A stretch of DNA of 64,000 nt, from contig OZ116702.1 in assembly GCA_964199315.1 (NCBI GenBank), positions 8,990,001 to 9,054,000 on the forward strand. The letters run 5' to 3'. Shown here piece by piece: positions 1 to 64,000 of this stretch. Below the pieces are notes generated by a model. The model searched no databases, had not been told where the DNA came from, and saw only the letters and a list, made by a program, of their open reading frames with translations. This DNA is from Orbicella franksi. Lineage: Eukaryota. The number at the start of each line of letters is the position of its first letter. Position 1 is the first letter of the stretch. The position numbers were made by a program, and so were the translations under genes.

Positions 1-230
1 TATTCTCGATCCAACTTGTTGCCTTTCAGTGGTATATTTCTTTTGTACATGAAAGTAACAAAGATTGATCAAATGGCAAGCAAAGTACATATCAATTATT
101 TTAAAAAAAAACTTAAGAATGGGAAATTCCGAAGTTGAGTTTTTATAGCCTTATGAATATCATTGCGGGTCTCTTAAATAAGTCTAAAATGATCTTTACC
201 GGCAAATTAACCAAACAAAGCCTTTCTTAC

Positions 231-3200
231 CTGATGGCATTTAAAGCATACCCACTCAAAAGAAGGCCTTCTGGAATCAATTTCATTTGTACCGGCTGCA
301 AGGTCAGCTTCAGCCTGTCTGAACCAACGCTTAGCCTCTTCAGGCTGCGGATTTCTAAGGCAGAACCTTGGAGGAATTTGACGTGATGACGATTCCAAGG
401 AAACGTCCAAATTAGCGAGTCTTTCTTTGTACTCCTCACGCCGCGTGCCATGCTCTATTGCACGTGTTACCCAAGCATCAATATATTCGTCGTAAGAGCC
501 ACCCAGTTGCGAGATTGTATTCTTGATGTGCTCAAACGCCTCTGAGCAGAATTCTTCATCTCCCAAGTTCTTCTCTGGGTGCCAACGTAGAATTAGCCGC
601 TTCACGATTTGTCGTTTTTGTTCTTCTGGTAGTCTCCATGCATCCTCCAGTTGCTCTGAAATCTCTCCAAAAATCGCCTCTTTGTTTCTGTTTCTGGGGC
701 GTTCTTTCTCCCTTTCAGATATATCTTGTATACGGTGGAATTTGTACAAGACGGCAGCATTGACCTCAATCGGTTCTTTGTCGTATCCAATGTTGATTTG
801 GTACATCTTTGTCAAGAGGATAGCATCTTCATCCATCACTTCGACCTCCTTGATAATCACAGCGTAGATGTACGTAGCGACCCCTTCCTCGAGTTGGAGA
901 CTCGGGTCATGTAGCTGATAACCCACATATTCCCCAGGTTCAAATTCCAAAAAGGCGTCATTCAGCAGATGATGCTCCTCGATTGGAATAAAGCCACCTG
1001 GCTCTGCATAAATGCCCATATCTGTTCCATCATAGGTGTCATCTCGTCGAATGCGCCTCCTATCCAGTAGAGGCCATATGTCACCAAGCGGACAATGCAA
1101 CATCTCAGGAATTAGTACCATTTTCTTTCCCAGAAGCTCACCATAAATCTCTTCAATTACCTGGGCTATCAAGGAGGCAGCGTTGCTCATTCCTGTTACA
1201 GAATTCAAATACACCTTCAACTTTTCCTTGCCAGACACCACAACTTTCTCTTGAAAGAATGGTACATCTTCCTCACTTCCGGAAATGAGTTGACCGTTGT
1301 GAAAGAGTGAGGTTTTAAGGCTTTCTACGGCACAAAGCTCTATGTTTCGAAGACCATATTCAATATCAGCGGCTATTCCTTCATCAAATTGCTTCTTCTG
1401 CGAGTCAACGTGTCGAACAATTCTGATAATGCCCTGTACAAATTGAGCAGACAAAAGCCTCGTCGTCAATGCACTGACAGCCCCACTTGTCACTATTGCA
1501 CCGTCGGTGAGTTTTTCTTTTACCACAGAGGACAGCATCACTGGTTGTAAAGGTGTAGGCAATTTCATCATTAGCTCTTCGTAGTTTGTCATGGCAGATT
1601 TTGGTCTGGCATCCAGCAGGCTAAGCTCAAGCACAAAACGTATGTTGAGCCTCGCGATCCTTGGTCCGTAAGCAGGTACATCATCGAAAACCAGCTCGGT
1701 GGACTTGTGCAAAGTCATAGGGATTTTTTTCAGAGGCTTATCAGAGGAGCGCGTTTCTGGAAACTTTGGTGGTAGGTACAGATATTCAGGAAACGTCGCT
1801 GGTAAGTACAGATTACATACTGCTGACGCTTCAACAGGATCGTCTTGAAGCCTTGCAAAGAAACCTTTCACTGCCTTGGAACACATTCTTATTTCATTTT
1901 GGTGCAATTTGTCATCCCGGCTACTTTCCTGCAACATCTCCAAAACCATGGCATAATGGGTAGCTCGAACAGCCTTGGAACAGCCCAGGTACTCAAACAA
2001 TCGCTGAAACTTGCCAAATTCGGGGGGAATTTTGTATAGATATGGCTTAATCTCAAGACTTTCGTACAACTCAAGGACTGCCTGACTGGGCAGAATGAAC
2101 CTCTTTCCTTCTTCAACTAAAATGCATGGAGTAGTTTCGAGGAGCCTTTTCGCTTCATATCCTGTGGTCGCGTTGACCTGCAGGAAGGCGTAAATACTTT
2201 CCATGACCGCCATTACCGCGGAGCGTTCTTCAAGTGAAGCAGTTTGTATCTTCCTTTTACGTTCAAAATGGATGCAAATGTTTTCGCAATGACTAACTAC
2301 AAGATTTACCGATGGCTTCTTCACAATTTGGAGCTGGGCGAGAAAAGAATTGCAGTACTGCTCGATGTTGACACCATGAGGACGATCAAATTCGTATTGA
2401 CGAGACCTTGGATCTGCCCACCCTGGAAGCAAGTGTGCTTTCGTCCATACGATGTCTTCGTAATCCTTGAAAACTGCCCCTTTGAATGCAATGAAGGGAA
2501 CTTCGCCATCCATTGTTGCGCCTAAAGCTCGACAGACTGTTAGCAGTGGTTCTGTAACAGGGTCTGCAGCTACGAAGGGAATATCACAGACCATTTGTAA
2601 AAGACCTTCACCCACTACATTGGGTCGAGAGATTAGGTGATCCACCAGAATACGTGACCTCGTGAATGTATTCTTATTTCGCTTTGTGGCAGCTTCGTGT
2701 GCAACTTCTGTAGCAAATCTTTGAAAATCATCTTTAGAAACATTCTGCACCAGGCCTATCATTTCCAAAAAGGGCAACCATTCTTCTGAAGCGAAAGGGT
2801 CTGGTGGAAACTCGTCCTCTGTTAGCATGGACTTGAAAACAGGAATTCGGGGATCACAGAAACTCGACGCAGTCATCAACGTGCCGTCCTTGTTTGGAAT
2901 GAACTTCACTGTTTTCAAATAATCTAACAGCTTTTGCCTCCCGATTTCTCTTTCATTTTTCTGTTTTGAACTTCCTGAATAATGAAATTGGCAAATATAT
3001 CTGATATGAGCCAATGTTCCTTCTTCACTGAAATACGGAAAACATTTGAAAACAAACTCGAGATACGCTTCAACAGGAGAGACACTTTCAACGTCCAAGA
3101 ATTCATAAAGATCTGACAGGCTTGAGTTGGATTTCAAAAACAAACAGTCAAGAACTGATTCCACAACATCCATCTCTTCTTCGGGTAATTCATCAGGTAT

Positions 3201-6200
3201 AATACACGATTTTCTCTCCTCGAGTTTTGCAAGACCACCTCTTGCTGTGGGGTAAAATGGCAGCTTCCTCAAGATTTCTTTGTCAACATCTGTGAGACTT
3301 TGCACGTTCCGGTTAAAGTACTCTAGGACAACTGTTGCATGTGAGGGCTGTAATTTCCCCTCAAGGGAAAGAGGATCCGTTTCTAGAGCCTGTTTGAGTG
3401 CTGTAAGAAGGGACTTTGGTGTCTTGAGAGAGGCTACGAGATTACGTACGAACTGGTACGAATCTGGTTTGGTGTAAGGTGTGGTAAGCAAGTATATTGT
3501 TGTAATTACTACTGAATTAACCTTTGGTAAGCCCAAAGATCCTACAATAGTAGCCAGATTCCGATCTGAGATACCACAGTCAGAAAAGTCAAGAACAGTT
3601 TCAGCCATACAAAGCGGCACCAAGAAATGATCTGTCAATATTCGTTTGTTCACAACAGTCTTTGAAGAAAAAGATGTGGAGGATCTTTCCACGTGGATCG
3701 TTTTCGTTGCGGGAAGAAGGCACCATTTAGATAGTGGCGAAAGCAGCGTACGAATGAATTCTTCTTTACAGTCCTCAGTTATCTCTGCTTTAGTCATTGC
3801 ATCGTTGACAAACTCTTGCAAGAAGCTCCAAACCCTATAGATCCACTGGTGATTAGGCAAGGTGGCAGATGGGTCATCTGGGCACCATTTCACATAGTGA
3901 TCTTCGCTTATGTAGCTGTATGGTAGGGTTTGGTGTAACAACGAAGCGAACATTTGTACATCCAAAGGTCGAAAAACGGGGTACTTTACGCATTCGGGGC
4001 TGCTAAAAATGTCGCTACGTACTTCTCTGTGAACAAAAATGGACGGGGAACATCGAAAAATATTTTGGTAGCGACTCAGACATCGGGGATTACTTTCGCT
4101 AAAAGCATTCAAGTTGTTGTCCTCAGTAAGAAGCAGTGGAAGTCCAGAGAGACTCTTCAAAAAATGGTCGTCGTCTTTGCAGTACTTGAGGACACGGATC
4201 ACTCCTTGTTCGTTTTTGAATGGTGTCTTGTTCACAGGGCATGGAATCTTCCCAACATTGCAAAGCGGATCAGGATCACCAAACGATTTGTAGAAATTCA
4301 TAACTGCAGTGGGTGAAACACAAACCACCTCCACTTCTGCCTTCTTGAGTGACTCGAAAGTGGTCATTGAAAATACGACAAGTTTTAAACCAGTCTCGAG
4401 CAAGATTTCTTCAAATTTGGACTTCCGCCTGATTCTTCCTTCTTCTCTTTTTATTCTTTTTTCTTTCTCTTCTTTGCTTTCAAGGCCACATTTTCGGGGT
4501 GTGGCAGCAAAACAGCCTTTTATTTCGAGATTGTTAAAGTAGATTTTATCTTTTCCGGTACCTGACAGTGGAAACCACTCTACCTGGACTCTCTCAGAAC
4601 CGTACGATTTCTCACGGCGGTAGCTAGAATTCTCTTCCGCTTTCCTCACTAATGGGATCAAGCGCATCTTCTTTTTGCTCATCATTTGGTAGACTACCTC
4701 AACCAATGTCTTCCAGTACGTATCCTCTATGGGTAACCTTGGAAAGAGCTCCTCATATGTACTTAACTTTCGTAAAGTCGTACTTCTGCAGTTACTGCGA
4801 GATTCAGTACGAGATTCAGCACGATCCTGAACGATAGGCAAATGGAGGAAAACGCGAACTCCGTCTAGAAGGGTCAGATAGCATGACGCAATGACGTCGC
4901 GCAACAAGGCATTGTTCCAATCAGTCCTGTAGTCGCCGGTTACATCTCTCCACAAATTTCTCCTTGCCTCGTGGTCCAATGCAAAGTGCCCATTGATGTG
5001 AACTGGCAAATCTGTTTCAAGTGGAAGTGGAAGAAAGCAGTACGCTTTCTTCTTCCTATCTAGCTGCTCCCTCGAGTTTGTACTTTCCAGAAGGCACGCA
5101 ACACCACCTCGAGGAAGCATCCCCAGCTTTTGTCTCCTAAAAGCATCGACAATTCTCTTGTCCACCGCTTTCTCAAAGCCAACCTGTTGGACAATCAACC
5201 ATGTTTCCTCTCTGCCGGATGAATCTCTCAACTTCATAGTATACGTACACTTTTGGACATTTACGCTTGTGGGTAGGGAATTGTTGCTCTCTTTCACACG
5301 ATTCCCGATCCCTTTGATACAATCAGCGAATGCTTTCCTCTTTCTGTCATCATCTTCGGAGAGAAGCACTTCAACAGAGTATCTGTCCGTCAGCTTCCCT
5401 GATGATTTATCTATTCCACAAAGACTAATCTTCTTCACATTGTTAACAAAAAGGAGAATGTCGAAAAGCTCCTTCTTCAGGTCTTCCATCATCTCGTCTA
5501 ATTTCTTCACTGTTACCACAGCTGACGATATGTTAGAAGTTGGCGCCATTTCCTCCGTTCGTAGGGGAAGCCTGAACATTGTTGAATTCTGGATGGAAAA
5601 AAGATCCTCGAGATAACAAGGGAAGACATCTGGGAACTTTGTTCTCATTTTCTCTATGTCTTTATACATTCTGCCAGGTTCTTTATCGGTTGCATTCGGG
5701 ACATACTTGCAATGTGGGTCGAATACACACAACACATCTCCAATTTCTTTACCCCTTGACATGAATGAGGGCACATCAGTCAAGTGGTAGACAGCATTGA
5801 ATCCGACACCATATTGGCCAGTCTTGTTTGGATCATCGCCCTTACTACCCTCGCCAAGGGTCTGTATTCCTTTGATATCTGCATTAGTGAAAGGTTTGTT
5901 GTTGTATACACACAATGCCGGACCTTGCAGTGGTTTCCAGCTTTCTTTCAACACTCTTTCATCAGGATGGTATCTTGGGTCCTTTATGAAACAAATTTCC
6001 GTTGCTCGCGCATCATCTGCATTTTGAAGAAGTTCTTTCAAGATGTCCTTCTCACATGGGTAACCTGTAAGAATCCGTTTCAGACGAGTTGTGAGTTTCT
6101 CTCGTTGTCCACAGGGAAGCCCAAAGTCATGATGTTGTAGGGCTTCGTCTCTTCGTGTTTTAACACCCAAGTGAGAACATGTTGGCCACGGAATTTTCTC

Positions 6201-9200
6201 ACTGACAAATTGAATACTTTCGTCGTCATCATCATCGGATATCCAAGGGCAGTCCTTCATACAAAGTTGAGATACTGGTCGCATTACTCTCCTACAGGAA
6301 GGAAGATAAATAGATCCCCATTTATCAGGTATTTTTGAACAATCGCCAGTTGACCGTTCGAGTATCTCCCCTAGTTGAATCGCCATGTGGACTGTCACTT
6401 CAAGAGTTTCCTCATCAAGTTGCCTGTCATGGAAATGTCGCTCTACCCGTTGAAGACTTGAGATGAAATCTTTCTCCTCAAACTTCTCTTTCACGCCAGC
6501 AAGTTTCATGATATCGGAACAGGAATCGGCAAGATGTTCTGGAAGCTTATAAAGGTACGGAGAGCAGTCTGCGTTAATTTCCAGGGCCACCTGGTCTGCA
6601 GGGAGAAATCTCTTCCCTGCAAGAATGAACTTCTTGTCAACTAAAAATTGCATGATCTCAGGGCTGTGACTGCTCATCATTTCCTGCAGAAAGGAATACG
6701 CCTCAGTGCAAACACGGTTGACTTCATCATAACCTTCGCGATCCAATGAATCGATGTCAGTGCATATTGCTTCTTCAAGCTGGCTCATTATATGCTGGAT
6801 GCTGACTTCTTTGTTTCTCAACTTCAACAATTCTGTCACCTTTTTGGGGATTTCCAGGTCAACAAGGGGCTCCGTGCAACATACAAGATACTTCTTTTCC
6901 TTCAGGAATACAACTTTTGGTGCGACCAGAAGATTTCTTCTGCTTTGAAATTCGTCTCCTTTCCAGGGAAGGGGAAAGTGCTCTGGTTTTCGAAGAACTG
7001 GGAGAAATTTAGCCTCTACAAGGCGTGTCATAATGGGTTCTGTAGGACCTTTACCCTTGCCTTTCATTTTCTTTTGAATAAATGAGAGCAACACCTTTAC
7101 ACGCTTGACTGCCGCTTTGCTGTCAACTGCATTTATCCTGTCGATACTCTCTGCTCTCTCCGCAATCTCCTTCCAAGGAAGAACATCTGACACCATTCCA
7201 AGCTGTTCAAGTTTGGTTAGTCGTTGACGGTTAAGAAAGGTTTCGTCAGTTCCACAAGGAAATTTGCCATCGTCAGGGCAGAATAGAGTGGATACTTCTG
7301 TGTTTGGATTTACAAGTTGGCTAGGACACTTCAGACTTTTGCCACGGGGTGATGCTGGAATACTGGCATGCGTCTTTATCAGTTCATCTAGATCTCTAAT
7401 GTTGTTATCCAAAACATGCAGCACCAATACATCTCTCAGGTCTGAACGAACTTTCAGAATGTTTGGAAAGAAAATCTGATGGAAAAAACGTCTCTTGTCG
7501 TACGTTCTAGTCTGAATTATTTCCCACAGACCACAATCGTGAAAAGACTGGAACACGTCTGCTGGCAAATCGATTACCACTTCGTCTTCTTTAGCCAACG
7601 TCTGAAGCACGGCAAATGAAGTGTCACCTATTTGAGGCTCCAAGCGAAACCTTGGATCGAGAAACACTACATGACGTATGTCAACCCATTTACGTCCATC
7701 TGCGGAGAATAGGGCATGATCTCCAACGGCAAGTTGTTCATAGAAGGACTGCAGGACAGGCCAACAGTCTCTATGTACTTCATCCGCCTTTGGCCATAAT
7801 GAATGGCACTTATAAGAGCCGTCATCTGGAACAATTGACTTGATGTCTTCAAGAAGAGAAAAATAGGCAGACAAAATGGAGTCTTGCATAAGTACTTTGT
7901 TCCAGTCGAAGCCATGGCATCTCTTGTCGTCTTCAACTTTCGACTGTAAGTGACGTCTGTTAGCAGCTAATGCGAAAGCTCCATTAATGTGCAATGGTAG
8001 GCCACTATGGATTGGAAGTGGAAGATAGCAGAAGATGACACCATTATGCGTTGGTTCATCCCCATCAACTTTAGCAGGCAATGGCAAAAATGTATTATTT
8101 CCAGTTGGTACCAAACGAACAGCTGCTCCACCTGATGGAAGGAGACTTTCGTCGGTTTCCACAAACTGCATTGCTGAACCATTGCCCATTGCAGAAACCA
8201 CGAGCCACGTGAAACGCTCATGACCAAGACACCCGAAACCGTTAAAGAACTTCAAGCCCAGTGTAGTAAAACGACAATCGATATCAACTACTATGGAACA
8301 TTCAGGGAATTTACTTGGATGGACAGTGTGGTATCTTGCCTCCCTCGCTACCTTCGATGACGCTTGAAGAAAGCAACATCGCCTCAGGAAACGCTGCTCT
8401 CCAGCATCCAGTTTCTTTGCAGTAACTGGTAATGTCACCGGGAAAGACAATTCTCGAAGAATTCCTTCCTGGGACATTGATTTGGAGACCTGAAACATCA
8501 AAGCAGGCAGAGACTCTTGACTTGTTTTTCTTGGCAAACTGTAGATTTCCACACGCAGAACATTTTGTGTAAAAAGAAGCAGAGACCTCGACCTATGAAT
8601 GAGCATTTGTAGCAACTCTCGTATTTCGCGGTCGTCGTAGTTCAGCTTCTTAATCTCACTTCCCAGGGCTTGCTCTCGAGTCCTCAACGGAAATCGAAAA
8701 AGCGTTCCATTAAATGAGTTGTCTTCCTTGCTCAAATGCAAATCGCAGCCAAAGATGCCGTTAAATGGTTTGAATTGATTTGCGAATTTGCAAAGCCTCT
8801 TCACATCTTTGTTGAGATTGATCTTCATCCCTGGCTTCCTTTTGTTCCTGATGGCCTTCCCGAGGTATGACGTGTGAGGATCAAAAATGACAAAATAGTT
8901 CCTACTTAAGATCATGGGCACATCTGTCAAATTGTACACCGCATTGAAGCCAAGTCCAAACCTACCAATCTTTTCGGTATCGTGCTCTTTTGTTGCTTCG
9001 TTGAGTTTTGCAATGTTCTCAAAATCTTTATCTCTGAATTCAGCGTCGTTATAGACCCACAAAGCAGGACCTTGACAACCTTTCATGCCTTCGTCAATCA
9101 AGCAAGTCATGGCATCCTCGTTCATTCTTTCATCATAGAGAAATCTGACTTCAGTGGCACCGGCATCGTCTGCGTTTTGCACAAGCTCTTTTAGAACTGA

Positions 9201-11440
9201 AAATCCATCCGTGTACTCCTCCAGAAGTCGGTTCAGTCGAGTAGTAAGCCTCTCTTCCTGTCCAAACTCTTCTCCTATGTACAGCTCATCCGCGTCCAGA
9301 ATTCTATTGGTGAGGCTTCGAACACCAAGGCGTTCGGCTGTACTGTTAGGGACATTGGGGTGTACATAAAAATAGTCCATGCCTTCATCGTCACCTTCTC
9401 TCTTCAACCAATCGTGGTCGCAGTACATACAGCACTCCACTGGCTCAAGCCTTACATGTGAGTTGTCGTCAGTGTGTGTTGGTAGAACAATTTGCCTTTT
9501 TAGCTCTTCTGTCAACTGCCCACTTGCCAACTCATTCACAATGTTGACGGATAACTGAAGATCTTGCTTTACTTCCAAAGCGCTGGACAGGACAATTCCA
9601 TCATCATACTTCTCTTTAATCATGTGAAGGACCTCTACCAGAACAGCTGGATTACTGCTTTCCCTCATGCCAAAACGGTAAAACAGCTCAGCGTACTTAG
9701 CCATGTCGCTAGGAAGAAAATGTATGTAGGGTGTAAGATCAATGTGTGGCTTGCTGAAAAGCACATGGCTAGGTGAGGAAAAGCCATCTCCATTCCACAC
9801 CCAATCAAATTCTTCAAAACAGTCAAATGCCCGATCCTTATCAACGTCCTTTGCTGGCACCCGACTTAGCAGCAAGTAAATTTCGTTTACCACAACCATA
9901 AAGAGCGGTTTTTCTTCTTTTGAATACGATCTGATCACATTCTGCAAATGCTGAATGACCTGGAAGACACCGGGTGGGTACTGCCAGCCAAAATACTTGG
10001 AAACTTGACCGGATGGCTGTACTTCCACAAGAGGCATAACCGTTCCAATAAGGTTCGCAAGGGACTGACTTCTCACTTCAGTTGGCTTGAAAAAGTGTTT
10101 GCCATTTTCTTCGCCCTCTTCAAACCATGCCAGTCCCGGAGGATAGTTAGGGGGCCTTTTTCGCAATCTTGAAACCCAGGGAATGTCCTTCAGTAAGGCT
10201 CCTAACGGTTGTCCATTGAGTGACTCCAACAAGTTTTGGGGATTTTCACTGAGGAACTGCAAAATTGCCCTCGATTTCCGTTCTGCAGTTGGAAGGTGAG
10301 TAAGCCCACTTACCAATTTGGCACTTTGGTACAAATCGTATCCAGCGATGCTGTCCTCGTTTTTCATTCCAAGTTCCTCTAACATGGCGAGTACAGAACG
10401 TTCGGCGTATTTGACTGTGGGGAAGACATCTTCGTCGACAAATATTTTCTTGAGGACCATGTTTCTGGGATCAAAGAGGTCTGATGCTCTTCCGCGCCCC
10501 CGATGTTTGGAGACAAAGGGCAAGGCTTGTAATTTCTGTTTGAAAGAGCCATTTTTGCGAATTTCATAAGTGTGGTTTTCCAGTACATAAGTCATGAGTT
10601 GGTCAATCTGCTCTCCAGTGTACTTTCCTCGCTGTATGTCTGGAAACACCATTTGGCAGAGTAACTCAGTTGGCGTTAGAATCTTGACGTCTAAAAGAAC
10701 TGCTATAGTCTTGGAATCGTGCTCGGTAATGTCAATCAGCTCTCGCAGAGGTGGAACCGGAAGAGAATCAGCAACCGTTGCACAAAGAACCTCCTCCTTT
10801 GATACGAACTTCTTGGACAGCGTCTGGAAAATGGGAAGCGAACACAGAAGATTGTACTCCGCTTGTCCCACAGATGACCGTCTCACACGGGCCAGAAATG
10901 ACCTGAGGAGGTGCTTGTCGTTGGTAGATAACATCGTGCACACGATTTCTGAAAACCTTCCAGCTGCTGCCATCTGGCTAGAGGAACACGCCATTGCTTG
11001 CAAAACGCCTTGTACAGAAGGTGAATGTACAAACGTCCCCAAGACAGCGGGATGGTGTCTTAAATAGGCGGGAAAATCATTCATGATGATTAAACCAAGC
11101 TTCCTTAAAACATTCGTCAGTGAATCGTCTAGGCAATCATAACTTAGGGATTTGACAACAACTTTTGAAGGGCTGCAAAGTCGAACCAAGGTTACAGGCG
11201 TTTGTGTCATGTCTAGTGGAATCAGAGGTAGTTTTCCAAGTCTCTGAATATCTTCCTCTGTGGTGAAATGTTCTTGAAGATATCTCCAGACAACCTTGAT
11301 CCAGTCTCTTGGAGGATGGTTGTGATTACTGTCATCGGGGTACCACGGAACGGTATTACCCCTACTCCACTCAGGCGGTAGGGCCTCGCAAAGAAGAGAT
11401 GGTACATCTTCCTCGCACAATAGCCGTAATTGCGTATCTT
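231..11440 (-). CDS. SACS: Giant 11.2-kb exon of sacsin copy 1
   Basis: Within ORF 207..11567. Acceptor tttgtttgacag ends at 11441, donor at 230; phase 1 joins the exon ending 11738 (DQ-E-DTQL). Confidence 0.93.
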
Positions 11441-14400
11441 CTGTCAAACAAACATAACAACATAGTGACGGTCTCCGTCGTAAAACACTTAATATTAGGA
11501 CGTTTTTCACCATAATGTTGTTATACCAACGGAAAAGAATTAAACGATAAATACCGACATGCTTCAATTGTCTTTGTTACAATTTTGGTAAGCTTATTCG
11601 TTGTAAGACCGTTCTGCTTTCCACTGTGCCATACGACTTATGAAAGGAATGCCATTAACTACTTTAGATAGTAAAATAAAGAATAACCAATTGCTGGGTA
11701 AGATATAACCATACTCGTATCCAAAAAAACATTATACCTTGGTCAGCTGCATCTTCCAGCTTCCTAATGACGTCCCCATCGACTGTGTCATCAATGAAAC
11801 GGTGTCCTAGACCAGGAAAAAGTTCTCGGGGATGATGAGGCGAGCAAATATAAATTTTCTCTCCCCGATATGAAAATGTTGTGAAGGCGCCATTGGAGAG
11901 GGGCAACAACTTCAGGCCGCAGAGTTCGTCAAATTTGCGGTCTTTAAGACAAAACTGAAGAAGTAGTAGTTTCTCTCGTCTATTAAGGTTCTGGTAACAA
12001 GAAGGGACTTGCTTCAGTGCTGCTCTTGTGCCACTGGGTGTGATATTCTTTACAGAAGCCCCTGCATAGCACAAAATGGCGTCTGCGACATGACTGGGCA
12101 CTGAGACGACAGGCACATCAGCTGCTAGTAACACTCGCTGAAGCAGCTCTTTAGGTTCATCTCTAGACAGCAGGTCAAAGACGACTTTCTGTACTGTCAG
12201 CCACTGACCAAGATGTGCTGGGGTATAAACAACTTTTTTCTGCAGTAGCAGGGTAAACAATGGTTCTTTTATCTTCTCCCACTTTGGGTCAATGGAGCTG
12301 ATATCTGGCCATGCCCTGCAAGAAACAAATAAGCGTAACACTTCATCAGATTCCTGGTTTCGATACCAGTACAGCAAGCAATGCTCTTTCCAATATATAC
12401 TACAGCCTTGTAGACATTTTTGAAAATACATCATTTCTAAGCGCAATTTCCGCCGCTCTCTCAGCTCTCGTGGGTTCAGAGAACAGCGCCTGCAAATCAA
12501 GCCTAATTAAATTGTGAAAAAGATAATTTCGATGCACTACATACTCCGTGTTTGAATAAAATAACGTTTTTCAACAAGTCTAGATTACTGCCACACGTCA
12601 AATAGTTCCACAAACTACGTTTCGTGGAAAGAACATGGGTACAAAAATACTTAAGACATGTCATGTGCTTTCAACCAGGGATGACTTCTGAGCATAGAAT
12701 TAACCATCTATAACTCACGTGAAAGCACGTTTCAGGACCAGCAACAACAAATATTTCATTGTTGGAGATATATTTATCCAAGCGCAAGACAGTTATTAAC
12801 CGAGTCACTGCCCTGAAAAAATGACACTTACTTGAAGATGGCTGTCTTTGGTACGAACAATGATTTCTCGTTAATGGCTTCCAAAATCATCGTGGTATAC
12901 GCTCTGGGTATGGCCTCCCCGAGAAGATACCTGTTCCATAGTAACGACTTGTCCGTCAGCTGCCGACCACAGGTCTCCCGATCCTCTTGATCCGCATTTG
13001 GAGATTTGATATAACGCCTGTTCTGACTCAAAGCAAAGAAGCCGTTAATGTGCACCGGCAAACCTGTCAAGCTCCTCTTTTGCACCGGCAGAGGCAAGAA
13101 GCAAAACACGTGGCCTTTGATGTCGGGCGTTTGCAGTTTCGGACCTGTTGGCAGTGCCATGGCGACACCTACCATAGGTAGATAGTTAAGCTCTTTATCT
13201 GTCATCAGCCTCTTAAACCCCATAGAAACCTCCCCTCCACAAAAGTAATTGGTAACTAGGAAAGAATGCTGCTTCACGTGCGAGCCTAACTTTACTGTCT
13301 CTATCGTGACAGGGTAGGTTACAGTGACAGATTCCATCATCACTTTTCCAGGTTTGAACTTTGAGAGAAACTCCTTTCTCTTCTCTCGAACTATTTTGAG
13401 ACTTTGATCGGCGATTCTCACTTGAAAGGTCCTTTCAGGATCAGACTCTGATTCTTCTCTAATATACAGCTCGATCGATTCCAGGCGTTGAAGAAACAGG
13501 AGAACCAAGTGAGCGTCAGCCTCAAAACTTTCAAACAGTGTATCCATCTTCTCAGCAGAGTAGAGTGTTTCTGACAACTCGGATGGTCTGGTCCTGAAAG
13601 GGAAACGGAACAAGGTGCCATCGTAAAATCCCTGGGAAAAAACATCTTCCGTACAGTCAAAGATTCCCTTGTAAGGAAGGAACTGGTCTGGTATTTCGTC
13701 CATCTCTGCGCGATCTTCATTGAGTCGCCAGTGCTTTCCTGTTCTTCTGTGGCGCTTGTCAGAAAAGTGAACACCATGAGGGTCAATGAAGCCAATTTGG
13801 GAATCACTGAGTAAACTTGGTAAATCTGAGATAGAAGAGCAACACAAACATAGCTAAGAGGACCACTATGGTGTGAAGAACTTTCTTTTAAGTAACGGAA
13901 TATTGAATTCAATCTTGAAACAATTGTTTCACTTTTCTAAACAAAATAGGCCAATTTAATTAACTAAAAAAAGACAAGAATTGTAAAGGTTATTTTGCAG
14001 CTGTGTTGGAAATTCACCAGGTTCAACAAAAAAATGTGAGTCTTTAAGCAGGCTCTCAGCTTCAGTTATGATTAAGAGGGCGCATACGTGTAGACCTAGT
14101 TGTTACTCTGTGAACCTTAGATTCTCTGTGATTTCATATCACTGGATGATTTTTAGTATGGCGTTCAAAAAATGTGATTTGGTCGTAGATCTCTGAAAAA
14201 TTTTTTGCGTTAAGTAGGTTTGAAATGTAAATCTTTTAGTCCCGGTCCAAAACGCCTTTCCACTCATGTGCCGAACCAAACTTGATTAAGTTTTGCTTTA
14301 GAGCGACTTTGGAGCGACGGCTGGTTCAGACGGCGTACTTGCGTCGAACTTAATTCGGGAAGCCATTGGTGACAATTTTCGACGAGAGAATATGCGTTCT

Positions 14401-16482
14401 GAATTCAAGAACTCTATCCAAATAGAAAAATTGTCACTAACATTTCGCTGTTATAGCAGTATTTAGGGAAGCAAATTCAAACTCTAGGTTCAGTATTTAG
14501 GCAGGTTTTCTCCTGGTTAATTCGACTTGTTAAAGGGAAATCTCATAAGCTGGGCTATTATCACGAAGAAAAACCAAAAAATGAATTTGCGCTAAAGAAA
14601 CTCGCTTAAGATTGTACTGGAGATGCATGTACCTGTCATGTGAAATACAGACTTGAATCCAAGACCAAAACGGCCGACTTTCATTGGATCTTCCACTTTG
14701 ATGCTATCACAGACCAGTCGAATACCCCTCCAGTCTTCTCTTGTAAACCGTGCGTTGTTGTAAGCGTAAAGCGCTGGACCCTGTTTGAACATTTCAATAA
14801 AAGATATATGAGGAAGGCTTCTGTGGAACTTGGAAGAGATTTGTATCTTTTTGTAGCGTCCCCAAACGCAACTTGTTGAGTCATGTCAACTATAACAGTA
14901 TGCCGTACATATTGGCAGATTTTCCTCTTACCTTATCGTCAAACAACATCAGAGAAAACTTTAGGCTTTTTAAGCCTGAAACATGTCTATGTATCTATAG
15001 TTTCTCCAAAATAAAATTGGATGGATGCACATTTTTCTGGTTTAAGATCTGTTTGTCAAACATAAACGGAAACCATATTCTTCCGTTCAGGAAAGTGCCA
15101 GGGACACGCTCCTGTGCATGACATTGAAAAGCCAAAACCTCAAAGGCTTTGACCATTAAATTAGAAGAAACCCTAAGTATTATGCCCTAGCTTTGTCAAA
15201 AATTACTGTGAAACTGAACTGAGCTGTTATTGTGAGTTATCCATTCATAAGGTTTTTGGATTTTAGCACAATAATCACTCTGTCTTAAACAATTCAGTGA
15301 GTTTTTTCTACGTGGCCCTAGCTGCGCGTTTTAAATTTTGTAAATTTTCAACGTCACTAAGTCATAATTTTTGGTCATTTCGATCAAAAATGAGACAAAA
15401 CCACGTGTTTACCTGAAATTGTGCGAGGTCCCCATCAAAAAGATATTCTGTGTCATGGCTGTGTTTGTCGTGCAAGAACTTCACTCGACTAGCATTTGCA
15501 TCCTCAGCATTTTGAATCAGTTCCTAGACATGAGAGGCGTGAGAGATAAACAATCGTAAAAAATGCGTATACTACCACAGGAAAATTCGCAACATCTAAC
15601 GCAAAAGTGTATAAATTTCTCATATACAGACTGTTAGAAAAGCAAACGAAGACTTCTCTTTCAGAGTCTCGCTGGTTTTTATCATGAATGCGAAGTTGAC
15701 GTGGTAATTCAGTTCTTAATTAATTGATCCATGGTAGTCCAGCTTGCTATGTGTTGTATTGTTTGGCAGAAGGATGATATCGTGATATTTTCAAACCTTA
15801 CTGTAGCAGATAGAAGGAAGGAAATTTTGTTTCCCTGCAATCTAGATAAAAGTATTTTGTTTTACCTTCAGTATCTGTCCATCATCAGGATACTGATCTA
15901 GGATGGACCTCAACTGTTGGATGAGTGATGGCTGAATCAAATCAAACCCATCGTCATCATTGTTCGCTGAGCAACAAATTAAAGAAACAGACATTAGAGG
16001 TAGTTTTCAAAGAAACCAAACACAAAGACCTGACGTTAGATATATCGGAACTACTATAATTCCCTTCGGAAGGATCGAGGCTTAAAGCTGCTTGCGGACA
16101 AGAGTATCCGTTTAGTTCACATTCCTGTTTACCAAATAATTCTGGTACATTGGGACTTATATATGTATAACATGCACTATAGACTAAGGAAAAGCGTCTT
16201 TGATGAATGTCTCCTCGTATCTTTAGGCAATGGTTCCTTCAAACTTTTATTCCAGTATTTATTCAAGGTCTTTTGAGAACTATTCCACGAGCGCGCCTTG
16301 AATAAAAGATTACAGATACCCAACAAGGTGTGTAACGCCAAGTTGGCTCTAATCATCCTCTAACTAACAAGCGCGGGTTGCTAAAAAACGTCTCCAAAAT
16401 ATAGAAAATTAAAAACGAAAGACCTCCAGGTTTCTTACTGAAGTCAGTGTTCAGTTATATAGTATAATTTATACCTACCCAT
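231..16482 (-). CDS. SACS: Sacsin-like protein, copy 1 (SRR1-SRR2-SRR3, J-domain, start of HEPN); 3' end off-window
   Basis: Phase-consistent GT-AG exons: 16482-16479 (ATG G), 15966-15866, 15523-15413, 14780-14633, 13825-12832, 12315-11738, 11440-231; total 13,146 nt = 4,382 codons, starting [16 protein letters not shown]. Three GHKL/HSP90-like SRR cores ([20 protein letters not shown]; [20 protein letters not shown]; [20 protein letters not shown]), J-like helix RWHPEKN, HEPN start [22 protein letters not shown], then donor GTAAGA at 230. Confidence 0.93.
11738..15966 (-). CDS. SACS: Five small/medium exons encoding SRR1 of sacsin copy 1
   Basis: 15966-15866 (..[13 protein letters not shown]), 15523-15413 ([13 protein letters not shown]), 14780-14633 ([13 protein letters not shown]), 13825-12832 ([27 protein letters not shown]..), 12315-11738 ([12 protein letters not shown]..). 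The first two are not in the ORF track and were read manually. Confidence 0.9.
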
Positions 16483-16677
16483 GAGTGAGAGTTCAGATTT
16501 TCTTCAAATAGCTACTTGCTCTTTTTCACCTGGTAACCATCTAAACAAGACCACAAGAAAAGGTTGATTAGCAATGAATAGGAAATGCAAGAACGGCATT
16601 TGCAAAATTAGCGCGCTTTGGAGCCATATTAAATATCCAAGCACTGCATATTTAAAAGCTGCGTAAATAGGGTGTTA

Positions 16678-17068
16678 CTAACCAGAGTAACGAGGTAACG
16701 AGGTCACCAGGTCACCAGGTAACCAATAACCAGTACCCAGTAATCAGTACCCAGTACCCAGCAACCAGTACCCAGTACCCAGTAACCAGTACCCAGTACC
16801 CAGTACCTAGTACCCAGTACCCAGTACCCAGTACCCAGTACCAGTACCAGTACCCAGTACCCAGTACCCAGTACCCAGTACCCATTAACCTGTAACCAGT
16901 AACCGGTAACCAGAGTAACGAGTAACGAGTAACGAGTAACGAGTAACGAGTAACGAGTAACGAGTAACGAGTAACGAGTAACGAGTAACGAGTAACGAGT
17001 AACGAGTAACGAGTAACGAGTAACGAGTAACGAGTAACGAGTAACGAAGTAACGAGAAATCGAGTAAC
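16678..17068. repeat. Compound heptamer satellite (AGTACCC)n / (AGTAACC) / (AGTAACG)19
   Basis: Read directly: 19 perfect AGTAACG units at 16914-17046, preceded by about 20 AGTACCC-type units. Confidence 0.95.
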
Positions 17069-17674
17069 AAGAAAAAAATTAAATAGATAAATATATTAAA
17101 AGAGCGTAAAATCGATTAAAAGAGATAAAAAGTGAAGGGAGCATGCTCGCCAAGGCACGGAAAGGCATTTCGCTATGATTTTTTTCATGTATGTCCTCGA
17201 GCGGCTGGATTGTGACATGCTTTACAACTCGATACGACGCTGAACTGTGGAGTATACGTTTTTTTTCTTTCTTGCGTCAAAGTTTTCAAAGTTATACGCA
17301 AAGCAGCTAAAGTATAAAACTAGAATTTAAAAGAGGCCAATGCCCAAGATAGCCTGTGTACAGCCGCCCCTCCCCTCCAAAGAAAAACGAAGAAAGAAGT
17401 CTTTTCGGCTGTTTCCAGGGTTATGATTTTGGGAATTACGGTTACTGTATACCTTCAAAGGTGTCTCGCGTCCACGTTATGCAGCGCGTCCGGCTTAAAC
17501 TGTAGATACCTAAACCCCACATCAAATTAAAGCTTATAGGGCTGGCTATCAAAATGTACCGAGAATTTTGAAATAAAATGAATTGTCGAATTTTTCATGA
17601 CCACTAAATGCGAGCGCACGAATCACCTTTTGAAAGCCACAAGTCAAAGCAAAGTTTGTTTTTCGCCAATCTAA

Positions 17675-17864
17675 TACACCTTATTCCAAAATGGCCGCTA
17701 TTTAAGTATTCTTTTGTTTACTTGCAAATTAGCCCTTGTTGCCTCGTTCTGAAACTCGAAATTCAAAAGAATATTTTCCCTTCAACGAGGCAACACGGGC
17801 TCATTTTCAAGTAAACAAAAGAATACTAAAATGTCGGCCATTTTGGAATAAGGCCTAGGTGTAT
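17675..17864. mobile_element. Hairpin MITE of about 190 bp
   Basis: TIR CCTTATTCCAAAATGGCCG (17679) / CGGCCATTTTGGAATAAGG (17835); internal arms are also complementary (tattcttttgtttacttg / caagtaaacaaaagaata). Confidence 0.8.
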
Positions 17865-18366
17865 TCTTTCCTCGGTTTCAATATCCAACGCGATAAAAAA
17901 ACGTGTTTGCGTTTTGCAATATTCAATTGCAGTAGGAAGTTACTGAACATTTTCGACATAGAACTGAAAAGATGTGGCGTGATCGTTAAAAAATCGCTCT
18001 CGAAGAAAAAAAATATAATAATTCGAAATAAACAATTCGCAGACACAACAACTGTCCAAATTTGAGTACAATCAAACGAATTCCTGTGTACCAAATTCGT
18101 GACAACCGTATATATGGTATAGGTAATTCCCGCGAAAGTCACGCACTCCTTTTCTATGACAATTGCAAGTAATTCATCATTTAATTGTGACTAGTCAAAA
18201 GAACGTAGCCAAAATCCAAACTGTGATTTAGTAGAATTAAAACAATTAAAAATTCAGACTGCCGCTCATGTTTTGGAAACCTTGAGCGGTGCACCGTGCA
18301 GAGCTTATTTAAAAGAAAAAAAAAGTGTCACAACTCATGGCTTCGTATTCTATGCGTAGCGTTACT

Positions 18367-18416
18367 CAACCTCGTTCCCGGGATCACTCATTTCCCCACC
18401 CACTGGGACGAGGTTG
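18367..18416. mobile_element. Miniature MITE relic CAACCTCGTTCCC..GGGACGAGGTTG
   Basis: Terminal inverted repeat visible, 50 bp total. Confidence 0.6.
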
Positions 18417-19340
18417 AGCGTTACCGAGACCTTAGACTCATGTGAATCGCTTAGTACTTCTTAATTGACATATCATAGTTTGGATTTGCTAAGTTATCTT
18501 ATTTACTTGTAATAATTAATTTCTAATTAATTAAAAAATTCGGATCGCCAAGCACTGTTTCGCTGTCCGAACTGTGCTCAACGATTTGATTACCGCGCGC
18601 TCGGTCTTACAAAGGTGAAGGTCTTACAAATATCTATCGAACTATGTTTCTTTGGGATATTTGCAGGGTCGGGGAAAACGAGGGGCCTTAAGGGGGGTCC
18701 TTCGTAACTACAGATTTAGAGCAGTTGCCAAAAGGAATTACTGAAGGCGATATTTACAGGAAAGCTACTTTCGAGTGTTTTGCAGTGCTAGATGGTGAAT
18801 TTTATATGAGGGAACATTTGCTTTGAAAAAAAATATATGATTTCGCGTCCGTAACTTAAGTGCCAGTCCCAAACCGCCCGTTTAGACTTTTAAATCCCTA
18901 AAACTTGGAAGAAGAGAGGAAGAGTTCCGATTTTTCTTATGATTGAATCAGAAATAACTTAGCCTTCTTTATAACCGTACGTATGGGATTACTGTTTACA
19001 CGTAAGAGGAAAGCTACTGTAGAAAGTCTGTTAATACGGGTGTTTATTACCTCATAGCTTTTATGATAATGCGAGTTTAATGAAACCCATACGTAGCATT
19101 AACACCCAGACGTTCTTAAGCTATTGACACTTTTAAGTTTTAGGGTTGCCTCTATTCTGGTCACATGACTGGTCAAATATGGCCGTGATTTGAAACTTTG
19201 GCAGGACTCTTCAATGGAAAAAACCTCTGCAAAAAGCTTTAACTTAGGAGGTGTGGTTTTCAAAATATGACAGTGAGAAACCTTCCATAGCAACAAATTC
19301 ATGACGAGTTGGTAGTTAAGAAATTCGTACTTGAAATTTA

Positions 19341-19927
19341 ATAGATCGTTTTCACGTGACGTCATCACTTTCGAAAATCCAAAACTAAACAGCCACCAAA
19401 GTTTTTATCCTCATCATGCATAAGAGGGGGTATATTTATATCTGTTTACAATTTTACAGCTTAATAGCGTGCTTCGTTTGGAATCCAGAGCATTTTGAAT
19501 TTCAGGGTTATGGAGGTGCGTGACACAAGGCTACGATTGAGTTTGTCGAAAAATATATACTTATCTCATGATTTTGAGCCTTTTTAGAAGTTAGAGCATT
19601 ATGAAAAGTGCTTATGTAAATGCTTGTTTGATAAGTACTGATAATCAGTCGCCTAGATAGCCAAAGTAAGTTCCAGATGTTTACACTATTTTCCGGCCGC
19701 CATATTGGTGTACCACGGAGGTACACCAACATGGCGTTTTCGTACTGGGCTCTGCAAATATCTGCGAAACATTTCGACGAATATCTGAAGTTTGGGGAAA
19801 CGCACAGGCCTAAAACTTGGAGAAGGGTCTTATTTAGTTATCTTATATATCATCGTAAGATCATAGCTTTTTCCACTGGATGGTTCTCGATTTATTTTTT
19901 TATTGCGTGACGGTGAAAACGATCTAT
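19341..19927 (+). mobile_element. 587-bp MITE, copy A
   Basis: TIR ATAGATCGTTTTCAC / GTGAAAACGATCTAT; internal palindrome ccgccatattggtgtacc..ggtacaccaacatggcg. Near-identical inverted copy at 20547-21130. Confidence 0.9.
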
Positions 19928-20371
19928 ACGGGGCTTAAGAGCGTGGCACTATGAAATCATACATAACACAGATTTCACCTCCTCGCAAACGATGGGCGAA
20001 ACTACAATCAAAACGAGTTTCAAGTAGCTATGCTCGTTCTTTCGTTTAGTTCAAAACATTACATGTAAATAAAGAGCGTTTTCATGGCGCCCTGGTTGCT
20101 ATTCTGAAACAATGGGAAATGTTTGCATGAGAAAATAACACCATGCAACATGCTAAATATAGCTGCCGTGACATCAGGCTCAACTCCGCAATTTTAATTC
20201 AGCGCTGTTTTGAACTGGCCATTGATAAAATGAATTAGTTAAATGAATCCCCCAACGTCATTTAGCAATCGAATGAAATAATTCCACCCATTGCATGCTT
20301 ATTGAACAAATGATATTAAAATATTGATTCGACTTGTGGCAGCCAATGCCGGAAGACCGTCCCAGTGATAA

Positions 20372-21355
20372 AGCCTGGTTCTCATATCCCACCGACGTAC
20401 CTGCGACGTAGTCGCCGGTTGCAAGTGACAACGTTCGGTGATCTGTCCCAGTGGGTCCCCGGCGCATCTGCGATGGATCGCCGACTTACTCACATTTGCT
20501 CGAAATGCAAATCGAATTGCGCAATTTTCAACCATTTTACCTGTAAATAGATCGTTTACACTGTCACGCAATAAAAAAATAAATTGAAAACCATCCAGTG
20601 GAAAAAGCTATGACCTTACGATGATATATAAGATAACTAAATAAGACCCTTCTCCAAGTTTTAGACCTGTGCGTTTCCCCAAACTTCAGATATTCGTCGA
20701 AATGTTTCGCAGATATTTGCAGAGCCCAGTACGAAAACGCCATGTTGGTGTACCTCCGTGGTACACCAATATGGCGGCCGGAAAATAGTGTAAACATCTG
20801 GAACTTACTTTGGCTATCTAGGCGACTGATTATCAGTACTTATCAAACAAGCATTTACATAAGCACTTTTCATAATGCTCTAACTTCTAAAAAGGCTCAA
20901 AATCATGAGATAAGTATATATTTTTCGACAAACTCAATCGTAGCCTTGTGTCACGCACCTCCATAACCCTGAAATTCAAAATGCTCTGGATTCCAAACGA
21001 AGCACGCTATTAAGCTGTAAAATTGTAAACAGATATAAATATACCCCCTCTTATGCATGATGAGGATAAAAACTTTGGTGGCTGTTTAGTTTTGGATTTT
21101 CGAAAGTGATGACGTCACGTGAAAACGATCGAAATGGATAGAGTCGTCTCACTGGAGTACGTTGCGTCAGCAGATGATGTTCAGATAAAATATTTTGATC
21201 GCCGACAACCGCCGACAACCGCCGGCTTGCCTGCGAATTTGAACTCAGCTCAACTTCGCAGGCAAGCCGGCGGTTAATGCCTGGGATAGATTATGATTTG
21301 GCGATAAACGTTTACCTATGTCCCAGGTATGTCGGCGGCATATGAGAACCAGGCT
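20372..21355. mobile_element. PIF/Harbinger-type MITE (about 400 bp after removing the nested copy B)
   Basis: TIR AGCCTGGTTCTCATAT / ATATGAGAACCAGGCT flanked by TAA on both sides (20369-20371 and 21356-21358), the Harbinger-type TSD. Confidence 0.8.
20547..21130 (-). mobile_element. MITE copy B (inverted relative to copy A), nested in a Harbinger-type MITE
   Basis: Reverse complement of 19341-19927 with only a handful of substitutions; ORF-track peptides 19508..19732 and 20742..20966 are identical. Confidence 0.9.
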
Positions 21356-22898
21356 TAAGCAATGAACCGGAATGCCGAAACCTTTTCCCAAACAGGAGAG
21401 CGTACAAAAGCATACAAAGCAAAGTATTATCACAGCAGAATTTCGTGTTACCTTAAAAGTCGAGAATGTAGCAACAAGAAAGGGTTTTAAGCAGAACTTC
21501 CGTGTCAGTCTGTACCAACAATTCAGCTGCTTTCATGCGAACCGAGTATTCCTTCACTCGTCACGCTTTGTTACGTCATTTGCATGTGAAAAAGGTACCT
21601 GGCCAGCATCTATATTCAATATGATTTATAATTGGTCTTTTAGCCTCAAGCTTAAAAATTTACGTGTTTATCCGATAAATAGAAAAAGTGGTCTTTAACT
21701 ATTTTTGATAGCATATAGCAAACTACAGACGCCTGCGTGACTTAATTAATCGAGCATTGCGAGATCGTCCAAAGTCCATTGAAGTTTGCCGGGCCTCATA
21801 ACTATTCGTCTCTAAACTATACATGCGAAAACTCCGAACACAAAGATCGAATTCTTTACAACACCAAAAATGCCGTACACGCTAGTAAGCTGTCTAATTT
21901 TAAGAGTGACAACTTACTTTTCTGTCGAGGTGCATGCAAAAGTTTCGCAGGGGTATTGTAATTATTCCACACGTCTGTGTCTCTTCAATACATGCGTCTT
22001 GTATATTTTGGGCAGGTGAAAATAATGTTTGTGTTACACTCTGTGACCCACTCCCAAAGATCTCCTACTTTATTCCACTTTCAAATACTCCTAATTGTAG
22101 TTTCTGATTTTTAAAAACTCTTAGGAAAACGGCTCCTGACACCCTCACGTGTCGTGTGAAAATGGCTTCAAAGATATCATCGAAGATTCTTGAATTTTTT
22201 TATTTTCTCTTTCCCAGAAAACAAATTCATTTGCATGACAACAGCAATTTGAATATGAAATGTGAATATGAAATGTGACAGTCGTGTGACACAACAAACC
22301 CTTAAACAGCAGGCCTTGCATACACTGAAATTATAAACACAATTCTGGAATCTGATTGGTTACCACACTCCCTATTTTTAACCAAATGCAAGAGCGTGAC
22401 CAGATAAGGAGTTGAATAATAACAAAGTGTCAAATAATAAGCGCTTTACATAGTATTTCCTCCCTTATACTGAGAACTCATAATCAGAGTCTCTACATTC
22501 AATAAACCGTTTAGAAATGGCTTTCTCCCGGTGAATTTTTTCATCGAGATTATAAATCGTAAACAGGCTTCGCTTTGTCGTGACAGCGTTTCTCTCGAAT
22601 TTGTATGAAGTTATGATTAGTCAATTGATGCAAACAGGACGTCATGTCGTCCAATTCTGTCTGTAATTATATTTGTGATGGAAAAAAATTTGTTTATCAC
22701 TCGTATGATTACAGTCCGAATTGGACTTCACTCGGTCCTATTAACATTACGTACTGTTCCCGCTTCGCAAAAAGTTGAATTACTGACGGATTTCTGAACT
22801 TCGTTGTTGCAGTTACAAGACATACATATCCCATGATGACCAAAATCTAATTTAGTACTAGTCATAATTATATCTATCACTTTCATTAAGTGCTCGAG

Positions 22899-23449
22899 GT
22901 TTCTACGAAGTTAAAGTCGATGAATGTTCAGTAGAATTCAAGTTAAATTTCTTTCTCTTTCTTAGTTTCAAACCGACGCTTTTGTAGAAGTATTCGCTTC
23001 ACCAAACTGCGAAGGGACAGCAGAAATAAGAATTAACAGATCCCTTTCCAAGAATCGACGACGATTCTAGGTTTCCAAAATTATCTTTCCGGGAAAATAA
23101 GGTAATTATCACACGTTAACGATGCGTGACATAAGTGATTTTTACCAGGTCCCGTATGTGAGTTCCTAGTGCAGGTTCACTCTCGTTCCCAGAGCCTCCT
23201 GTCCCTCTGATCCTGTGTAGCCTTGGCACGAGGAAAAGGAGCCACTCTTCCTAGTACCAAGGCCCTGGCGGCTACAAGAGACTGGCCGCTTTAATTTGGA
23301 AACGAGAATGGTATCGGTCATGCTATTGCTACGTAACAACTAATATAAAAACTTGCTAAAGTGAACGAACTTATACCATACAGCGCCGAAAATAAGCAAA
23401 CCTTCGTTTCCAAGGTAAGACAGGAGGACCTGGGAGACAAGTTTTTACA
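22899..23449 (-). promoter_or_regulatory. Conserved upstream block D of sacsin copy 1 (paralogous to 44461-45013)
   Basis: Aligns by eye with 44461-45013 (e.g. taagtgatttttaccaggtccc, ccttggcacgaggaaaagga, caagagactggccgct, aataagcaaacctt). Contains TTCCAAGAA and TTCCGGGAA. Confidence 0.65.
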
Positions 23450-26400
23450 GTGATTGACTGGGGTTGCTTGCAGTTTGAGAGAAAGCATCATCGAGACGAG
23501 CAATTCTTTCCAAGGAGTAGTTAAGCATAGTCGCCGGAAATTTTGCTTTGAGTTTTTCAATCAAATTTTTGAGCATTTTCGTGCATATTTCAGGCTCCAT
23601 TGACCCGATCATTCTGATCTGGTATCATTAGAAAGATCTTTTCCTCCTGCAATAGCCTGTGTACGTCCGCGCCCTAGCTCTCCTCAAAAAAAGCGCAAAG
23701 AGACAAGTCTATGTGCGGGAGTAGTTAATCGTGTTCCGCACCCCGGGTGGTGTTCCTGGAATGTTTGGAACGTACGCTGATTGGTTGTTATACTAGTCTG
23801 CAATACGTAAGGCATTTCCCGTTTTTTTTTAATTGGTTAACGTTAATCGATCATTTCCTGCAAATGCCGCGCGGGTTAGAGAAACCAGGCATTTTCGATC
23901 CGCCTGAAAGGTACACACCACGAGAAGTTTGTGACAAGCCGCCCAAATGTCTAACATTCTCACATATGTTCGAGTTTCGCCAGCAACTACAGACGTACAG
24001 AAATTTAAATACCGGCAACTGTTGAGATCTACATGGAGGATCGACACCATGGTCTTACCTGAACAAAGCCAATGTCATATACACCACGCAAAACAGTCAA
24101 CATTTGATTTATGTGGTGTCAGAGCGAACAATTTTAAAAAGGATGGCGGTATAAACCTGAACATCGAGCTCAAGAGACAAAAGCTCGATCAAATTGATGC
24201 AAGAAAAATGAGAACGTCTCTAAACAAACGTATAACTTTTTCCAAATAAAGTTACAGCAATCTCTGATGAGGCAGGACGAAGATAAATGTGATATCCGCG
24301 ATAAAAAGCAAAATACTGTACTTCCAAGCAGTTCTTATTAAAGAGCCGGGCCCAGCGTCACAACATCTAATGTAAGTAAGCGCAATATTAGTTAGTAATA
24401 ATAGTTAACGAATATTTCAAACTTTGTTTCCCTCCCCCCCCCCCCCCAGAGAGCTTTTAAGCTTTTTTATATTTTAAAAAACACATCTTGCAATAGAATT
24501 GAGCTTATTTAAAATAAACAAAGTATACTGGCACATGGCAAATTACAGAGGTGTCTCGAGGTGTCAGACTCTGCGAAGCGGCATGTCAGATAACAGCGGA
24601 AGTGATGCAGACCTGTGGAAAAAAAACACATGTATGCCGGCTTTTCTTCCTTCTGTGATTTTTTTCTTTTTTACCAAAAATAAGGGGGCTTGGGGAGCGG
24701 GCCCCTCCCCTAGATCCGCCACCTGCCTTTGGACCTATCTCAGCGGCAAAACACTGATTTGTAATTTCTCTTTCCTGTGATCATTTTCTGCTTGCCTTCT
24801 TCGTAGTTCGAAGAGTATATGCCTTACATTCTAGCTGGGAATAAGGCTGATACTTGGCGACAATTCATGAGCGTTTCAGAAAACGTTTTAGCGATCGTTC
24901 ACTACTAACAGCTCAGTTTTTTTTTTTTACTATTGATCTTTAATTTAGGAGTGTGTCCCTCCCCTTTAAACTTCCGCAACTCCAGATATATGAACTAAGC
25001 GCGAGCGCTTGCTAAAACGGACTGCGATCGCCGAACTACTCGTTCAAATGCACTCCTCAGAATTTCATACTGGGTAAATTTATTTGTCAGGCTTTCACTG
25101 AATCAATGGCATATGTATATGTAATTATTTGCTGTAAGTAATTGACGCAGTCGCGTTCACCCATGGAAAAGTGGGAGAAGATAACTCCATCCATTTTGTA
25201 GAACTTGTTGTTGTTGCAGTTTAGAATCGTTTCGAGCACCGAACAAACATAGACTGTAAAACTATTAGTGACAAAAAGCTGAGAAATTAATGTGAGCGAA
25301 ATTGGATAGGTTTCCGCAGCGGATTTGGGCAAAAACGTTTTCATGACCACATATTTCTAAAAATAATCTGAGAGGATCGTATCGCTTTCCCCGCAAATTT
25401 AACGCATTTTAAGTATATTAATATATTCGGGCTACTTTGGGTTTTGTTCGTCATATTGTTGGGAGGGAGAAGTTTTAAAACCTTTCCGCGATCTCCATAG
25501 AAAAAACTTCTGAATTCGGATTTTTTACCAGATACTTGAGATTGACGGATTTTCCGGCCTAGACATTGAACCTGATTTTCTTAGGCCACCCACCCACCCG
25601 CCCCCGACTTCCCTAAGGCAATTACGTAGCGTTTTCGTTTTAATTGCCACGTAAGACCGAGACTCGATAACAAGCGCTGGGTGGGACCCCAGAGAGATTT
25701 GAGTCACTCTTACTCGAGAGAGTCTCTGAGAAACTCTGTCGAGTCTCTGAGAGAGAGAGAGCCCTGGAGCTTCCTCTAGGTTTAAAATTTGTATCAGAAA
25801 CAAATGGATCAAAGGCATAATTTGGCATTTTTGCTCCATCTGGGCCTTTCTTCTACCTGCCACCCGCCCAATCCCTTCTAGCAAACCTTTTTTAGAAATC
25901 AAGCAAGAATGTCAACTACACGCGTTTTTTTATTATCATTTTTTGCTTCGTTTCTCTTACAAACGAGCCTTGCATGTGGACTAGTTGACTGTCTGCTACA
26001 GAGATTTTAACTAAACCTATTTCAATATACTTGTGTCTGGCATCGTTAAATTCTACTGATTTTTAATTCAGACTTCACTTATTCAACAACAGAAAAAAAC
26101 CTATTAGACCAGGCTTCTCGAGGGAAAAATTATTTAAGCTATCACACTTCTGTGCTTTGTATTACAGCCTAAACAAGTTCATTGTTTTAAAAATAGCCTA
26201 AATCGAGCTTATTAGTTTGAAAGCATCAAAACCATCGAAAACTTTTTGCCGCTGTGGTTTAACAAAGCCGCTGTAAAAAGATTACATCACCACTAAAGAA
26301 ACGACAAAGAGACGGTACACGTCTTCAAAACATTCTCTAGTATAAAACTATTTTCTAATTGAAAATTGGTATTGAAAATTAAAACATATTTGTTCATTTA

Positions 26401-28125
26401 TAGCATCAACTGAATGGGGTGACTCTCTTTACCTTGTAACTATCTGTAATGTTTCCTCTGTTTGGCAGACATGTCTTCAACCTGATATTGAGCAATTACA
26501 GCATTTCTATCAGTTCTTGCATCTACATTTTACTTCATGTATTCTGAAGTACGAATTACTTCATATATTCTACTGAAAACTACTTCTTAACCAACTGCAT
26601 CTATAACTATATCTGCATTAAATCGGAAAATATTCGTGTTTTAAACTAGGAAGAACTTGGTGTGGAATGACGCACCTACATTAACGTTTAATTTATTCCT
26701 GACTCAAGAATATAATTGAGCTACCAAGAATACTAAAGGCTCACATTTTTGCTTAGTCTGTGATTGAAAAGGCAAACCAAGGACACGTTCAAAACTGTCC
26801 TTCCTTACCAGTGACCAAGCTCTCCTTACAAAAGAAAAATGCAACAACAGCTAACAAACGGTGGTATTTTCATGTTACCACTGTAAAATATGCAAGCGTC
26901 TCTTATCTGCTTGCGTAAACACTGCTACTGTTAAAGGATAAGTTTGCTTTGTTCTCTTTAACGTTGCGAAATAACTAAACCTTAAACATCTGTATGAAAA
27001 AAAGAAGCTGTATAGTCACTACATGAGGATACTTAAATATTTTACAGAATTGACCAGAGTCATGCTTTGACCCTAGCCTCGGCTAAATATTAGAATACCT
27101 AGGCTAAGGTTTTTACGGTTCAAAAAGTAAACAAACGTAAGGTGCACCAGATGTATTGGAACCATGAACTCCGCGCCAAACAAAATACACGGGTTTGAGT
27201 TTTTCAATTCCAAATCAGAACTTCGCAATACATCGATCACTCTACATGTTCTACTTCGTTTTTAAAAATAAATTGTTCGTCATGTCTTTCGTCGAATCCA
27301 CTGATATACAAATGCAGAGGAACGTTGGCCATTAATGCTTGAAATGAGTCCTCGCTGGAGTATTTTCCGTCCAAGCACCATCCACACCCTGTCAATGCAG
27401 TTAATAGCATACATAAGTTTACATTATTATCTTAACACGTTATATTTTACGATTCGTTGTCTGATACGAATTTTGCAGCTACCCACTACAAACGCATTAT
27501 TGTCTCGTTGCGACCGGACCGTGCAGCGATCCATATACTTTACTCCCATTGTGATATCCCTGTAACCGCCAGGTACCTTAAGCTTTCTACGGCGGCGTAT
27601 TTTTGAATTTGTTCCTACAGTGGCCATTATACTCACACAAATACCCGTAAGAAGCTTGAAACCAGAGCTAAACCGTTATACTTCTTTTGCAATTCATTCA
27701 ACAGTTGACAGTTTAGTTAGGAGGCAACCTGAATGTCGAATGTAGATGCAAATGTCTAAACTTAGGTAGCTCGCTTATTCACCTTTGTCTGCGTCACTTG
27801 ACGTGTTCATGCCAATTTCGGGTGCAACAAAAATGATTTTAACGTATAATAGTAAAAGCAATTTTTATATGGGTTTTGTTTGTGACCGATATAAAGCGCG
27901 CTCTGATTGGCTAATTCTAGGGCATTATTCTCCCGTAAAGCATTCCCCGGGCCAATTTTGGGCCTGCAAAAACAAAGCAAAAGCCATATAATAAACAACT
28001 TATAAACCTCAAACGCTCGGTCTTTTCGGAAAAATCTCAAACCTAGGCAACGCCTGGGTTTGAGATTTTCCCGTTAAGACCTCAGTCACTTTGGTTAATA
28101 AGTAGTTAGTACTGTACTTATGGTT

Positions 28126-28331
28126 CGGTGCTTATCCCCGGTTTCCGTAGCATGAAGTGGCCAGGAGTATTGCTGCTCCCCCTGAATGGGATGTTAATCT
28201 ATCGCGGGGTTACCCTAGCATTCTGTGAGATTCTCCCCTCCCACCCCTCCAGCCCCCAACAATTTGCCCGCACCCATTTATACTCCTGGGTGGAGAGAGG
28301 CACTGCAAGATTAAAGTGTTCTGCCCAAGAA
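28126..28331 (-). mobile_element. Truncated tRNA-derived SINE body (no head)
   Basis: Shares cttatccc..tttc(c/t)gtagcat..ggagtatt..tgggatg..acccatttatac..ctgggtggaga..aaagtgt..ccaagaa with the copy at 61214-61492. Confidence 0.75.
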
Positions 28332-28408
28332 TGTATCGGGCCTAAAAATGGGTTCTTTTAGTAAAATGCCCCTTATTTCGTCATTAGTACTTTAATTTAG
28401 CATCTACC

Positions 28409-28690
28409 TTAGGGTATCCTGTCTTTGACTCGCATCACGATACTCTCTGAAAGCTGTAAGGCCTGCTGAGCCATCTGAGCGGTGTAAACTTCGTTAGGGA
28501 TCTTGGGTGCTTCGAACACCTGGTCTGGATATCGCATGCGCGCCGAGCAACCAACAAGTCTCTCCAGATCTCTTGCTAAGTTGGTTAACATGGAGTCATT
28601 CAAATCAATACAATTCCTAACCAAGTTGTGGTCCCTAGTATTGTTAGCATCTATTGTGTACTGAGTCGCCTTTAGTGCCTTCTCTGCTGC
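28409..28690 (-). CDS. SACS: Terminal HEPN exon of sacsin copy 2
   Basis: Acceptor ttttgttttcatatag at 28691, phase 0: AAEKALKATQY..HNLV..LERLVGCSARMRYPDQ..IPNEVYT..KDRIP, TAA at 28411-28409. Matches the sacsin C-terminal HEPN pattern. Confidence 0.9.
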   Translation of the reverse strand, partial: AAEKALKATQYTIDANNTRDHNLVRNCIDLNDSMLTNLARDLERLVGCSARMRYPDQVFEAPKIPNEVYTAQMAQQALQLSESIVMRVKDRIP

Positions 28691-31600
28691 CTATATGAAA
28701 ACAAAATTATGCAAAGTATTGCAACAGGCCAGGCAGACTGGTTACCAATAATGACAACTTAGAACGGTGACAGTTCAAACAAGGAAAGAGCGGAACAACA
28801 AAGAAGGACTTCACAGAGATTCCAAGTGTTCTAAAGTATATTATGAATATTATTTTGTAAACTCAGTTGTATAACGAAATATTTAATCGTTAACAGTGCG
28901 AGATCTCAAAAGTTTTTTTATTTTTTAACAAGCTAACCAATATCGCTGCCAGGCAATTAATGATCTTTACGGTGGCATAAAACTATTTTTACCTGATGGC
29001 ACTTAAAGCAAGCCCACTCATAGGAAGGTCTGCTGCAATCAATGTCGTTTGCAACGGCCGTAAGGTCTGCTTCAGCCTGTTTGAGCCAACGTCTGGCCTC
29101 TCCCGGCTGAGGGTTTCTCTTGCTGAAGCTTGGAGGAATATTATGCCATAGCCTGCGACCTGATGAAGATTCCCAAGGCCCGTACTCTTGGAGGAACCTT
29201 TCTATGTATTTATCATGCTGCAAACGATGCTCTCTTGCACGCGTTACCCAGGCCTCAATGTATTCGTCGTATGAACCGCCCAGTCGAAAGATTTCGTTCT
29301 TGATGTACTCAAATGCCTTTTCACAGAATTCTTCCAATTCATCTCCAAAATTTTTCTCTGGGTGCCAACGTAGAACTAGCCGCTTCACGATTTGTCGTGT
29401 GTGTTCTTCTCGTATTGTCCATGCATCCTCCAGTATCTTTGAGATCTCACCAAAAGCCTCTTCTCTATTACTGTATCTGGGGAGTTTAGTTGCCTGATGA
29501 GATATCTCTTGTATGCGGTGTAATTTGTACAAAAAGGCAGAATTGACCTCTACTGGTTCTTTGTCGTTTCCAATGTTGATTAAGTACATCTTCGTCAGGT
29601 AAATGAAATCTTGATCGATCACGTCAAGCTCCTCAATAATCTCAGCGTAGATGTACGTCGCAACGCCTTCCTCAAGTTGTAGGCTCGGGTCGTGTAGCTG
29701 ATAACCTACAAGTTCCCCTGGTGTAAATTCTGCAAAGGCGTCATTTAGTAGATGGTGCTCGTCGATTGGAATAAAGGTACCCGGCTCTAAATAGATATCC
29801 ATTTCTGCTATCTTGTAGCTGTCATCTTGTCGGATACCTGTTTTATCTAACAATGACCATATATTACTGAGCGGACAACGCAACATCTCAGGAATTAGCC
29901 ATGCATTCTTTCCAAGAAGGTCACCATAAATGTCTGCAATGACGTTGGCGATCAAGAATTTAGCCAAATCATCATCGTCAATTCCATGGCCTACATTGAT
30001 ATACACCCTGTACTTCTCTTGGCTGTCCACCTCACGTTTCTCTTTGAAGGAAGACACTTCTCGTTTGCTTCCTGGAATAAAGTGATCATTGTAAAAAAGG
30101 GCGGTTTGAAGACTTTCCACAGCACAGAGATCGATGTTTTGAAGATCTTTTTCGATATTTGCTATCACATTTTCGTCAAAATCTTTCCTGTGAGAGTTGA
30201 CGTCTCGCATGATTCTGACAATTCCATGACCAAACTGAGGACGCGTTAGCCGATGCATCAATGCGTTCACAGTTCCGCTTGTCACCTTTATACCATCAGT
30301 GAGTTTTTCTTTGACTACCGAGGATAGCATGACTGGTTGCACAGAAGCAGGCAATCTCATCATTAGCTCCTTGTAGTTGGTCATAACAGACTTAAATTGA
30401 ACGTCCATCATGCTGAGATCAAGTACAAAACGAAGGTCAAGGCTCAGAAAGCGATGGCCAAAGGCAGGCGTATCATCGAATACCAAGTCTGTAGACTTGT
30501 GCAAAGTGACAGGGACTTTGTTAAGAGACTTATCCAAGCAGCGACGTCCTGAACTCATTGCAGGTAGGTACAAAATAGGTGGCATAGCCAAATCCTGAAT
30601 ATCCTCCTGCAGGCTTTCAAACAATCCTTTAACTGCCTTGGAGCACATGCTAACCTCATCTGGTTGTAGTTTGGTATTCTGGCAATTGTCATGCAGCATC
30701 TCCAAAACCATAGCATAGTGTGTAGGTTTCACAGACTTAGAACAGCCAAGGTACTCAAACAATCGCTGAAACTTGCCAAATTCTGGAGGTAGTCTGTAGA
30801 GAAGCGGCTTGATCTCATAATCTTCATAAAGCTCGAGGACCGCTTGACTGGGCATAATGAGCTTCCTTCCTTGCTCAACCAAAATACAGGGTATAGCTTT
30901 AAGGATGTTCTTTGCTTCACTGCTTACCATTGCATTATCTTGAAGAAATCTGTAAATACGTTCCATTACCATCACCACCGTATGACAATGTGCGGGTGAA
31001 TCGATTTCCAACGGGCGAGTGCTCTCAAGGTGTAAGCAGACAGCTTTGCAGTGACGGGCAACAAGATCTACCGTTGGTTTCGTCACCACCTGTAGCTGTG
31101 CAAGGAACGTTTTGCAGTACTGGTCAATACTGCAAGGAGGAGGACAGTTAAGCTCGTATCGACGAGACCTTGGATCCGCCCACTTTGGAAGTAAGTACGC
31201 TTTAGTCCAAGCTATGTCCTCATAATCAGATAAAACTGCTCCTTTGAATGAAATGAAAGGAAGCTCCTCCTCCTCCTCCTCCTCCTCCTCCTCCAGCATT
31301 ATCACCACCTCATCCTCCATCACCACCACCACCTCCTCCTTCGGTCCTGAAAATGGTGGACACAGTGCTTGCAGTGGTTGCCTAACACAGTGCGGGGCCA
31401 CAAAGGCAATATCCCGAACAGCTTGTAACCAACCCTCTCTCACCACGTCATGTCTACAAATGAGGTGTCGGATTAGAACTTCACACTTGTCATATGTGTT
31501 ATTGGTACGTGCTGTGGCTGCTTCAATGGCCAGTTCAGTAGCAAATCTCTTAAAATGATCGAGAGAAACTTCATGAACCAGACCAATTTTTCGCAAAAAC

Positions 31601-34600
31601 ATTATCCAATCTGACGAATCAAATGGTTCCGAGGGGAAATCGTTGTCGGAGAGCATGCTTCCGAAAACATCGATACCAGGGTCGTAAAAGCAAGACGCGG
31701 TTTGTAGAGTGCCCTCTTCTGTGGGAAGGAGAGGAGTATTTCTTAAGCAGTCCAATACCCTTTGTTGTTCGCCATCCTCTTTGACGAAATCTGACAAAAT
31801 GGATTTACGGATGTATTCCAGGTGACTCTTTCTTGCGTCCTCACTTAGAATGGAGAAATTTTTCAGAATGAAGGTACAATACACGTCCACAGTGGAGACA
31901 CATTCGAGCGCCAGAAAATCGAACAACCCGGAGAGACTCTGCCAGGATTCCACAAATACAACTCTAAGCTCACGCTCCAACACGTCTATTTCCTTTCGTG
32001 GTATGCCAGTGGGAAGGACACACACTCTAGCGTCATCGAGACTTACAAAGCCTCCATGTGTTGCCAAGTAAAAAGGAAGCTTCCTGAGAGTGCTCCGATC
32101 TGTATCTTGCAAGCATCCCGCACTTCTACTGAAGTACTCTAAGATTATTCTACAATCTGACTGCTCCAATCTTTGAGTAACTGAGTTAAAGTCTGAAGAC
32201 ATCTTATGGTCAAGAGATATAAGAAGTGAAGCGGGATCTTTTAGGGACGATACCACCATTCCGGCTAAAGTAACTGAGTTTGACCGCGAGTACACAGATG
32301 TACCTGAGCTCGAGGCCGAAAGTACAGCACAATTAAGTTCAGGCAGACCAAGTTTACGCAAGACATCCACGAGTTTCAGACTTGCGGAATCTGGATTCTT
32401 AAAATCAAGGACAGACGCTGCATGTTTCAAGGGCGCAAGAAGATGCTCAGAATTTGGGACTGATCTCCAGGAGGAAAGCCAGTGGGTATTTTTTTCTTGC
32501 CTGCTCCTTGTCACGGTAACAGGGAGAATACTCCAGTTAAAGAGAGGTCCAAGAGCAGCTTTTATCTGAAGGACTTTACAACCCTCATCTAGGTTTGCAT
32601 CGCTGAGAACATCTCTTACAAGGTCGTAAAGGAAATTCCACAATCTGAATATCCATTGTTGATTGGGTATTGCTTTCTGATCTGGAGCCCACTTAACAAA
32701 CACGGCCTGTCCGTACATTTTGCGTGATAATGTTCGAGGCAAGTTGGCGGCGAAAACTTGCGCATCCAAGGGCTTCAAGACGGACGAGGTCAAGGTTGTA
32801 ACACCAGAGAAAATATTCCTGTCGACTACCTCATGAAGAAAAATGTGGGGAGAACAAGGCAAAAGATCGTGATATCGAGAAAAGATCTTAGGCTGTCTGC
32901 TTGAGAACAGTTGAAGACGTTTGTCTTGTGTAAGAAGCAATGGGAGATCCGGTAGCTTGTCGAGAAAATTTTCCGCCTCTTTGCAGTACAGCAGCACAAC
33001 TGTTACTCCAAAAGCACTTTCGAATACTGTGTTATTGACTTCACAGGGAACCGGTCCGATCGTACATAAGGGGTCTTGAGATTTGAACGTTCTGTAAAAA
33101 TCGACCATAGAACTAGGAGAAACGCAGAAAGTGGCAACATTAGATCGCTGAAATGATTCGTGTACTGCCAGGGAAAAGGCCACAAGGTTGAAACCACTTT
33201 CAAGAAGTATCACCTCAAACCGCTTTCTAAGTGTCTTTCCCTTGTCATATGTTTCCTCGAGAGATGACGTGCTAAAGGGTCCCTTTTCTGCAAGGTTGTT
33301 GAAGAATGCTTGGTGTCTTCCAGTGCCAGTTGGCGGAAGCCACGTCACACTAACCACGGTAGCACCTTTCTGGGTCTTCTTAGTTACATCCACTGTTCTG
33401 ATTCTAACTACTGGTAGAATTTGTAATTTTTTCCTATTCAATTCTTGAAAAACAGAATCGACCAGAGTCTTCCAATACTCCTCTGTGGTAGGTTGTAGTG
33501 GGAAAATAGTTTCATACGCATTAATCTTCTGGCAAATCTCACTTTCGGTATAAGCGGTTTCACCTGTAGTCACGGGAAGTTTAAGAAACGTCCGCACTTC
33601 ATCCAGCAGCCTAACGTAGCACGATGCTACGACATCCTGGAGTAAAGCATTGTTCCAGTCACTCCGATATCCGCCATGGCCACCTTCATCTCTCCATAAA
33701 TTTCTCCTTGCCTCATGGTCCAGCGCAAAGTGTCCGTTAATGTGAACTGGCAGGTTGGTTTCGAATGGTAGTGGCAGAAAGCAGTAAACTTTCTTTCTTC
33801 TTTGCGCAAGATCTCTTGAATTTCTCTTTTCCAAAAGGCAGGCCACACCACCACGTGGAAGCATCCTAAGCTGATGTGCCTTAAAGGCATCAACGATACT
33901 CTTTTTTACAGACTTCTCAAAGCCGATTTGTTGGACAATTAGCCATTTTTCCCGGTTACCAAGATTGTCAGCAATGTTCAAGACATAGGAAACTTTTTTC
34001 ACCGACACCTGACTAGTAAGAACCTCCCTCCTTTCATTTGCCATTTGACCAATCTTCTTGACGTAAGCAGAAAATTCTTGTCTCTTAGAGTCATCCTCCT
34101 TGGACATGGTTGCTTCAGCTGTGTAAACGTTCACCAACTTCTCGCCTGTTCCATCGACTTCACAGAGTTTTATCTTCTTTACATTGTTTACAAAGAGAAG
34201 GACTTCAAATAACTCCTCCTTCAGCTCTTCCATCATTTCATCTAGTTTTCCCAGAGACACAGAACCTGATGATATCTTGGATTCCCGAGCCATTTCCTCT
34301 GTTCTTAAGGGGAACCTAAACACGGTTGCGTTGTCTCTCGGAAAATGTTTTCCTAAATAGCAAGGGAAAACATCTGGGAAATCTCTCTGCAGGGTTGGGC
34401 TTACTATAAACTTCCTGCCAGGCTCTTGCGGACTTGCACCAGGAGCGTACTTGCAATTTGGGTCGAATACACACAAAACATCCCCAATGTCGTCTCCTTT
34501 CGAAACGAACGACGGTGCATCTGTCAAGTGGTAGACGGCATTGAAACCAACGCCATACTGGCCAGTCTTCTTCGGATCATCTCCCTTACTTCCTTCTCCA

Positions 34601-37600
34601 AGGTTCTGTATTCCGTCGATATCTACCTTTGTGAATGGTTTGTTGTTGTACACACACAACGCAGGACCCTGTAGCTGCTTCCAGCTGTCTTCAAACACTC
34701 TTTCTCGGGGATGTTGCCTTGGATCTTTGACGAAGCAAATCTCAGTTGCTTGGGCATCATCTGCGTTTTGAAGAAGTTCTTTCAAAATTTCTTTCTCGCA
34801 TGGGTAACCTGTTAGAATACGATTAAGGCGATTCGTCAGTTTCTCCGTCTGTCCATAAGGAATCCCAACGGCATGTCGATTCAATTCTTCTTCTCGCCGC
34901 GTTTTGACACCCACTTGGGAGCACGTTGCCCAAGGTATTTTGCCATTGACATACTGCACGCTAGCATCATCAGGCATCCAAGGACAGTTTTTAAAACAAA
35001 GATCAGGCAACGGTCGCATCACTCCTTCAGAGTCGGGAAGGTAAACAGTTCCCCACCTTTCTTGTACCTCAGATGGATGAACTTCAGACACTTGAAGTGT
35101 TTCTCCAAGTTGAACTGCCAGCTGAATTGCGACTTGAAGATTATGTTCATCTAGGTCAGTCTCGCCAAACTGTTTCTTCACTTCTTGAAGGCTTGAGATG
35201 TAGTCTTTCTCGTCAAACATTTGCTTAACACCTGCTACTTTCATTAACTTAGGAAATCCGTTAGCCAGATGCTGTGGCAGCTTGAAAAGAAAGGGCGAGC
35301 AGTCAGCTGGAAGCTTGAATGCCACGTGCTGTGCGGAAAGAAACCTCCTCCCGACAAGAATGAAACTCTTTCCCCTGAGATAGGTTTTGCATTTAGCAAC
35401 ACACTTTTCAGTAGCTTGCTCCATGTATTTATACGCTGCGAGGCAAACTCTACTTAATTCCTCGTATTCTGCAGCATTTAGTGCCTCGACGTTCACGGAC
35501 GTTGCTTGTTGAAGTTGATGCATAACGTGGTCTAATGTGGCATGCTTCTTGTCCAGGTCCAAAAGCTCTTTGACTTTTCTCGGAATAAAAACCCCGACCA
35601 ATGGTTGAGTACAGCAAACTCGGTACTTTTCCACCTCCAAGAACACTTCTTCGGGTGCGAGCAGTACCTGCAGCTGGGTACGTCTTTGAACACCATATCC
35701 TCCCCAGGGAAGAGGAAAGCTGTCTTGCTTGTTTAAAACGGGAAGAAATTTGGCCTTTACAAGACGCTGGCGATCGGTAGGTGAGATTGAGTGTCTTCGT
35801 TTTAGCTTCGTGTTCATGAAAGCTAACAACGCCTTCACTCGCTTTAACGCTGCATTACGGTCGACTGCATTTAACGTCTGAATGCTTTCAGCTCTTTCTG
35901 CAATTTCGGACCATGGAAGATTGTCGGATGCCATTCCCAGCTGTTCAAGTTTCGCAAGTCTTTGGGAATTAAGATACGATTCTTGATTACCAGAAGGAAA
36001 CCTCCCATCGCAGGCACTGAATAATGATGCTGCTTCTCTGACAGGATTTACGAGTTGGCTAGGGCACTTGAGTGTTTCACCAGATGGCGATACTGGAATG
36101 CAAGCATTCTGTTCTATCAAAAGATGGAAATCTCCACTGTTATCATCCAACGCGTGCAAGGTTAGAGCATCTCTCAAGAAAGCAGGGAGTACGCGTATGT
36201 TCTCGAAGAAGCATTCACGGAAAAATCGTTCCTTGCTGTAGCTTCTTGCACTGATTTCATTCTTCAGACTACACTTTTCGAACGAATTGAATACTTCTGA
36301 CGGTAAATCGACGATCACGTTGCTTTCACCATAAATCATTTGAAAAATTTTAAAAGAGGCCTCTCCAATTTGAGATTTTTCGCGGAACTCCGGATCGAGG
36401 AAAAGAACCTTGTTGATTTCGACCCAGTGAGCTCCATCAGAGAAAAGCGAAAGATCCCCTTTGGCAACTTGTTGATAGAAAGACTTCATCAGAGGGGAAC
36501 AGCTGTGGTGTACATTTGAAATCGTTGGCCACAGCAAATGGAATTTATATGAGCTTCCAACGGGAGCAAGTGACGTCAGATCTTCAAGAAGAATCAGAAA
36601 GGCAGAACAAACGGAATCTTGCATGAGCACTTCGTTCCATTTCACTCTATAACACGATTTGTCATCTTCAAGTTTCTCCTGCAAATGGCGTCTGTTGGAA
36701 GCAACTGCAAATGCGCCATTTATGTGCACAGGCAAACCACTGTGGATTGGAAGTGGTAGGTAGCAGAAAACAGTGCCATTGACATCCAGTCCATCGACAT
36801 TCTTGATAACTGGCGATGGCAAAAAATTGTTTGAGGTTTGTGCTAACAACTGAACCGCTACTCCTGCTGATGGAACCAGACTTGGGTCATCATGCTTCTG
36901 AACAAACTGCATTGCCTGGCCACTGCCCATTGACGACACAATAAGCCATTTTACCTGCTCCTGTTCAAAACACGAGTCAACATTGAAATAATCCAGACCG
37001 CTTTTTGTGAAATTGCAATTAATGTCCACCGTCAGCGTCGATTTTGCAAACTGCCTTGGGTCGACATCGTCATCTCTTGCGCGTCTCGTAATTTTCGATG
37101 CTACTTGAAGGAAGTTGCATTGTTTAAGGAAGTTCTGTTCTTCCCCACTGAGCTTCTTTGCTGTGGCTGGTAGCGTGACATCGTAAGAAAATGGCCTCTG
37201 TATCCCTGTTTTCGAAGCTGATTTGGTAACCTCAAACAACAATGAAGGCCGTAGATTTTGAGGTGAAAACTGTGACAAATGGTAGATGCCAACGCGGAGT
37301 ATATTCTGTGTAAAAATAAGCAAATTTTTTGCTCCTTGAAGAAACATTTGCAACAGTTTCTGCATTTCGTTGTCGTCGTAAAACAACTGCTTAATCTCAC
37401 TTCGTATCGCTTGCTCTCTTGTTCTCAGTGGAAACCGAAAAAGTGTTCCATCAAATGAGTTGACTTCCCCGTTCAGATGAAACTCGCAGCCAAATATGCC
37501 ATTGAATGGTTTGAACTGATCCCTATACTCCCGAAGTCCGTCGGCATCTTTCTTGAGATCAATCTTAATGCCTGGCCGAGCGAAGTTCTTTTCGATGAAT

Positions 37601-40481
37601 TCCCCGAGGTGCGACATGTGAGGGTCAAAAACCACAAAATAGTTCCTGCTTAAAAACATAGGTACATCTGTCAAATTGTAGACTGCATTGAAACCAAGTC
37701 CGAACTTTCCAATCTTTTCAGTGTCGTGCTCTTTTGTCGCGCCGCTCAATTTTTCTATGTTCACAAAATCCTCATCTCTGAATGCAGCGTTGTTGTAAAC
37801 CCACAGTGCACGGCCCTGGCAGTCTCTCATTCCTTCGTCAAATAGATAGTTCATGGCATCTTCGTTCGTTCTTTCATCATATAGAAATCTGATTTCAGTG
37901 GCACCAGCATCATCTGCATTTTGAACAAGCTCTTTCAGAACTGAAAATCCATCTGTGTAGTCATCCAGAAGCCGCTTAAGTCGAGTCGTGAGAGGCTCAT
38001 GCTGCCCAAACTCTTCTCCTATAGAACGCCTAGACAGCCTTCTTCTAGTGAAGGCCGTTGAGGTTGCGGCTTTAGTCGATTTTTTCATCATCGCCTTCTT
38101 TCTTCAAGCCAAGTTCACAATACGATCACCTGGTTACAACAAAAACGTACTTGTAATTGCCCTTTGAATATATAGTCATATTTTTCTATATCAAAATACC
38201 TGTATGATTATTATATTATTTTTATGATAGAGGGCCTCTCTCGATAGTTGAGAACTGACCAAAATTTCAACTGTCAGCTGATTTTTTAACTGATAACTGA
38301 GATCTGTAAGGTCTACTGGTGGCTGAGAAATAAGCTGACATAGCTGATAGCTCAGAAATTATCGAAAGTATATCTCCGTAACTGAAGTTTCAGCATTGCC
38401 ATCAAGAACATAAAATGCCCTGAACATGAAACACCCCAAAACTTGCCCAAACCCAAGAGAACGTTTGTTTAAAGCGGGGTCTACTTGTTTTAATTCTAGA
38501 GGGGAGATGCATTTTTCATAGCATCTCACTTGGTTAGTTTTTATTGGTCTTCTTAATACTGCTTTCAACAATATTACATCCCGTTAATAAACCTGATGTA
38601 CAAGTCTTCCTCTTCAAGAGGGATGTTAAAATTGCAAGCGGTGGAAAATAGCTCAGAATCTAATTTCCCTACAAGATTTTCATACACCATATCCCAACAA
38701 CTTAGCCTGAGTATCCGGCTTTTCCAAAGTACTGGGAAGGGGGAGGAATAAAAAGGAAAAGAAAAAGGAAGAAAAGCGTGACGCAAGGACATTTTAAATC
38801 TGAGGGCTTCCGACCCATCACAGCATGACACGCGTCTTCGCAGAAAGTAAACGATCAAAATCATATCAGGTCTTGGGCATAATTCGAAGATGTTCTGTGA
38901 AACTACAAAAATAAAATCTTTGCGAAGTACTTGGCCGCGGGTTTGACCTTTGGCGCACATCGCTTTTCTTCCTTCTCCTCCCCCCTCACCTCTCCCGTTA
39001 CGAAGGCCTGATACTCAGGCTACCGAAAACTGAAAAATACGTGCATGGCTCATGATCACGCCAAGAGTTTCTTTCTGTCAAGGGATACTATATTTCAGTT
39101 ATTTACGCTGTAAAAGGACTGATACGTACTCGTGTTCAGCAATACGTCAAATCGTGTTAAACTCTACCCCAGAATTGAACCGACCTAAAATACAAAAATT
39201 ACAATTATAATCTTTTGAAAATTACAACGATAATTTATTAAAATAACAACGATAATTCATTAAAATTACAACTATAATTTATCAAAATATTAAAATCATA
39301 ACGATAACAATGGCGCACTATTTTTGATAAGTGCTTGGTGTGTTAGGCTTTGTTACGACAACGAAGTTTAAATAATATATAAAAATTCATTTGAATTAGC
39401 ATATCAGACAACGCTGTGTATTTTGTAGCATTTTCAAACATCAAGAGAAAAGTCGAAAATGCGATTCGAATAGATCATTTTTAATGTCAGACATTCAGCT
39501 GTGTTTGGCTATATCTCCTCAATCCAAAATTACTCTAAAAAGCATATGGAGAAATAAAAATTCTACTCGTCTGGGTGGCATTCATATAAATGGGTTGTCA
39601 ACAAGTATAAGAGGGTTTTTGGATGGAAAACCCGAAACCATAGATAATCTCTTTTGGCTCTTCTTGCCTACAGGGTTCTCTCAAATGACCGACCGAGTTC
39701 AGCATGAACATTTGAAAAGCCTTTCAAAAATTAATTGCACATTCCATTACGTTACACAATTTTTGCGCATCCGAAGTGATGTTCAAATTATCATTATTTT
39801 GCATAGTTGTCCTTATTGTTGTCATTCAGGATTAGTGAACTGTGTTACAGCAAAACTACTAAAACCTTAAACGGAAACAGTGTAACTTAAGAACATTTAA
39901 GGCTCGATATTGGCAAACATTTAAAACGTTCAGCTTCAGTCCGAAAATTTGACGTTCTTACAACATCCCATGCGTTAGACAGAATGTAGATCCGGCATTT
40001 TGGAAAGGCGTCTGCATAACCTAAGCATAGGCAGAAAACTCCCGAAAATGCCATTTCAGAAAGGCTTCCGTATATCAACGGTTAGGTATAGCTACTGGCT
40101 CTCGTTAAACTACTGTTTCCAAGGTTATAAACTAATGCTGTAATCTCCCTGCATCCCTTCACTCTCAGTCTTTACTTATCTTGCATGTTTTTCAAGTTAT
40201 CTTTTGAGGTAGTTAATTTCTTCACAAATGAGTGTCCATGTGATAGTCTCGGCAATTTTGCCTGTAATCACTTATTTTTCCAGACATTTTCAAAAGCACA
40301 AACTATTTGACCAGCATTCATTACCATACATGAGGTAAAACGTTAAAGGAAAATCTATTACAGTGAAAACAAAGGCAGTATCTTAGGAACTGAGTTCGAA
40401 TTTAAAGGTAGGTGTACATGGAATGTTACGGAAGAACGATTCCAAAGTTAGTATACAGCTCGCATATATATACCTACCCAT
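28409..40481 (-). CDS. SACS: Sacsin-like protein, copy 2 (two SRRs only, J-domain, HEPN), about 3,100 aa
   Basis: Preferred model: 40481-40478 (ATG G, homologous to the copy 1 start exon), 38018-28993, 28690-28409 = 9,312 nt, 3,103 aa starting MGEEFGQHEPLTTRL. Alternative start at ATG 38091 (MMKKST.., 3,126 aa). Colinear with copy 1 from SRR2 to HEPN. Confidence 0.9.
28993..38018 (-). CDS. SACS: Giant 9-kb exon of sacsin copy 2 (SRR2, SRR3, J-domain, HEPN start)
   Basis: Within ORF 28957..38091. Donor GTAAAA at 28992 follows CHQ, the same position as in copy 1. The 5' boundary is uncertain (acceptor before 38018 or 38129). Confidence 0.9.
31264..31341 (-). repeat. Coding microsatellite (GAG)10 plus GTG/GAG run in sacsin copy 2
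   Basis: Encodes EEVVVVMEDEVVIMLEEEEEEEEEE; absent at the aligned site of copy 1. Confidence 0.9.
38703..39022. mobile_element. MITE with TAGCCTGAGTATC termini
   Basis: TAGCCTGAGTATC at 38703-38715 and its reverse complement GATACTCAGGCTA at 39010-39022. Confidence 0.75.
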
Positions 40482-43147
40482 GAGCATGCCAGATTCGCCA
40501 AAAATAGCTCCCTGTTCCTCCTTCACCTGGTTATAATCTAAATGAGGCAACAATTAATCGAAAGGGATTACCATTGATTACAAAAGAAATGTAGAAAAGT
40601 TGTATCAGGAAAAATCAGCACACTTTGGAACCCGGAGTGAATATCCAAACTTTGTCAAGCTACGCAAATATTCCGCGACAAATTCAAGATGTTTCTAGGA
40701 CACTTGCTGTAGACAATACTAATTTAAATTTCTACGGATCGTGTACACGCATCATAGGTAACTCAAGCATACTACGTACATATATTCAGTTGCATATTAA
40801 TGACATTTTGAAAATGCAAGACTTCTGGTAATTTAGAACTGGCACTTTCTGCGGATAAATAAACGTTGTGTTTCTAGGTATTCTGGGCGATTTTTGGTTA
40901 ATATATCCTATAATGTTGTATATTTCCAAAAGACAGAAGAATTATTCGTTTTAGAACAACAATATGGTTACCGTGAAGGCTCATCTCAGAAATTTTAATT
41001 CACCACTGTTTTGAACAAGCCATTGTCGTGAGTTCGTTAATGAATCAACCGAGTTTTCTCATATCAGCTAGTCATCGCATGAAGTATTTTCATTCATTGC
41101 ATAGCACCGTGCTTGCATTTGTACACATATGGTGTTAAAATACTGAAGCGAATCCTGACACTGAACAAATATGTCTTCCACAACGGTCTTGGCAAGGCCG
41201 ACCGAGAATTAAAGAACTTTCCCAAACAAGAGTGTGTACAAAAGCATACAAAGCACTGTGTAATCACAATAAAATTTCGTTTTACCTTGAAAGTCGAGAA
41301 TGTAGCCGCGAACTTTTAGGTGCTTTCCTCCTAGTACGGGGAAAACGTTCAATTAAGCTTCCCGTTCACTCCGGAAGTTCTTCTTATCTTGTTCCGCGTT
41401 CAAATCCTACTAACTACAGATATAAAAACTTAGAGTTCTGACTCCTTGTAACACCTACACGTAGTTATAAATAAACAGACTTTTTCAAAGTATCATTGAA
41501 GATTCTAGGAAATTCTGTTGTAGTTTCCTGTTATGTCCTTCCGACAAAACAAGTTCATTTGCATGACAATTGTATGTTGAGGTAGCTTGAGTAAATTAAT
41601 TGAAGTTTCTATGGCCAAGCAAGCGTAATGTTTTGACGTTGCGATAATAAAGATATCTAATGCCTCAATGCTCTGACAGGATTAGAATTTGTAAGAATTA
41701 TTTATTCATTTTAATGTTAAGCAATCTCTCACCGTCAAAATCCACCTGGCTTGCTTTTCGAAAAGTATAACAAGATTCTTGCAGTTCGATAAAAGACGTC
41801 TACAAATCTCTTTTATGCTGCCGCCAACATCCACAACGATTTTTAAAGAATTATATACCTCAAAATAGTCGCACTCATAGCAAATGACCCGAATAAAAAA
41901 ACCCTTGTATATGTTGCATTACTCAGCGCTCTGCTACAAGGTATCTGAGGTACTACCGTTAACAATTACCTACAGAAATTTCACTGCACTTGTTAACAAT
42001 CTTTCCCTTACGGTGTCACTAAATAAAATATTTCAGCGGAATAACATGCTTCTTGATGCTTTCAACATAATAAGAATGAACTTTCAAAAGCTGATCAGAC
42101 TTGTTTCAAAACTGAAATCTTTTTTGTTTTATCTGAGGTGCTTCCTAACGCCTTCAACTAATATTTATACAGTATAATGAAGAACAAGACATAAGCTTTT
42201 CTTGTAAATCAACAAAAAAAGATGGAGTTTGTGGTCATTTGCAGTAGCATTTAGATGGCAAATCGCAGAAAGTATAAAAACATTTCAGCAACTTTTCTTT
42301 TTTATCATTCAGCTGATTGCCGTGACTCGATCTGCGGCATTGGAGTCGATCGACCAGTTGAAAGTTTGACGCAAACATGTATCAGTGGCAGCTTTAAGTT
42401 GTTTTTGTTTTGCCAAGAATTATTTTTGTTGCAACTATTCCCAAATACATCAACAGTTCAAACCTGACAATTTCTAAACATTAAAATGGGCCATTTGTAT
42501 ATAAACTGGAATTCATTCATGGTACTTCGGTACTTCTTCAAAGAGAAATGATGCTTGTTATACTTAAAACACGACAGCTCCGTATAATGATTTTCATTTG
42601 GCCGGAGAGTTTCAATATGTTTTCAAAACAAGAGAAGTACACGGCTTCTGGTAAATAATGGTATTTCTTTCTAAATATTCTAGGGAGGCCTGTCTGAGAC
42701 CTGCCTCGGCAAAACAACGATATTTCTGAATTTCTCTTTCGTACGATAGCTCTTTGTGGCTCCTTCTTCGACGAGAAAATAAAACTTCTGAGAATTCGAA
42801 TACAAACTAAGCGAAGCCGGGTCGGCGCAATGCTTTAGGTGCGTTTCAAAAAACGATTTCGCGCCGAAGCAAAGTATGTTTTGTCTCAGTGTATACGTTA
42901 TGCGTGTTATTAGGGTTGGTACGACGTAAACAAAGCTTGTGGGTAAACAAAGCCTAAAGCTAAGGGTCAGTTTATGAAGCATTCTTTTCTTTTCTGTTTT
43001 GCAAGTCATTCGACAGCAGGCCTCTCTTTTTCATCTTAATATAATTGTACGGCTGGAACAGTCGCAGTGTCGAAGGCACAGCGTACATGGTATGACATGT
43101 TTGATCGCAAGTGAGCGAGATGATTGAACACAAGGATATGTATGTAA

Positions 43148-43553
43148 GGCCCAGTTCAGACGTCGTGCTTCTGCCGTGCCGAACTAAATTGCAATTTGGT
43201 TCGACTGTAGCACGGCAGGAAATCAACTCTGATTCAGACGTCGTGCCAGAGTCGAATCAAATCCAAGGTTTACTGACGCCTCATAACAATTCTCCTCCTA
43301 ACTCCCCGAGAGAACGAAATCTCGCCAAAACACATTGACATAATTTATGAATTTAGTTTGGCGCGACAGAAGCACGACGTTTGAATCGCTGCCGTGCCAG
43401 AGTCGTGTAGCACGGCAGAGCTTGTCGAACTTAATTGCTTGCCGAACTTAATTCAAAAGTTTGATTCAGACACCGTGCTTCTGCCGTGCTTTTGTCGAAC
43501 TTAATTCCTGAATTTAGTTCGGCACGGCAGAAGCACGACGTCTGAATTGGGCC
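43148..43553. mobile_element. PIF/Harbinger-type MITE, 406 bp
   Basis: 43-bp TIR GGCCCAGTTCAGACGTCGTGCTTCTGCCGTGCCGAACTAAATT with one mismatch; TAA TSD at 43145-43147 and 43554-43556; internal subrepeats of the TIR. Confidence 0.9.
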
Positions 43554-44260
43554 TAAGGTCTTAAAAATGGACGGTGTCAGTTTGCGCTTTAGGTCTTCTC
43601 CTTTAAAGCGAACTTGACAGCGTCACATGATTACAGAAAACAATTCGATACAATTCAGTAAGGCCTAAAAAATTTACCAATCGACAAGGGCAAAACAGAT
43701 AGCGTGACTGTACTTTAGCTTTGAACTGGTAGCTGGTAGTGCATAGTTACTGAACGTTTCAAGGGGATGGATCGCATGCCTTTATGATTCTAAATGATTC
43801 AGAGTCAGTTGTTTTTATAGGCCGCCCGACAAATCAGTCACCAGTTTCATTCGATCATTTTATCTTAAAACGAGTTCTATTATTATTTGGACAGGATAGT
43901 TTCGTTGGAACCCTGATAAAGCGTCTAAAATTAATATTATTCCGAATGGGATTTAAATATCACTGATGGATGACGCTCACAAATGTTGCATATGTGTTGT
44001 GATGTTATTCGTAGCTTTGTTATCGAATTTAATTTGTTCTCCCTCTCAGAACAAATCGTACCGACATACGAGCGAATTGGGCCGCTACCTCTCAGTTTAA
44101 TATTCGAGAGATGTAAACAATGTGTCTCTCACAGAATGATTTCTTGATCTCCTAACCCGAGATTGATGTCAAATAAATCCACCTTTCATGACTAAAAGTT
44201 GAGTTTGACCATAAAGAAGTCCGTTGTGCTTACATTTTTGACGTAGGCCAGGTTATATAG

Positions 44261-44366
44261 CATGTCGAAAGATGGCATGTCGAAAGATGGCATGTCGAAA
44301 GATGGCATGTCGAAAGATGGCATGTCGAAAGATGGCATGTCGAAAGATGGCATGTCCGAAAGATGG
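44261..44366. repeat. 15-bp minisatellite (CATGTCGAAAGATGG)x7
   Basis: Six perfect units at 44261-44350 plus one with a 1-bp insertion. Confidence 0.95.
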
Positions 44367-44460
44367 TTGCTATGCACGTAACACTGAAAGCAGGTGTAAA
44401 AAGCGACTTTTTTCGCCCTCCTCGAGCAGTCATACAAACCGTTGATTTTCTGCTAAAGAC

Positions 44461-45013
44461 GTTTCTACGATATAACATACTGAAAGATTTTCTTACCTCT
44501 TTCTTAGTTTCAAACTGCTTTTGAATCGGCGTATTCGCTTTTCACAAACCAACGAACACAGCGCAAATGTCAACAAACAGATCCCTCTCCAAGAATCCTC
44601 AACGATTCTGGGAAATGCTCTTGTAATTTCCGAAACTATCTTTCCGAGAAAAGCCAGATTAATTATCACATGTTAATTGACATGACAGCGATACGTGACG
44701 TAAGTGATTTTTACCAGGTCCCCTATGTGAGTTGCGAGTCAGGTTCATGATTCACTCTTGTACCCAGAGTCACCAGTCCTTCTGACCCGGTAAGGCCTTG
44801 GCACGAGGAAAAGGAGACCACAAGAGACTGGCCGCTCTGGAAACGAGAATTTTATCGGTCATCATATTGATGCTATTGCTGCGTGAAGTGAAAAGTGAAA
44901 AAAACTTGTACCATGCAGGTACCGTGCTTTACGTATGTATGTATGCAGCACCGGAAATAAGCAAACCTTTGTCTCCAGGTTAAGAGAGGAGGCCCCGAGG
45001 GACAATTTTTACA
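44461..45013 (-). promoter_or_regulatory. Conserved upstream block D of sacsin copy 2
   Basis: Paralogue of 22899-23449. Candidate donor AG|GTAAGA at 44496; TTCTGGGAA, TTCCGAGAA and GAAAAGTGAAA motifs. Confidence 0.65.
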
Positions 45014-45654
45014 TCTGAGGTGGCGTGGTGGGTCGTTTTCAGAAGATGTCAAAAATTGGCTTCTCTTTGTTATGAATTACAAGAGATTGCTTCTCCGAAG
45101 AGATTAACAATGCCGCGTGATGAAACTCTCTTCAAAACATAATGACTCCAAACAAGTAAAATTCTGCGTTCATCGCTTGAAATATCGTCAGTCTTAGAGC
45201 TCACCGTGACGATATAAAATGGAAATAGTTTTAACTGTAGTTGCCTCTAGTTGTGAAAAAAACATAAACAGACAAACCAAGTCCACAAAACAAAAGGAAA
45301 AAAACAAACAAACAAACAAAGCGCACGATTCGTTAAGAACTAAATTCTGAGCCCATTTGCTTTTTTCAAGCATATCTGGGGCCTTGGGGAGGGGGTGGGG
45401 TTGAAAGTTGGTAGCTGCTTATGAAAGGCACGGTGCCAAGCCGTACGTCCGTGAGATGTGGGGTGGGGGGAAGCAGAAGGCTTGAAAGCCCCATCCCCAA
45501 CCCAAATCTCTGGTTTAGTTTGATGGTGTCTCTCAAACAAATTGAGTAAATAGTACTAGGTTCAAGTTTTCTGGTATAATACTTTATTTCGATCACAGAG
45601 GCTGCATTGGGATAAATATATACAACCGACATCCCTGAATACTCGTAATTTTAA

Positions 45655-48600
45655 TTAGCTGGGTGCAGAGTTTTGTCTGAACTGCCTCAGGCCTTGTAAG
45701 AATATCTTCTTGGTCTGATCCATCATCTCTTGGTAGAATTTCAAGTCCTCCTCTTTCGCTTTCAGCGTTGAACGGAGTGCTTCTTTCAAAGCGTCGTTTT
45801 CGTCTGTTTGGATAGCGAGCCTGCGATGAGAGAACACAACCATACTAAGCGAGCCGTTAACATTAGCGTAAATAAACGGGCAACATAAAACATCGAGCAC
45901 TAAATTCATCCATAGCTCGAGAGATGAAAGCATGAGTCAAAAATATCGTTTGTCGCAAAGCAATAATTCAGAACGTTTATCCGGCGCACTTTATGATGGA
46001 ACAAACGCTACTCTTACTAAGTTGTCGTCTTTAGTAAGCTTGCAGTAAAGGATCAAGGTGTTCTCGCGTCCAGACACTATCTTGCTCGTTATTGGACCGT
46101 TTATGAAGCTGTATCCATTCACGACACCACAGTAACTACTGTGGGAATCGATTGGTTGGAATTTTTTTTTTTCGACGGTGCGTAAATGCACAGAGCGCAT
46201 AAAAACATGTTGAGAGGACCTGTCACATTCATTAATTTGTTCTTATCACATTTTGGCGTTATTCATGCATAACATCAGACGACAAGCTGACAGTCAACAA
46301 GTATTTGTCCTACCTAGTCGAAAGTTCATCCACGTCCTCTGTCTTTGCCTGTCGTTCATGTACCGCACTACCTGTACTATATCCCTTCCCCCTTCCCTTG
46401 GCCACACCCTGTCCTGACTGCACTCGGCTCAGTTGCTTCTCCATGTGGGCCACTTGACGTCGCTCCTGTTGCCACTTGTTGGTCGTCTCCAGTTCGCTGT
46501 TTTTAGCTTCATCAACTCTGAAAATGCGTGTAGAGAAAGCGATGTTTCACTGCATGCGAACAGCTTACAAACCTGTCTAGGTTTCGGTAAACAGAGTGCA
46601 TGTAACCTAAACCACAGTACACTATTCTATTTGAAAGAAAAAGAAAAACCTTCGGTTTAGAAAATACTCTATGTGTTTCAATAGGCCAGTTTGCAAAATA
46701 CTAAAATTCTAACCTGGCTCTGAGGCTTAATAAAATGTTGGATTGGCCTATTCCCCCTTCTTTTCCAACAATGCCGCCCCCTACCTCTCCTCCCTCCTCG
46801 TCCCTCTGATTTACCCATGAATCTCACCTTCTCTGCAGGAGAGTCACCAGTTCTAACAGTCGATCCCTCTCAACTTCAGCGGCTTGACACAACGACTTGC
46901 TCTCCTGTACTTGAGATCTTAATACCTGGATTTCCTCGCTGAAACAATTCAACATTGAGGGAGGGGTGGGTGATTTTAGCAAAAAATTAACCTGCACGCA
47001 TACTTGCACTCCCCACCCCCCCAAAAAAAATCATGCACACGACCACTGCCAACAAAAATAACCTACATACATAAATCTTAAGAAAAATATTCCTAGTGCA
47101 TGAAACGTGAAACCGAATCATCCACACTCCCCCTGAAAAGTCCAGTGGTCCACCCCTTAGGATGTAAATTCTTAAACGGAACCATGAACTGTGTCACGGT
47201 GGCTTTACAAAACTTGACTAAGACAATACTCTTGCAGTAATGATTTTATTGAGCAATACTATGAAGCAATCGAAGCGAAGTTGTCGTTCATTTCTTTCTT
47301 CGACCAATCGAGATTCAGAAAAATGACAACAGACTTTGAGTTGCCTTGAATATAGTTTGTAGTCCACCAGTCATTAAAAAACAAATTAGGAGTACGATAT
47401 TCCCTGCAGTCGGTGGAATGCTTTCCCGAGCTTAAGTGCCGCTAGTGGAATGTTTTCCTGCGCTTCAGTGTCGCCGGTGAAATGTTTTCCCGCGCTTTGC
47501 ACCGTCATGTTGTTCTCTCGCCACTACTGACACTAAACGTCTCCAGGTGCTAGGCAAACAAAACGCGTTTGTTTCGTCGTGTTCTAATTATTGCACGTAT
47601 TTTGTGTCCGGAATGACTGGTACTGCTTCAGATGTAGGAAGCAAAACAAATGAAAACCCGCCCTAATGGAAAACAGAAAGAAGTATTACCGTTTACCTGT
47701 TCCCAGCACTATTCCTTCGTGCCCTGCTTCCTCGCCCTCCGCTGGGTGGTGTGGGAGGAAGCTGGTATCCCTGCGCAGAGCCTCTTCCCGACATGCCATT
47801 CACACTTGTTCTGGACACTAAATGCCGTCGATTTGGACTGCCGGGAACCGATGAAACCTGGGTTCGACTGGGTCCTTCTCGTTGGAGTTGTGAAGCAGTC
47901 GCGTGTCCCTTATGTGTCACGTGCATGTTATTTTGAGGCCCACCGTTCTCGACGCTATCTGCGAAAGGCCCTCTAAACAACGGGCCTTCTACAAAACCGT
48001 TCACAGAGCCATAGACAGGTGTTGTTCCTCTGTATAAGGGGCCTTGAGGGGCATCGTCGTAACGTGGGGCACTTCGGTCTAATCTTTCTTCCATAGTTTG
48101 TAAATCTTCCGTACTACACGCCACAGATTTGGTCTCCCGCTCTGATAATTCCCGGTACTTTTCTGTCGTGTTTTGCAGTGCTTGCCTTGCCTTACCCAGT
48201 TCTTGTTCTAGTTGCTGTATTCGTCCGTCCCGTTCCTGGCACGCCTGTTTCAGATGCTCTATTTGGGCCTTGTCCTGAGGCGTACCTAAAACATTCGGGG
48301 ACGGTGGAGTTTCTTTTTTACTTGCTGCACTCTTGAGCTGTTGCTGTTCCCTCTGCAAAGGAACACAAGAAGTAAATAAATCTTGTTTACATCCAATACA
48401 ACGTAGGTCGTGAATCAAGCTTCCTTTTGGCCTAGTGATAATCAGTACATCGTCATTTTGGAGTGTGGAGGAAAGCAAATATTTGTCCCGGCACATGAGA
48501 GTTAGGAGAAGCGTGACGTTACTAGCTAATAGCGAATGAGTTTAGCATTTGGCGATAACCGTGACTTTTAGCAGACATTAGTCTTTTTTGGGATGTCACG

Positions 48601-51600
48601 CAAAGCTTCCCCAAAGAAGGCGTGGCATCCCTGAAAAACGACTGCGGAGTAAACTAAACAGACATCTGATCCACTCTTAATCAATGGACCTTTTCCGCGA
48701 TACGGTGGCCATTTTAAAATACTATCGTTTCAAATGGCTATTAAGGGATACTGAGGGGGCAAATACGTCCTAATCTGCCCCTTGAGCATCCCATAATAGG
48801 TAGTGGAAACAATGTAATCAAAATGGCCGCCATATCACCCAAAAGGTCCATTAACATTACCATCAGTGCAGCAATGAGCTCATCATCATGGGCGCCTTTC
48901 TCCAGCAGCGTCTGTACTTGAGCCTTCAGTCCCTTCAAGTCGCTGGCCAGCACCTTGTTACGAGCCTTGGCTGCGTCGTGTTTCTGTAGTAGTTTGGTGT
49001 GTTCTTGTTCCAGGCTCTCTAACTCCGCCTGAGTTTTCTGATGAAGAGCAATGAAAAGTCGTCTATGATCATTTGACAGGTTTGCGAAGGAAACCTACAA
49101 TGTAGTCTCCGGGCGGGAAAGGGGGGGGGGGGGGGGCGGGGGAGGGAGAGAAAGGCCTTCTCTATTTCATCTCCAGTCAGGACAGTCATGGCCCTTTCGA
49201 TCGGAACACGAGTATAAGACTGAGTATGATTACGGGTTTTCAAACTTACCTGTGGTGCTTATGCTTTCGATTTAACAAATTGACGTCAATTTTTCATGCG
49301 TCTGCCCTGTTATTGATCATGAACTTCCTCATAACATAGTCAAAGTAGCTGTGGATCCACGAGACGACAGTCGAGTGGATCCACTGACTACTTGACAATG
49401 CTATGACGAAATTAATTGTTAATAACGGGACAGACGAATGAAAAACTGACGACAATTTGTTTTTTACAATGATAAATTGTCAAACTGTCCGCTCTCGCTT
49501 CTGCGTCAGCATCGCTTGGTGTAAATTATAAATTCACGTGTCTCTCCACTTTTACAGGGATTTTTGCCTTTTGCATGATTTTTGCCATTTCTTTCATTAA
49601 TGTTCGTTAAGAGTTAAATTTTTTCTAACCTCTTGTGCCTCTTTGCGATCTTTCTCGATCTTTTTCAGCACTGAGCGGTGTTTTTCATCGTACTGTGATG
49701 GCGCTGTGGATGGTGACATCATGGCTGACCTCATGAGGATGTTGTTAGATGTTGCCGAACCGCTCCGCGCGACTTGACTCAACTGTCCTTTTAACTCAGA
49801 CACCTGCGTGACACAAGAAATGTCAATTGCTCCTCATTGAGTCAGCGATCAAAGCACTGCACACGCGCGTACAGTACCCGCCAAAAATGCCGCCTATAAA
49901 GGTTCAGGTAGCAGCTCTCGTAAGGTGTCACATGAATGGCTTAATATCCCCGTCGGGGGGGGGGGGTACACCCACATATGGGCTATATAGGTATGTGCCG
50001 CGGGATAGGGTAGGGTTTTAGAGGTTCTCGATACTTCAATAGGGTATCATTTTTGCCCCTGTTGGGATTGTGTTCCCGATGTGATCCTTAGATAGGGTGC
50101 CTTAACTGTATCAGCTAAAATTGCAGTACGTAAACGCCCAGCTAAGCAAAAAACAGATGATCCGTTACAAGAAACTGTTCGTACACCTCCAATGTTACAG
50201 AAACGAAATAAAGTTGAACCGTCCATGCTATTCTTAGTTTTTGTTTTTCCCTTCAACAGGGTGCCATTTTTCGGGTTTGGGCCTTAAATAAGGTGTCATT
50301 TTTCATGTCCTTCATCCTTAAATAGAGTCAGGGTTTAAGACCCTTCGCGGCACACACCTATCCGAAATTTACGTAAGTACCCCCCGGGCTCGATACCCTT
50401 TAAGAGAACAATAGAACAAACAACAGAAACAATGCCCCTAGCCCTGAAACAATAACAGCTGCTACAACAATAAAACATTAGCAGCTTACGAGAGCTGTTA
50501 CACTTCTGGGGGGGCTATAAACGTCTCAAAGTTTCGAAATCCTCCAATGTAAAGTCACTGCAAGCTAAGCTCTGTACGCCACCTTACCTTATTTTGCAAA
50601 GAAGTGATCTGCTGTTGTCTTCCTCGCCATCCACTGGAATCATTCAACAATGCAGCGATGTTGAATCCATCTCCCACTTCCTTGGCAAGGACCTAGCCGG
50701 GTTAAACAAAAGTGATCAGACGAGTGTAACTGAAAGAATGTTTATACGTGCCGGAGACAAAATAAGTCATTACCTCCTGATAGTTGTAGTACATATAGAG
50801 AATGAAAGATAATCTTAGAATGTTCATTGTGCTCGCGTATTCCAACAACAATGGCTAAACGTGCAGTTATAATTTCAGACTATAATTATGTGCATACAAG
50901 GTAACTCTTAAAATAGAGTGTTAAATTAGCAATGAAGAGACCAAAAAAAGTTATACTTAGGAGCAAACGCAAAATAAGTTTTGTGTTCTTCCAGCAGAGA
51001 ACTTTGTGCTTGCCTCCTGGCTTACACTCAGGTGCAAAATGTGAGACTTAATGACATCACGTGACATCACATATATGTAATATGATATGGCCAACAAAAG
51101 AAATATCTTATCTTACAGAGAAGACCAAGCACTAAATTAGTAGCTAATAAAGACAATGAAATTTGATTTGCCTTATACAACTAAAACCCAAAGAGGACGT
51201 ATATTGCGAGCCCGAGAGACAGGGGGTATTCCCATTTAATGGCCATATACTTTGGTATGTGCTGCTGTGAAGGGCATGGTTTTCAGGCAGTTTAGTCTGG
51301 GATAGGGTATAGAAACCTGAGAGTTTTTGTCTAGAATAGACTATAATTACCGTGAAAGTGGCCAGTGTATAAATAATATAGCATAGAACAGGGAGCTTTA
51401 CTCGGGATTATATTTACATGTTATGATAAAAAATAGAATAGAAATTGAAACTCGGAAGTGACTTTGTAAGATACTGGTTTAGTTAGCCTATGCTGGACTG
51501 CGAGAGCAATAACAATTTAAGTTTCTGCACACAAAATAGCTAAACTGGGATAGAGTAGGGGTTTCTGGGGCCTAGTCTAGAATATTGTTGTAAAATCAAA

Positions 51601-54600
51601 CTGATCATGGTCTAGTGCAGGGTAAGGGTTTCAGAGTCCCACCAGCACACGGCACATCCCTACCCAAAGACTAACAAAGTACCCCCCAATGGGACTGTGA
51701 GCTAGCTCCGCCAGTTAATTTTCAGAGGCAAAATGTTACCATCAATGTCCCCAAACAGTTTTTTTTTTTTTCAAACTAACCTTGTGTGCAACCTTTAAGT
51801 CTTTCTTTAACTTCTCACACTGATTCCTAAACTCAGCCACTTTATTGTTTGTTTGGCTGAGTTTCTCTTGCAAGGCTGTTACTTCTGAATTGTCCTGAAT
51901 GTACAAACCAATACAAAATGCAATGTTCAGTGATCTAATACAAGGTCACTTGCTTGACATGTGTAGACAGAGATCAACAGCACCACGCTTCGATAAGCGT
52001 TGAGTGACCACCCTAATAACAGCTGTGAAGGAGACTGCATCACAATAAGTAAAAAAAAAATGAGAAAAGGAATCACGGTCAAATTTGAATATCAAGATCA
52101 ATGTGATCTGCAAATTAAGGAAACATGATAAAAAGCAGTTCTGTACCTTTTCTGTATCTGAAGATTTTGGCTTGGATTTTGACTCTGCACCAGACTGACT
52201 TTGTATAATTCCTGATGATATAATCTACATGTAAAGAAACACTGATTGCTTAATGTCAAATTAAACACTGGATATTGTTGTTGCATACACGTACAGTAAC
52301 CTCCTATGTAGATGTTCTTTGGGCTCATCATGCAATCTTCATGGGAGAAGAAAATTGCGTGACGAGCCTAAAGAGCATCTTCATAGGAGGCTTCATTATA
52401 CAGCTCAACCTCACTATTTTGAACTTTCCAGGGAAACAAAAATAGTTTGAGATAGTGCAGGGGTTCAAAATGGCTGAAAGTAAATGACTGAAAACTACAT
52501 TCAAGGGAAAAACTGATTCCAAAAGTTTGAAATACATGCACTGTAGCAGGGAGTCATTCAACAAAGTTATTGATTTTAAGCTTAAGGACGTTCACGTGAA
52601 AACGTTCTACTCGATGGATTCTCTTCAAACTTTTACTGTGGTCAGACAATGAATTACTTGTTTCAGAAATGAAAAAAAATTGGGGGTCACAAACTTTTTT
52701 TCAGGGATAAAGCATGTGGAAAACTAGTCTGATTTTGAATAATTGGCGCATGTATAAAATCAGCATGGTCTCCAGGGTTTTTAGGATAAAATATTAAAGA
52801 TAAATCAACAGAGACAAACTATCCTTAGGCTAGTAATATTTTGTATAAGTGAATCCATTGCGTTAATAATTCCAAATGTTGCCAACTTTTTCACAAAACT
52901 TAACCCTTCAACAGGCATTTGGAACTGCTGCACAGGTAAATGAAGAGCTAAAAAGAATGGAATTCAAAGGTACATTTTGCAAAAAACTCGAACTTGAAAC
53001 TTGAAAATTGGTAGAGAAAATGATCCATCAAAAGAAAAATAGGGGTCATCAAACATCAAGATCATTAAATCCAGGCAAAGCTATAGCAATGGCCATCTGC
53101 CCTAAGATTGTTCATTTTATTATTTAGAGCACACTCGATGCATGACATGGCGTGTGAATTTGCGTGCGCAGTACTAGGATGCGCAGAAACAATAAGTGCG
53201 AACGGCTTTAATGCAGGACTTCTAATAGGGTGCGAAAAAAAAATTGGAAAAATCTCAGTATGTGGCAAGAAAGGTCCATTATGCAGCAAATTATGCAATT
53301 TCATTTTAGCTAATTTAACCCTGCTTTATTAGGTCTAAGAGGAGCACAATCCATTTTTTGCTGTTCAAGAAGCAATTAGAGCACAGAGGAATGATGAAAT
53401 CAGCGAAATAAGTCATTTGCTGCCTCATGTTAAATTATTGAAATAAGAGATTGCTAATTTGTCAGAAGTCGCTGAAGACATTACTTGCCAAAAATGCTTG
53501 TGAAGTTCAAACATTCAAGAACCTCAATGATGCATTGCAAGTACCTCTCTCTCCATTTCCTTCATTTTCTTCATCATCTGGCGTAATTTATTACGTTCAC
53601 TTTCCAAGTCTGCTGTCAGTTCTCTGTTCTTCTTTGAGAGTTCCATGATTCTGCCAGCAGCGGTGTCGGCAGCCACTCCAGTACCTGAGAATTAAAAACA
53701 TTTCAACATGATGATACTGTAGTAAGATAGAAAATCTGTGTTTCTGTATATATAACACATACAACCAAATACCCCGGTCCCAGGCAGTCACAGTGGTCAA
53801 ATGGAGTGGGAGAAGAAAACTCACTCATCACTTCCTCACTGAGAAACGAAAACAAAAAACGTCTGGAACCAGGGTATCAACCAGACAATAACCATTTATT
53901 TTAAGAACAGCAGATTTATTTATAAACTGTCAAGTAGCACAGCAGAACACAAATACATGTACATGTAGTACTAGACGTCTTGTTTATGGACATGCATGTA
54001 CAAATAGTCAATGCTCTTAGTCTGTTGTTCAAAATGTTTGTAATTAAATTATACATTCAAATACATGTACAGTATAAATATGTAGATGTTAAAATTCTCA
54101 CCGGCCAAAGCTCTTTTCTCTTCATCTCGTGCTTTTCTCAAAATCCTCATTTCTTCATCTCTTTCTCCAAGAAGTTTGTAGAGTCTACCATTCTCATCTT
54201 TCAAAACCTATAACATGTGAAGTCTTTGTTACAGACATCCACTAAGATAACTCTAAATTCTTCTAATTTGAATTTGTAAAATTGCTGAAAGGTTACTGTA
54301 GACCTCCAGTTGTGGGCTGCTTTAAAGAAAACATTGGTAAACTAGTCAGTGTATATGATTATTATAATTATCATTGCAAAGCTAATAAACTGTAGAATCT
54401 GAAAATAGCAATATATTTTCAATTGCCATTTTTTTTTTTTGGTAGGGACGCGCAAGCCTTAAAATGCAAAACTGACAGTACTTGCTTTAGTGAATTACCA
54501 GCCTTATTGTGTTATCACAGACATCCAAATTGACTGGACTATATCACTCAGGAGATAATGGGCTGACAAAGTGTGTGAGGCTTTTTCAATATTTTTATTA

Positions 54601-56789
54601 GTTGCTTTAGGCCTCTTTTAAAGTTGGACTATAGTCAAGTCAAGAAAATTTTCTGACTGCTGTTACTCAATGGGATGTCACAGGAAAAATATTTAAATTC
54701 TTGTAAATGCATCACACTTTTGTGTGCTTACATCTGAGGAACAGTTTGGCCAAGTTTCATGAAAATCCGATAAATCTATATACCCTTGGCTGTTGATTCA
54801 TTTGAATAGAGACCTGTACATGTAATTCATGCAAAAATAATGTCTCCAGTTTTCGGCTGCAAAAGAAATTTACAGTTTAGCACCTCTCTGAAGTGGTTGT
54901 CAATGCAGCCATGCTGCCAACCAATGAAATGGAACTTTGAACTCCCCAGCGAGTCTCATGAGAGGACCCCTTATTTTCTCTTGCTGGGAATGAATGTACA
55001 ATATATTTAACATCAGTCTGCCGTGAAACATTCAGCAGCTTATAAACCGAATCAGTAGATAAATGGTAAAAAAGAAGGAAAAGGAAAGGTAGCAGGATAT
55101 TGGTGAGCCAAGTCAAGTGCGGATATTTACATGTATTTATACATTAAAACTATAAACTTAAGTTACAAATAATTATTCATTGGCCTGTTTGTTTTGCTAG
55201 AATACGGAAAAACACTCTTTAAAGCAGAGGAAAAGTTTTACTGGAATACAGAAAAACACTCTTTAAAGCAGAGGAAAAGAGCATCTGAAGAAGCTGCCTT
55301 GTCAGATATCATCGATTAAATTCACCAGTAATTCTGTGGCAATAAACTTGTGTGCTAGAAGAGGGCAGCGACGAAACAGTTGCCTGCAATTTGCGCTTGC
55401 ATTCAAATTTGGGAATGCGAAGGCCCTGCAAAATCGCGTAGTCTATTGCTTAAAAGATGAAAACAATCAACAAAAGCAAAGATCTCTGTCTGAGAAATTG
55501 CAGATGTTCAGTTACTGTGAAAATTTTTACTACTCAACACAAGGGTTGACACATTTTACTACTCAACACAAGGGTTGACACATTTTTTGCAGATCTTTGA
55601 CGTATTTTGAAAAATTGCATTTTTGTGGATAACTCATTCCCGTTTTAAGTTTTTAAAACAATGTTTTTTGGGAAAATTCAGATGAAATAAAAGTCTTGAA
55701 TTTGGTGTGAAGAAAATATTTTGGACAAAATCGGCCCTTGAAACTCTACATGCAGTAACCTTAGATGATGAACAGGGGAGGTATGGTCCAATGGTTCACA
55801 ATTGCTTAATTGACCAAAGATCAAGCACTCAGGTTTGCACACTGACCACTTGATTTAAATTGCAAAACAGATGGCCAAGATACTGACCCTGATTGTGTCC
55901 TTGAGATCTCCAACTTCCTTTTGCATGAACGCACCTCCATCACTTGGTACCACAGAATCAAGCTGAATGTTAAGTACATGCAACAAGAATGAGACCATAT
56001 AGAATAATACACTACCTTGCCAGCCATTCACAGGGCTCGAAAAAAACTAGTCTGAATTCTAGCTGGCTTTTGGACAGGTGCTACGCAGTGAAGTTGCTGA
56101 GCTTATACTGTACATGTAGGTCTACAGAAAATCTATTGATCTGATTTGACCCCATCGTACAGGCCCTGAGGGGACTTTTTGCCCAATAATTCTTTTAAAA
56201 AGTCAAAGATACACCCTACAAATGCCCGATGCACTACCTCGGGCAAGTACATTTTAGCTGAAAACAACCAGGCGCCATTTTCGAAATATTTTAATGACCA
56301 TCGTGCCAAGGTTAAGAGAACTGAAACAGAAGAAATGTTCTACTCAGTTATTTTTTTACGTCATTCCCCAAAGCCCACTGAGATCATCATCGATAGTGCT
56401 ACGTTACGGCCAGGCTTATGTGCTGTGCATGAAAAAACTTAGACTAAATTAGCTAAAGCTTCTAAAATATATTTAATTTTGCCTTGGAAACAAACTGAGG
56501 CTTTGAACTGCCTGGAATAGTAATCATATTTGCCATAAGGGGCGCACAGCAATAACAAGAAATCGACTGACTGACTTTAAAGCAACTAAATTATACAAAC
56601 CTTCAAATCTAAGTTATCAGTGTGCCCGTCATGTCCCCAAAAGTTTTCTGCCGTTACATCTTCATCTTCTTTGGCTGTTTTCTCGGAATTCTTTGTCTTT
56701 CGCTGTTTTCTGGCAAGGAGCTTTCTCTGCTGTTGTTCCTGTATTAACTGGAACTGTTGCCGCAACGATTCGGACGCATCTAAGCTCAT
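45655..56789 (-). CDS. CCDC13: Coiled-coil domain-containing protein 13 (centriolar satellite/ciliary), 13 exons, 764 aa
   Basis: Exons 56789-56601, 55962-55888, 54207-54102, 53684-53545, 52224-52147, 51894-51781, 50692-50588, 49803-49630, 49037-48861, 48352-47697, 46938-46828, 46517-46314, 45820-45655; all GT-AG and phase-consistent (2,295 nt). Motifs recalled from human CCDC13: DENGRLYKLL, ELSKKNR, WRGRQQQI, EKGAHDDELIAALM, QAAEVERDRL, LAIQTDENDALK..KEEDL. Confidence 0.9.
49948..50388. mobile_element. MITE with CCC..GGGGGGGTAC / GTACCCCCCGGG termini, in a CCDC13 intron
   Basis: Inverted G/C-run termini; related body words (ggtatgtgc, gatagggta) recur in 51211-51693. Confidence 0.65.
51211..51693. 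mobile_element. Related MITE (GGGGGTA..GTACCCCCC), in a CCDC13 intron
   Basis: Similar termini and subterminal sequence to 49948-50388. Confidence 0.55.
55201..55583. repeat. Two short local direct duplications in a CCDC13 intron
   Basis: gaatac(g/a)gaaaaacactctttaaagcagaggaaaag occurs twice (about 55200-55278) and ttttactactcaacacaagggttgacaca occurs twice (about 55525-55583). Confidence 0.8.
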
Positions 56790-56991
56790 ATTTTTAAAAG
56801 ATTTTAGGTGGAAAATTCGTGTGTTTGTCCGACATATTTGTTGGCAACAGACAAAGTTGTCGTCCTCAGTCCTCTCTCTCTCCCTTGTCTTCCAAACGAG
56901 GTTCGCTCGCAGTGGTCATGTTGTCATCTCAGTCAGACCAGCCAAGTTCTTGTCTATTCGAGCAGTTTGTCTTTCCAAGCCTAGGGTAAAC
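56790..56991. promoter_or_regulatory. Putative bidirectional promoter and 5' UTRs shared by CCDC13 and NEK8
   Basis: Divergent start codons at 56789 (-) and 56992 (+) are 202 bp apart. Contains an RFX-like half site TGGCAAC and forkhead-like TGTTTGT/GTAAACA words (weak on their own). Confidence 0.7.
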
Positions 56992-59900
56992 ATGGAAAAA
57001 TACGAGAAAATCAAGATTATCGGCCGTGGAGCTTATGGCACCGTTTATCTTTGTCGACGTATTTCCGATGGATGTCACTTCATCATCAAGCAAATTCCAG
57101 TCGAAGAAATGAGTAAAGAGGAAAGACAGGCCGCTATGAACGAAGTAGATGTTTTGAAAAGGCTAACACACCCGAATATAATCTCCTATTTAGAAAGTTT
57201 TTTCGAGGGAAGGGCCTTAATGATCGTGATGGAGTATGCTCAAGGAGGAACCATGTTCAGCTTTCTTGAAGAACGGGAAGGCAAGCTTTTGGACGAAGAC
57301 GAAATCATACGACTGTTTGTACAAATCTTGTTGGCTATCCATCATGTCCACCAACGAAACATCCTTCACAGGGATCTCAAAACTCAGAACATCCTTTTGA
57401 ACAAGACGAGGAAAATTGTGAAGATCGGAGACTTTGGCATATCAAAAATTTTGAGCAGCAAAAGCAAGGCTAACTCTGTTGTAGGTACCCCATGTTACAT
57501 TTCGCCAGAACTGTGCGAAGGTAAACCGTATAATCAAAAAAGCGATATTTGGGCTCTTGGATGTGTACTTTACGAGCTGGCCACGTTAAAGAAAGCGTTC
57601 GAGGCGACCACTTTGACTGCTTTAGTGATGAAAATTATGAAAGGAAACTTTATTCCCATTTCAGAAAGGTACAGTGAGGATTTCAAGAAGCTTGTTCTCA
57701 GCATGCTTCAAATTGATCCCACGAAAAGACCAACCCTTCGACAGATCATGGCTCAGCCACTCATAGTGAATGCACTGTTTAATGTGTGCACTGATGTTGG
57801 ACGAGTGCCATGTAACAGAACCCCAAGACCTATGGCAGGAATATCTGGTAAATTTACACGTATTATTATACATTGGAATCTCAATCTCTGTTATATTTTT
57901 GTGAGCCGCAGATCAATAAACAACGGTCTCCATTTGGTGCATAAATATGCTAGGATATTTGTCCGTGGACATTCTCCATTCTAAGGACAAATATCCAAGC
58001 TTGATTGGTCTAAACATAATACATGACCGAGTAGGGTAACCCGAAAACACTGAGCCTGGTCCATGGACCCCCAGTATGGACCGGGTCTGCGGCACCCTAC
58101 AGACCGGTCAATGGACTACCCCTACGGACTCCATCTACAGACCACACCAAAATAGAACAAAAACAATATTACATAAAGATTTCACTTATGGGTTGTCTCA
58201 GAGACTATACCTTTAGGCAAAATTTCGAACATTACGTTGTGCAAATGTTACAGACTTGGGCAAGTTACATCATTACACATTACCATTTGAGTCAAGACAG
58301 CACCAAAAATGTAGAAATTTTCAAAAATAACATGGCTTTTTTAATTTTCACAAACATGTTTCGACGGCACATCTGTCATCGTCAGTGTGACGGTTATGAA
58401 AGTTTACAGTGATTTAAAACATGCCTGTTACAAATCATACGTTACATTGTGTTGGAAAACAATATGCTAGATAAATTTACCATTTCCTTTGCTGTGACAG
58501 TTTATAAAAGACCGGGAAGCCTCTAAATTTGTGCACCTTTCCCTTTGCCATTTTGTTCAGCCCCTTTTCCTGTGGGTTCGTGAACTCTTCCCAGACTGAG
58601 CCACGAATTGAAGGTAAGAACTTTCCTTCTTTTTGCCATCGACTTCTTCTTATGCCAAGAACAGCTTTTGGACATTATTTTCAGGTTTTAAAACCCCAAG
58701 TCTGTTACATTTGCACAGTATAACACTTGAAATTTCACCAACAAGAGTAATCTATTAGACAACCCATAAATGAAATCTTTATTTATTATTTTGGGGGTGG
58801 TCCGTAGAGGGGGTCTGTAGGGGTAGTCCGTGGACCAGTCTGTAGGGTAGTCCACAGACTTGGTCCATAGTGGGATCAGTGTTTTTGGGTTACGCTTACT
58901 GAATATCCTCCAGCTAAAACTGGGGAACATCCAAGACAATGTGGACGTGAAAAAAGCCAAAAAATTCAACGGATGCAAAGTAGCCTAGAACAAAGAGGTA
59001 TGAATAGACTGCCCGAAGTTGAAGATGATGAAGAATACTACTGTAAGTGAGCGGTAAAGTTTTGGCAGAAGCTAAATTGATTTCACTGGCAGCTGACTGT
59101 AAACATCTTCAGCTGATGACACTTACCTTCAACCTCAACTATCTCTTTCTCAACCTGGTGTCACTTAAGGCCTCAATGACACCTATACTTGCCCTTGATT
59201 ATTCTGCTTATAACAAAAAACGTTATTTTATTATAATACATGAAATACACATGCAGTTGCACAGTACCTACATGTGTTGCTTGCTTTCCTTCTGTGAAAG
59301 GTTTCTGAAACAGTGGAACTCCCTTAACATGATGACCTTTGTCTTTAAAAGAGGTTCTTGAAAGAGTAAAATGGCCAAGTAAAGTGTAGGCTTCATTTTT
59401 CTTTAACCCTGAAGAACAAGTGTTAGTAGTCAAGGCTGTGGTCTAAGAAAAATTACAAGGAGCGCAAACATTCCTAACCATGAAATCGTGGGGGCGGCAA
59501 GCACTTACGCTTGTTTGAAAAAAGTAAGTTTTTCTAGTCACCCAAAGGCAAAGGTTAGTCACCTGGGGCACCTGGGCACTTCTAGAGCACAGCCCTGGTA
59601 GTCATTCATGTAGTTGACTTAAGGGCATTAACGTAAGGCGGACAACAAAATGTAGTGGGGAATCATTATCCATGGGCTGGAGGGAATTCAAACATCCCAA
59701 GGGGAGAAAGGGTAGGGAAGGTAATGTGAGACAACTTGAGAAAGGGAAACTCATAACATTGGATATTGCAGAATGGGAAAATGCCTGCCCAGGAAAATAC
59801 AATCCAGGGTCTTTAACAAATTTGCCCTTTATGATTACTAGCGCTAACTTTGGAAAACATCACTCCCCCCACACCCCATCCCACCCCTCAGGCATCAAAT

Positions 59901-62757
59901 CTAGGAGTACACCAGTGGTGTGTATTGATTAGATGGCAAACATTACTCAAATTCAATCAAGAGATAGAGCTTCACTTAGCTTGGTATGTATAATCAAGCT
60001 CATCAATTGAACTGTCACCCCTGTCTACTTTTTTGGACGCATCTCCCACATGTACATTTATCAACACTCTTAACTTTGTTCTTCTTGGCAGCTGCCATAC
60101 CCCCAGCACGTGGACGATCTTCAAGCAGCAGTCGGCCCACAGGCAATCAAATCTATCGCACCAGTTCCACTAACTCAGCATCTGTGATCCTTGAGGGACT
60201 TCCAGATTTTAAGCCACCAGAGTGCCAGTATGTAGTGTACCACTGGGGTGGTGGCATCAGTTCACCCACAAAACTTACATTGCCGCAACATGACTCAGAT
60301 GTGGTGCAGGTAGCATCTGGGAGGACGCTGAAAACAGGAGTGACTGGCGGTGGGCGAATGATCATCTGGGACTCTAACAAAAAAGCAGTGAATGTTTCTT
60401 CAGATGCAGCAGATAAGGGAATGTTGTTGGAGGATATGTGGGTAGCAAGGTTCCTTGAGGGGCAGTCTGGAGTGACGATTGTCCAGGTCTCCTGTGGGGA
60501 TTTGTTTGTGGCTTGTTTGACAGGTTCGTGCAGTTCATCCCTTGGTTTTCGTGATTAATACAGTACAATTGTCCATCACATGCAATATGATATTAGGTAA
60601 CAAAAACTAGTCAGAACACTGGCAGTCTTGTAAGATCACAATACTGCACTGTGAGTGCAAAAACAGTCTAATTTGTTTACAAACTGATGTGAGGTATATA
60701 TGAAATAATTCATATTTGAACTGCAGTTGTAGATGAAGGTGAAGAATGATCATTGCAGTAAATTGAACTCGCTCCCAATATGTGGCTTCATAGCTCAGTT
60801 GGTAGAGCATCGCACCGGTATCGCGGAGGTCACAGGTTTGAATCCCGTTGAAGCCCTGATTTTTTCAGGCTTCTTCTTTCCAATTGCTTAAATTGGAAAA
60901 TTTACTGCGATGATCATTCTTCACCTTTATATATAAACTGTCGTAGAAAATATCTGTTTACATGTATCACTCCATACCCATGATCAGTATTACGGTATTG
61001 TTCCCACTGCGTCCCTCTTTTAAATCTTTTAAAGCTTCAGGCTTTTCCTTCTCCAGGCCAGAATTTATGGTAACATTCCTTGCGTTTTGTACTTTACTGC
61101 ATATGTTATGGAGCAACACTATCAAAATCAATAAGGCGTTAACTGCAAGTCTCATTTGCAGTGACTTTATACTGTAAGTACATTGTACGTAAACGTATGT
61201 TCCCCAGGCTTATAGGTAAAGTCTGCATACGAGCCATACAAGCATACAAGCTTATCCCAGTTTCTGTAGCATAAAGCAACTAGGAGTATTTCTTCTCCCA
61301 CCTGGATGGGATGCTAGTCCATCACAGGGTTATCCCCAGCATTAAGTTTACTAGTAACCATTTATACACCTGGGTGGAGACTCTGAGGCACTGTGTGAGT
61401 AAAGTGTCTTGACCAAGAACAAAATGCAATGTCCCCAGCCAGGGCTTGAACCCAGACCACTCGAGCTGGAGACGAGCGCACTAACCACGAGGTTATGGCA
61501 TATGGTATATGGTACATTAATTATCAATGAATGATTGGTAAACGCTTAATTTGAGAAATTGATGCCAGTGTAATTGTCTTTGTTCATAGATCGTGGAATT
61601 CTCATGACCTTTGGAAGTGGTGTGCATGGCTCATTGGGGCATGGGAACCACAATGATGTTGTCCAGGCCAAAATAGTAGAAGCTTTGATTGGATTCGAAG
61701 TAGAACAGGTGAGCTGGACAGGTCTACAACAAGGGGGAAAGGTGTGAGGGGGGGCGGGGGGGAGGCAGTGTTGGCACAATTCACTGAATTACACTTTGCA
61801 AACTTGTCATCCAATTGACCATGCAAGCATCTACTGTTAACAGTTATAATGGAAATACAAAGTCTATATCAGTTTTCAGGTTGTTTCAGGTTATCAGGTT
61901 GCCTCAGTTTTAACATGTTAGATGCCTGTCATTGCAAATGCATAGGAGATTTCTTTTTTGTGTGTTTCTGTTATTGGTTGAATGAGCATGCTGAAATGGT
62001 GTTGCGTCCTCTAAACTGACACACTTTTTTCTCCTCTTCCTTCCCCACATCCTCCCCTTCCCCTCAGGTATCTTGTGGTGCTTCCCATGTAATAGTTGTG
62101 ACAGCCGACCGCGAACTTTTTGCCTGGGGCCGAGGAGATAATGGCCGTCTTGGGCTTGGAAACCAACAGTCACACACGCTCCCACAACCACTGAGTCTCG
62201 AACCTGGCTTCACGGCAAGAGCTGTTAAGTGTGGAGTGGACTGCTCTTTTGTATTAGCCCTCAATGACAGGTTGTTAGCCTGCGGCAGCAACAGATGTAA
62301 CAAGCTGGCCTTGGACATGGATGACCAGACTGTTGACGAGTCACATACCTTAAAACCTATAACTGCTAAGGCGGTAATGGCTGAGCCTGTTAAAGCTGTT
62401 ACCATGGGAACATCACACACTGCAGTGCTGACTGCCAGCGGTAAATGCCTGACATTTGGTTCCAACTCGTTTGGACAGCTTGGGTATGAACGCAAAGGAA
62501 GTTTGCGTGAGCCTCGGATTGTACAAGCTTTGGAAAACAAAAAGTTGACTTTTGTGTCTTGTGGGGACACTTTCACAGTTGCAGTGAGCAATGACAAGGA
62601 TGTGTTCACGTGGGGCAAGGGTGCTCGTGGGCGTCTGGGAGGGCAGTCGGACGATGATTGCTCCACACCAAAGTGTGTTGCTTTACCTGAAAAACTCAAG
62701 GTCTTGTCCGTGTCTTGCAGCCACAGTACAACAATGGTATGTGGAAAAGTGCTGTAA
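56992..62757 (+). CDS. NEK8: NIMA-related kinase 8 (kinase domain plus RCC1 repeats), 4 exons, 698 aa
   Basis: Exons 56992-57847, 60092-60523, 61590-61708, 62068-62757 (2,097 nt, phases consistent). [60 protein letters not shown]; RCC1 repeats VSCGDLF, TFGSGVHGSLGHG, WGRGDNGRLGLG, WGKGARGRLG. Confidence 0.94.
58036..58893. mobile_element. Foldback-like element with about 200-bp imperfect inverted arms, in NEK8 intron 1
   Basis: GTAACCCGAAAACACTGA / TCAGTGTTTTTGGGTTAC termini; complementary subterminal words (aaagatttcacttatgggttgtct / agacaacccataaatgaaatcttt; gtgcaaatgttacagacttggg / cccaagtctgttacatttgcac). Confidence 0.8.
60784..60856 (+). tRNA. tRNA-Thr(GGT)-like pseudo-tRNA inside an inverted-repeat element; probably non-functional
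   Basis: Perfect acceptor stem GGCTTCA/TGAAGCC, D stem GCTC/GAGC, loop CC-GGT-AT. Defects: C33, A-C mismatches in the anticodon and T stems, T loop TTTGAAT. Flanked by 32-bp inverted repeats (60733-60764 / 60899-60930). Confidence 0.45.
61214..61492 (-). mobile_element. tRNA-derived SINE, antisense in NEK8 intron 2
   Basis: On the minus strand, a tRNA-like head with A box (TGGTTAGTGCG) and B box (GGTTCAAGCCC) at about 61440-61490, followed by a body homologous to 28126-28331. Confidence 0.8.
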
Positions 62758-62958
62758 CCCTATACAGACTGGGCATTTTCTCATTCATGTTTACTTACAA
62801 AGTAACGTTTTTACTGAAATAGTGAAAAAGTTATGAACTGTGGTAAAGTGAGTGTGGTGACTTTCAAACCCACCCGTCACCCTGGCCTGAATATGGTTAA
62901 AACATTGGATTGATACTGACAATACTGGGCTTGGCTGTTCAACAGCAAACCAAGGATT

Positions 62959-63045
62959 GTTCATATAGTGTGATCGTCTGGGTGAGTGTAGTTCTGAAAA
63001 GAACTGTTGTTGGTACACTCACCCGGACGATCACACTATACGAAC
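62959..63045. repeat. 32-bp-arm palindrome about 200 nt downstream of the NEK8 stop
   Basis: GTTCATATAGTGTGATCGTCTGGGTGAGTGTA / TACACTCACCCGGACGATCACACTATACGAAC, 2 mismatches, 23-nt loop. Confidence 0.85.
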
Positions 63046-64000
63046 TACTGATACTCCTGGGTTCAAACCATTTACTATGAAACCAAGGATTAACAACAAT
63101 TTTTATTACAGTTTTGTAACTTTTCAGTTTTTATTGTTTGTCCTTCAGTTTTGAGCAGAGTAATCTCAAACTACACAAAAGAATAAGTGGTAAAAAAAAA
63201 ATTGTAAGTAAGAAAAACAAATATTTCTTTTAACAACCCGACCATGTGCTGTACTTTCTTCTTGAGCCATCTCCTTTTGAACATTTGAAGTTCTGCTTTT
63301 TAGTGGCACCAGTGCCAAAGATGAACTCTTGATTTGAAAATCTGTTTTCAGTCCAGTATCTATTTTTTACCTTCCTTTCTTATCTTTTTTTTTTTTTTTT
63401 TTGATCTTCTAAAAGTTTCTAATTCTACTGAAGTATTGAAAAAGTTATAAACTGTTATAAAGTGGGTCCAGCAACCTTTCCAACCTCCCCCCTCCCCCCC
63501 CCCTTACCCCCACCATCCATCCCAGTCTGTGTAGAGTTAAAAAAAAATACTGGAGAAATGTTACAATAACATGATGCTGTTCTTTGTTCTCAAGTCAATT
63601 TGAAATGTGAATTTCCACTTTCTAGAGGCACCGAATTAATGAACTCTTGATCTGAAACTGTATTTTACTAATAATAATAGAATGGGGAAAGCCAGAAAAA
63701 TAAGCAATGTTCTTCCTAGAACTTCACTCTTCAGTTTTTGAACTGCCTCACTATTGTGTGCCAGTAGCTCCACTAGTTATGCAAGCACGTACATTTCAAT
63801 TTTTAAGATGCTGGTGCTGGCAATATTGGCAATTTTTACATGTATTTTTTACCATAAGCTCGATTTCTGCTGCTCTCCCAAGCACGAGCTCATTTCCCAA
63901 AACAGCAGCTGGTAATCAAGCCTAGTTTTATCATTGCAACATTTTAACCTATCATTTATAGTTTGTTGCTAGCATGGAACAAGGAAAGAGCCCATTAACT

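What the first reader, a model, noticed from the sequence alone, without database searches (positions are those of the whole stretch)
231..45013. Tandem sacsin pair with divergent architecture: candidate modular GHKL-J-HEPN stress or defence locus
Seen: two same-strand sacsin genes, one with three SRRs and one with two. Both have intact ELxQNAxDA and GxxGxGF ATP-binding motifs in every SRR, the same HEPN intron position, duplicated upstream non-coding blocks and extensive amino-acid divergence. Established: sacsin combines GHKL ATPase, J and HEPN domains; HEPN and GHKL domains recur in biological-conflict systems; sacsin has been reported as a balancing-selection locus in Acropora millepora. 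Inference: this array may be diversifying by module loss, J-domain rewiring and loop variation, as immune receptor arrays do, rather than acting as a single housekeeping co-chaperone. Copy 1 runs off the left edge, so more copies may follow.
Basis: partly seen in the sequence, partly recalled or inferred. Interest (0 to 1): 0.72.

Follow-up and report, generated by a model that had tools for sequence, protein, structure and literature searches.

The report
Two old sacsin paralogues in array
The window holds two intact giant sacsin-like chaperone genes of a stony coral, one with three ATPase modules and one with two. They sit at the end of a nine-gene cluster, and the shorter gene is an old, conserved hybrid of two neighbouring gene types, not a currently diversifying immune receptor.

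Summary
Two minus-strand sacsin-like genes lie at 231-45013.

- **Gene A:** 8 coding exons, 4,474 aa, three SRRs. Its last HEPN exon lies 215-493 bases left of the window.
- **Gene B:** 2 coding exons, 3,126 aa, two SRRs.
- **Shared features:** every SRR keeps ELxQNAxDA and GxxGxGF. Both genes have the HEPN intron after ...CHQ. Both J domains read HPE, not HPD.

The context changes the reading.

- **Cluster:** the pair is the right end of a 9-gene cluster (18 giant sacsin ORFs genome-wide). It includes a 98.8% twin of A and copies with in-frame stops.
- **Age of B:** the two-SRR form is one old clade, with orthologues at 57-81% identity in other corals. B's locus is collinear in the one orthologous contig aligned.
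- **Hybrid origin:** B's first ~2,150 residues group with the G4/G5 paralogue type and its last ~850 with the A type (AU p 3e-5 and 6e-4).
- **5' end:** RNA contigs show three non-coding 5' exons. The ancestral ATG now opens a 15-codon uORF.
- **Selection:** dN/dS is 0.30-0.39, and no window is significantly above 1.

A stress or defence role remains an inference from literature and from Tiamat homology. Neighbouring windows of this scan had already noted this array.

The parts
231..11440 (-). Gene A giant exon: end of SRR1, SRR2, SRR3, J domain (WHPEKN) and the first third of HEPN
   Evidence: ORF; Pfam SACS; AG/GT boundaries and an uninterrupted frame; J/HEPN alignment
11738..12315 (-). Gene A coding exon 6 (SRR1 solenoid part)
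   Evidence: tblastn with Montipora capricornis XP_068735038 (P0140), 75% identity; AG/GT boundaries
12832..13825 (-). Gene A coding exon 5 (C-terminal half of the SRR1 ATPase domain onward)
   Evidence: Pfam SACS profile 112-245, E 7.8e-26; 88% identity to P0140; splice sites
14633..14780 (-). Gene A coding exon 4 (holds GRFGLGF of SRR1)
15413..15523 (-). Gene A coding exon 3 (holds ELIQNAEDA of SRR1)
15866..15966 (-). Gene A coding exon 2 (residues 2-35, ANNDDDGF...). There is no ubiquitin-like domain before SRR1
   Evidence: 97% identity to P0140 residues 2-35
16479..16540 (-). Gene A start exon. The ATG at 16480-16482 is followed by one base and then the GT donor
   Evidence: Alignment with the start exons of G5, G6 and G7; the junction gives M-A-N as in the Montipora protein
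20156..23449 (-). Gene A upstream conserved blocks. They include a likely non-coding exon 1 (21384-21472, ending CAAG|GTAA) and a distal block (22948-23449)
   Evidence: blastn against B's upstream region and other array members. The role as exon 1 or promoter is inferred by analogy with B
28409..28690 (-). Gene B terminal exon: HEPN profile 34-115, contains RMRYPD, includes the stop codon
   Evidence: HEPN hit at C5:9018424-9018690; AG acceptor; match to human sacsin HEPN 3O10; 86% conserved in orthologous locus L021
28993..38133 (-). Gene B giant exon. About 42 nt of 5'UTR, start codon at 38089-38091, then two SRRs, J domain (WHPEKN) and the first third of HEPN
   Evidence: ORF; Pfam; the RNA contig runs unbroken over 37401-38133 and is joined to upstream exons; the same start (MK[KR]S...) occurs in seven orthologue groups. 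The exact acceptor is uncertain by a few bases
31506..31656 (-). Approximate ancient recombination breakpoint in gene B. Upstream coding sequence is G4/G5-like (clade IIb); downstream is A-like (clade I)
   Evidence: Sliding identity switches between residues 2150 and 2200 of the stop-to-stop frame; partitioned trees and AU tests
39131..39184 (-). Gene B non-coding exon 3. It carries the stop of the 15-codon uORF and lies in ~1 kb that is absent from the orthologous locus
   Evidence: Joints in RNA contigs of runs X1 and X15; sequence; absence from L021
40478..40537 (-). Gene B non-coding exon 2. It is homologous to the start exon of three-SRR copies, and its ATG now opens only a uORF
   Evidence: Joints 40537>41286 and 39182/4>40476/8; alignment with other start exons; reading frame worked out
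41286..41641 (-). Gene B non-coding exon 1 (at least this long), ending CAAG|GTAA
   Evidence: RNA contig pieces in X1 and X15; conserved donor in five array members
44489..45013 (-). Gene B distal upstream conserved block (possible regulatory region)
   Evidence: 67% identity to 22948-23449 and to blocks upstream of other copies; 73% conserved in L021

Best explanation
[quoted passage not shown] They form the right end of a large tandem cluster in a stony coral genome.

**Lineages.** A and B belong to lineages that split long ago. Each has relatives at 57-89% identity in other coral genomes. A is a full three-SRR gene of clade I. B belongs to a conserved two-SRR lineage that arose once.

**Origin of B.** A G4/G5-type (clade IIb) gene lost its SRR1 exons and the first ~2.3 kb of the giant exon. 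It gained a new acceptor and start codon in the old SRR1-SRR2 linker. It also received its last ~850 codons, including the J-HEPN module with HPE, from an A-type neighbour. Unequal crossing-over or gene conversion inside the array is the likely cause. The ancestral start exon survives as a 5'UTR exon whose ATG opens a 15-codon uORF.

**After that event.** Both genes have been kept by purifying selection, strongest on the ATPase cores. The surrounding array keeps duplicating and losing copies.

**Mechanism (inferred, not shown).** The proteins probably work like sacsin. That means ATP-driven Hsp90-like modules acting on clients, and HEPN-mediated dimerisation with nucleotide or RNA binding. The J domain's HPE triad would tune rather than abolish Hsp70 coupling. 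A stress- or infection-responsive role is plausible from the family's expansion and from published expression data in other aquatic animals. It was not tested here.
For: - **Gene models:** both have no internal stop and all GT-AG introns. SACS, J and HEPN homology is shown.
- **Cluster:** 18 giant ORFs genome-wide, 9 on C5 8.50-9.03 Mb. The split HEPN is shared by the non-canonical genes, while four C4 genes have an uninterrupted HEPN. Copies, in-frame stops and a 98.8% duplicate over 23 kb appear.
- **Two-SRR clade:** 8 representatives form one clade with support 100. All start MK(K/R)S... at the same place.
- **Mosaic:** residues 30-1900 group with IIb (SH-aLRT 99.9), and joining them to clade I is rejected (AU p 2.7e-5). 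Residues 2300-3040 nest beside A/G7/P0091 (support 99), and joining them to IIb is rejected (AU p 5.9e-4). The identity switch lies at residues ~2150-2200. HPE and the HEPN-N signature follow the C-terminal tree.
- **RNA:** spliced contigs in two runs from separate studies join 41286|40537, 40478|39184 and 39131|~38133. A's exon words are held at 0.62-0.78 in RNA assemblies of several studies.
- **Selection (dN/dS):** A-G6 0.33, A-G7 0.39, G4-G5 0.30, B-orthologue 0.32. In the B-orthologue comparison the ATPase-core windows are 0.10-0.25. No significant window above 1.
- **Synteny:** B's locus is collinear with L021 from window 46958 to 20186. Two-SRR and three-SRR genes lie on the same strand of one contig in two other assemblies.
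- **HPE:** it occurs in about 1% of J domains and is read as fine-tuning (PMC10410713).
Against: - The clade groups for the AU tests were named after the first tree was seen. The models were LG+G4 with a short search.
- The species behind most database proteins are unnamed, so the age of the two-SRR clade rests on branch lengths. B to P0013 is 0.81, against 0.90 for G5 to Porites and 0.41 for G5 to Oculina.
- The RNA evidence for B consists of assembled contigs. The raw-read runs gave no reads on the gene.
- The last 5'UTR junction is non-canonical as aligned (one extra base). The acceptor is therefore uncertain by a few bases.
- A's expression cannot be told apart from that of its 98.8% twin.
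- Mean dN/dS of 0.3-0.4 is fairly relaxed and does not exclude site-level positive selection.
- No functional or induction data were produced here.
Confidence: 0.75

Rival explanations
1. The array is an immune-receptor-like defence system that is currently diversifying through module loss, J-domain rewiring and loop variation. A and B would be functionally distinct sensors or effectors induced by stress or infection.
For: - Large lineage-specific expansion with birth and death.
- SRRs match the antiphage Tiamat (TmtA) models at E 5e-53 and 9e-65. Two 2026 preprints place sacsin in a Tiamat/NOV clade.
- Sacsin multigene families are induced by poly(I:C) and OsHV-1 in oyster and by nodavirus in fish.
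- HEPN domains recur in conflict systems.
- dN/dS outside the ATPase cores reaches 0.5-0.9.
Against: - Module loss and the J-HEPN swap are single ancient events kept in all orthologues.
- B's locus is collinear with its orthologous locus in another species.
- No window has dN/dS significantly above 1.
- The Tiamat match stops before the nuclease part.
- No induction data exist for this locus.
- GAS- and HSE-like motifs are at chance frequency in the window.
Confidence: 0.15
2. Plain housekeeping subfunctionalisation. A and B are ordinary co-chaperone paralogues that divide the ancestral sacsin job, for example by tissue or compartment. The array is just a neutral by-product of tandem duplication.
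For: - Purifying selection on both genes, intact catalytic motifs and conserved orthologues and synteny.
- Transcripts appear in many unrelated RNA data sets.
- Four canonical-type sacsin genes also exist.
Against: - Eighteen copies of a 3,000-4,500 aa gene, with recent duplicates retained at dN/dS 0.33, is unusual for a housekeeping chaperone.
- Relatives are repeatedly virus-responsive in other aquatic animals.
Confidence: 0.3
3. Part of the array picture is an assembly artefact. The 98.8% A/G6 duplicate could be two haplotypes laid in tandem, and the in-frame stops in G4 and G7 could be consensus errors.
For: - The 1.2% divergence is what I would expect for coral heterozygosity. That figure is from my own knowledge and was not checked here.
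- The best DNA runs hold only 0.75-0.83 of A's words, against 0.92-0.96 for B's region.
- The published A. millepora sacsin reference needed four indel corrections.
Against: - The 264-kb stretch has no N. The two copies lie 72.5 kb apart on the same contig, and after their shared ~33 kb they continue into different sequence.
- The differences between A and G6 are 27 synonymous and 32 non-synonymous, as for real coding divergence.
- This rival does not touch the A/B pair itself.
Confidence: 0.15

Closest known systems
Human/vertebrate sacsin (SACS; structures 1IUR J domain, 3O10 HEPN)
   Same: - Repeated SRR supradomains with an Hsp90-like GHKL ATPase (PF25794).
- A C-terminal J domain (E 1.2e-8 to 1IUR) and HEPN (E 6.5e-6 and 1.7e-3 to 3O10).
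- A giant exon. Gene A has three SRRs, as human sacsin does.
   Different: - No N-terminal ubiquitin-like domain, and no XPCB hit.
- The J-domain triad is HPE, not HPD.
- HEPN is split by an intron.
- Gene B has only two SRRs.
- There are eighteen paralogues. From my own knowledge, not checked here, vertebrate SACS is a single gene.
Sacsin-like gene of Acropora millepora/digitifera with two ancient haplogroups (bioRxiv 10.1101/867754; PMC8626496)
   Same: A coral sacsin-like gene with Hsp90-like, J and HEPN domains and few exons. One orthologue of B (P0124) carries a deeply divergent ~1.5-kb segment between the last ATPase domain and the J domain. That resembles the published position of the diversity peak.
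   Different: The published gene is described as single-copy, with three exons, on A. millepora chromosome 7. Its published primers have no match in the window or at any sacsin locus of this genome. Orthology is not shown.
Virus-responsive sacsin/sacsin-like multigene families of oysters and fishes (PMC7064767, PMC8875540)
   Same: An expanded sacsin family in an aquatic animal.
   Different: Those reports rest on expression data. Induction was not tested here, and the architecture of those genes was not compared.
Tiamat (TmtA) antiphage ATPase-nuclease and plant NO VEIN (bioRxiv 10.64898/2026.09.30.754977 and ...755639)
   Same: The ATPase plus the adjacent region of each SRR matches TmtA profiles (E down to 9e-65, profile positions ~8-520).
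   Different: There is no PD-(D/E)xK nuclease. The repeats are multiplied and end in J and HEPN domains.

Membership tests
Sacsin family | Sacsin repeating region with an Hsp90-like GHKL ATPase (Pfam PF25794) and intact ATP-binding motifs | tested here: met
   PF25794 at E 1e-157 to 1e-162 and E 8e-26 for A's SRR1 exon. ELxQNAxDA and GxxGxGF are present in all 3 + 2 SRRs.
Sacsin family | Three SRRs in tandem | tested here: met
   Met for gene A (three SRRs). Not met for gene B: it has two SRRs, no SRR1 remnant upstream, and its start codon lies in the old SRR1-SRR2 linker.
Sacsin family | C-terminal J domain with an HPD triad | tested here: not met
   The J-domain fold is recognised (1IUR E 1.2e-8; Pfam DnaJ only E 0.06 for A). 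The triad is HPE in both A and B. G4 and G5 in the same array keep HPD.
Sacsin family | C-terminal HEPN domain | tested here: met
   PF05168 profile 1-34 lies at the end of the giant exon and 34-115 in the terminal exon. There are matches to human sacsin HEPN 3O10. The motif region reads RMRYPD (Rx4D), so a canonical Rx4-6H is not present there.
Sacsin family | N-terminal ubiquitin-like domain and XPCB domain (vertebrate sacsin) | tested here: not met
   A's protein starts 35 residues before the first ATPase motif. The Pfam scans of the exons and giant ORFs listed no ubiquitin or XPC-binding hit. The Tiamat preprint reports the same for aquatic homologues.
Tiamat (TmtA) antiphage system | Tiamat-type GHKL ATPase with its adjacent region | tested here: met
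   PADLOC TmtA models match at E 4.7e-53 (SRR 'a') and 9.1e-65 (SRR 'b'), covering profile positions 8-403 and 11-521 of 1,370.
Tiamat (TmtA) antiphage system | C-terminal PD-(D/E)xK (NOV_C) nuclease | tested here: not met
   The TmtA match ends at about profile position 520 of 1,370. No nuclease family appears in the Pfam scans.
Diversifying immune-receptor-like gene arrays | Tandem array with birth-and-death turnover | tested here: met
   Nine clustered genes, a 98.8% duplicate, copies with in-frame stops and an SRR1-only fragment.
Diversifying immune-receptor-like gene arrays | Positive (diversifying) selection on part of the protein | tested here: not met
   Pairwise dN/dS is 0.30-0.39. 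No 150-codon window exceeds 1. The best 40-codon window has p = 0.03 among 280 tested. Site models on many sequences were not possible.
Diversifying immune-receptor-like gene arrays | Induction by infection or stress | not tested
   Only presence in RNA assemblies was seen. No treatment contrasts were available.

The most novel reading that the evidence does not exclude
The tandem sacsin cluster would be a coral stress or antiviral effector system that generates new architectures by exchanging modules between neighbouring paralogues. Gene B's lineage, a two-SRR hybrid with an A-type J-HEPN tail, would be a fixed product of that process. The deeply divergent 1.5-kb segment in one B orthologue lies just upstream of the old breakpoint. 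It would be a second, still segregating product of the same kind, the sort of event that underlies the 'ancient balanced haplogroups' reported for Acropora sacsin.
Probability: 0.15. Interest if true: 0.7.

Novelty: new variant of a known kind. Interest (0 to 1): 0.45.

Why it matters
Sacsin is repeatedly named in coral heat-tolerance and population-genomic studies and in invertebrate and fish antiviral transcriptomes. It is usually treated as one gene.

In this coral it is an 18-member family. One cluster has nine genes, near-identical recent copies and pseudogene-like copies. That complicates read mapping, diversity scans and expression counts for 'sacsin'.

The conserved two-SRR hybrid shows that whole SRR and J-HEPN modules can be removed or exchanged and the product kept for a long time. 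This gives a natural experiment on what each module contributes. The HPE/HPD split between array members gives another, on Hsp70 coupling.

It does not, as it stands, show an immune-receptor-like arms race.

Tried and rejected
1. **Fetching the whole cluster and the other nine paralogues.** Only C5:8790001-9054000 was analysed as DNA.
RNA contigs instead join a 5'UTR exon to about 38133, upstream of the conserved in-exon ATG. The exon-2 ATG runs into a stop in exon 3.
3. **Raw RNA reads.** Run X22 gave no reads. Run X24 gave reads only on a repeat at 43.0-43.4 kb. Strand, transcription start and expression level are therefore unknown.
4. **SRR1 remnants upstream of B.** None found at E <= 0.01.
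5. **Positive-selection windows.** None significant.
6. **Link to the published Acropora locus.** The forward primer has 0 matches in the genome at up to 2 mismatches. The reverse primer hits are scattered, and none is at a sacsin locus.
7. **GAS and HSE motif enrichment.** 35 against 30.4 expected, and 38 against 30.9 expected. Only local conserved pairs remain.
8. **Species identity.** Not resolved. The nearest named proteins are from Montipora capricornis. NEK8 is 87% identical, and the sacsin-like protein's N-terminal part is 75-100% identical to A.
9. **Gene B as a decaying truncated copy.** Rejected. It has an intact frame, dN/dS of 0.32 against its orthologue, spliced RNA and seven orthologue groups of the same length.
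Full report
**1. What is in the window**

The window is C5:8990001-9054000 of a 497-Mb assembly. It contains no N.

Two very long minus-strand ORFs dominate it: 207-11567 (3,786 aa) and 28957-38091 (3,044 aa). Each matches the Pfam sacsin domain PF25794 twice, at E 9.5e-162 and 6.8e-157. Each ends with the first 34 positions of the HEPN profile. The two align over 3,063 columns at 54% identity, with A 764-3784 against B 24-3038.

To the right lies a NEK8 orthologue: a kinase exon at 56620-57984 and RCC1 exons up to 62757.

**2. Gene A**

I used the Montipora capricornis sacsin-like protein XP_068735038 (P0140, named) as a guide. tblastn found six upstream coding pieces.

With splice sites placed, all introns are GT-AG. 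The model is:
- a start exon at 16479-16540 (ATG at 16480-16482);
- exons at 15866-15966, 15413-15523, 14633-14780, 12832-13825 and 11738-12315;
- the giant exon at 231-11440;
- a terminal HEPN exon at C5:8989507-8989785, which is 215-493 bases left of the window.

The coding sequence is 13,425 nt, giving 4,474 aa with no internal stop.

All three SRRs keep ELxQNAxDA and GxxGxGF. The protein begins 35 residues before the first ATPase motif, so there is no ubiquitin-like domain.

**3. Gene B**

tblastn found no SRR1-like sequence upstream of B's giant ORF.

RNA contigs from two runs of different studies (X1 and X15) give these joints: 41286|40537, 40476-8|39182-4 and 39131|~38133. The contig then runs unbroken over 37401-38133. 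B therefore has three non-coding 5' exons: at least 41286-41641, then 40478-40537, then 39131-39184. Its giant exon starts about 42 nt upstream of the ATG at 38089-38091.

Exon 2 is the homologue of the start exon of the three-SRR copies, which read ...CTCATGG|GT. In B, its ATG runs through exon 3 into a TGA after 15 codons. It is now a uORF.

The in-exon start is supported by seven orthologue groups. All begin MK(K/R)S... at the same aligned position.

The last 5'UTR junction is odd as aligned: one extra base, and ends that are not GT-AG. The acceptor is therefore uncertain by a few bases.

With the terminal exon at 28409-28690, B encodes 3,126 aa with two SRRs, both with intact motifs.

**4. 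J and HEPN**

Both C-termini match the solved sacsin J domain 1IUR (E 1.2e-8) and the sacsin HEPN 3O10. The J triad is HPE where mammalian sacsin has HPD.

Across 41 relatives the triad is distributed as follows:
- HPD in the G4/G5 clade, in the outgroup and in one Oculina clade-I protein;
- HPE, or HPK in two proteins, in the rest of clade I and most of the two-SRR clade; three deep two-SRR representatives gave no match to the search pattern.

HPE occurs in about 1% of J domains and has been read as fine-tuning of Hsp70 stimulation (PMC10410713).

The HEPN intron after ...CHQ is not special to this pair. The genome-wide scan shows the same break at profile position 34 in the non-canonical sacsin genes. 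Four genes on C4 have an uninterrupted HEPN inside 4,270-4,360-aa ORFs.

The HEPN motif region reads RMRYPD in A, B and G5. It is an Rx4D variant, of the kind listed for HEPN-T in PMC3710099.

**5. The pair is the end of a large cluster**

The genome has 18 pairs of SRR2/SRR3 hits in giant ORFs. Nine lie on C5 between 8.50 and 9.03 Mb: two on the plus strand and seven on the minus strand.

In those 264 kb all six genes are on the minus strand:
- G4, with two in-frame stops;
- G5;
- G6;
- G7, with one in-frame stop, as note s1-225401 said;
- A;
- B.

G6 and its surroundings are 98.8% identical to A over 23 kb, at 72.5 kb distance. G7 is 93% identical to A over 12 kb. An SRR1-only fragment lies between G6 and G7.

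They include the 5'UTR exons.

**6. Age of the two-SRR form**

A database search with B found proteins of 3,005-3,070 aa at 81, 72, 64 and 57-58% identity. It also found many 3,640-4,450-aa three-SRR relatives, including named Oculina, Porites and Montipora proteins.

In a tree of 41 sequences, the eight two-SRR representatives form one clade with support 100. A, G6 and G7 fall in another clade (I), and G4 and G5 in a third (IIb).

Path lengths inside the two-SRR clade (B to P0013, 0.81) are comparable to those from G5 to the named Porites (0.90) and Oculina (0.41) proteins. The SRR loss therefore looks as old as the split of major coral lineages.

The orthologous locus L021 (B orthologue P0124) is collinear with the window from 46958 down to 20186. 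That span runs from upstream of B into the upstream blocks of the next gene.

In two other assemblies a two-SRR gene and a three-SRR gene lie on the same strand of one contig.

**7. B is a mosaic**

The J triad and the HEPN N-terminal signature of B resemble clade I, although the whole-length tree puts B beside IIb. Partitioned trees confirm a conflict.
- Residues 30-1900 place the two-SRR clade with IIb (SH-aLRT 99.9). Joining it to clade I costs 67 log-likelihood units (AU p 2.7e-5).
- Residues 2300-3040 place it inside clade I, next to A/G7/P0091 (support 99). Joining it to IIb costs 56 units (AU p 5.9e-4).

Sliding identity switches sharply between residues 2150 and 2200, which is window 31506-31656.

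Within this genome alone the identities are:

| B residues | B to G5 | B to A |
|---|---|---|
| 30-2150 | 64% | 53% |
| 2200-3040 | 52% | 60% |

In the C-terminal tree the two-SRR clade nests within clade I. The donor was therefore an A-type gene and the recipient a IIb-type gene. All eight representatives share the pattern, so the event was single and old.

Two caveats apply. The groups were defined after the first tree, and the models were simple.

**8. Selection**

| Pair | dS | dN/dS (Nei-Gojobori) |
|---|---|---|
| A-G6 | 0.011 | 0.33 |
| A-G7 | 0.13 | 0.39 |
| G4-G5 | 0.19 | 0.30 |
| B-orthologue | 0.30 | 0.32 |

In 150-codon windows of the B-orthologue comparison, the ATPase cores run at 0.10-0.25 and the solenoid and linker parts at 0.4-0.9. 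No window exceeds 1 in any pair. Among 40-codon windows the best p is 0.03 of 280 tested.

The picture is purifying selection of moderate strength, with no detectable diversifying patch at this resolution.

**9. Links to defence**

Both SRRs of B match the PADLOC Tiamat (TmtA) profiles (E 4.7e-53 and 9.1e-65). The match covers only the ATPase and the adjacent region. This agrees with two 2026 preprints that place sacsin in a Tiamat/NOV clade.

Sacsin multigene families are induced by poly(I:C) and herpesvirus in oysters, and sacsin is a recurrent virus-responsive gene in fishes.

None of this was tested for this locus.

The Acropora balancing-selection gene was described as single-copy with three exons. 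Its primers find no sacsin locus here.

**10. Verdict**

There is a dynamic array, and modules were lost and exchanged. But the A/B difference is an old, conserved product of that process and not ongoing receptor-like diversification.

Function remains inferred. I commit to a sacsin-type ATP-driven chaperone machine with a tuned J domain and a HEPN dimerisation and nucleotide-binding module. I put a stress- or infection-responsive role at roughly 40%.

The array had already been noted by the scan on neighbouring windows (s1-225326, s1-196348).

Noticed in passing
window 56620-62757 (+): This is a NEK8 orthologue: a kinase exon followed by RCC1-repeat exons, 87% identical to Montipora capricornis Nek8-like. 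NEK8-like proteins P0172 and P0174 come from contigs of the same lengths (1,725,481 and 2,438,055 nt) as those carrying sacsin-like P0030/P0097 and P0092/P0095. NEK8 and sacsin-array synteny may therefore be conserved.
   Followed up: partly
L021 (orthologue of B, P0124), matching window ~31580-33140: A ~1.5-kb coding segment just upstream of the old breakpoint is as far from B (dS 0.66-0.95) as a more distant species is, while the flanks have dS 0.1-0.3. In a tree of this segment P0124 falls outside two species groups that it joins in the flanks. P0002 and P0012 keep the B-like version. It is either a deep alternative haplotype or a conversion from an unsampled paralogue.
   Followed up: partly
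L001-L020 (C5:8790001-8990000): G6 (C5:8917660-8929026) is a 98.8% twin of A over 23 kb. G7 has one in-frame stop between ORFs of 3,136 and 635 aa. G4 has two in-frame stops, and its HEPN motif reads GMRYPD where A, B and G5 have RMRYPD. An SRR1-only fragment lies at C5:8945-8947 kb.
   Followed up: partly
window 38020-38091 (-): B's first ~25 residues are basic and Ser/Thr-rich, with no acidic residue. All two-SRR orthologues share this character. It could be a targeting presequence. No predictor was available.
   Followed up: no
window 22167-22241 / 41484-41569 and 22948-23449 / 44489-45013: The conserved upstream blocks carry HSE/GAS-like palindromes: a perfect GAAnnTTCnnGAA at 22182, TTCCTAGAA at 41503, and paired TTCnnnGAA at 23046+23087 and 44606+44642. 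Window-wide counts are at chance. The 41503 site lies inside B's transcribed exon 1.
   Followed up: partly
window 43001-43400: A high-copy repeat with inverted copies (43147-43218 and 43481-43554) has a summed depth of hundreds to thousands in RNA contigs, with many loose ends.
   Followed up: no
window 38204-39195: About 1 kb is present here but absent from the orthologous locus L021. It supplies B's third 5'UTR exon (39131-39184). The exon may have come from an insertion.
   Followed up: no
window 45423-46958: This stretch is 82-85% conserved with L021, upstream of B. It has higher G+C but no Pfam hit for its ORFs. It could be an unrecognised exon set or a regulatory region.
   Followed up: no

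Follow-up and report, generated by a model that had tools for sequence, protein, structure and literature searches.

Two tandem sacsin-like genes of a stony coral differ in their number of SRRs

The stretch of DNA analysed here (the window) covers 64 kb of a stony-coral genome and contains two tandem sacsin-like genes, both on the minus strand. The open frame of copy 1 comprises 3,786 codons (207-11567), with extra exons upstream, and that of copy 2 comprises 3,044 codons (28957-38091). Pfam identifies three SACS (SRR) domains in copy 1, of which the giant exon encodes two and the upstream exons the third, versus two in copy 2, both located in its giant exon. The two stretches of PF25794 (SACS) in copy 2 are matched with an E-value of 6.8e-157, accompanied by a weak HATPase_c_3 match. 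N-boxes are found at residues 53 (ELVQNADDA) and 1104 (ELLQNADDA), and the GHKL motif GKFGLGF is present at residue 127. The HEPN domain (PF05168) of copy 2 is matched in two parts, one in the giant ORF at residues 2999-3034 (E = 4.9e-4) and the other in the downstream exon E (E = 3.3e-6). Where the HPD motif of a J domain would be expected, both copies read HPE, and Pfam yields no DnaJ match at E ≤ 0.01. No ubiquitin-family domain is detected by Pfam in the giant ORFs of either copy or in two upstream exons of copy 1. Exact-sequence database look-ups with the 3,044-aa window ORF and with the related coral protein P0121 returned no record.

An N-terminal ubiquitin-like domain is a feature of vertebrate sacsin only. 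Sacsin measures about 4,500 aa and contains three SRRs, a size that hampers work on the cooperation of its modules. The three-SRR organization represents the canonical sacsin architecture (PMC3710099), and coral sacsin-like genes do not carry the N-terminal ubiquitin-like domain (PMC8626496). Copy 2 resembles canonical sacsin, as represented by human SACS and an Acropora sacsin-like gene (PMC8626496), in its giant single coding exon, its SRRs with an Hsp90-like GHKL N-box, its J-like region and its intron-split C-terminal HEPN domain. From SRR2 to HEPN its protein is 54% identical to that of the three-SRR copy 1. In contrast to canonical sacsin, copy 2 possesses two SRRs instead of three, no UBL and an HPE instead of an HPD motif, and its start codon would be located in the giant exon, within a former linker, with the old start exon converted into 5' UTR containing a uORF. 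Judged by its predicted SRR/GHKL and HEPN domains, copy 2 is a sacsin-like gene that departs from the family in its lack of the three-SRR architecture.

Copy 2 retains a homologue of the copy 1 start exon and lacks SRR1

Sensitive blastn searches between the two halves of the window aligned 217-9278 with 28979-38022 at 65% identity. A second block aligned 16467-16669 with 40466-40670 (65% identity over 215 nt, E = 9e-13) and includes, in both copies, the start exon together with its acceptor. Within this region the 14-mer CTCATGGGTAGGTA is found at 16485-16472 and 40484-40471, its only two occurrences in the window. Copy 2 has therefore kept a start exon homologous to that of copy 1, in line with the sequence-only reading of this locus. 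The start-codon exon of copy 1 (approximately 16540-16479, minus strand) ends in an ATGG/GT donor, and sequence comparison places the beginning of SRR1 in exon 2 (15966-15866, minus strand). The start exon proposed earlier for copy 1 is correct: the product of joining ATGG/GT to 15966 agrees with NCBI coral gene models, for example P0014, which starts MAEKGGRSFGLIQP.

The sequence between the two aligned blocks of copy 1 (9279-16466) has no counterpart within 38130-48000 detectable by blastn or tblastn. When all open segments of the 5' part of copy 1 were compared with 37900-48000 by tblastn, the matches were limited to the beginning of SRR2 and a remnant of 17 residues at 38122-38075. These searches bear out the absence of SRR1 exons upstream of copy 2 and the loss of about 1,350 N-terminal residues, corresponding to one whole SRR module.

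The giant exon of copy 2 is preceded by a multi-exon 5' UTR

To define the transcript structure of copy 2, RNA contigs (Logan) of three runs from two studies (X1, X2 and X3) were placed on 37300-41500. The RNA runs with matching sequence are labelled coral. RNA runs contain as much as 91% of the words sampled from the giant exon, and two runs yield assembled, spliced mRNA that includes this exon, with a word depth of 9-16x, confirming that copy 2 is transcribed. Position 41286 is joined to 40537 in X1, X2 and X3 (minus strand, GT..AG). The joint from 40478 to 39184 is present in X2 and X3, with a 12-letter loose end in X1 in agreement, and that from 39131 to 38133 in X1 and X2. Further upstream, X3 joins 41415 to 44499, and the loose end of 119 letters that precedes exon A in this contig corresponds to 44528-44499 with an exact match.

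All exons of copy 2 lie on the minus strand. The first observed 5' UTR exon, exon 0 (44497..44651), has a firm 3' end with the donor GTAAGAAA (GTAAGA), while its 5' limit at 44651 is the point where conservation with relatives begins and not a mapped transcription start. Exon A (41286..41413, 128 nt) is a 5' UTR exon without an ATG, bounded by RNA joints on both sides and with checked splice sites. Exon B (40478..40537, 60 nt), likewise bounded by RNA joints, formerly carried the start codon, and its counterpart in copy 1, homologous also in acceptor and donor, spans 16479-16540. Exon B is followed by exon C (39130..39184, 55 nt), a non-coding exon defined by RNA joints, and by the giant exon D (28993..38133, 9,141 nt), which begins at the RNA joint at 38133 and ends at the donor CAG/GTAAAA (28993/28992). 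Exon D comprises 42-45 nt of 5' UTR and the coding sequence of the two SACS domains, the J-like region with its HPE motif and the beginning of the HEPN domain. The second half of HEPN is encoded by exon E (28409..28690, 93 aa), the last coding exon, which has the acceptor TATAG/GCAGCAG and the stop codon TAA at 28411-28409. All splice sites of copy 2 are GT-AG with the sole exception of the giant-exon acceptor in the window haplotype, which reads TGTAA and thus has AA, not AG, at 38135-38134.

Several further features of the transcribed region were observed. At position 39130, the last base of exon C, the window has A where the RNA and the related loci L001 and L002 have G, and the extra G that follows ...CACG in the RNA contigs is this base. 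One X2 contig extends exon A unspliced to at least 41500. In X3, one contig splices exon C straight to 28690, representing an isoform in which the giant exon is skipped. An X3 contig also joins 25 unplaced letters to 38078. Exon C shows no significant similarity to the 5' exons of copy 1; as a decayed form of copy 1 exon 2, or of other 5' exons or introns, it scores below the mean of shuffled controls. Two ORFs in introns, 38574-38960 (minus strand) and 39484-39870 (plus strand), were considered as genes and rejected, with no Pfam match in either. A conserved block at 38513-38668 was likewise rejected as a hidden exon, its indels not being multiples of three and splice signals being absent, and is taken to be non-coding.

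The joint from 40478 to 39184 demonstrates that the donor predicted after ATGG is in use. In the sequence-only reading, this donor had been connected in phase 1 to a latent acceptor, ATAG/GA (38018..38019, minus strand), yielding a protein of 3,103 aa beginning MGEEFGQ and leaving all of 38019-40477 as intron. Recomputed here, the join is in frame and its 3,103-aa product open, and a phase-1 AG is present at the matching place in relatives. However, no joint between 40478 and 38018 is found in the three RNA runs, an absence that speaks for the main form only as Logan contigs lose rare variants. The RNA contigs instead cross 38018 in an unbroken run from 37300 to 38133 and are connected there with exon C. 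The interval taken for intron consequently includes the first part of the giant exon (38019-38133) as well as exon C (39184-39130), which had been overlooked. The proposed acceptor, of which no use is seen, has a poor pyrimidine tract and is read as the codons ATA GGA (I G), and in relatives the ATG is kept and the frame is open upstream of the equivalent position, with no detectable exon B as a splice source. We consider splicing to 38018 as the origin of the copy 2 protein very improbable.

The main open reading frame most likely starts at a conserved ATG inside the giant exon

The 5' UTR assembled from the observed exons is approximately 450 nt long and contains only two ATGs, at 40487 and 40481, both in exon B and mutually in frame. 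They open a uORF of 15 or 13 codons, MLMGRFNSGVEFNTI, that ends at a TGA carried by exon C. In mRNA containing exon C the old ATG therefore stops after 13-15 codons and does not lead to the MGEEFGQ N-terminus. A direct join of 40478 to 38133 would read ATG GCC AGG TGA and also result in a stop. The copy 2 uORF resembles uORFs in general in that its AUG lies in the 5' UTR, its stop precedes the main AUG and its predicted peptide is short (13-15 codons). Any translation or regulatory effect of the copy 2 uORF is hypothetical, and the uORF was not seen in relatives.

The first ATGs of the giant exon form a tandem ATG ATG at 38086..38091 (minus strand), and a TGA in frame with the main ORF is located five codons upstream of this start, at 38106-38104. 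In the observed mRNA, ATG 38091/38088 represents the sole route to a long protein. From the sequence, the copy 2 protein most likely starts at this position inside the giant exon and not at the splice junction proposed earlier. Including exon E, the main ORF (MMKKSTK...) would encode 3,125-3,126 aa, with the implied N-terminal peptide (M)MKKSTKAATSTAFTR.

The two-SRR architecture is common to a clade of coral genes under purifying selection

To identify relatives of copy 2, searches were carried out with its N-terminal 450 residues and subsequently with its first 400 residues. The 450-residue search gave a best identity not above 73%. Giant ORFs of 3,005-3,070 aa were found that begin with MKK or MKR, followed by 20-30 residues and then by SIGE(E/D)FGQ or SIEAFGQ. 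The second search added P0121 (88% identical, starting MMKKSTK), P0123 and P0122, the last being a Desmophyllum pertusum gene-model fragment (OS493_002255) in which MKKST is internal. Ten related proteins, one of them from Desmophyllum pertusum, begin with or carry MKK/MKR. The same truncation and MKK/MKR start as in copy 2 characterize the other, uncharacterised stony-coral two-SRR ORFs (P0018, P0021, P0025, P0032, the P0052 group, P0121, P0123 and P0122), which are 64-88% identical and whose N-terminal extensions differ in length by in-frame indels. These MKK-start proteins begin with M by ORF calling, and independent support for the start comes from an ATG whose position never varies and from indels that preserve the frame.

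Genomic loci were fetched for L001-L004 and for L005, a second contig encoding the same protein as L004. ATGAA, containing ATG 38088, shows no variation among the five genes aligned (that of the window and those of L001-L004). The giant-exon acceptor of the fetched two-SRR loci occupies the same position as in the window, and in four relatives it is TGTAG or TGCAG, exactly where RNA contigs begin. The window gene shares with this group the MKK/MKR start in the former linker, an acceptor about 45 nt upstream and membership of a single clade. Upstream of the giant exon, exon C is kept in L001 and L002 (45 and 51 nt, acceptor TTTTAG, donor GTACGT/GTATGT); because the lengths of 45, 51 and 55 nt differ by non-multiples of three, this exon is considered non-coding. 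Conservation of exon A was seen in L001 and L002, and that of exon 0 in L002 and L003, where the sequence preceding the gene shares 64-68% identity with 44651-44469. No homologue of exon B scored above chance in L001-L005 by Smith-Waterman alignment with shuffles and by pattern search, and the uORF is accordingly not detectable in these loci.

In a maximum-likelihood tree of the SRR2 region, eight MKK-start proteins form one clade with support values of 100/100, placed among three-SRR coral paralogues. The grouping of all eight in one supported clade indicates that the loss of SRR1 was single and old. The truncation in copy 2 is thus no recent local event but is common to a well-supported clade of coral genes. 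In the literature searched, no description of two-SRR coral sacsins was found. The two-SRR coral sacsin is a novel architectural variant of a known family and is present in several corals.

Between clade members, dN/dS is 0.18-0.28 along the whole 9-kb exon at pairwise dS values of 0.4-1.6. A comparison of the window gene with L002 gives values of 0.19-0.38 in every 300-codon window. Copy 2 is under purifying selection, as the sequence-only reading had suggested for the 9-kb exon, with dN/dS not near 1. These values also bear on the alternative that copy 2 is a decaying pseudogene or transcribed relic whose protein is blocked by the uORF and by the missing AG at 38134. The presence of the uORF in the 5' UTR, the non-canonical AA at the giant-exon acceptor of the window haplotype and the existence of an isoform skipping the giant exon speak for such a relic. 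Against decay, no fewer than five further loci share with copy 2 an intact 9.1-kb ORF, the low dN/dS extends throughout, catalytic motifs are kept and spliced mRNA with the giant exon is assembled from two runs. Moreover, the next AG, 4 nt downstream of the giant-exon acceptor, would still fall in the UTR. We therefore regard a pseudogene as highly unlikely. Least credible is an assembly artefact in which the tandem paralogues were collapsed or mis-joined and copy 2 thereby lost its SRR1: similar giant genes in tandem arrays are prone to collapse, but the window contains no N runs that would mark assembly gaps, the two copies are only 65% identical in DNA and too far apart to collapse, the junction of exon C with the giant exon is reproduced by RNA contigs, and the same truncated architecture is found in independent assemblies of other corals.

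Copy 2 is, with good confidence, a functional member of an old stony-coral sacsin-like lineage that lacks SRR1 and starts at a conserved ATG behind a multi-exon 5' UTR with a uORF. Its product would consist of SRR2, SRR3, the J-like region and HEPN and may act as a shorter sacsin-type co-chaperone with two ATPase modules, or as a stress or defence protein. This conserved and expressed natural two-SRR sacsin shows that at least one selected function can do without SRR1, and it provides a natural template for a shortened 'mini-sacsin'. Sacsin-like genes recur in coral heat-stress and bleaching studies (PMC8626496, 10.1101/867754), and correct gene models of the paralogues consequently matter for expression and selection scans.

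The former SRR1-SRR2 linker suggests how the new start codon arose

A remnant of the old SRR1-SRR2 linker occupies 38019..38127 (minus strand) and was recognized by tblastn and by alignments with copy 1 and three-SRR proteins. In the old frame its 5' part reads YCELGLKKEGDDEKID followed by a stop, in agreement with the decayed pre-SRR2 linker reported upstream of 38018 from the sequence. Today this part functions as UTR and, in a frame shifted by one base, supplies the putative start codon, while the 3' part would encode the N-terminal extension MMKKSTKAATSTAFTRRRLSRRSI. The old-frame remnant LKKEG(D/N)(D/N)E.ID with its terminal stop is common to copy 2 of the window, L001 and L002, and reads LKKEGNNEEID in L001. 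Downstream, the main ORF corresponds to the old frame, with P0021 containing RIPGPSFSSRTLQAPEELSIGEEFGQ where three-SRR proteins carry RLGVPTLTNRMLDADELSIGEEFGQ. Intact homology had been described as starting exactly at ATAG/GA. The frame is however open back to ATG 38091 and the linker is recognizable upstream of SIGEEFGQ in relatives, and the abrupt edge of homology appears to be due to the greater divergence of this particular copy.

In a possible history of copy 2, the ancestor would have lost exons 2-6 together with ~720 codons at the beginning of the giant exon through a deletion. The SRR1-SRR2 linker would then have been shortened by about 41 nt more, so that an ATG contained in the old codons GAC GAT GAA, until then out of frame, came to share the frame of SRR2. 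The former start ATG in exon B would have been reduced to the head of the 13/15-codon uORF, and ribosomes might reach the conserved ATG by leaky scanning or re-initiation past this uORF. Module loss followed by such a two-step rescue, in which the promoter and start exon were kept, the old AUG became a uORF, the ~41-nt deletion created a new start and purifying selection has since preserved the two-SRR form in stony-coral lineages, is a scenario towards which we lean slightly. If it is true, two SRRs suffice for a distinct, selected function, and the copy 2 locus would offer a clean example of start-codon replacement following domain loss. In a hand alignment of copy 1 with L001, the two parts of the linker are separated by a loss of ~41 nt, a figure that is approximate. 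MAFFT pairs MKK with the LKR of the old linker, a match that we rejected as coincidental; in the DNA alignment, the frame of the ATG is shifted by +1 relative to the old D-D-E codons.

Transcript forms and splice sites of the two-SRR gene

An RNA contig from run X3 reveals an isoform of the two-SRR sacsin gene (copy 2) that lacks the entire 9.1-kb giant exon. In this single contig exon C is spliced straight to the last HEPN exon (39130 to 28690, minus strand) with the joint falling on the exact exon boundaries, and the longest open reading frame of such a transcript would be a 60-amino acid HEPN tail. In a contig from the same run, 25 unrelated G-rich letters are fused at position 38078, directly after the A-run of the copy 2 start region. 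No splice signal is present at the fusion point, and the extra letters probably represent a chimera or divergence in the organism behind X3.

The acceptor of the giant exon reads TGTAA in the window (38134-38135) and TGTAG or TGCAG in four relatives. The window haplotype is devoid of the canonical AG at the very site where RNA contigs begin the giant exon; the nearest following AG is located 4 nucleotides downstream, still inside the 5'UTR.

Non-coding elements around the 5' exons

Within the intron that separates exon C from the giant exon is an element of about 320 nucleotides (38703-39022) whose ends form 20-nucleotide inverted arms, TAGCCTGAGTATCCGGCTTT and AAGGCCTGATACTCAGGCTA, and which also possesses purine-rich and pyrimidine-rich inner arms. 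The element looks like a MITE. A second intronic block at 38513-38668 shares 63-69% identity with the corresponding intron of two related coral loci (L001 and L002). Its indels mark this block as non-coding; it may have a regulatory role. Directly upstream of the exon C acceptor, a 22-nucleotide AT-rich unit is repeated in 4-5 tandem copies (39195-39307).

Further upstream, the segment CTTACGTCACGT at 44690-44702 contains the CRE-like motif TTACGTCA and precedes the conserved exon 0 block by approximately 50-100 nucleotides, a position that fits a putative promoter near 44.7 kb.

Other features of the window

Both sacsin copies carry HPE instead of HPD at the J-domain signature (residue 2909 of copy 2 and residue 3663 of the giant ORF of copy 1, the three-SRR gene), and Pfam returned no DnaJ match at E<=0.01 for either copy. 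Between the two genes lies a 584-nucleotide inverted repeat with 99% identity (19344-19927 and 20547-21130). It may have arisen by a recent inverted duplication, or its two arms may be the long terminal inverted repeats of a transposon. On the plus strand, a 454-amino acid open reading frame at 56620-57984 encodes a complete protein kinase domain (Pfam E 9e-73) and is followed by one with weak RCC1-repeat matches at 59986-60558. This locus may represent a NEK-type kinase gene.
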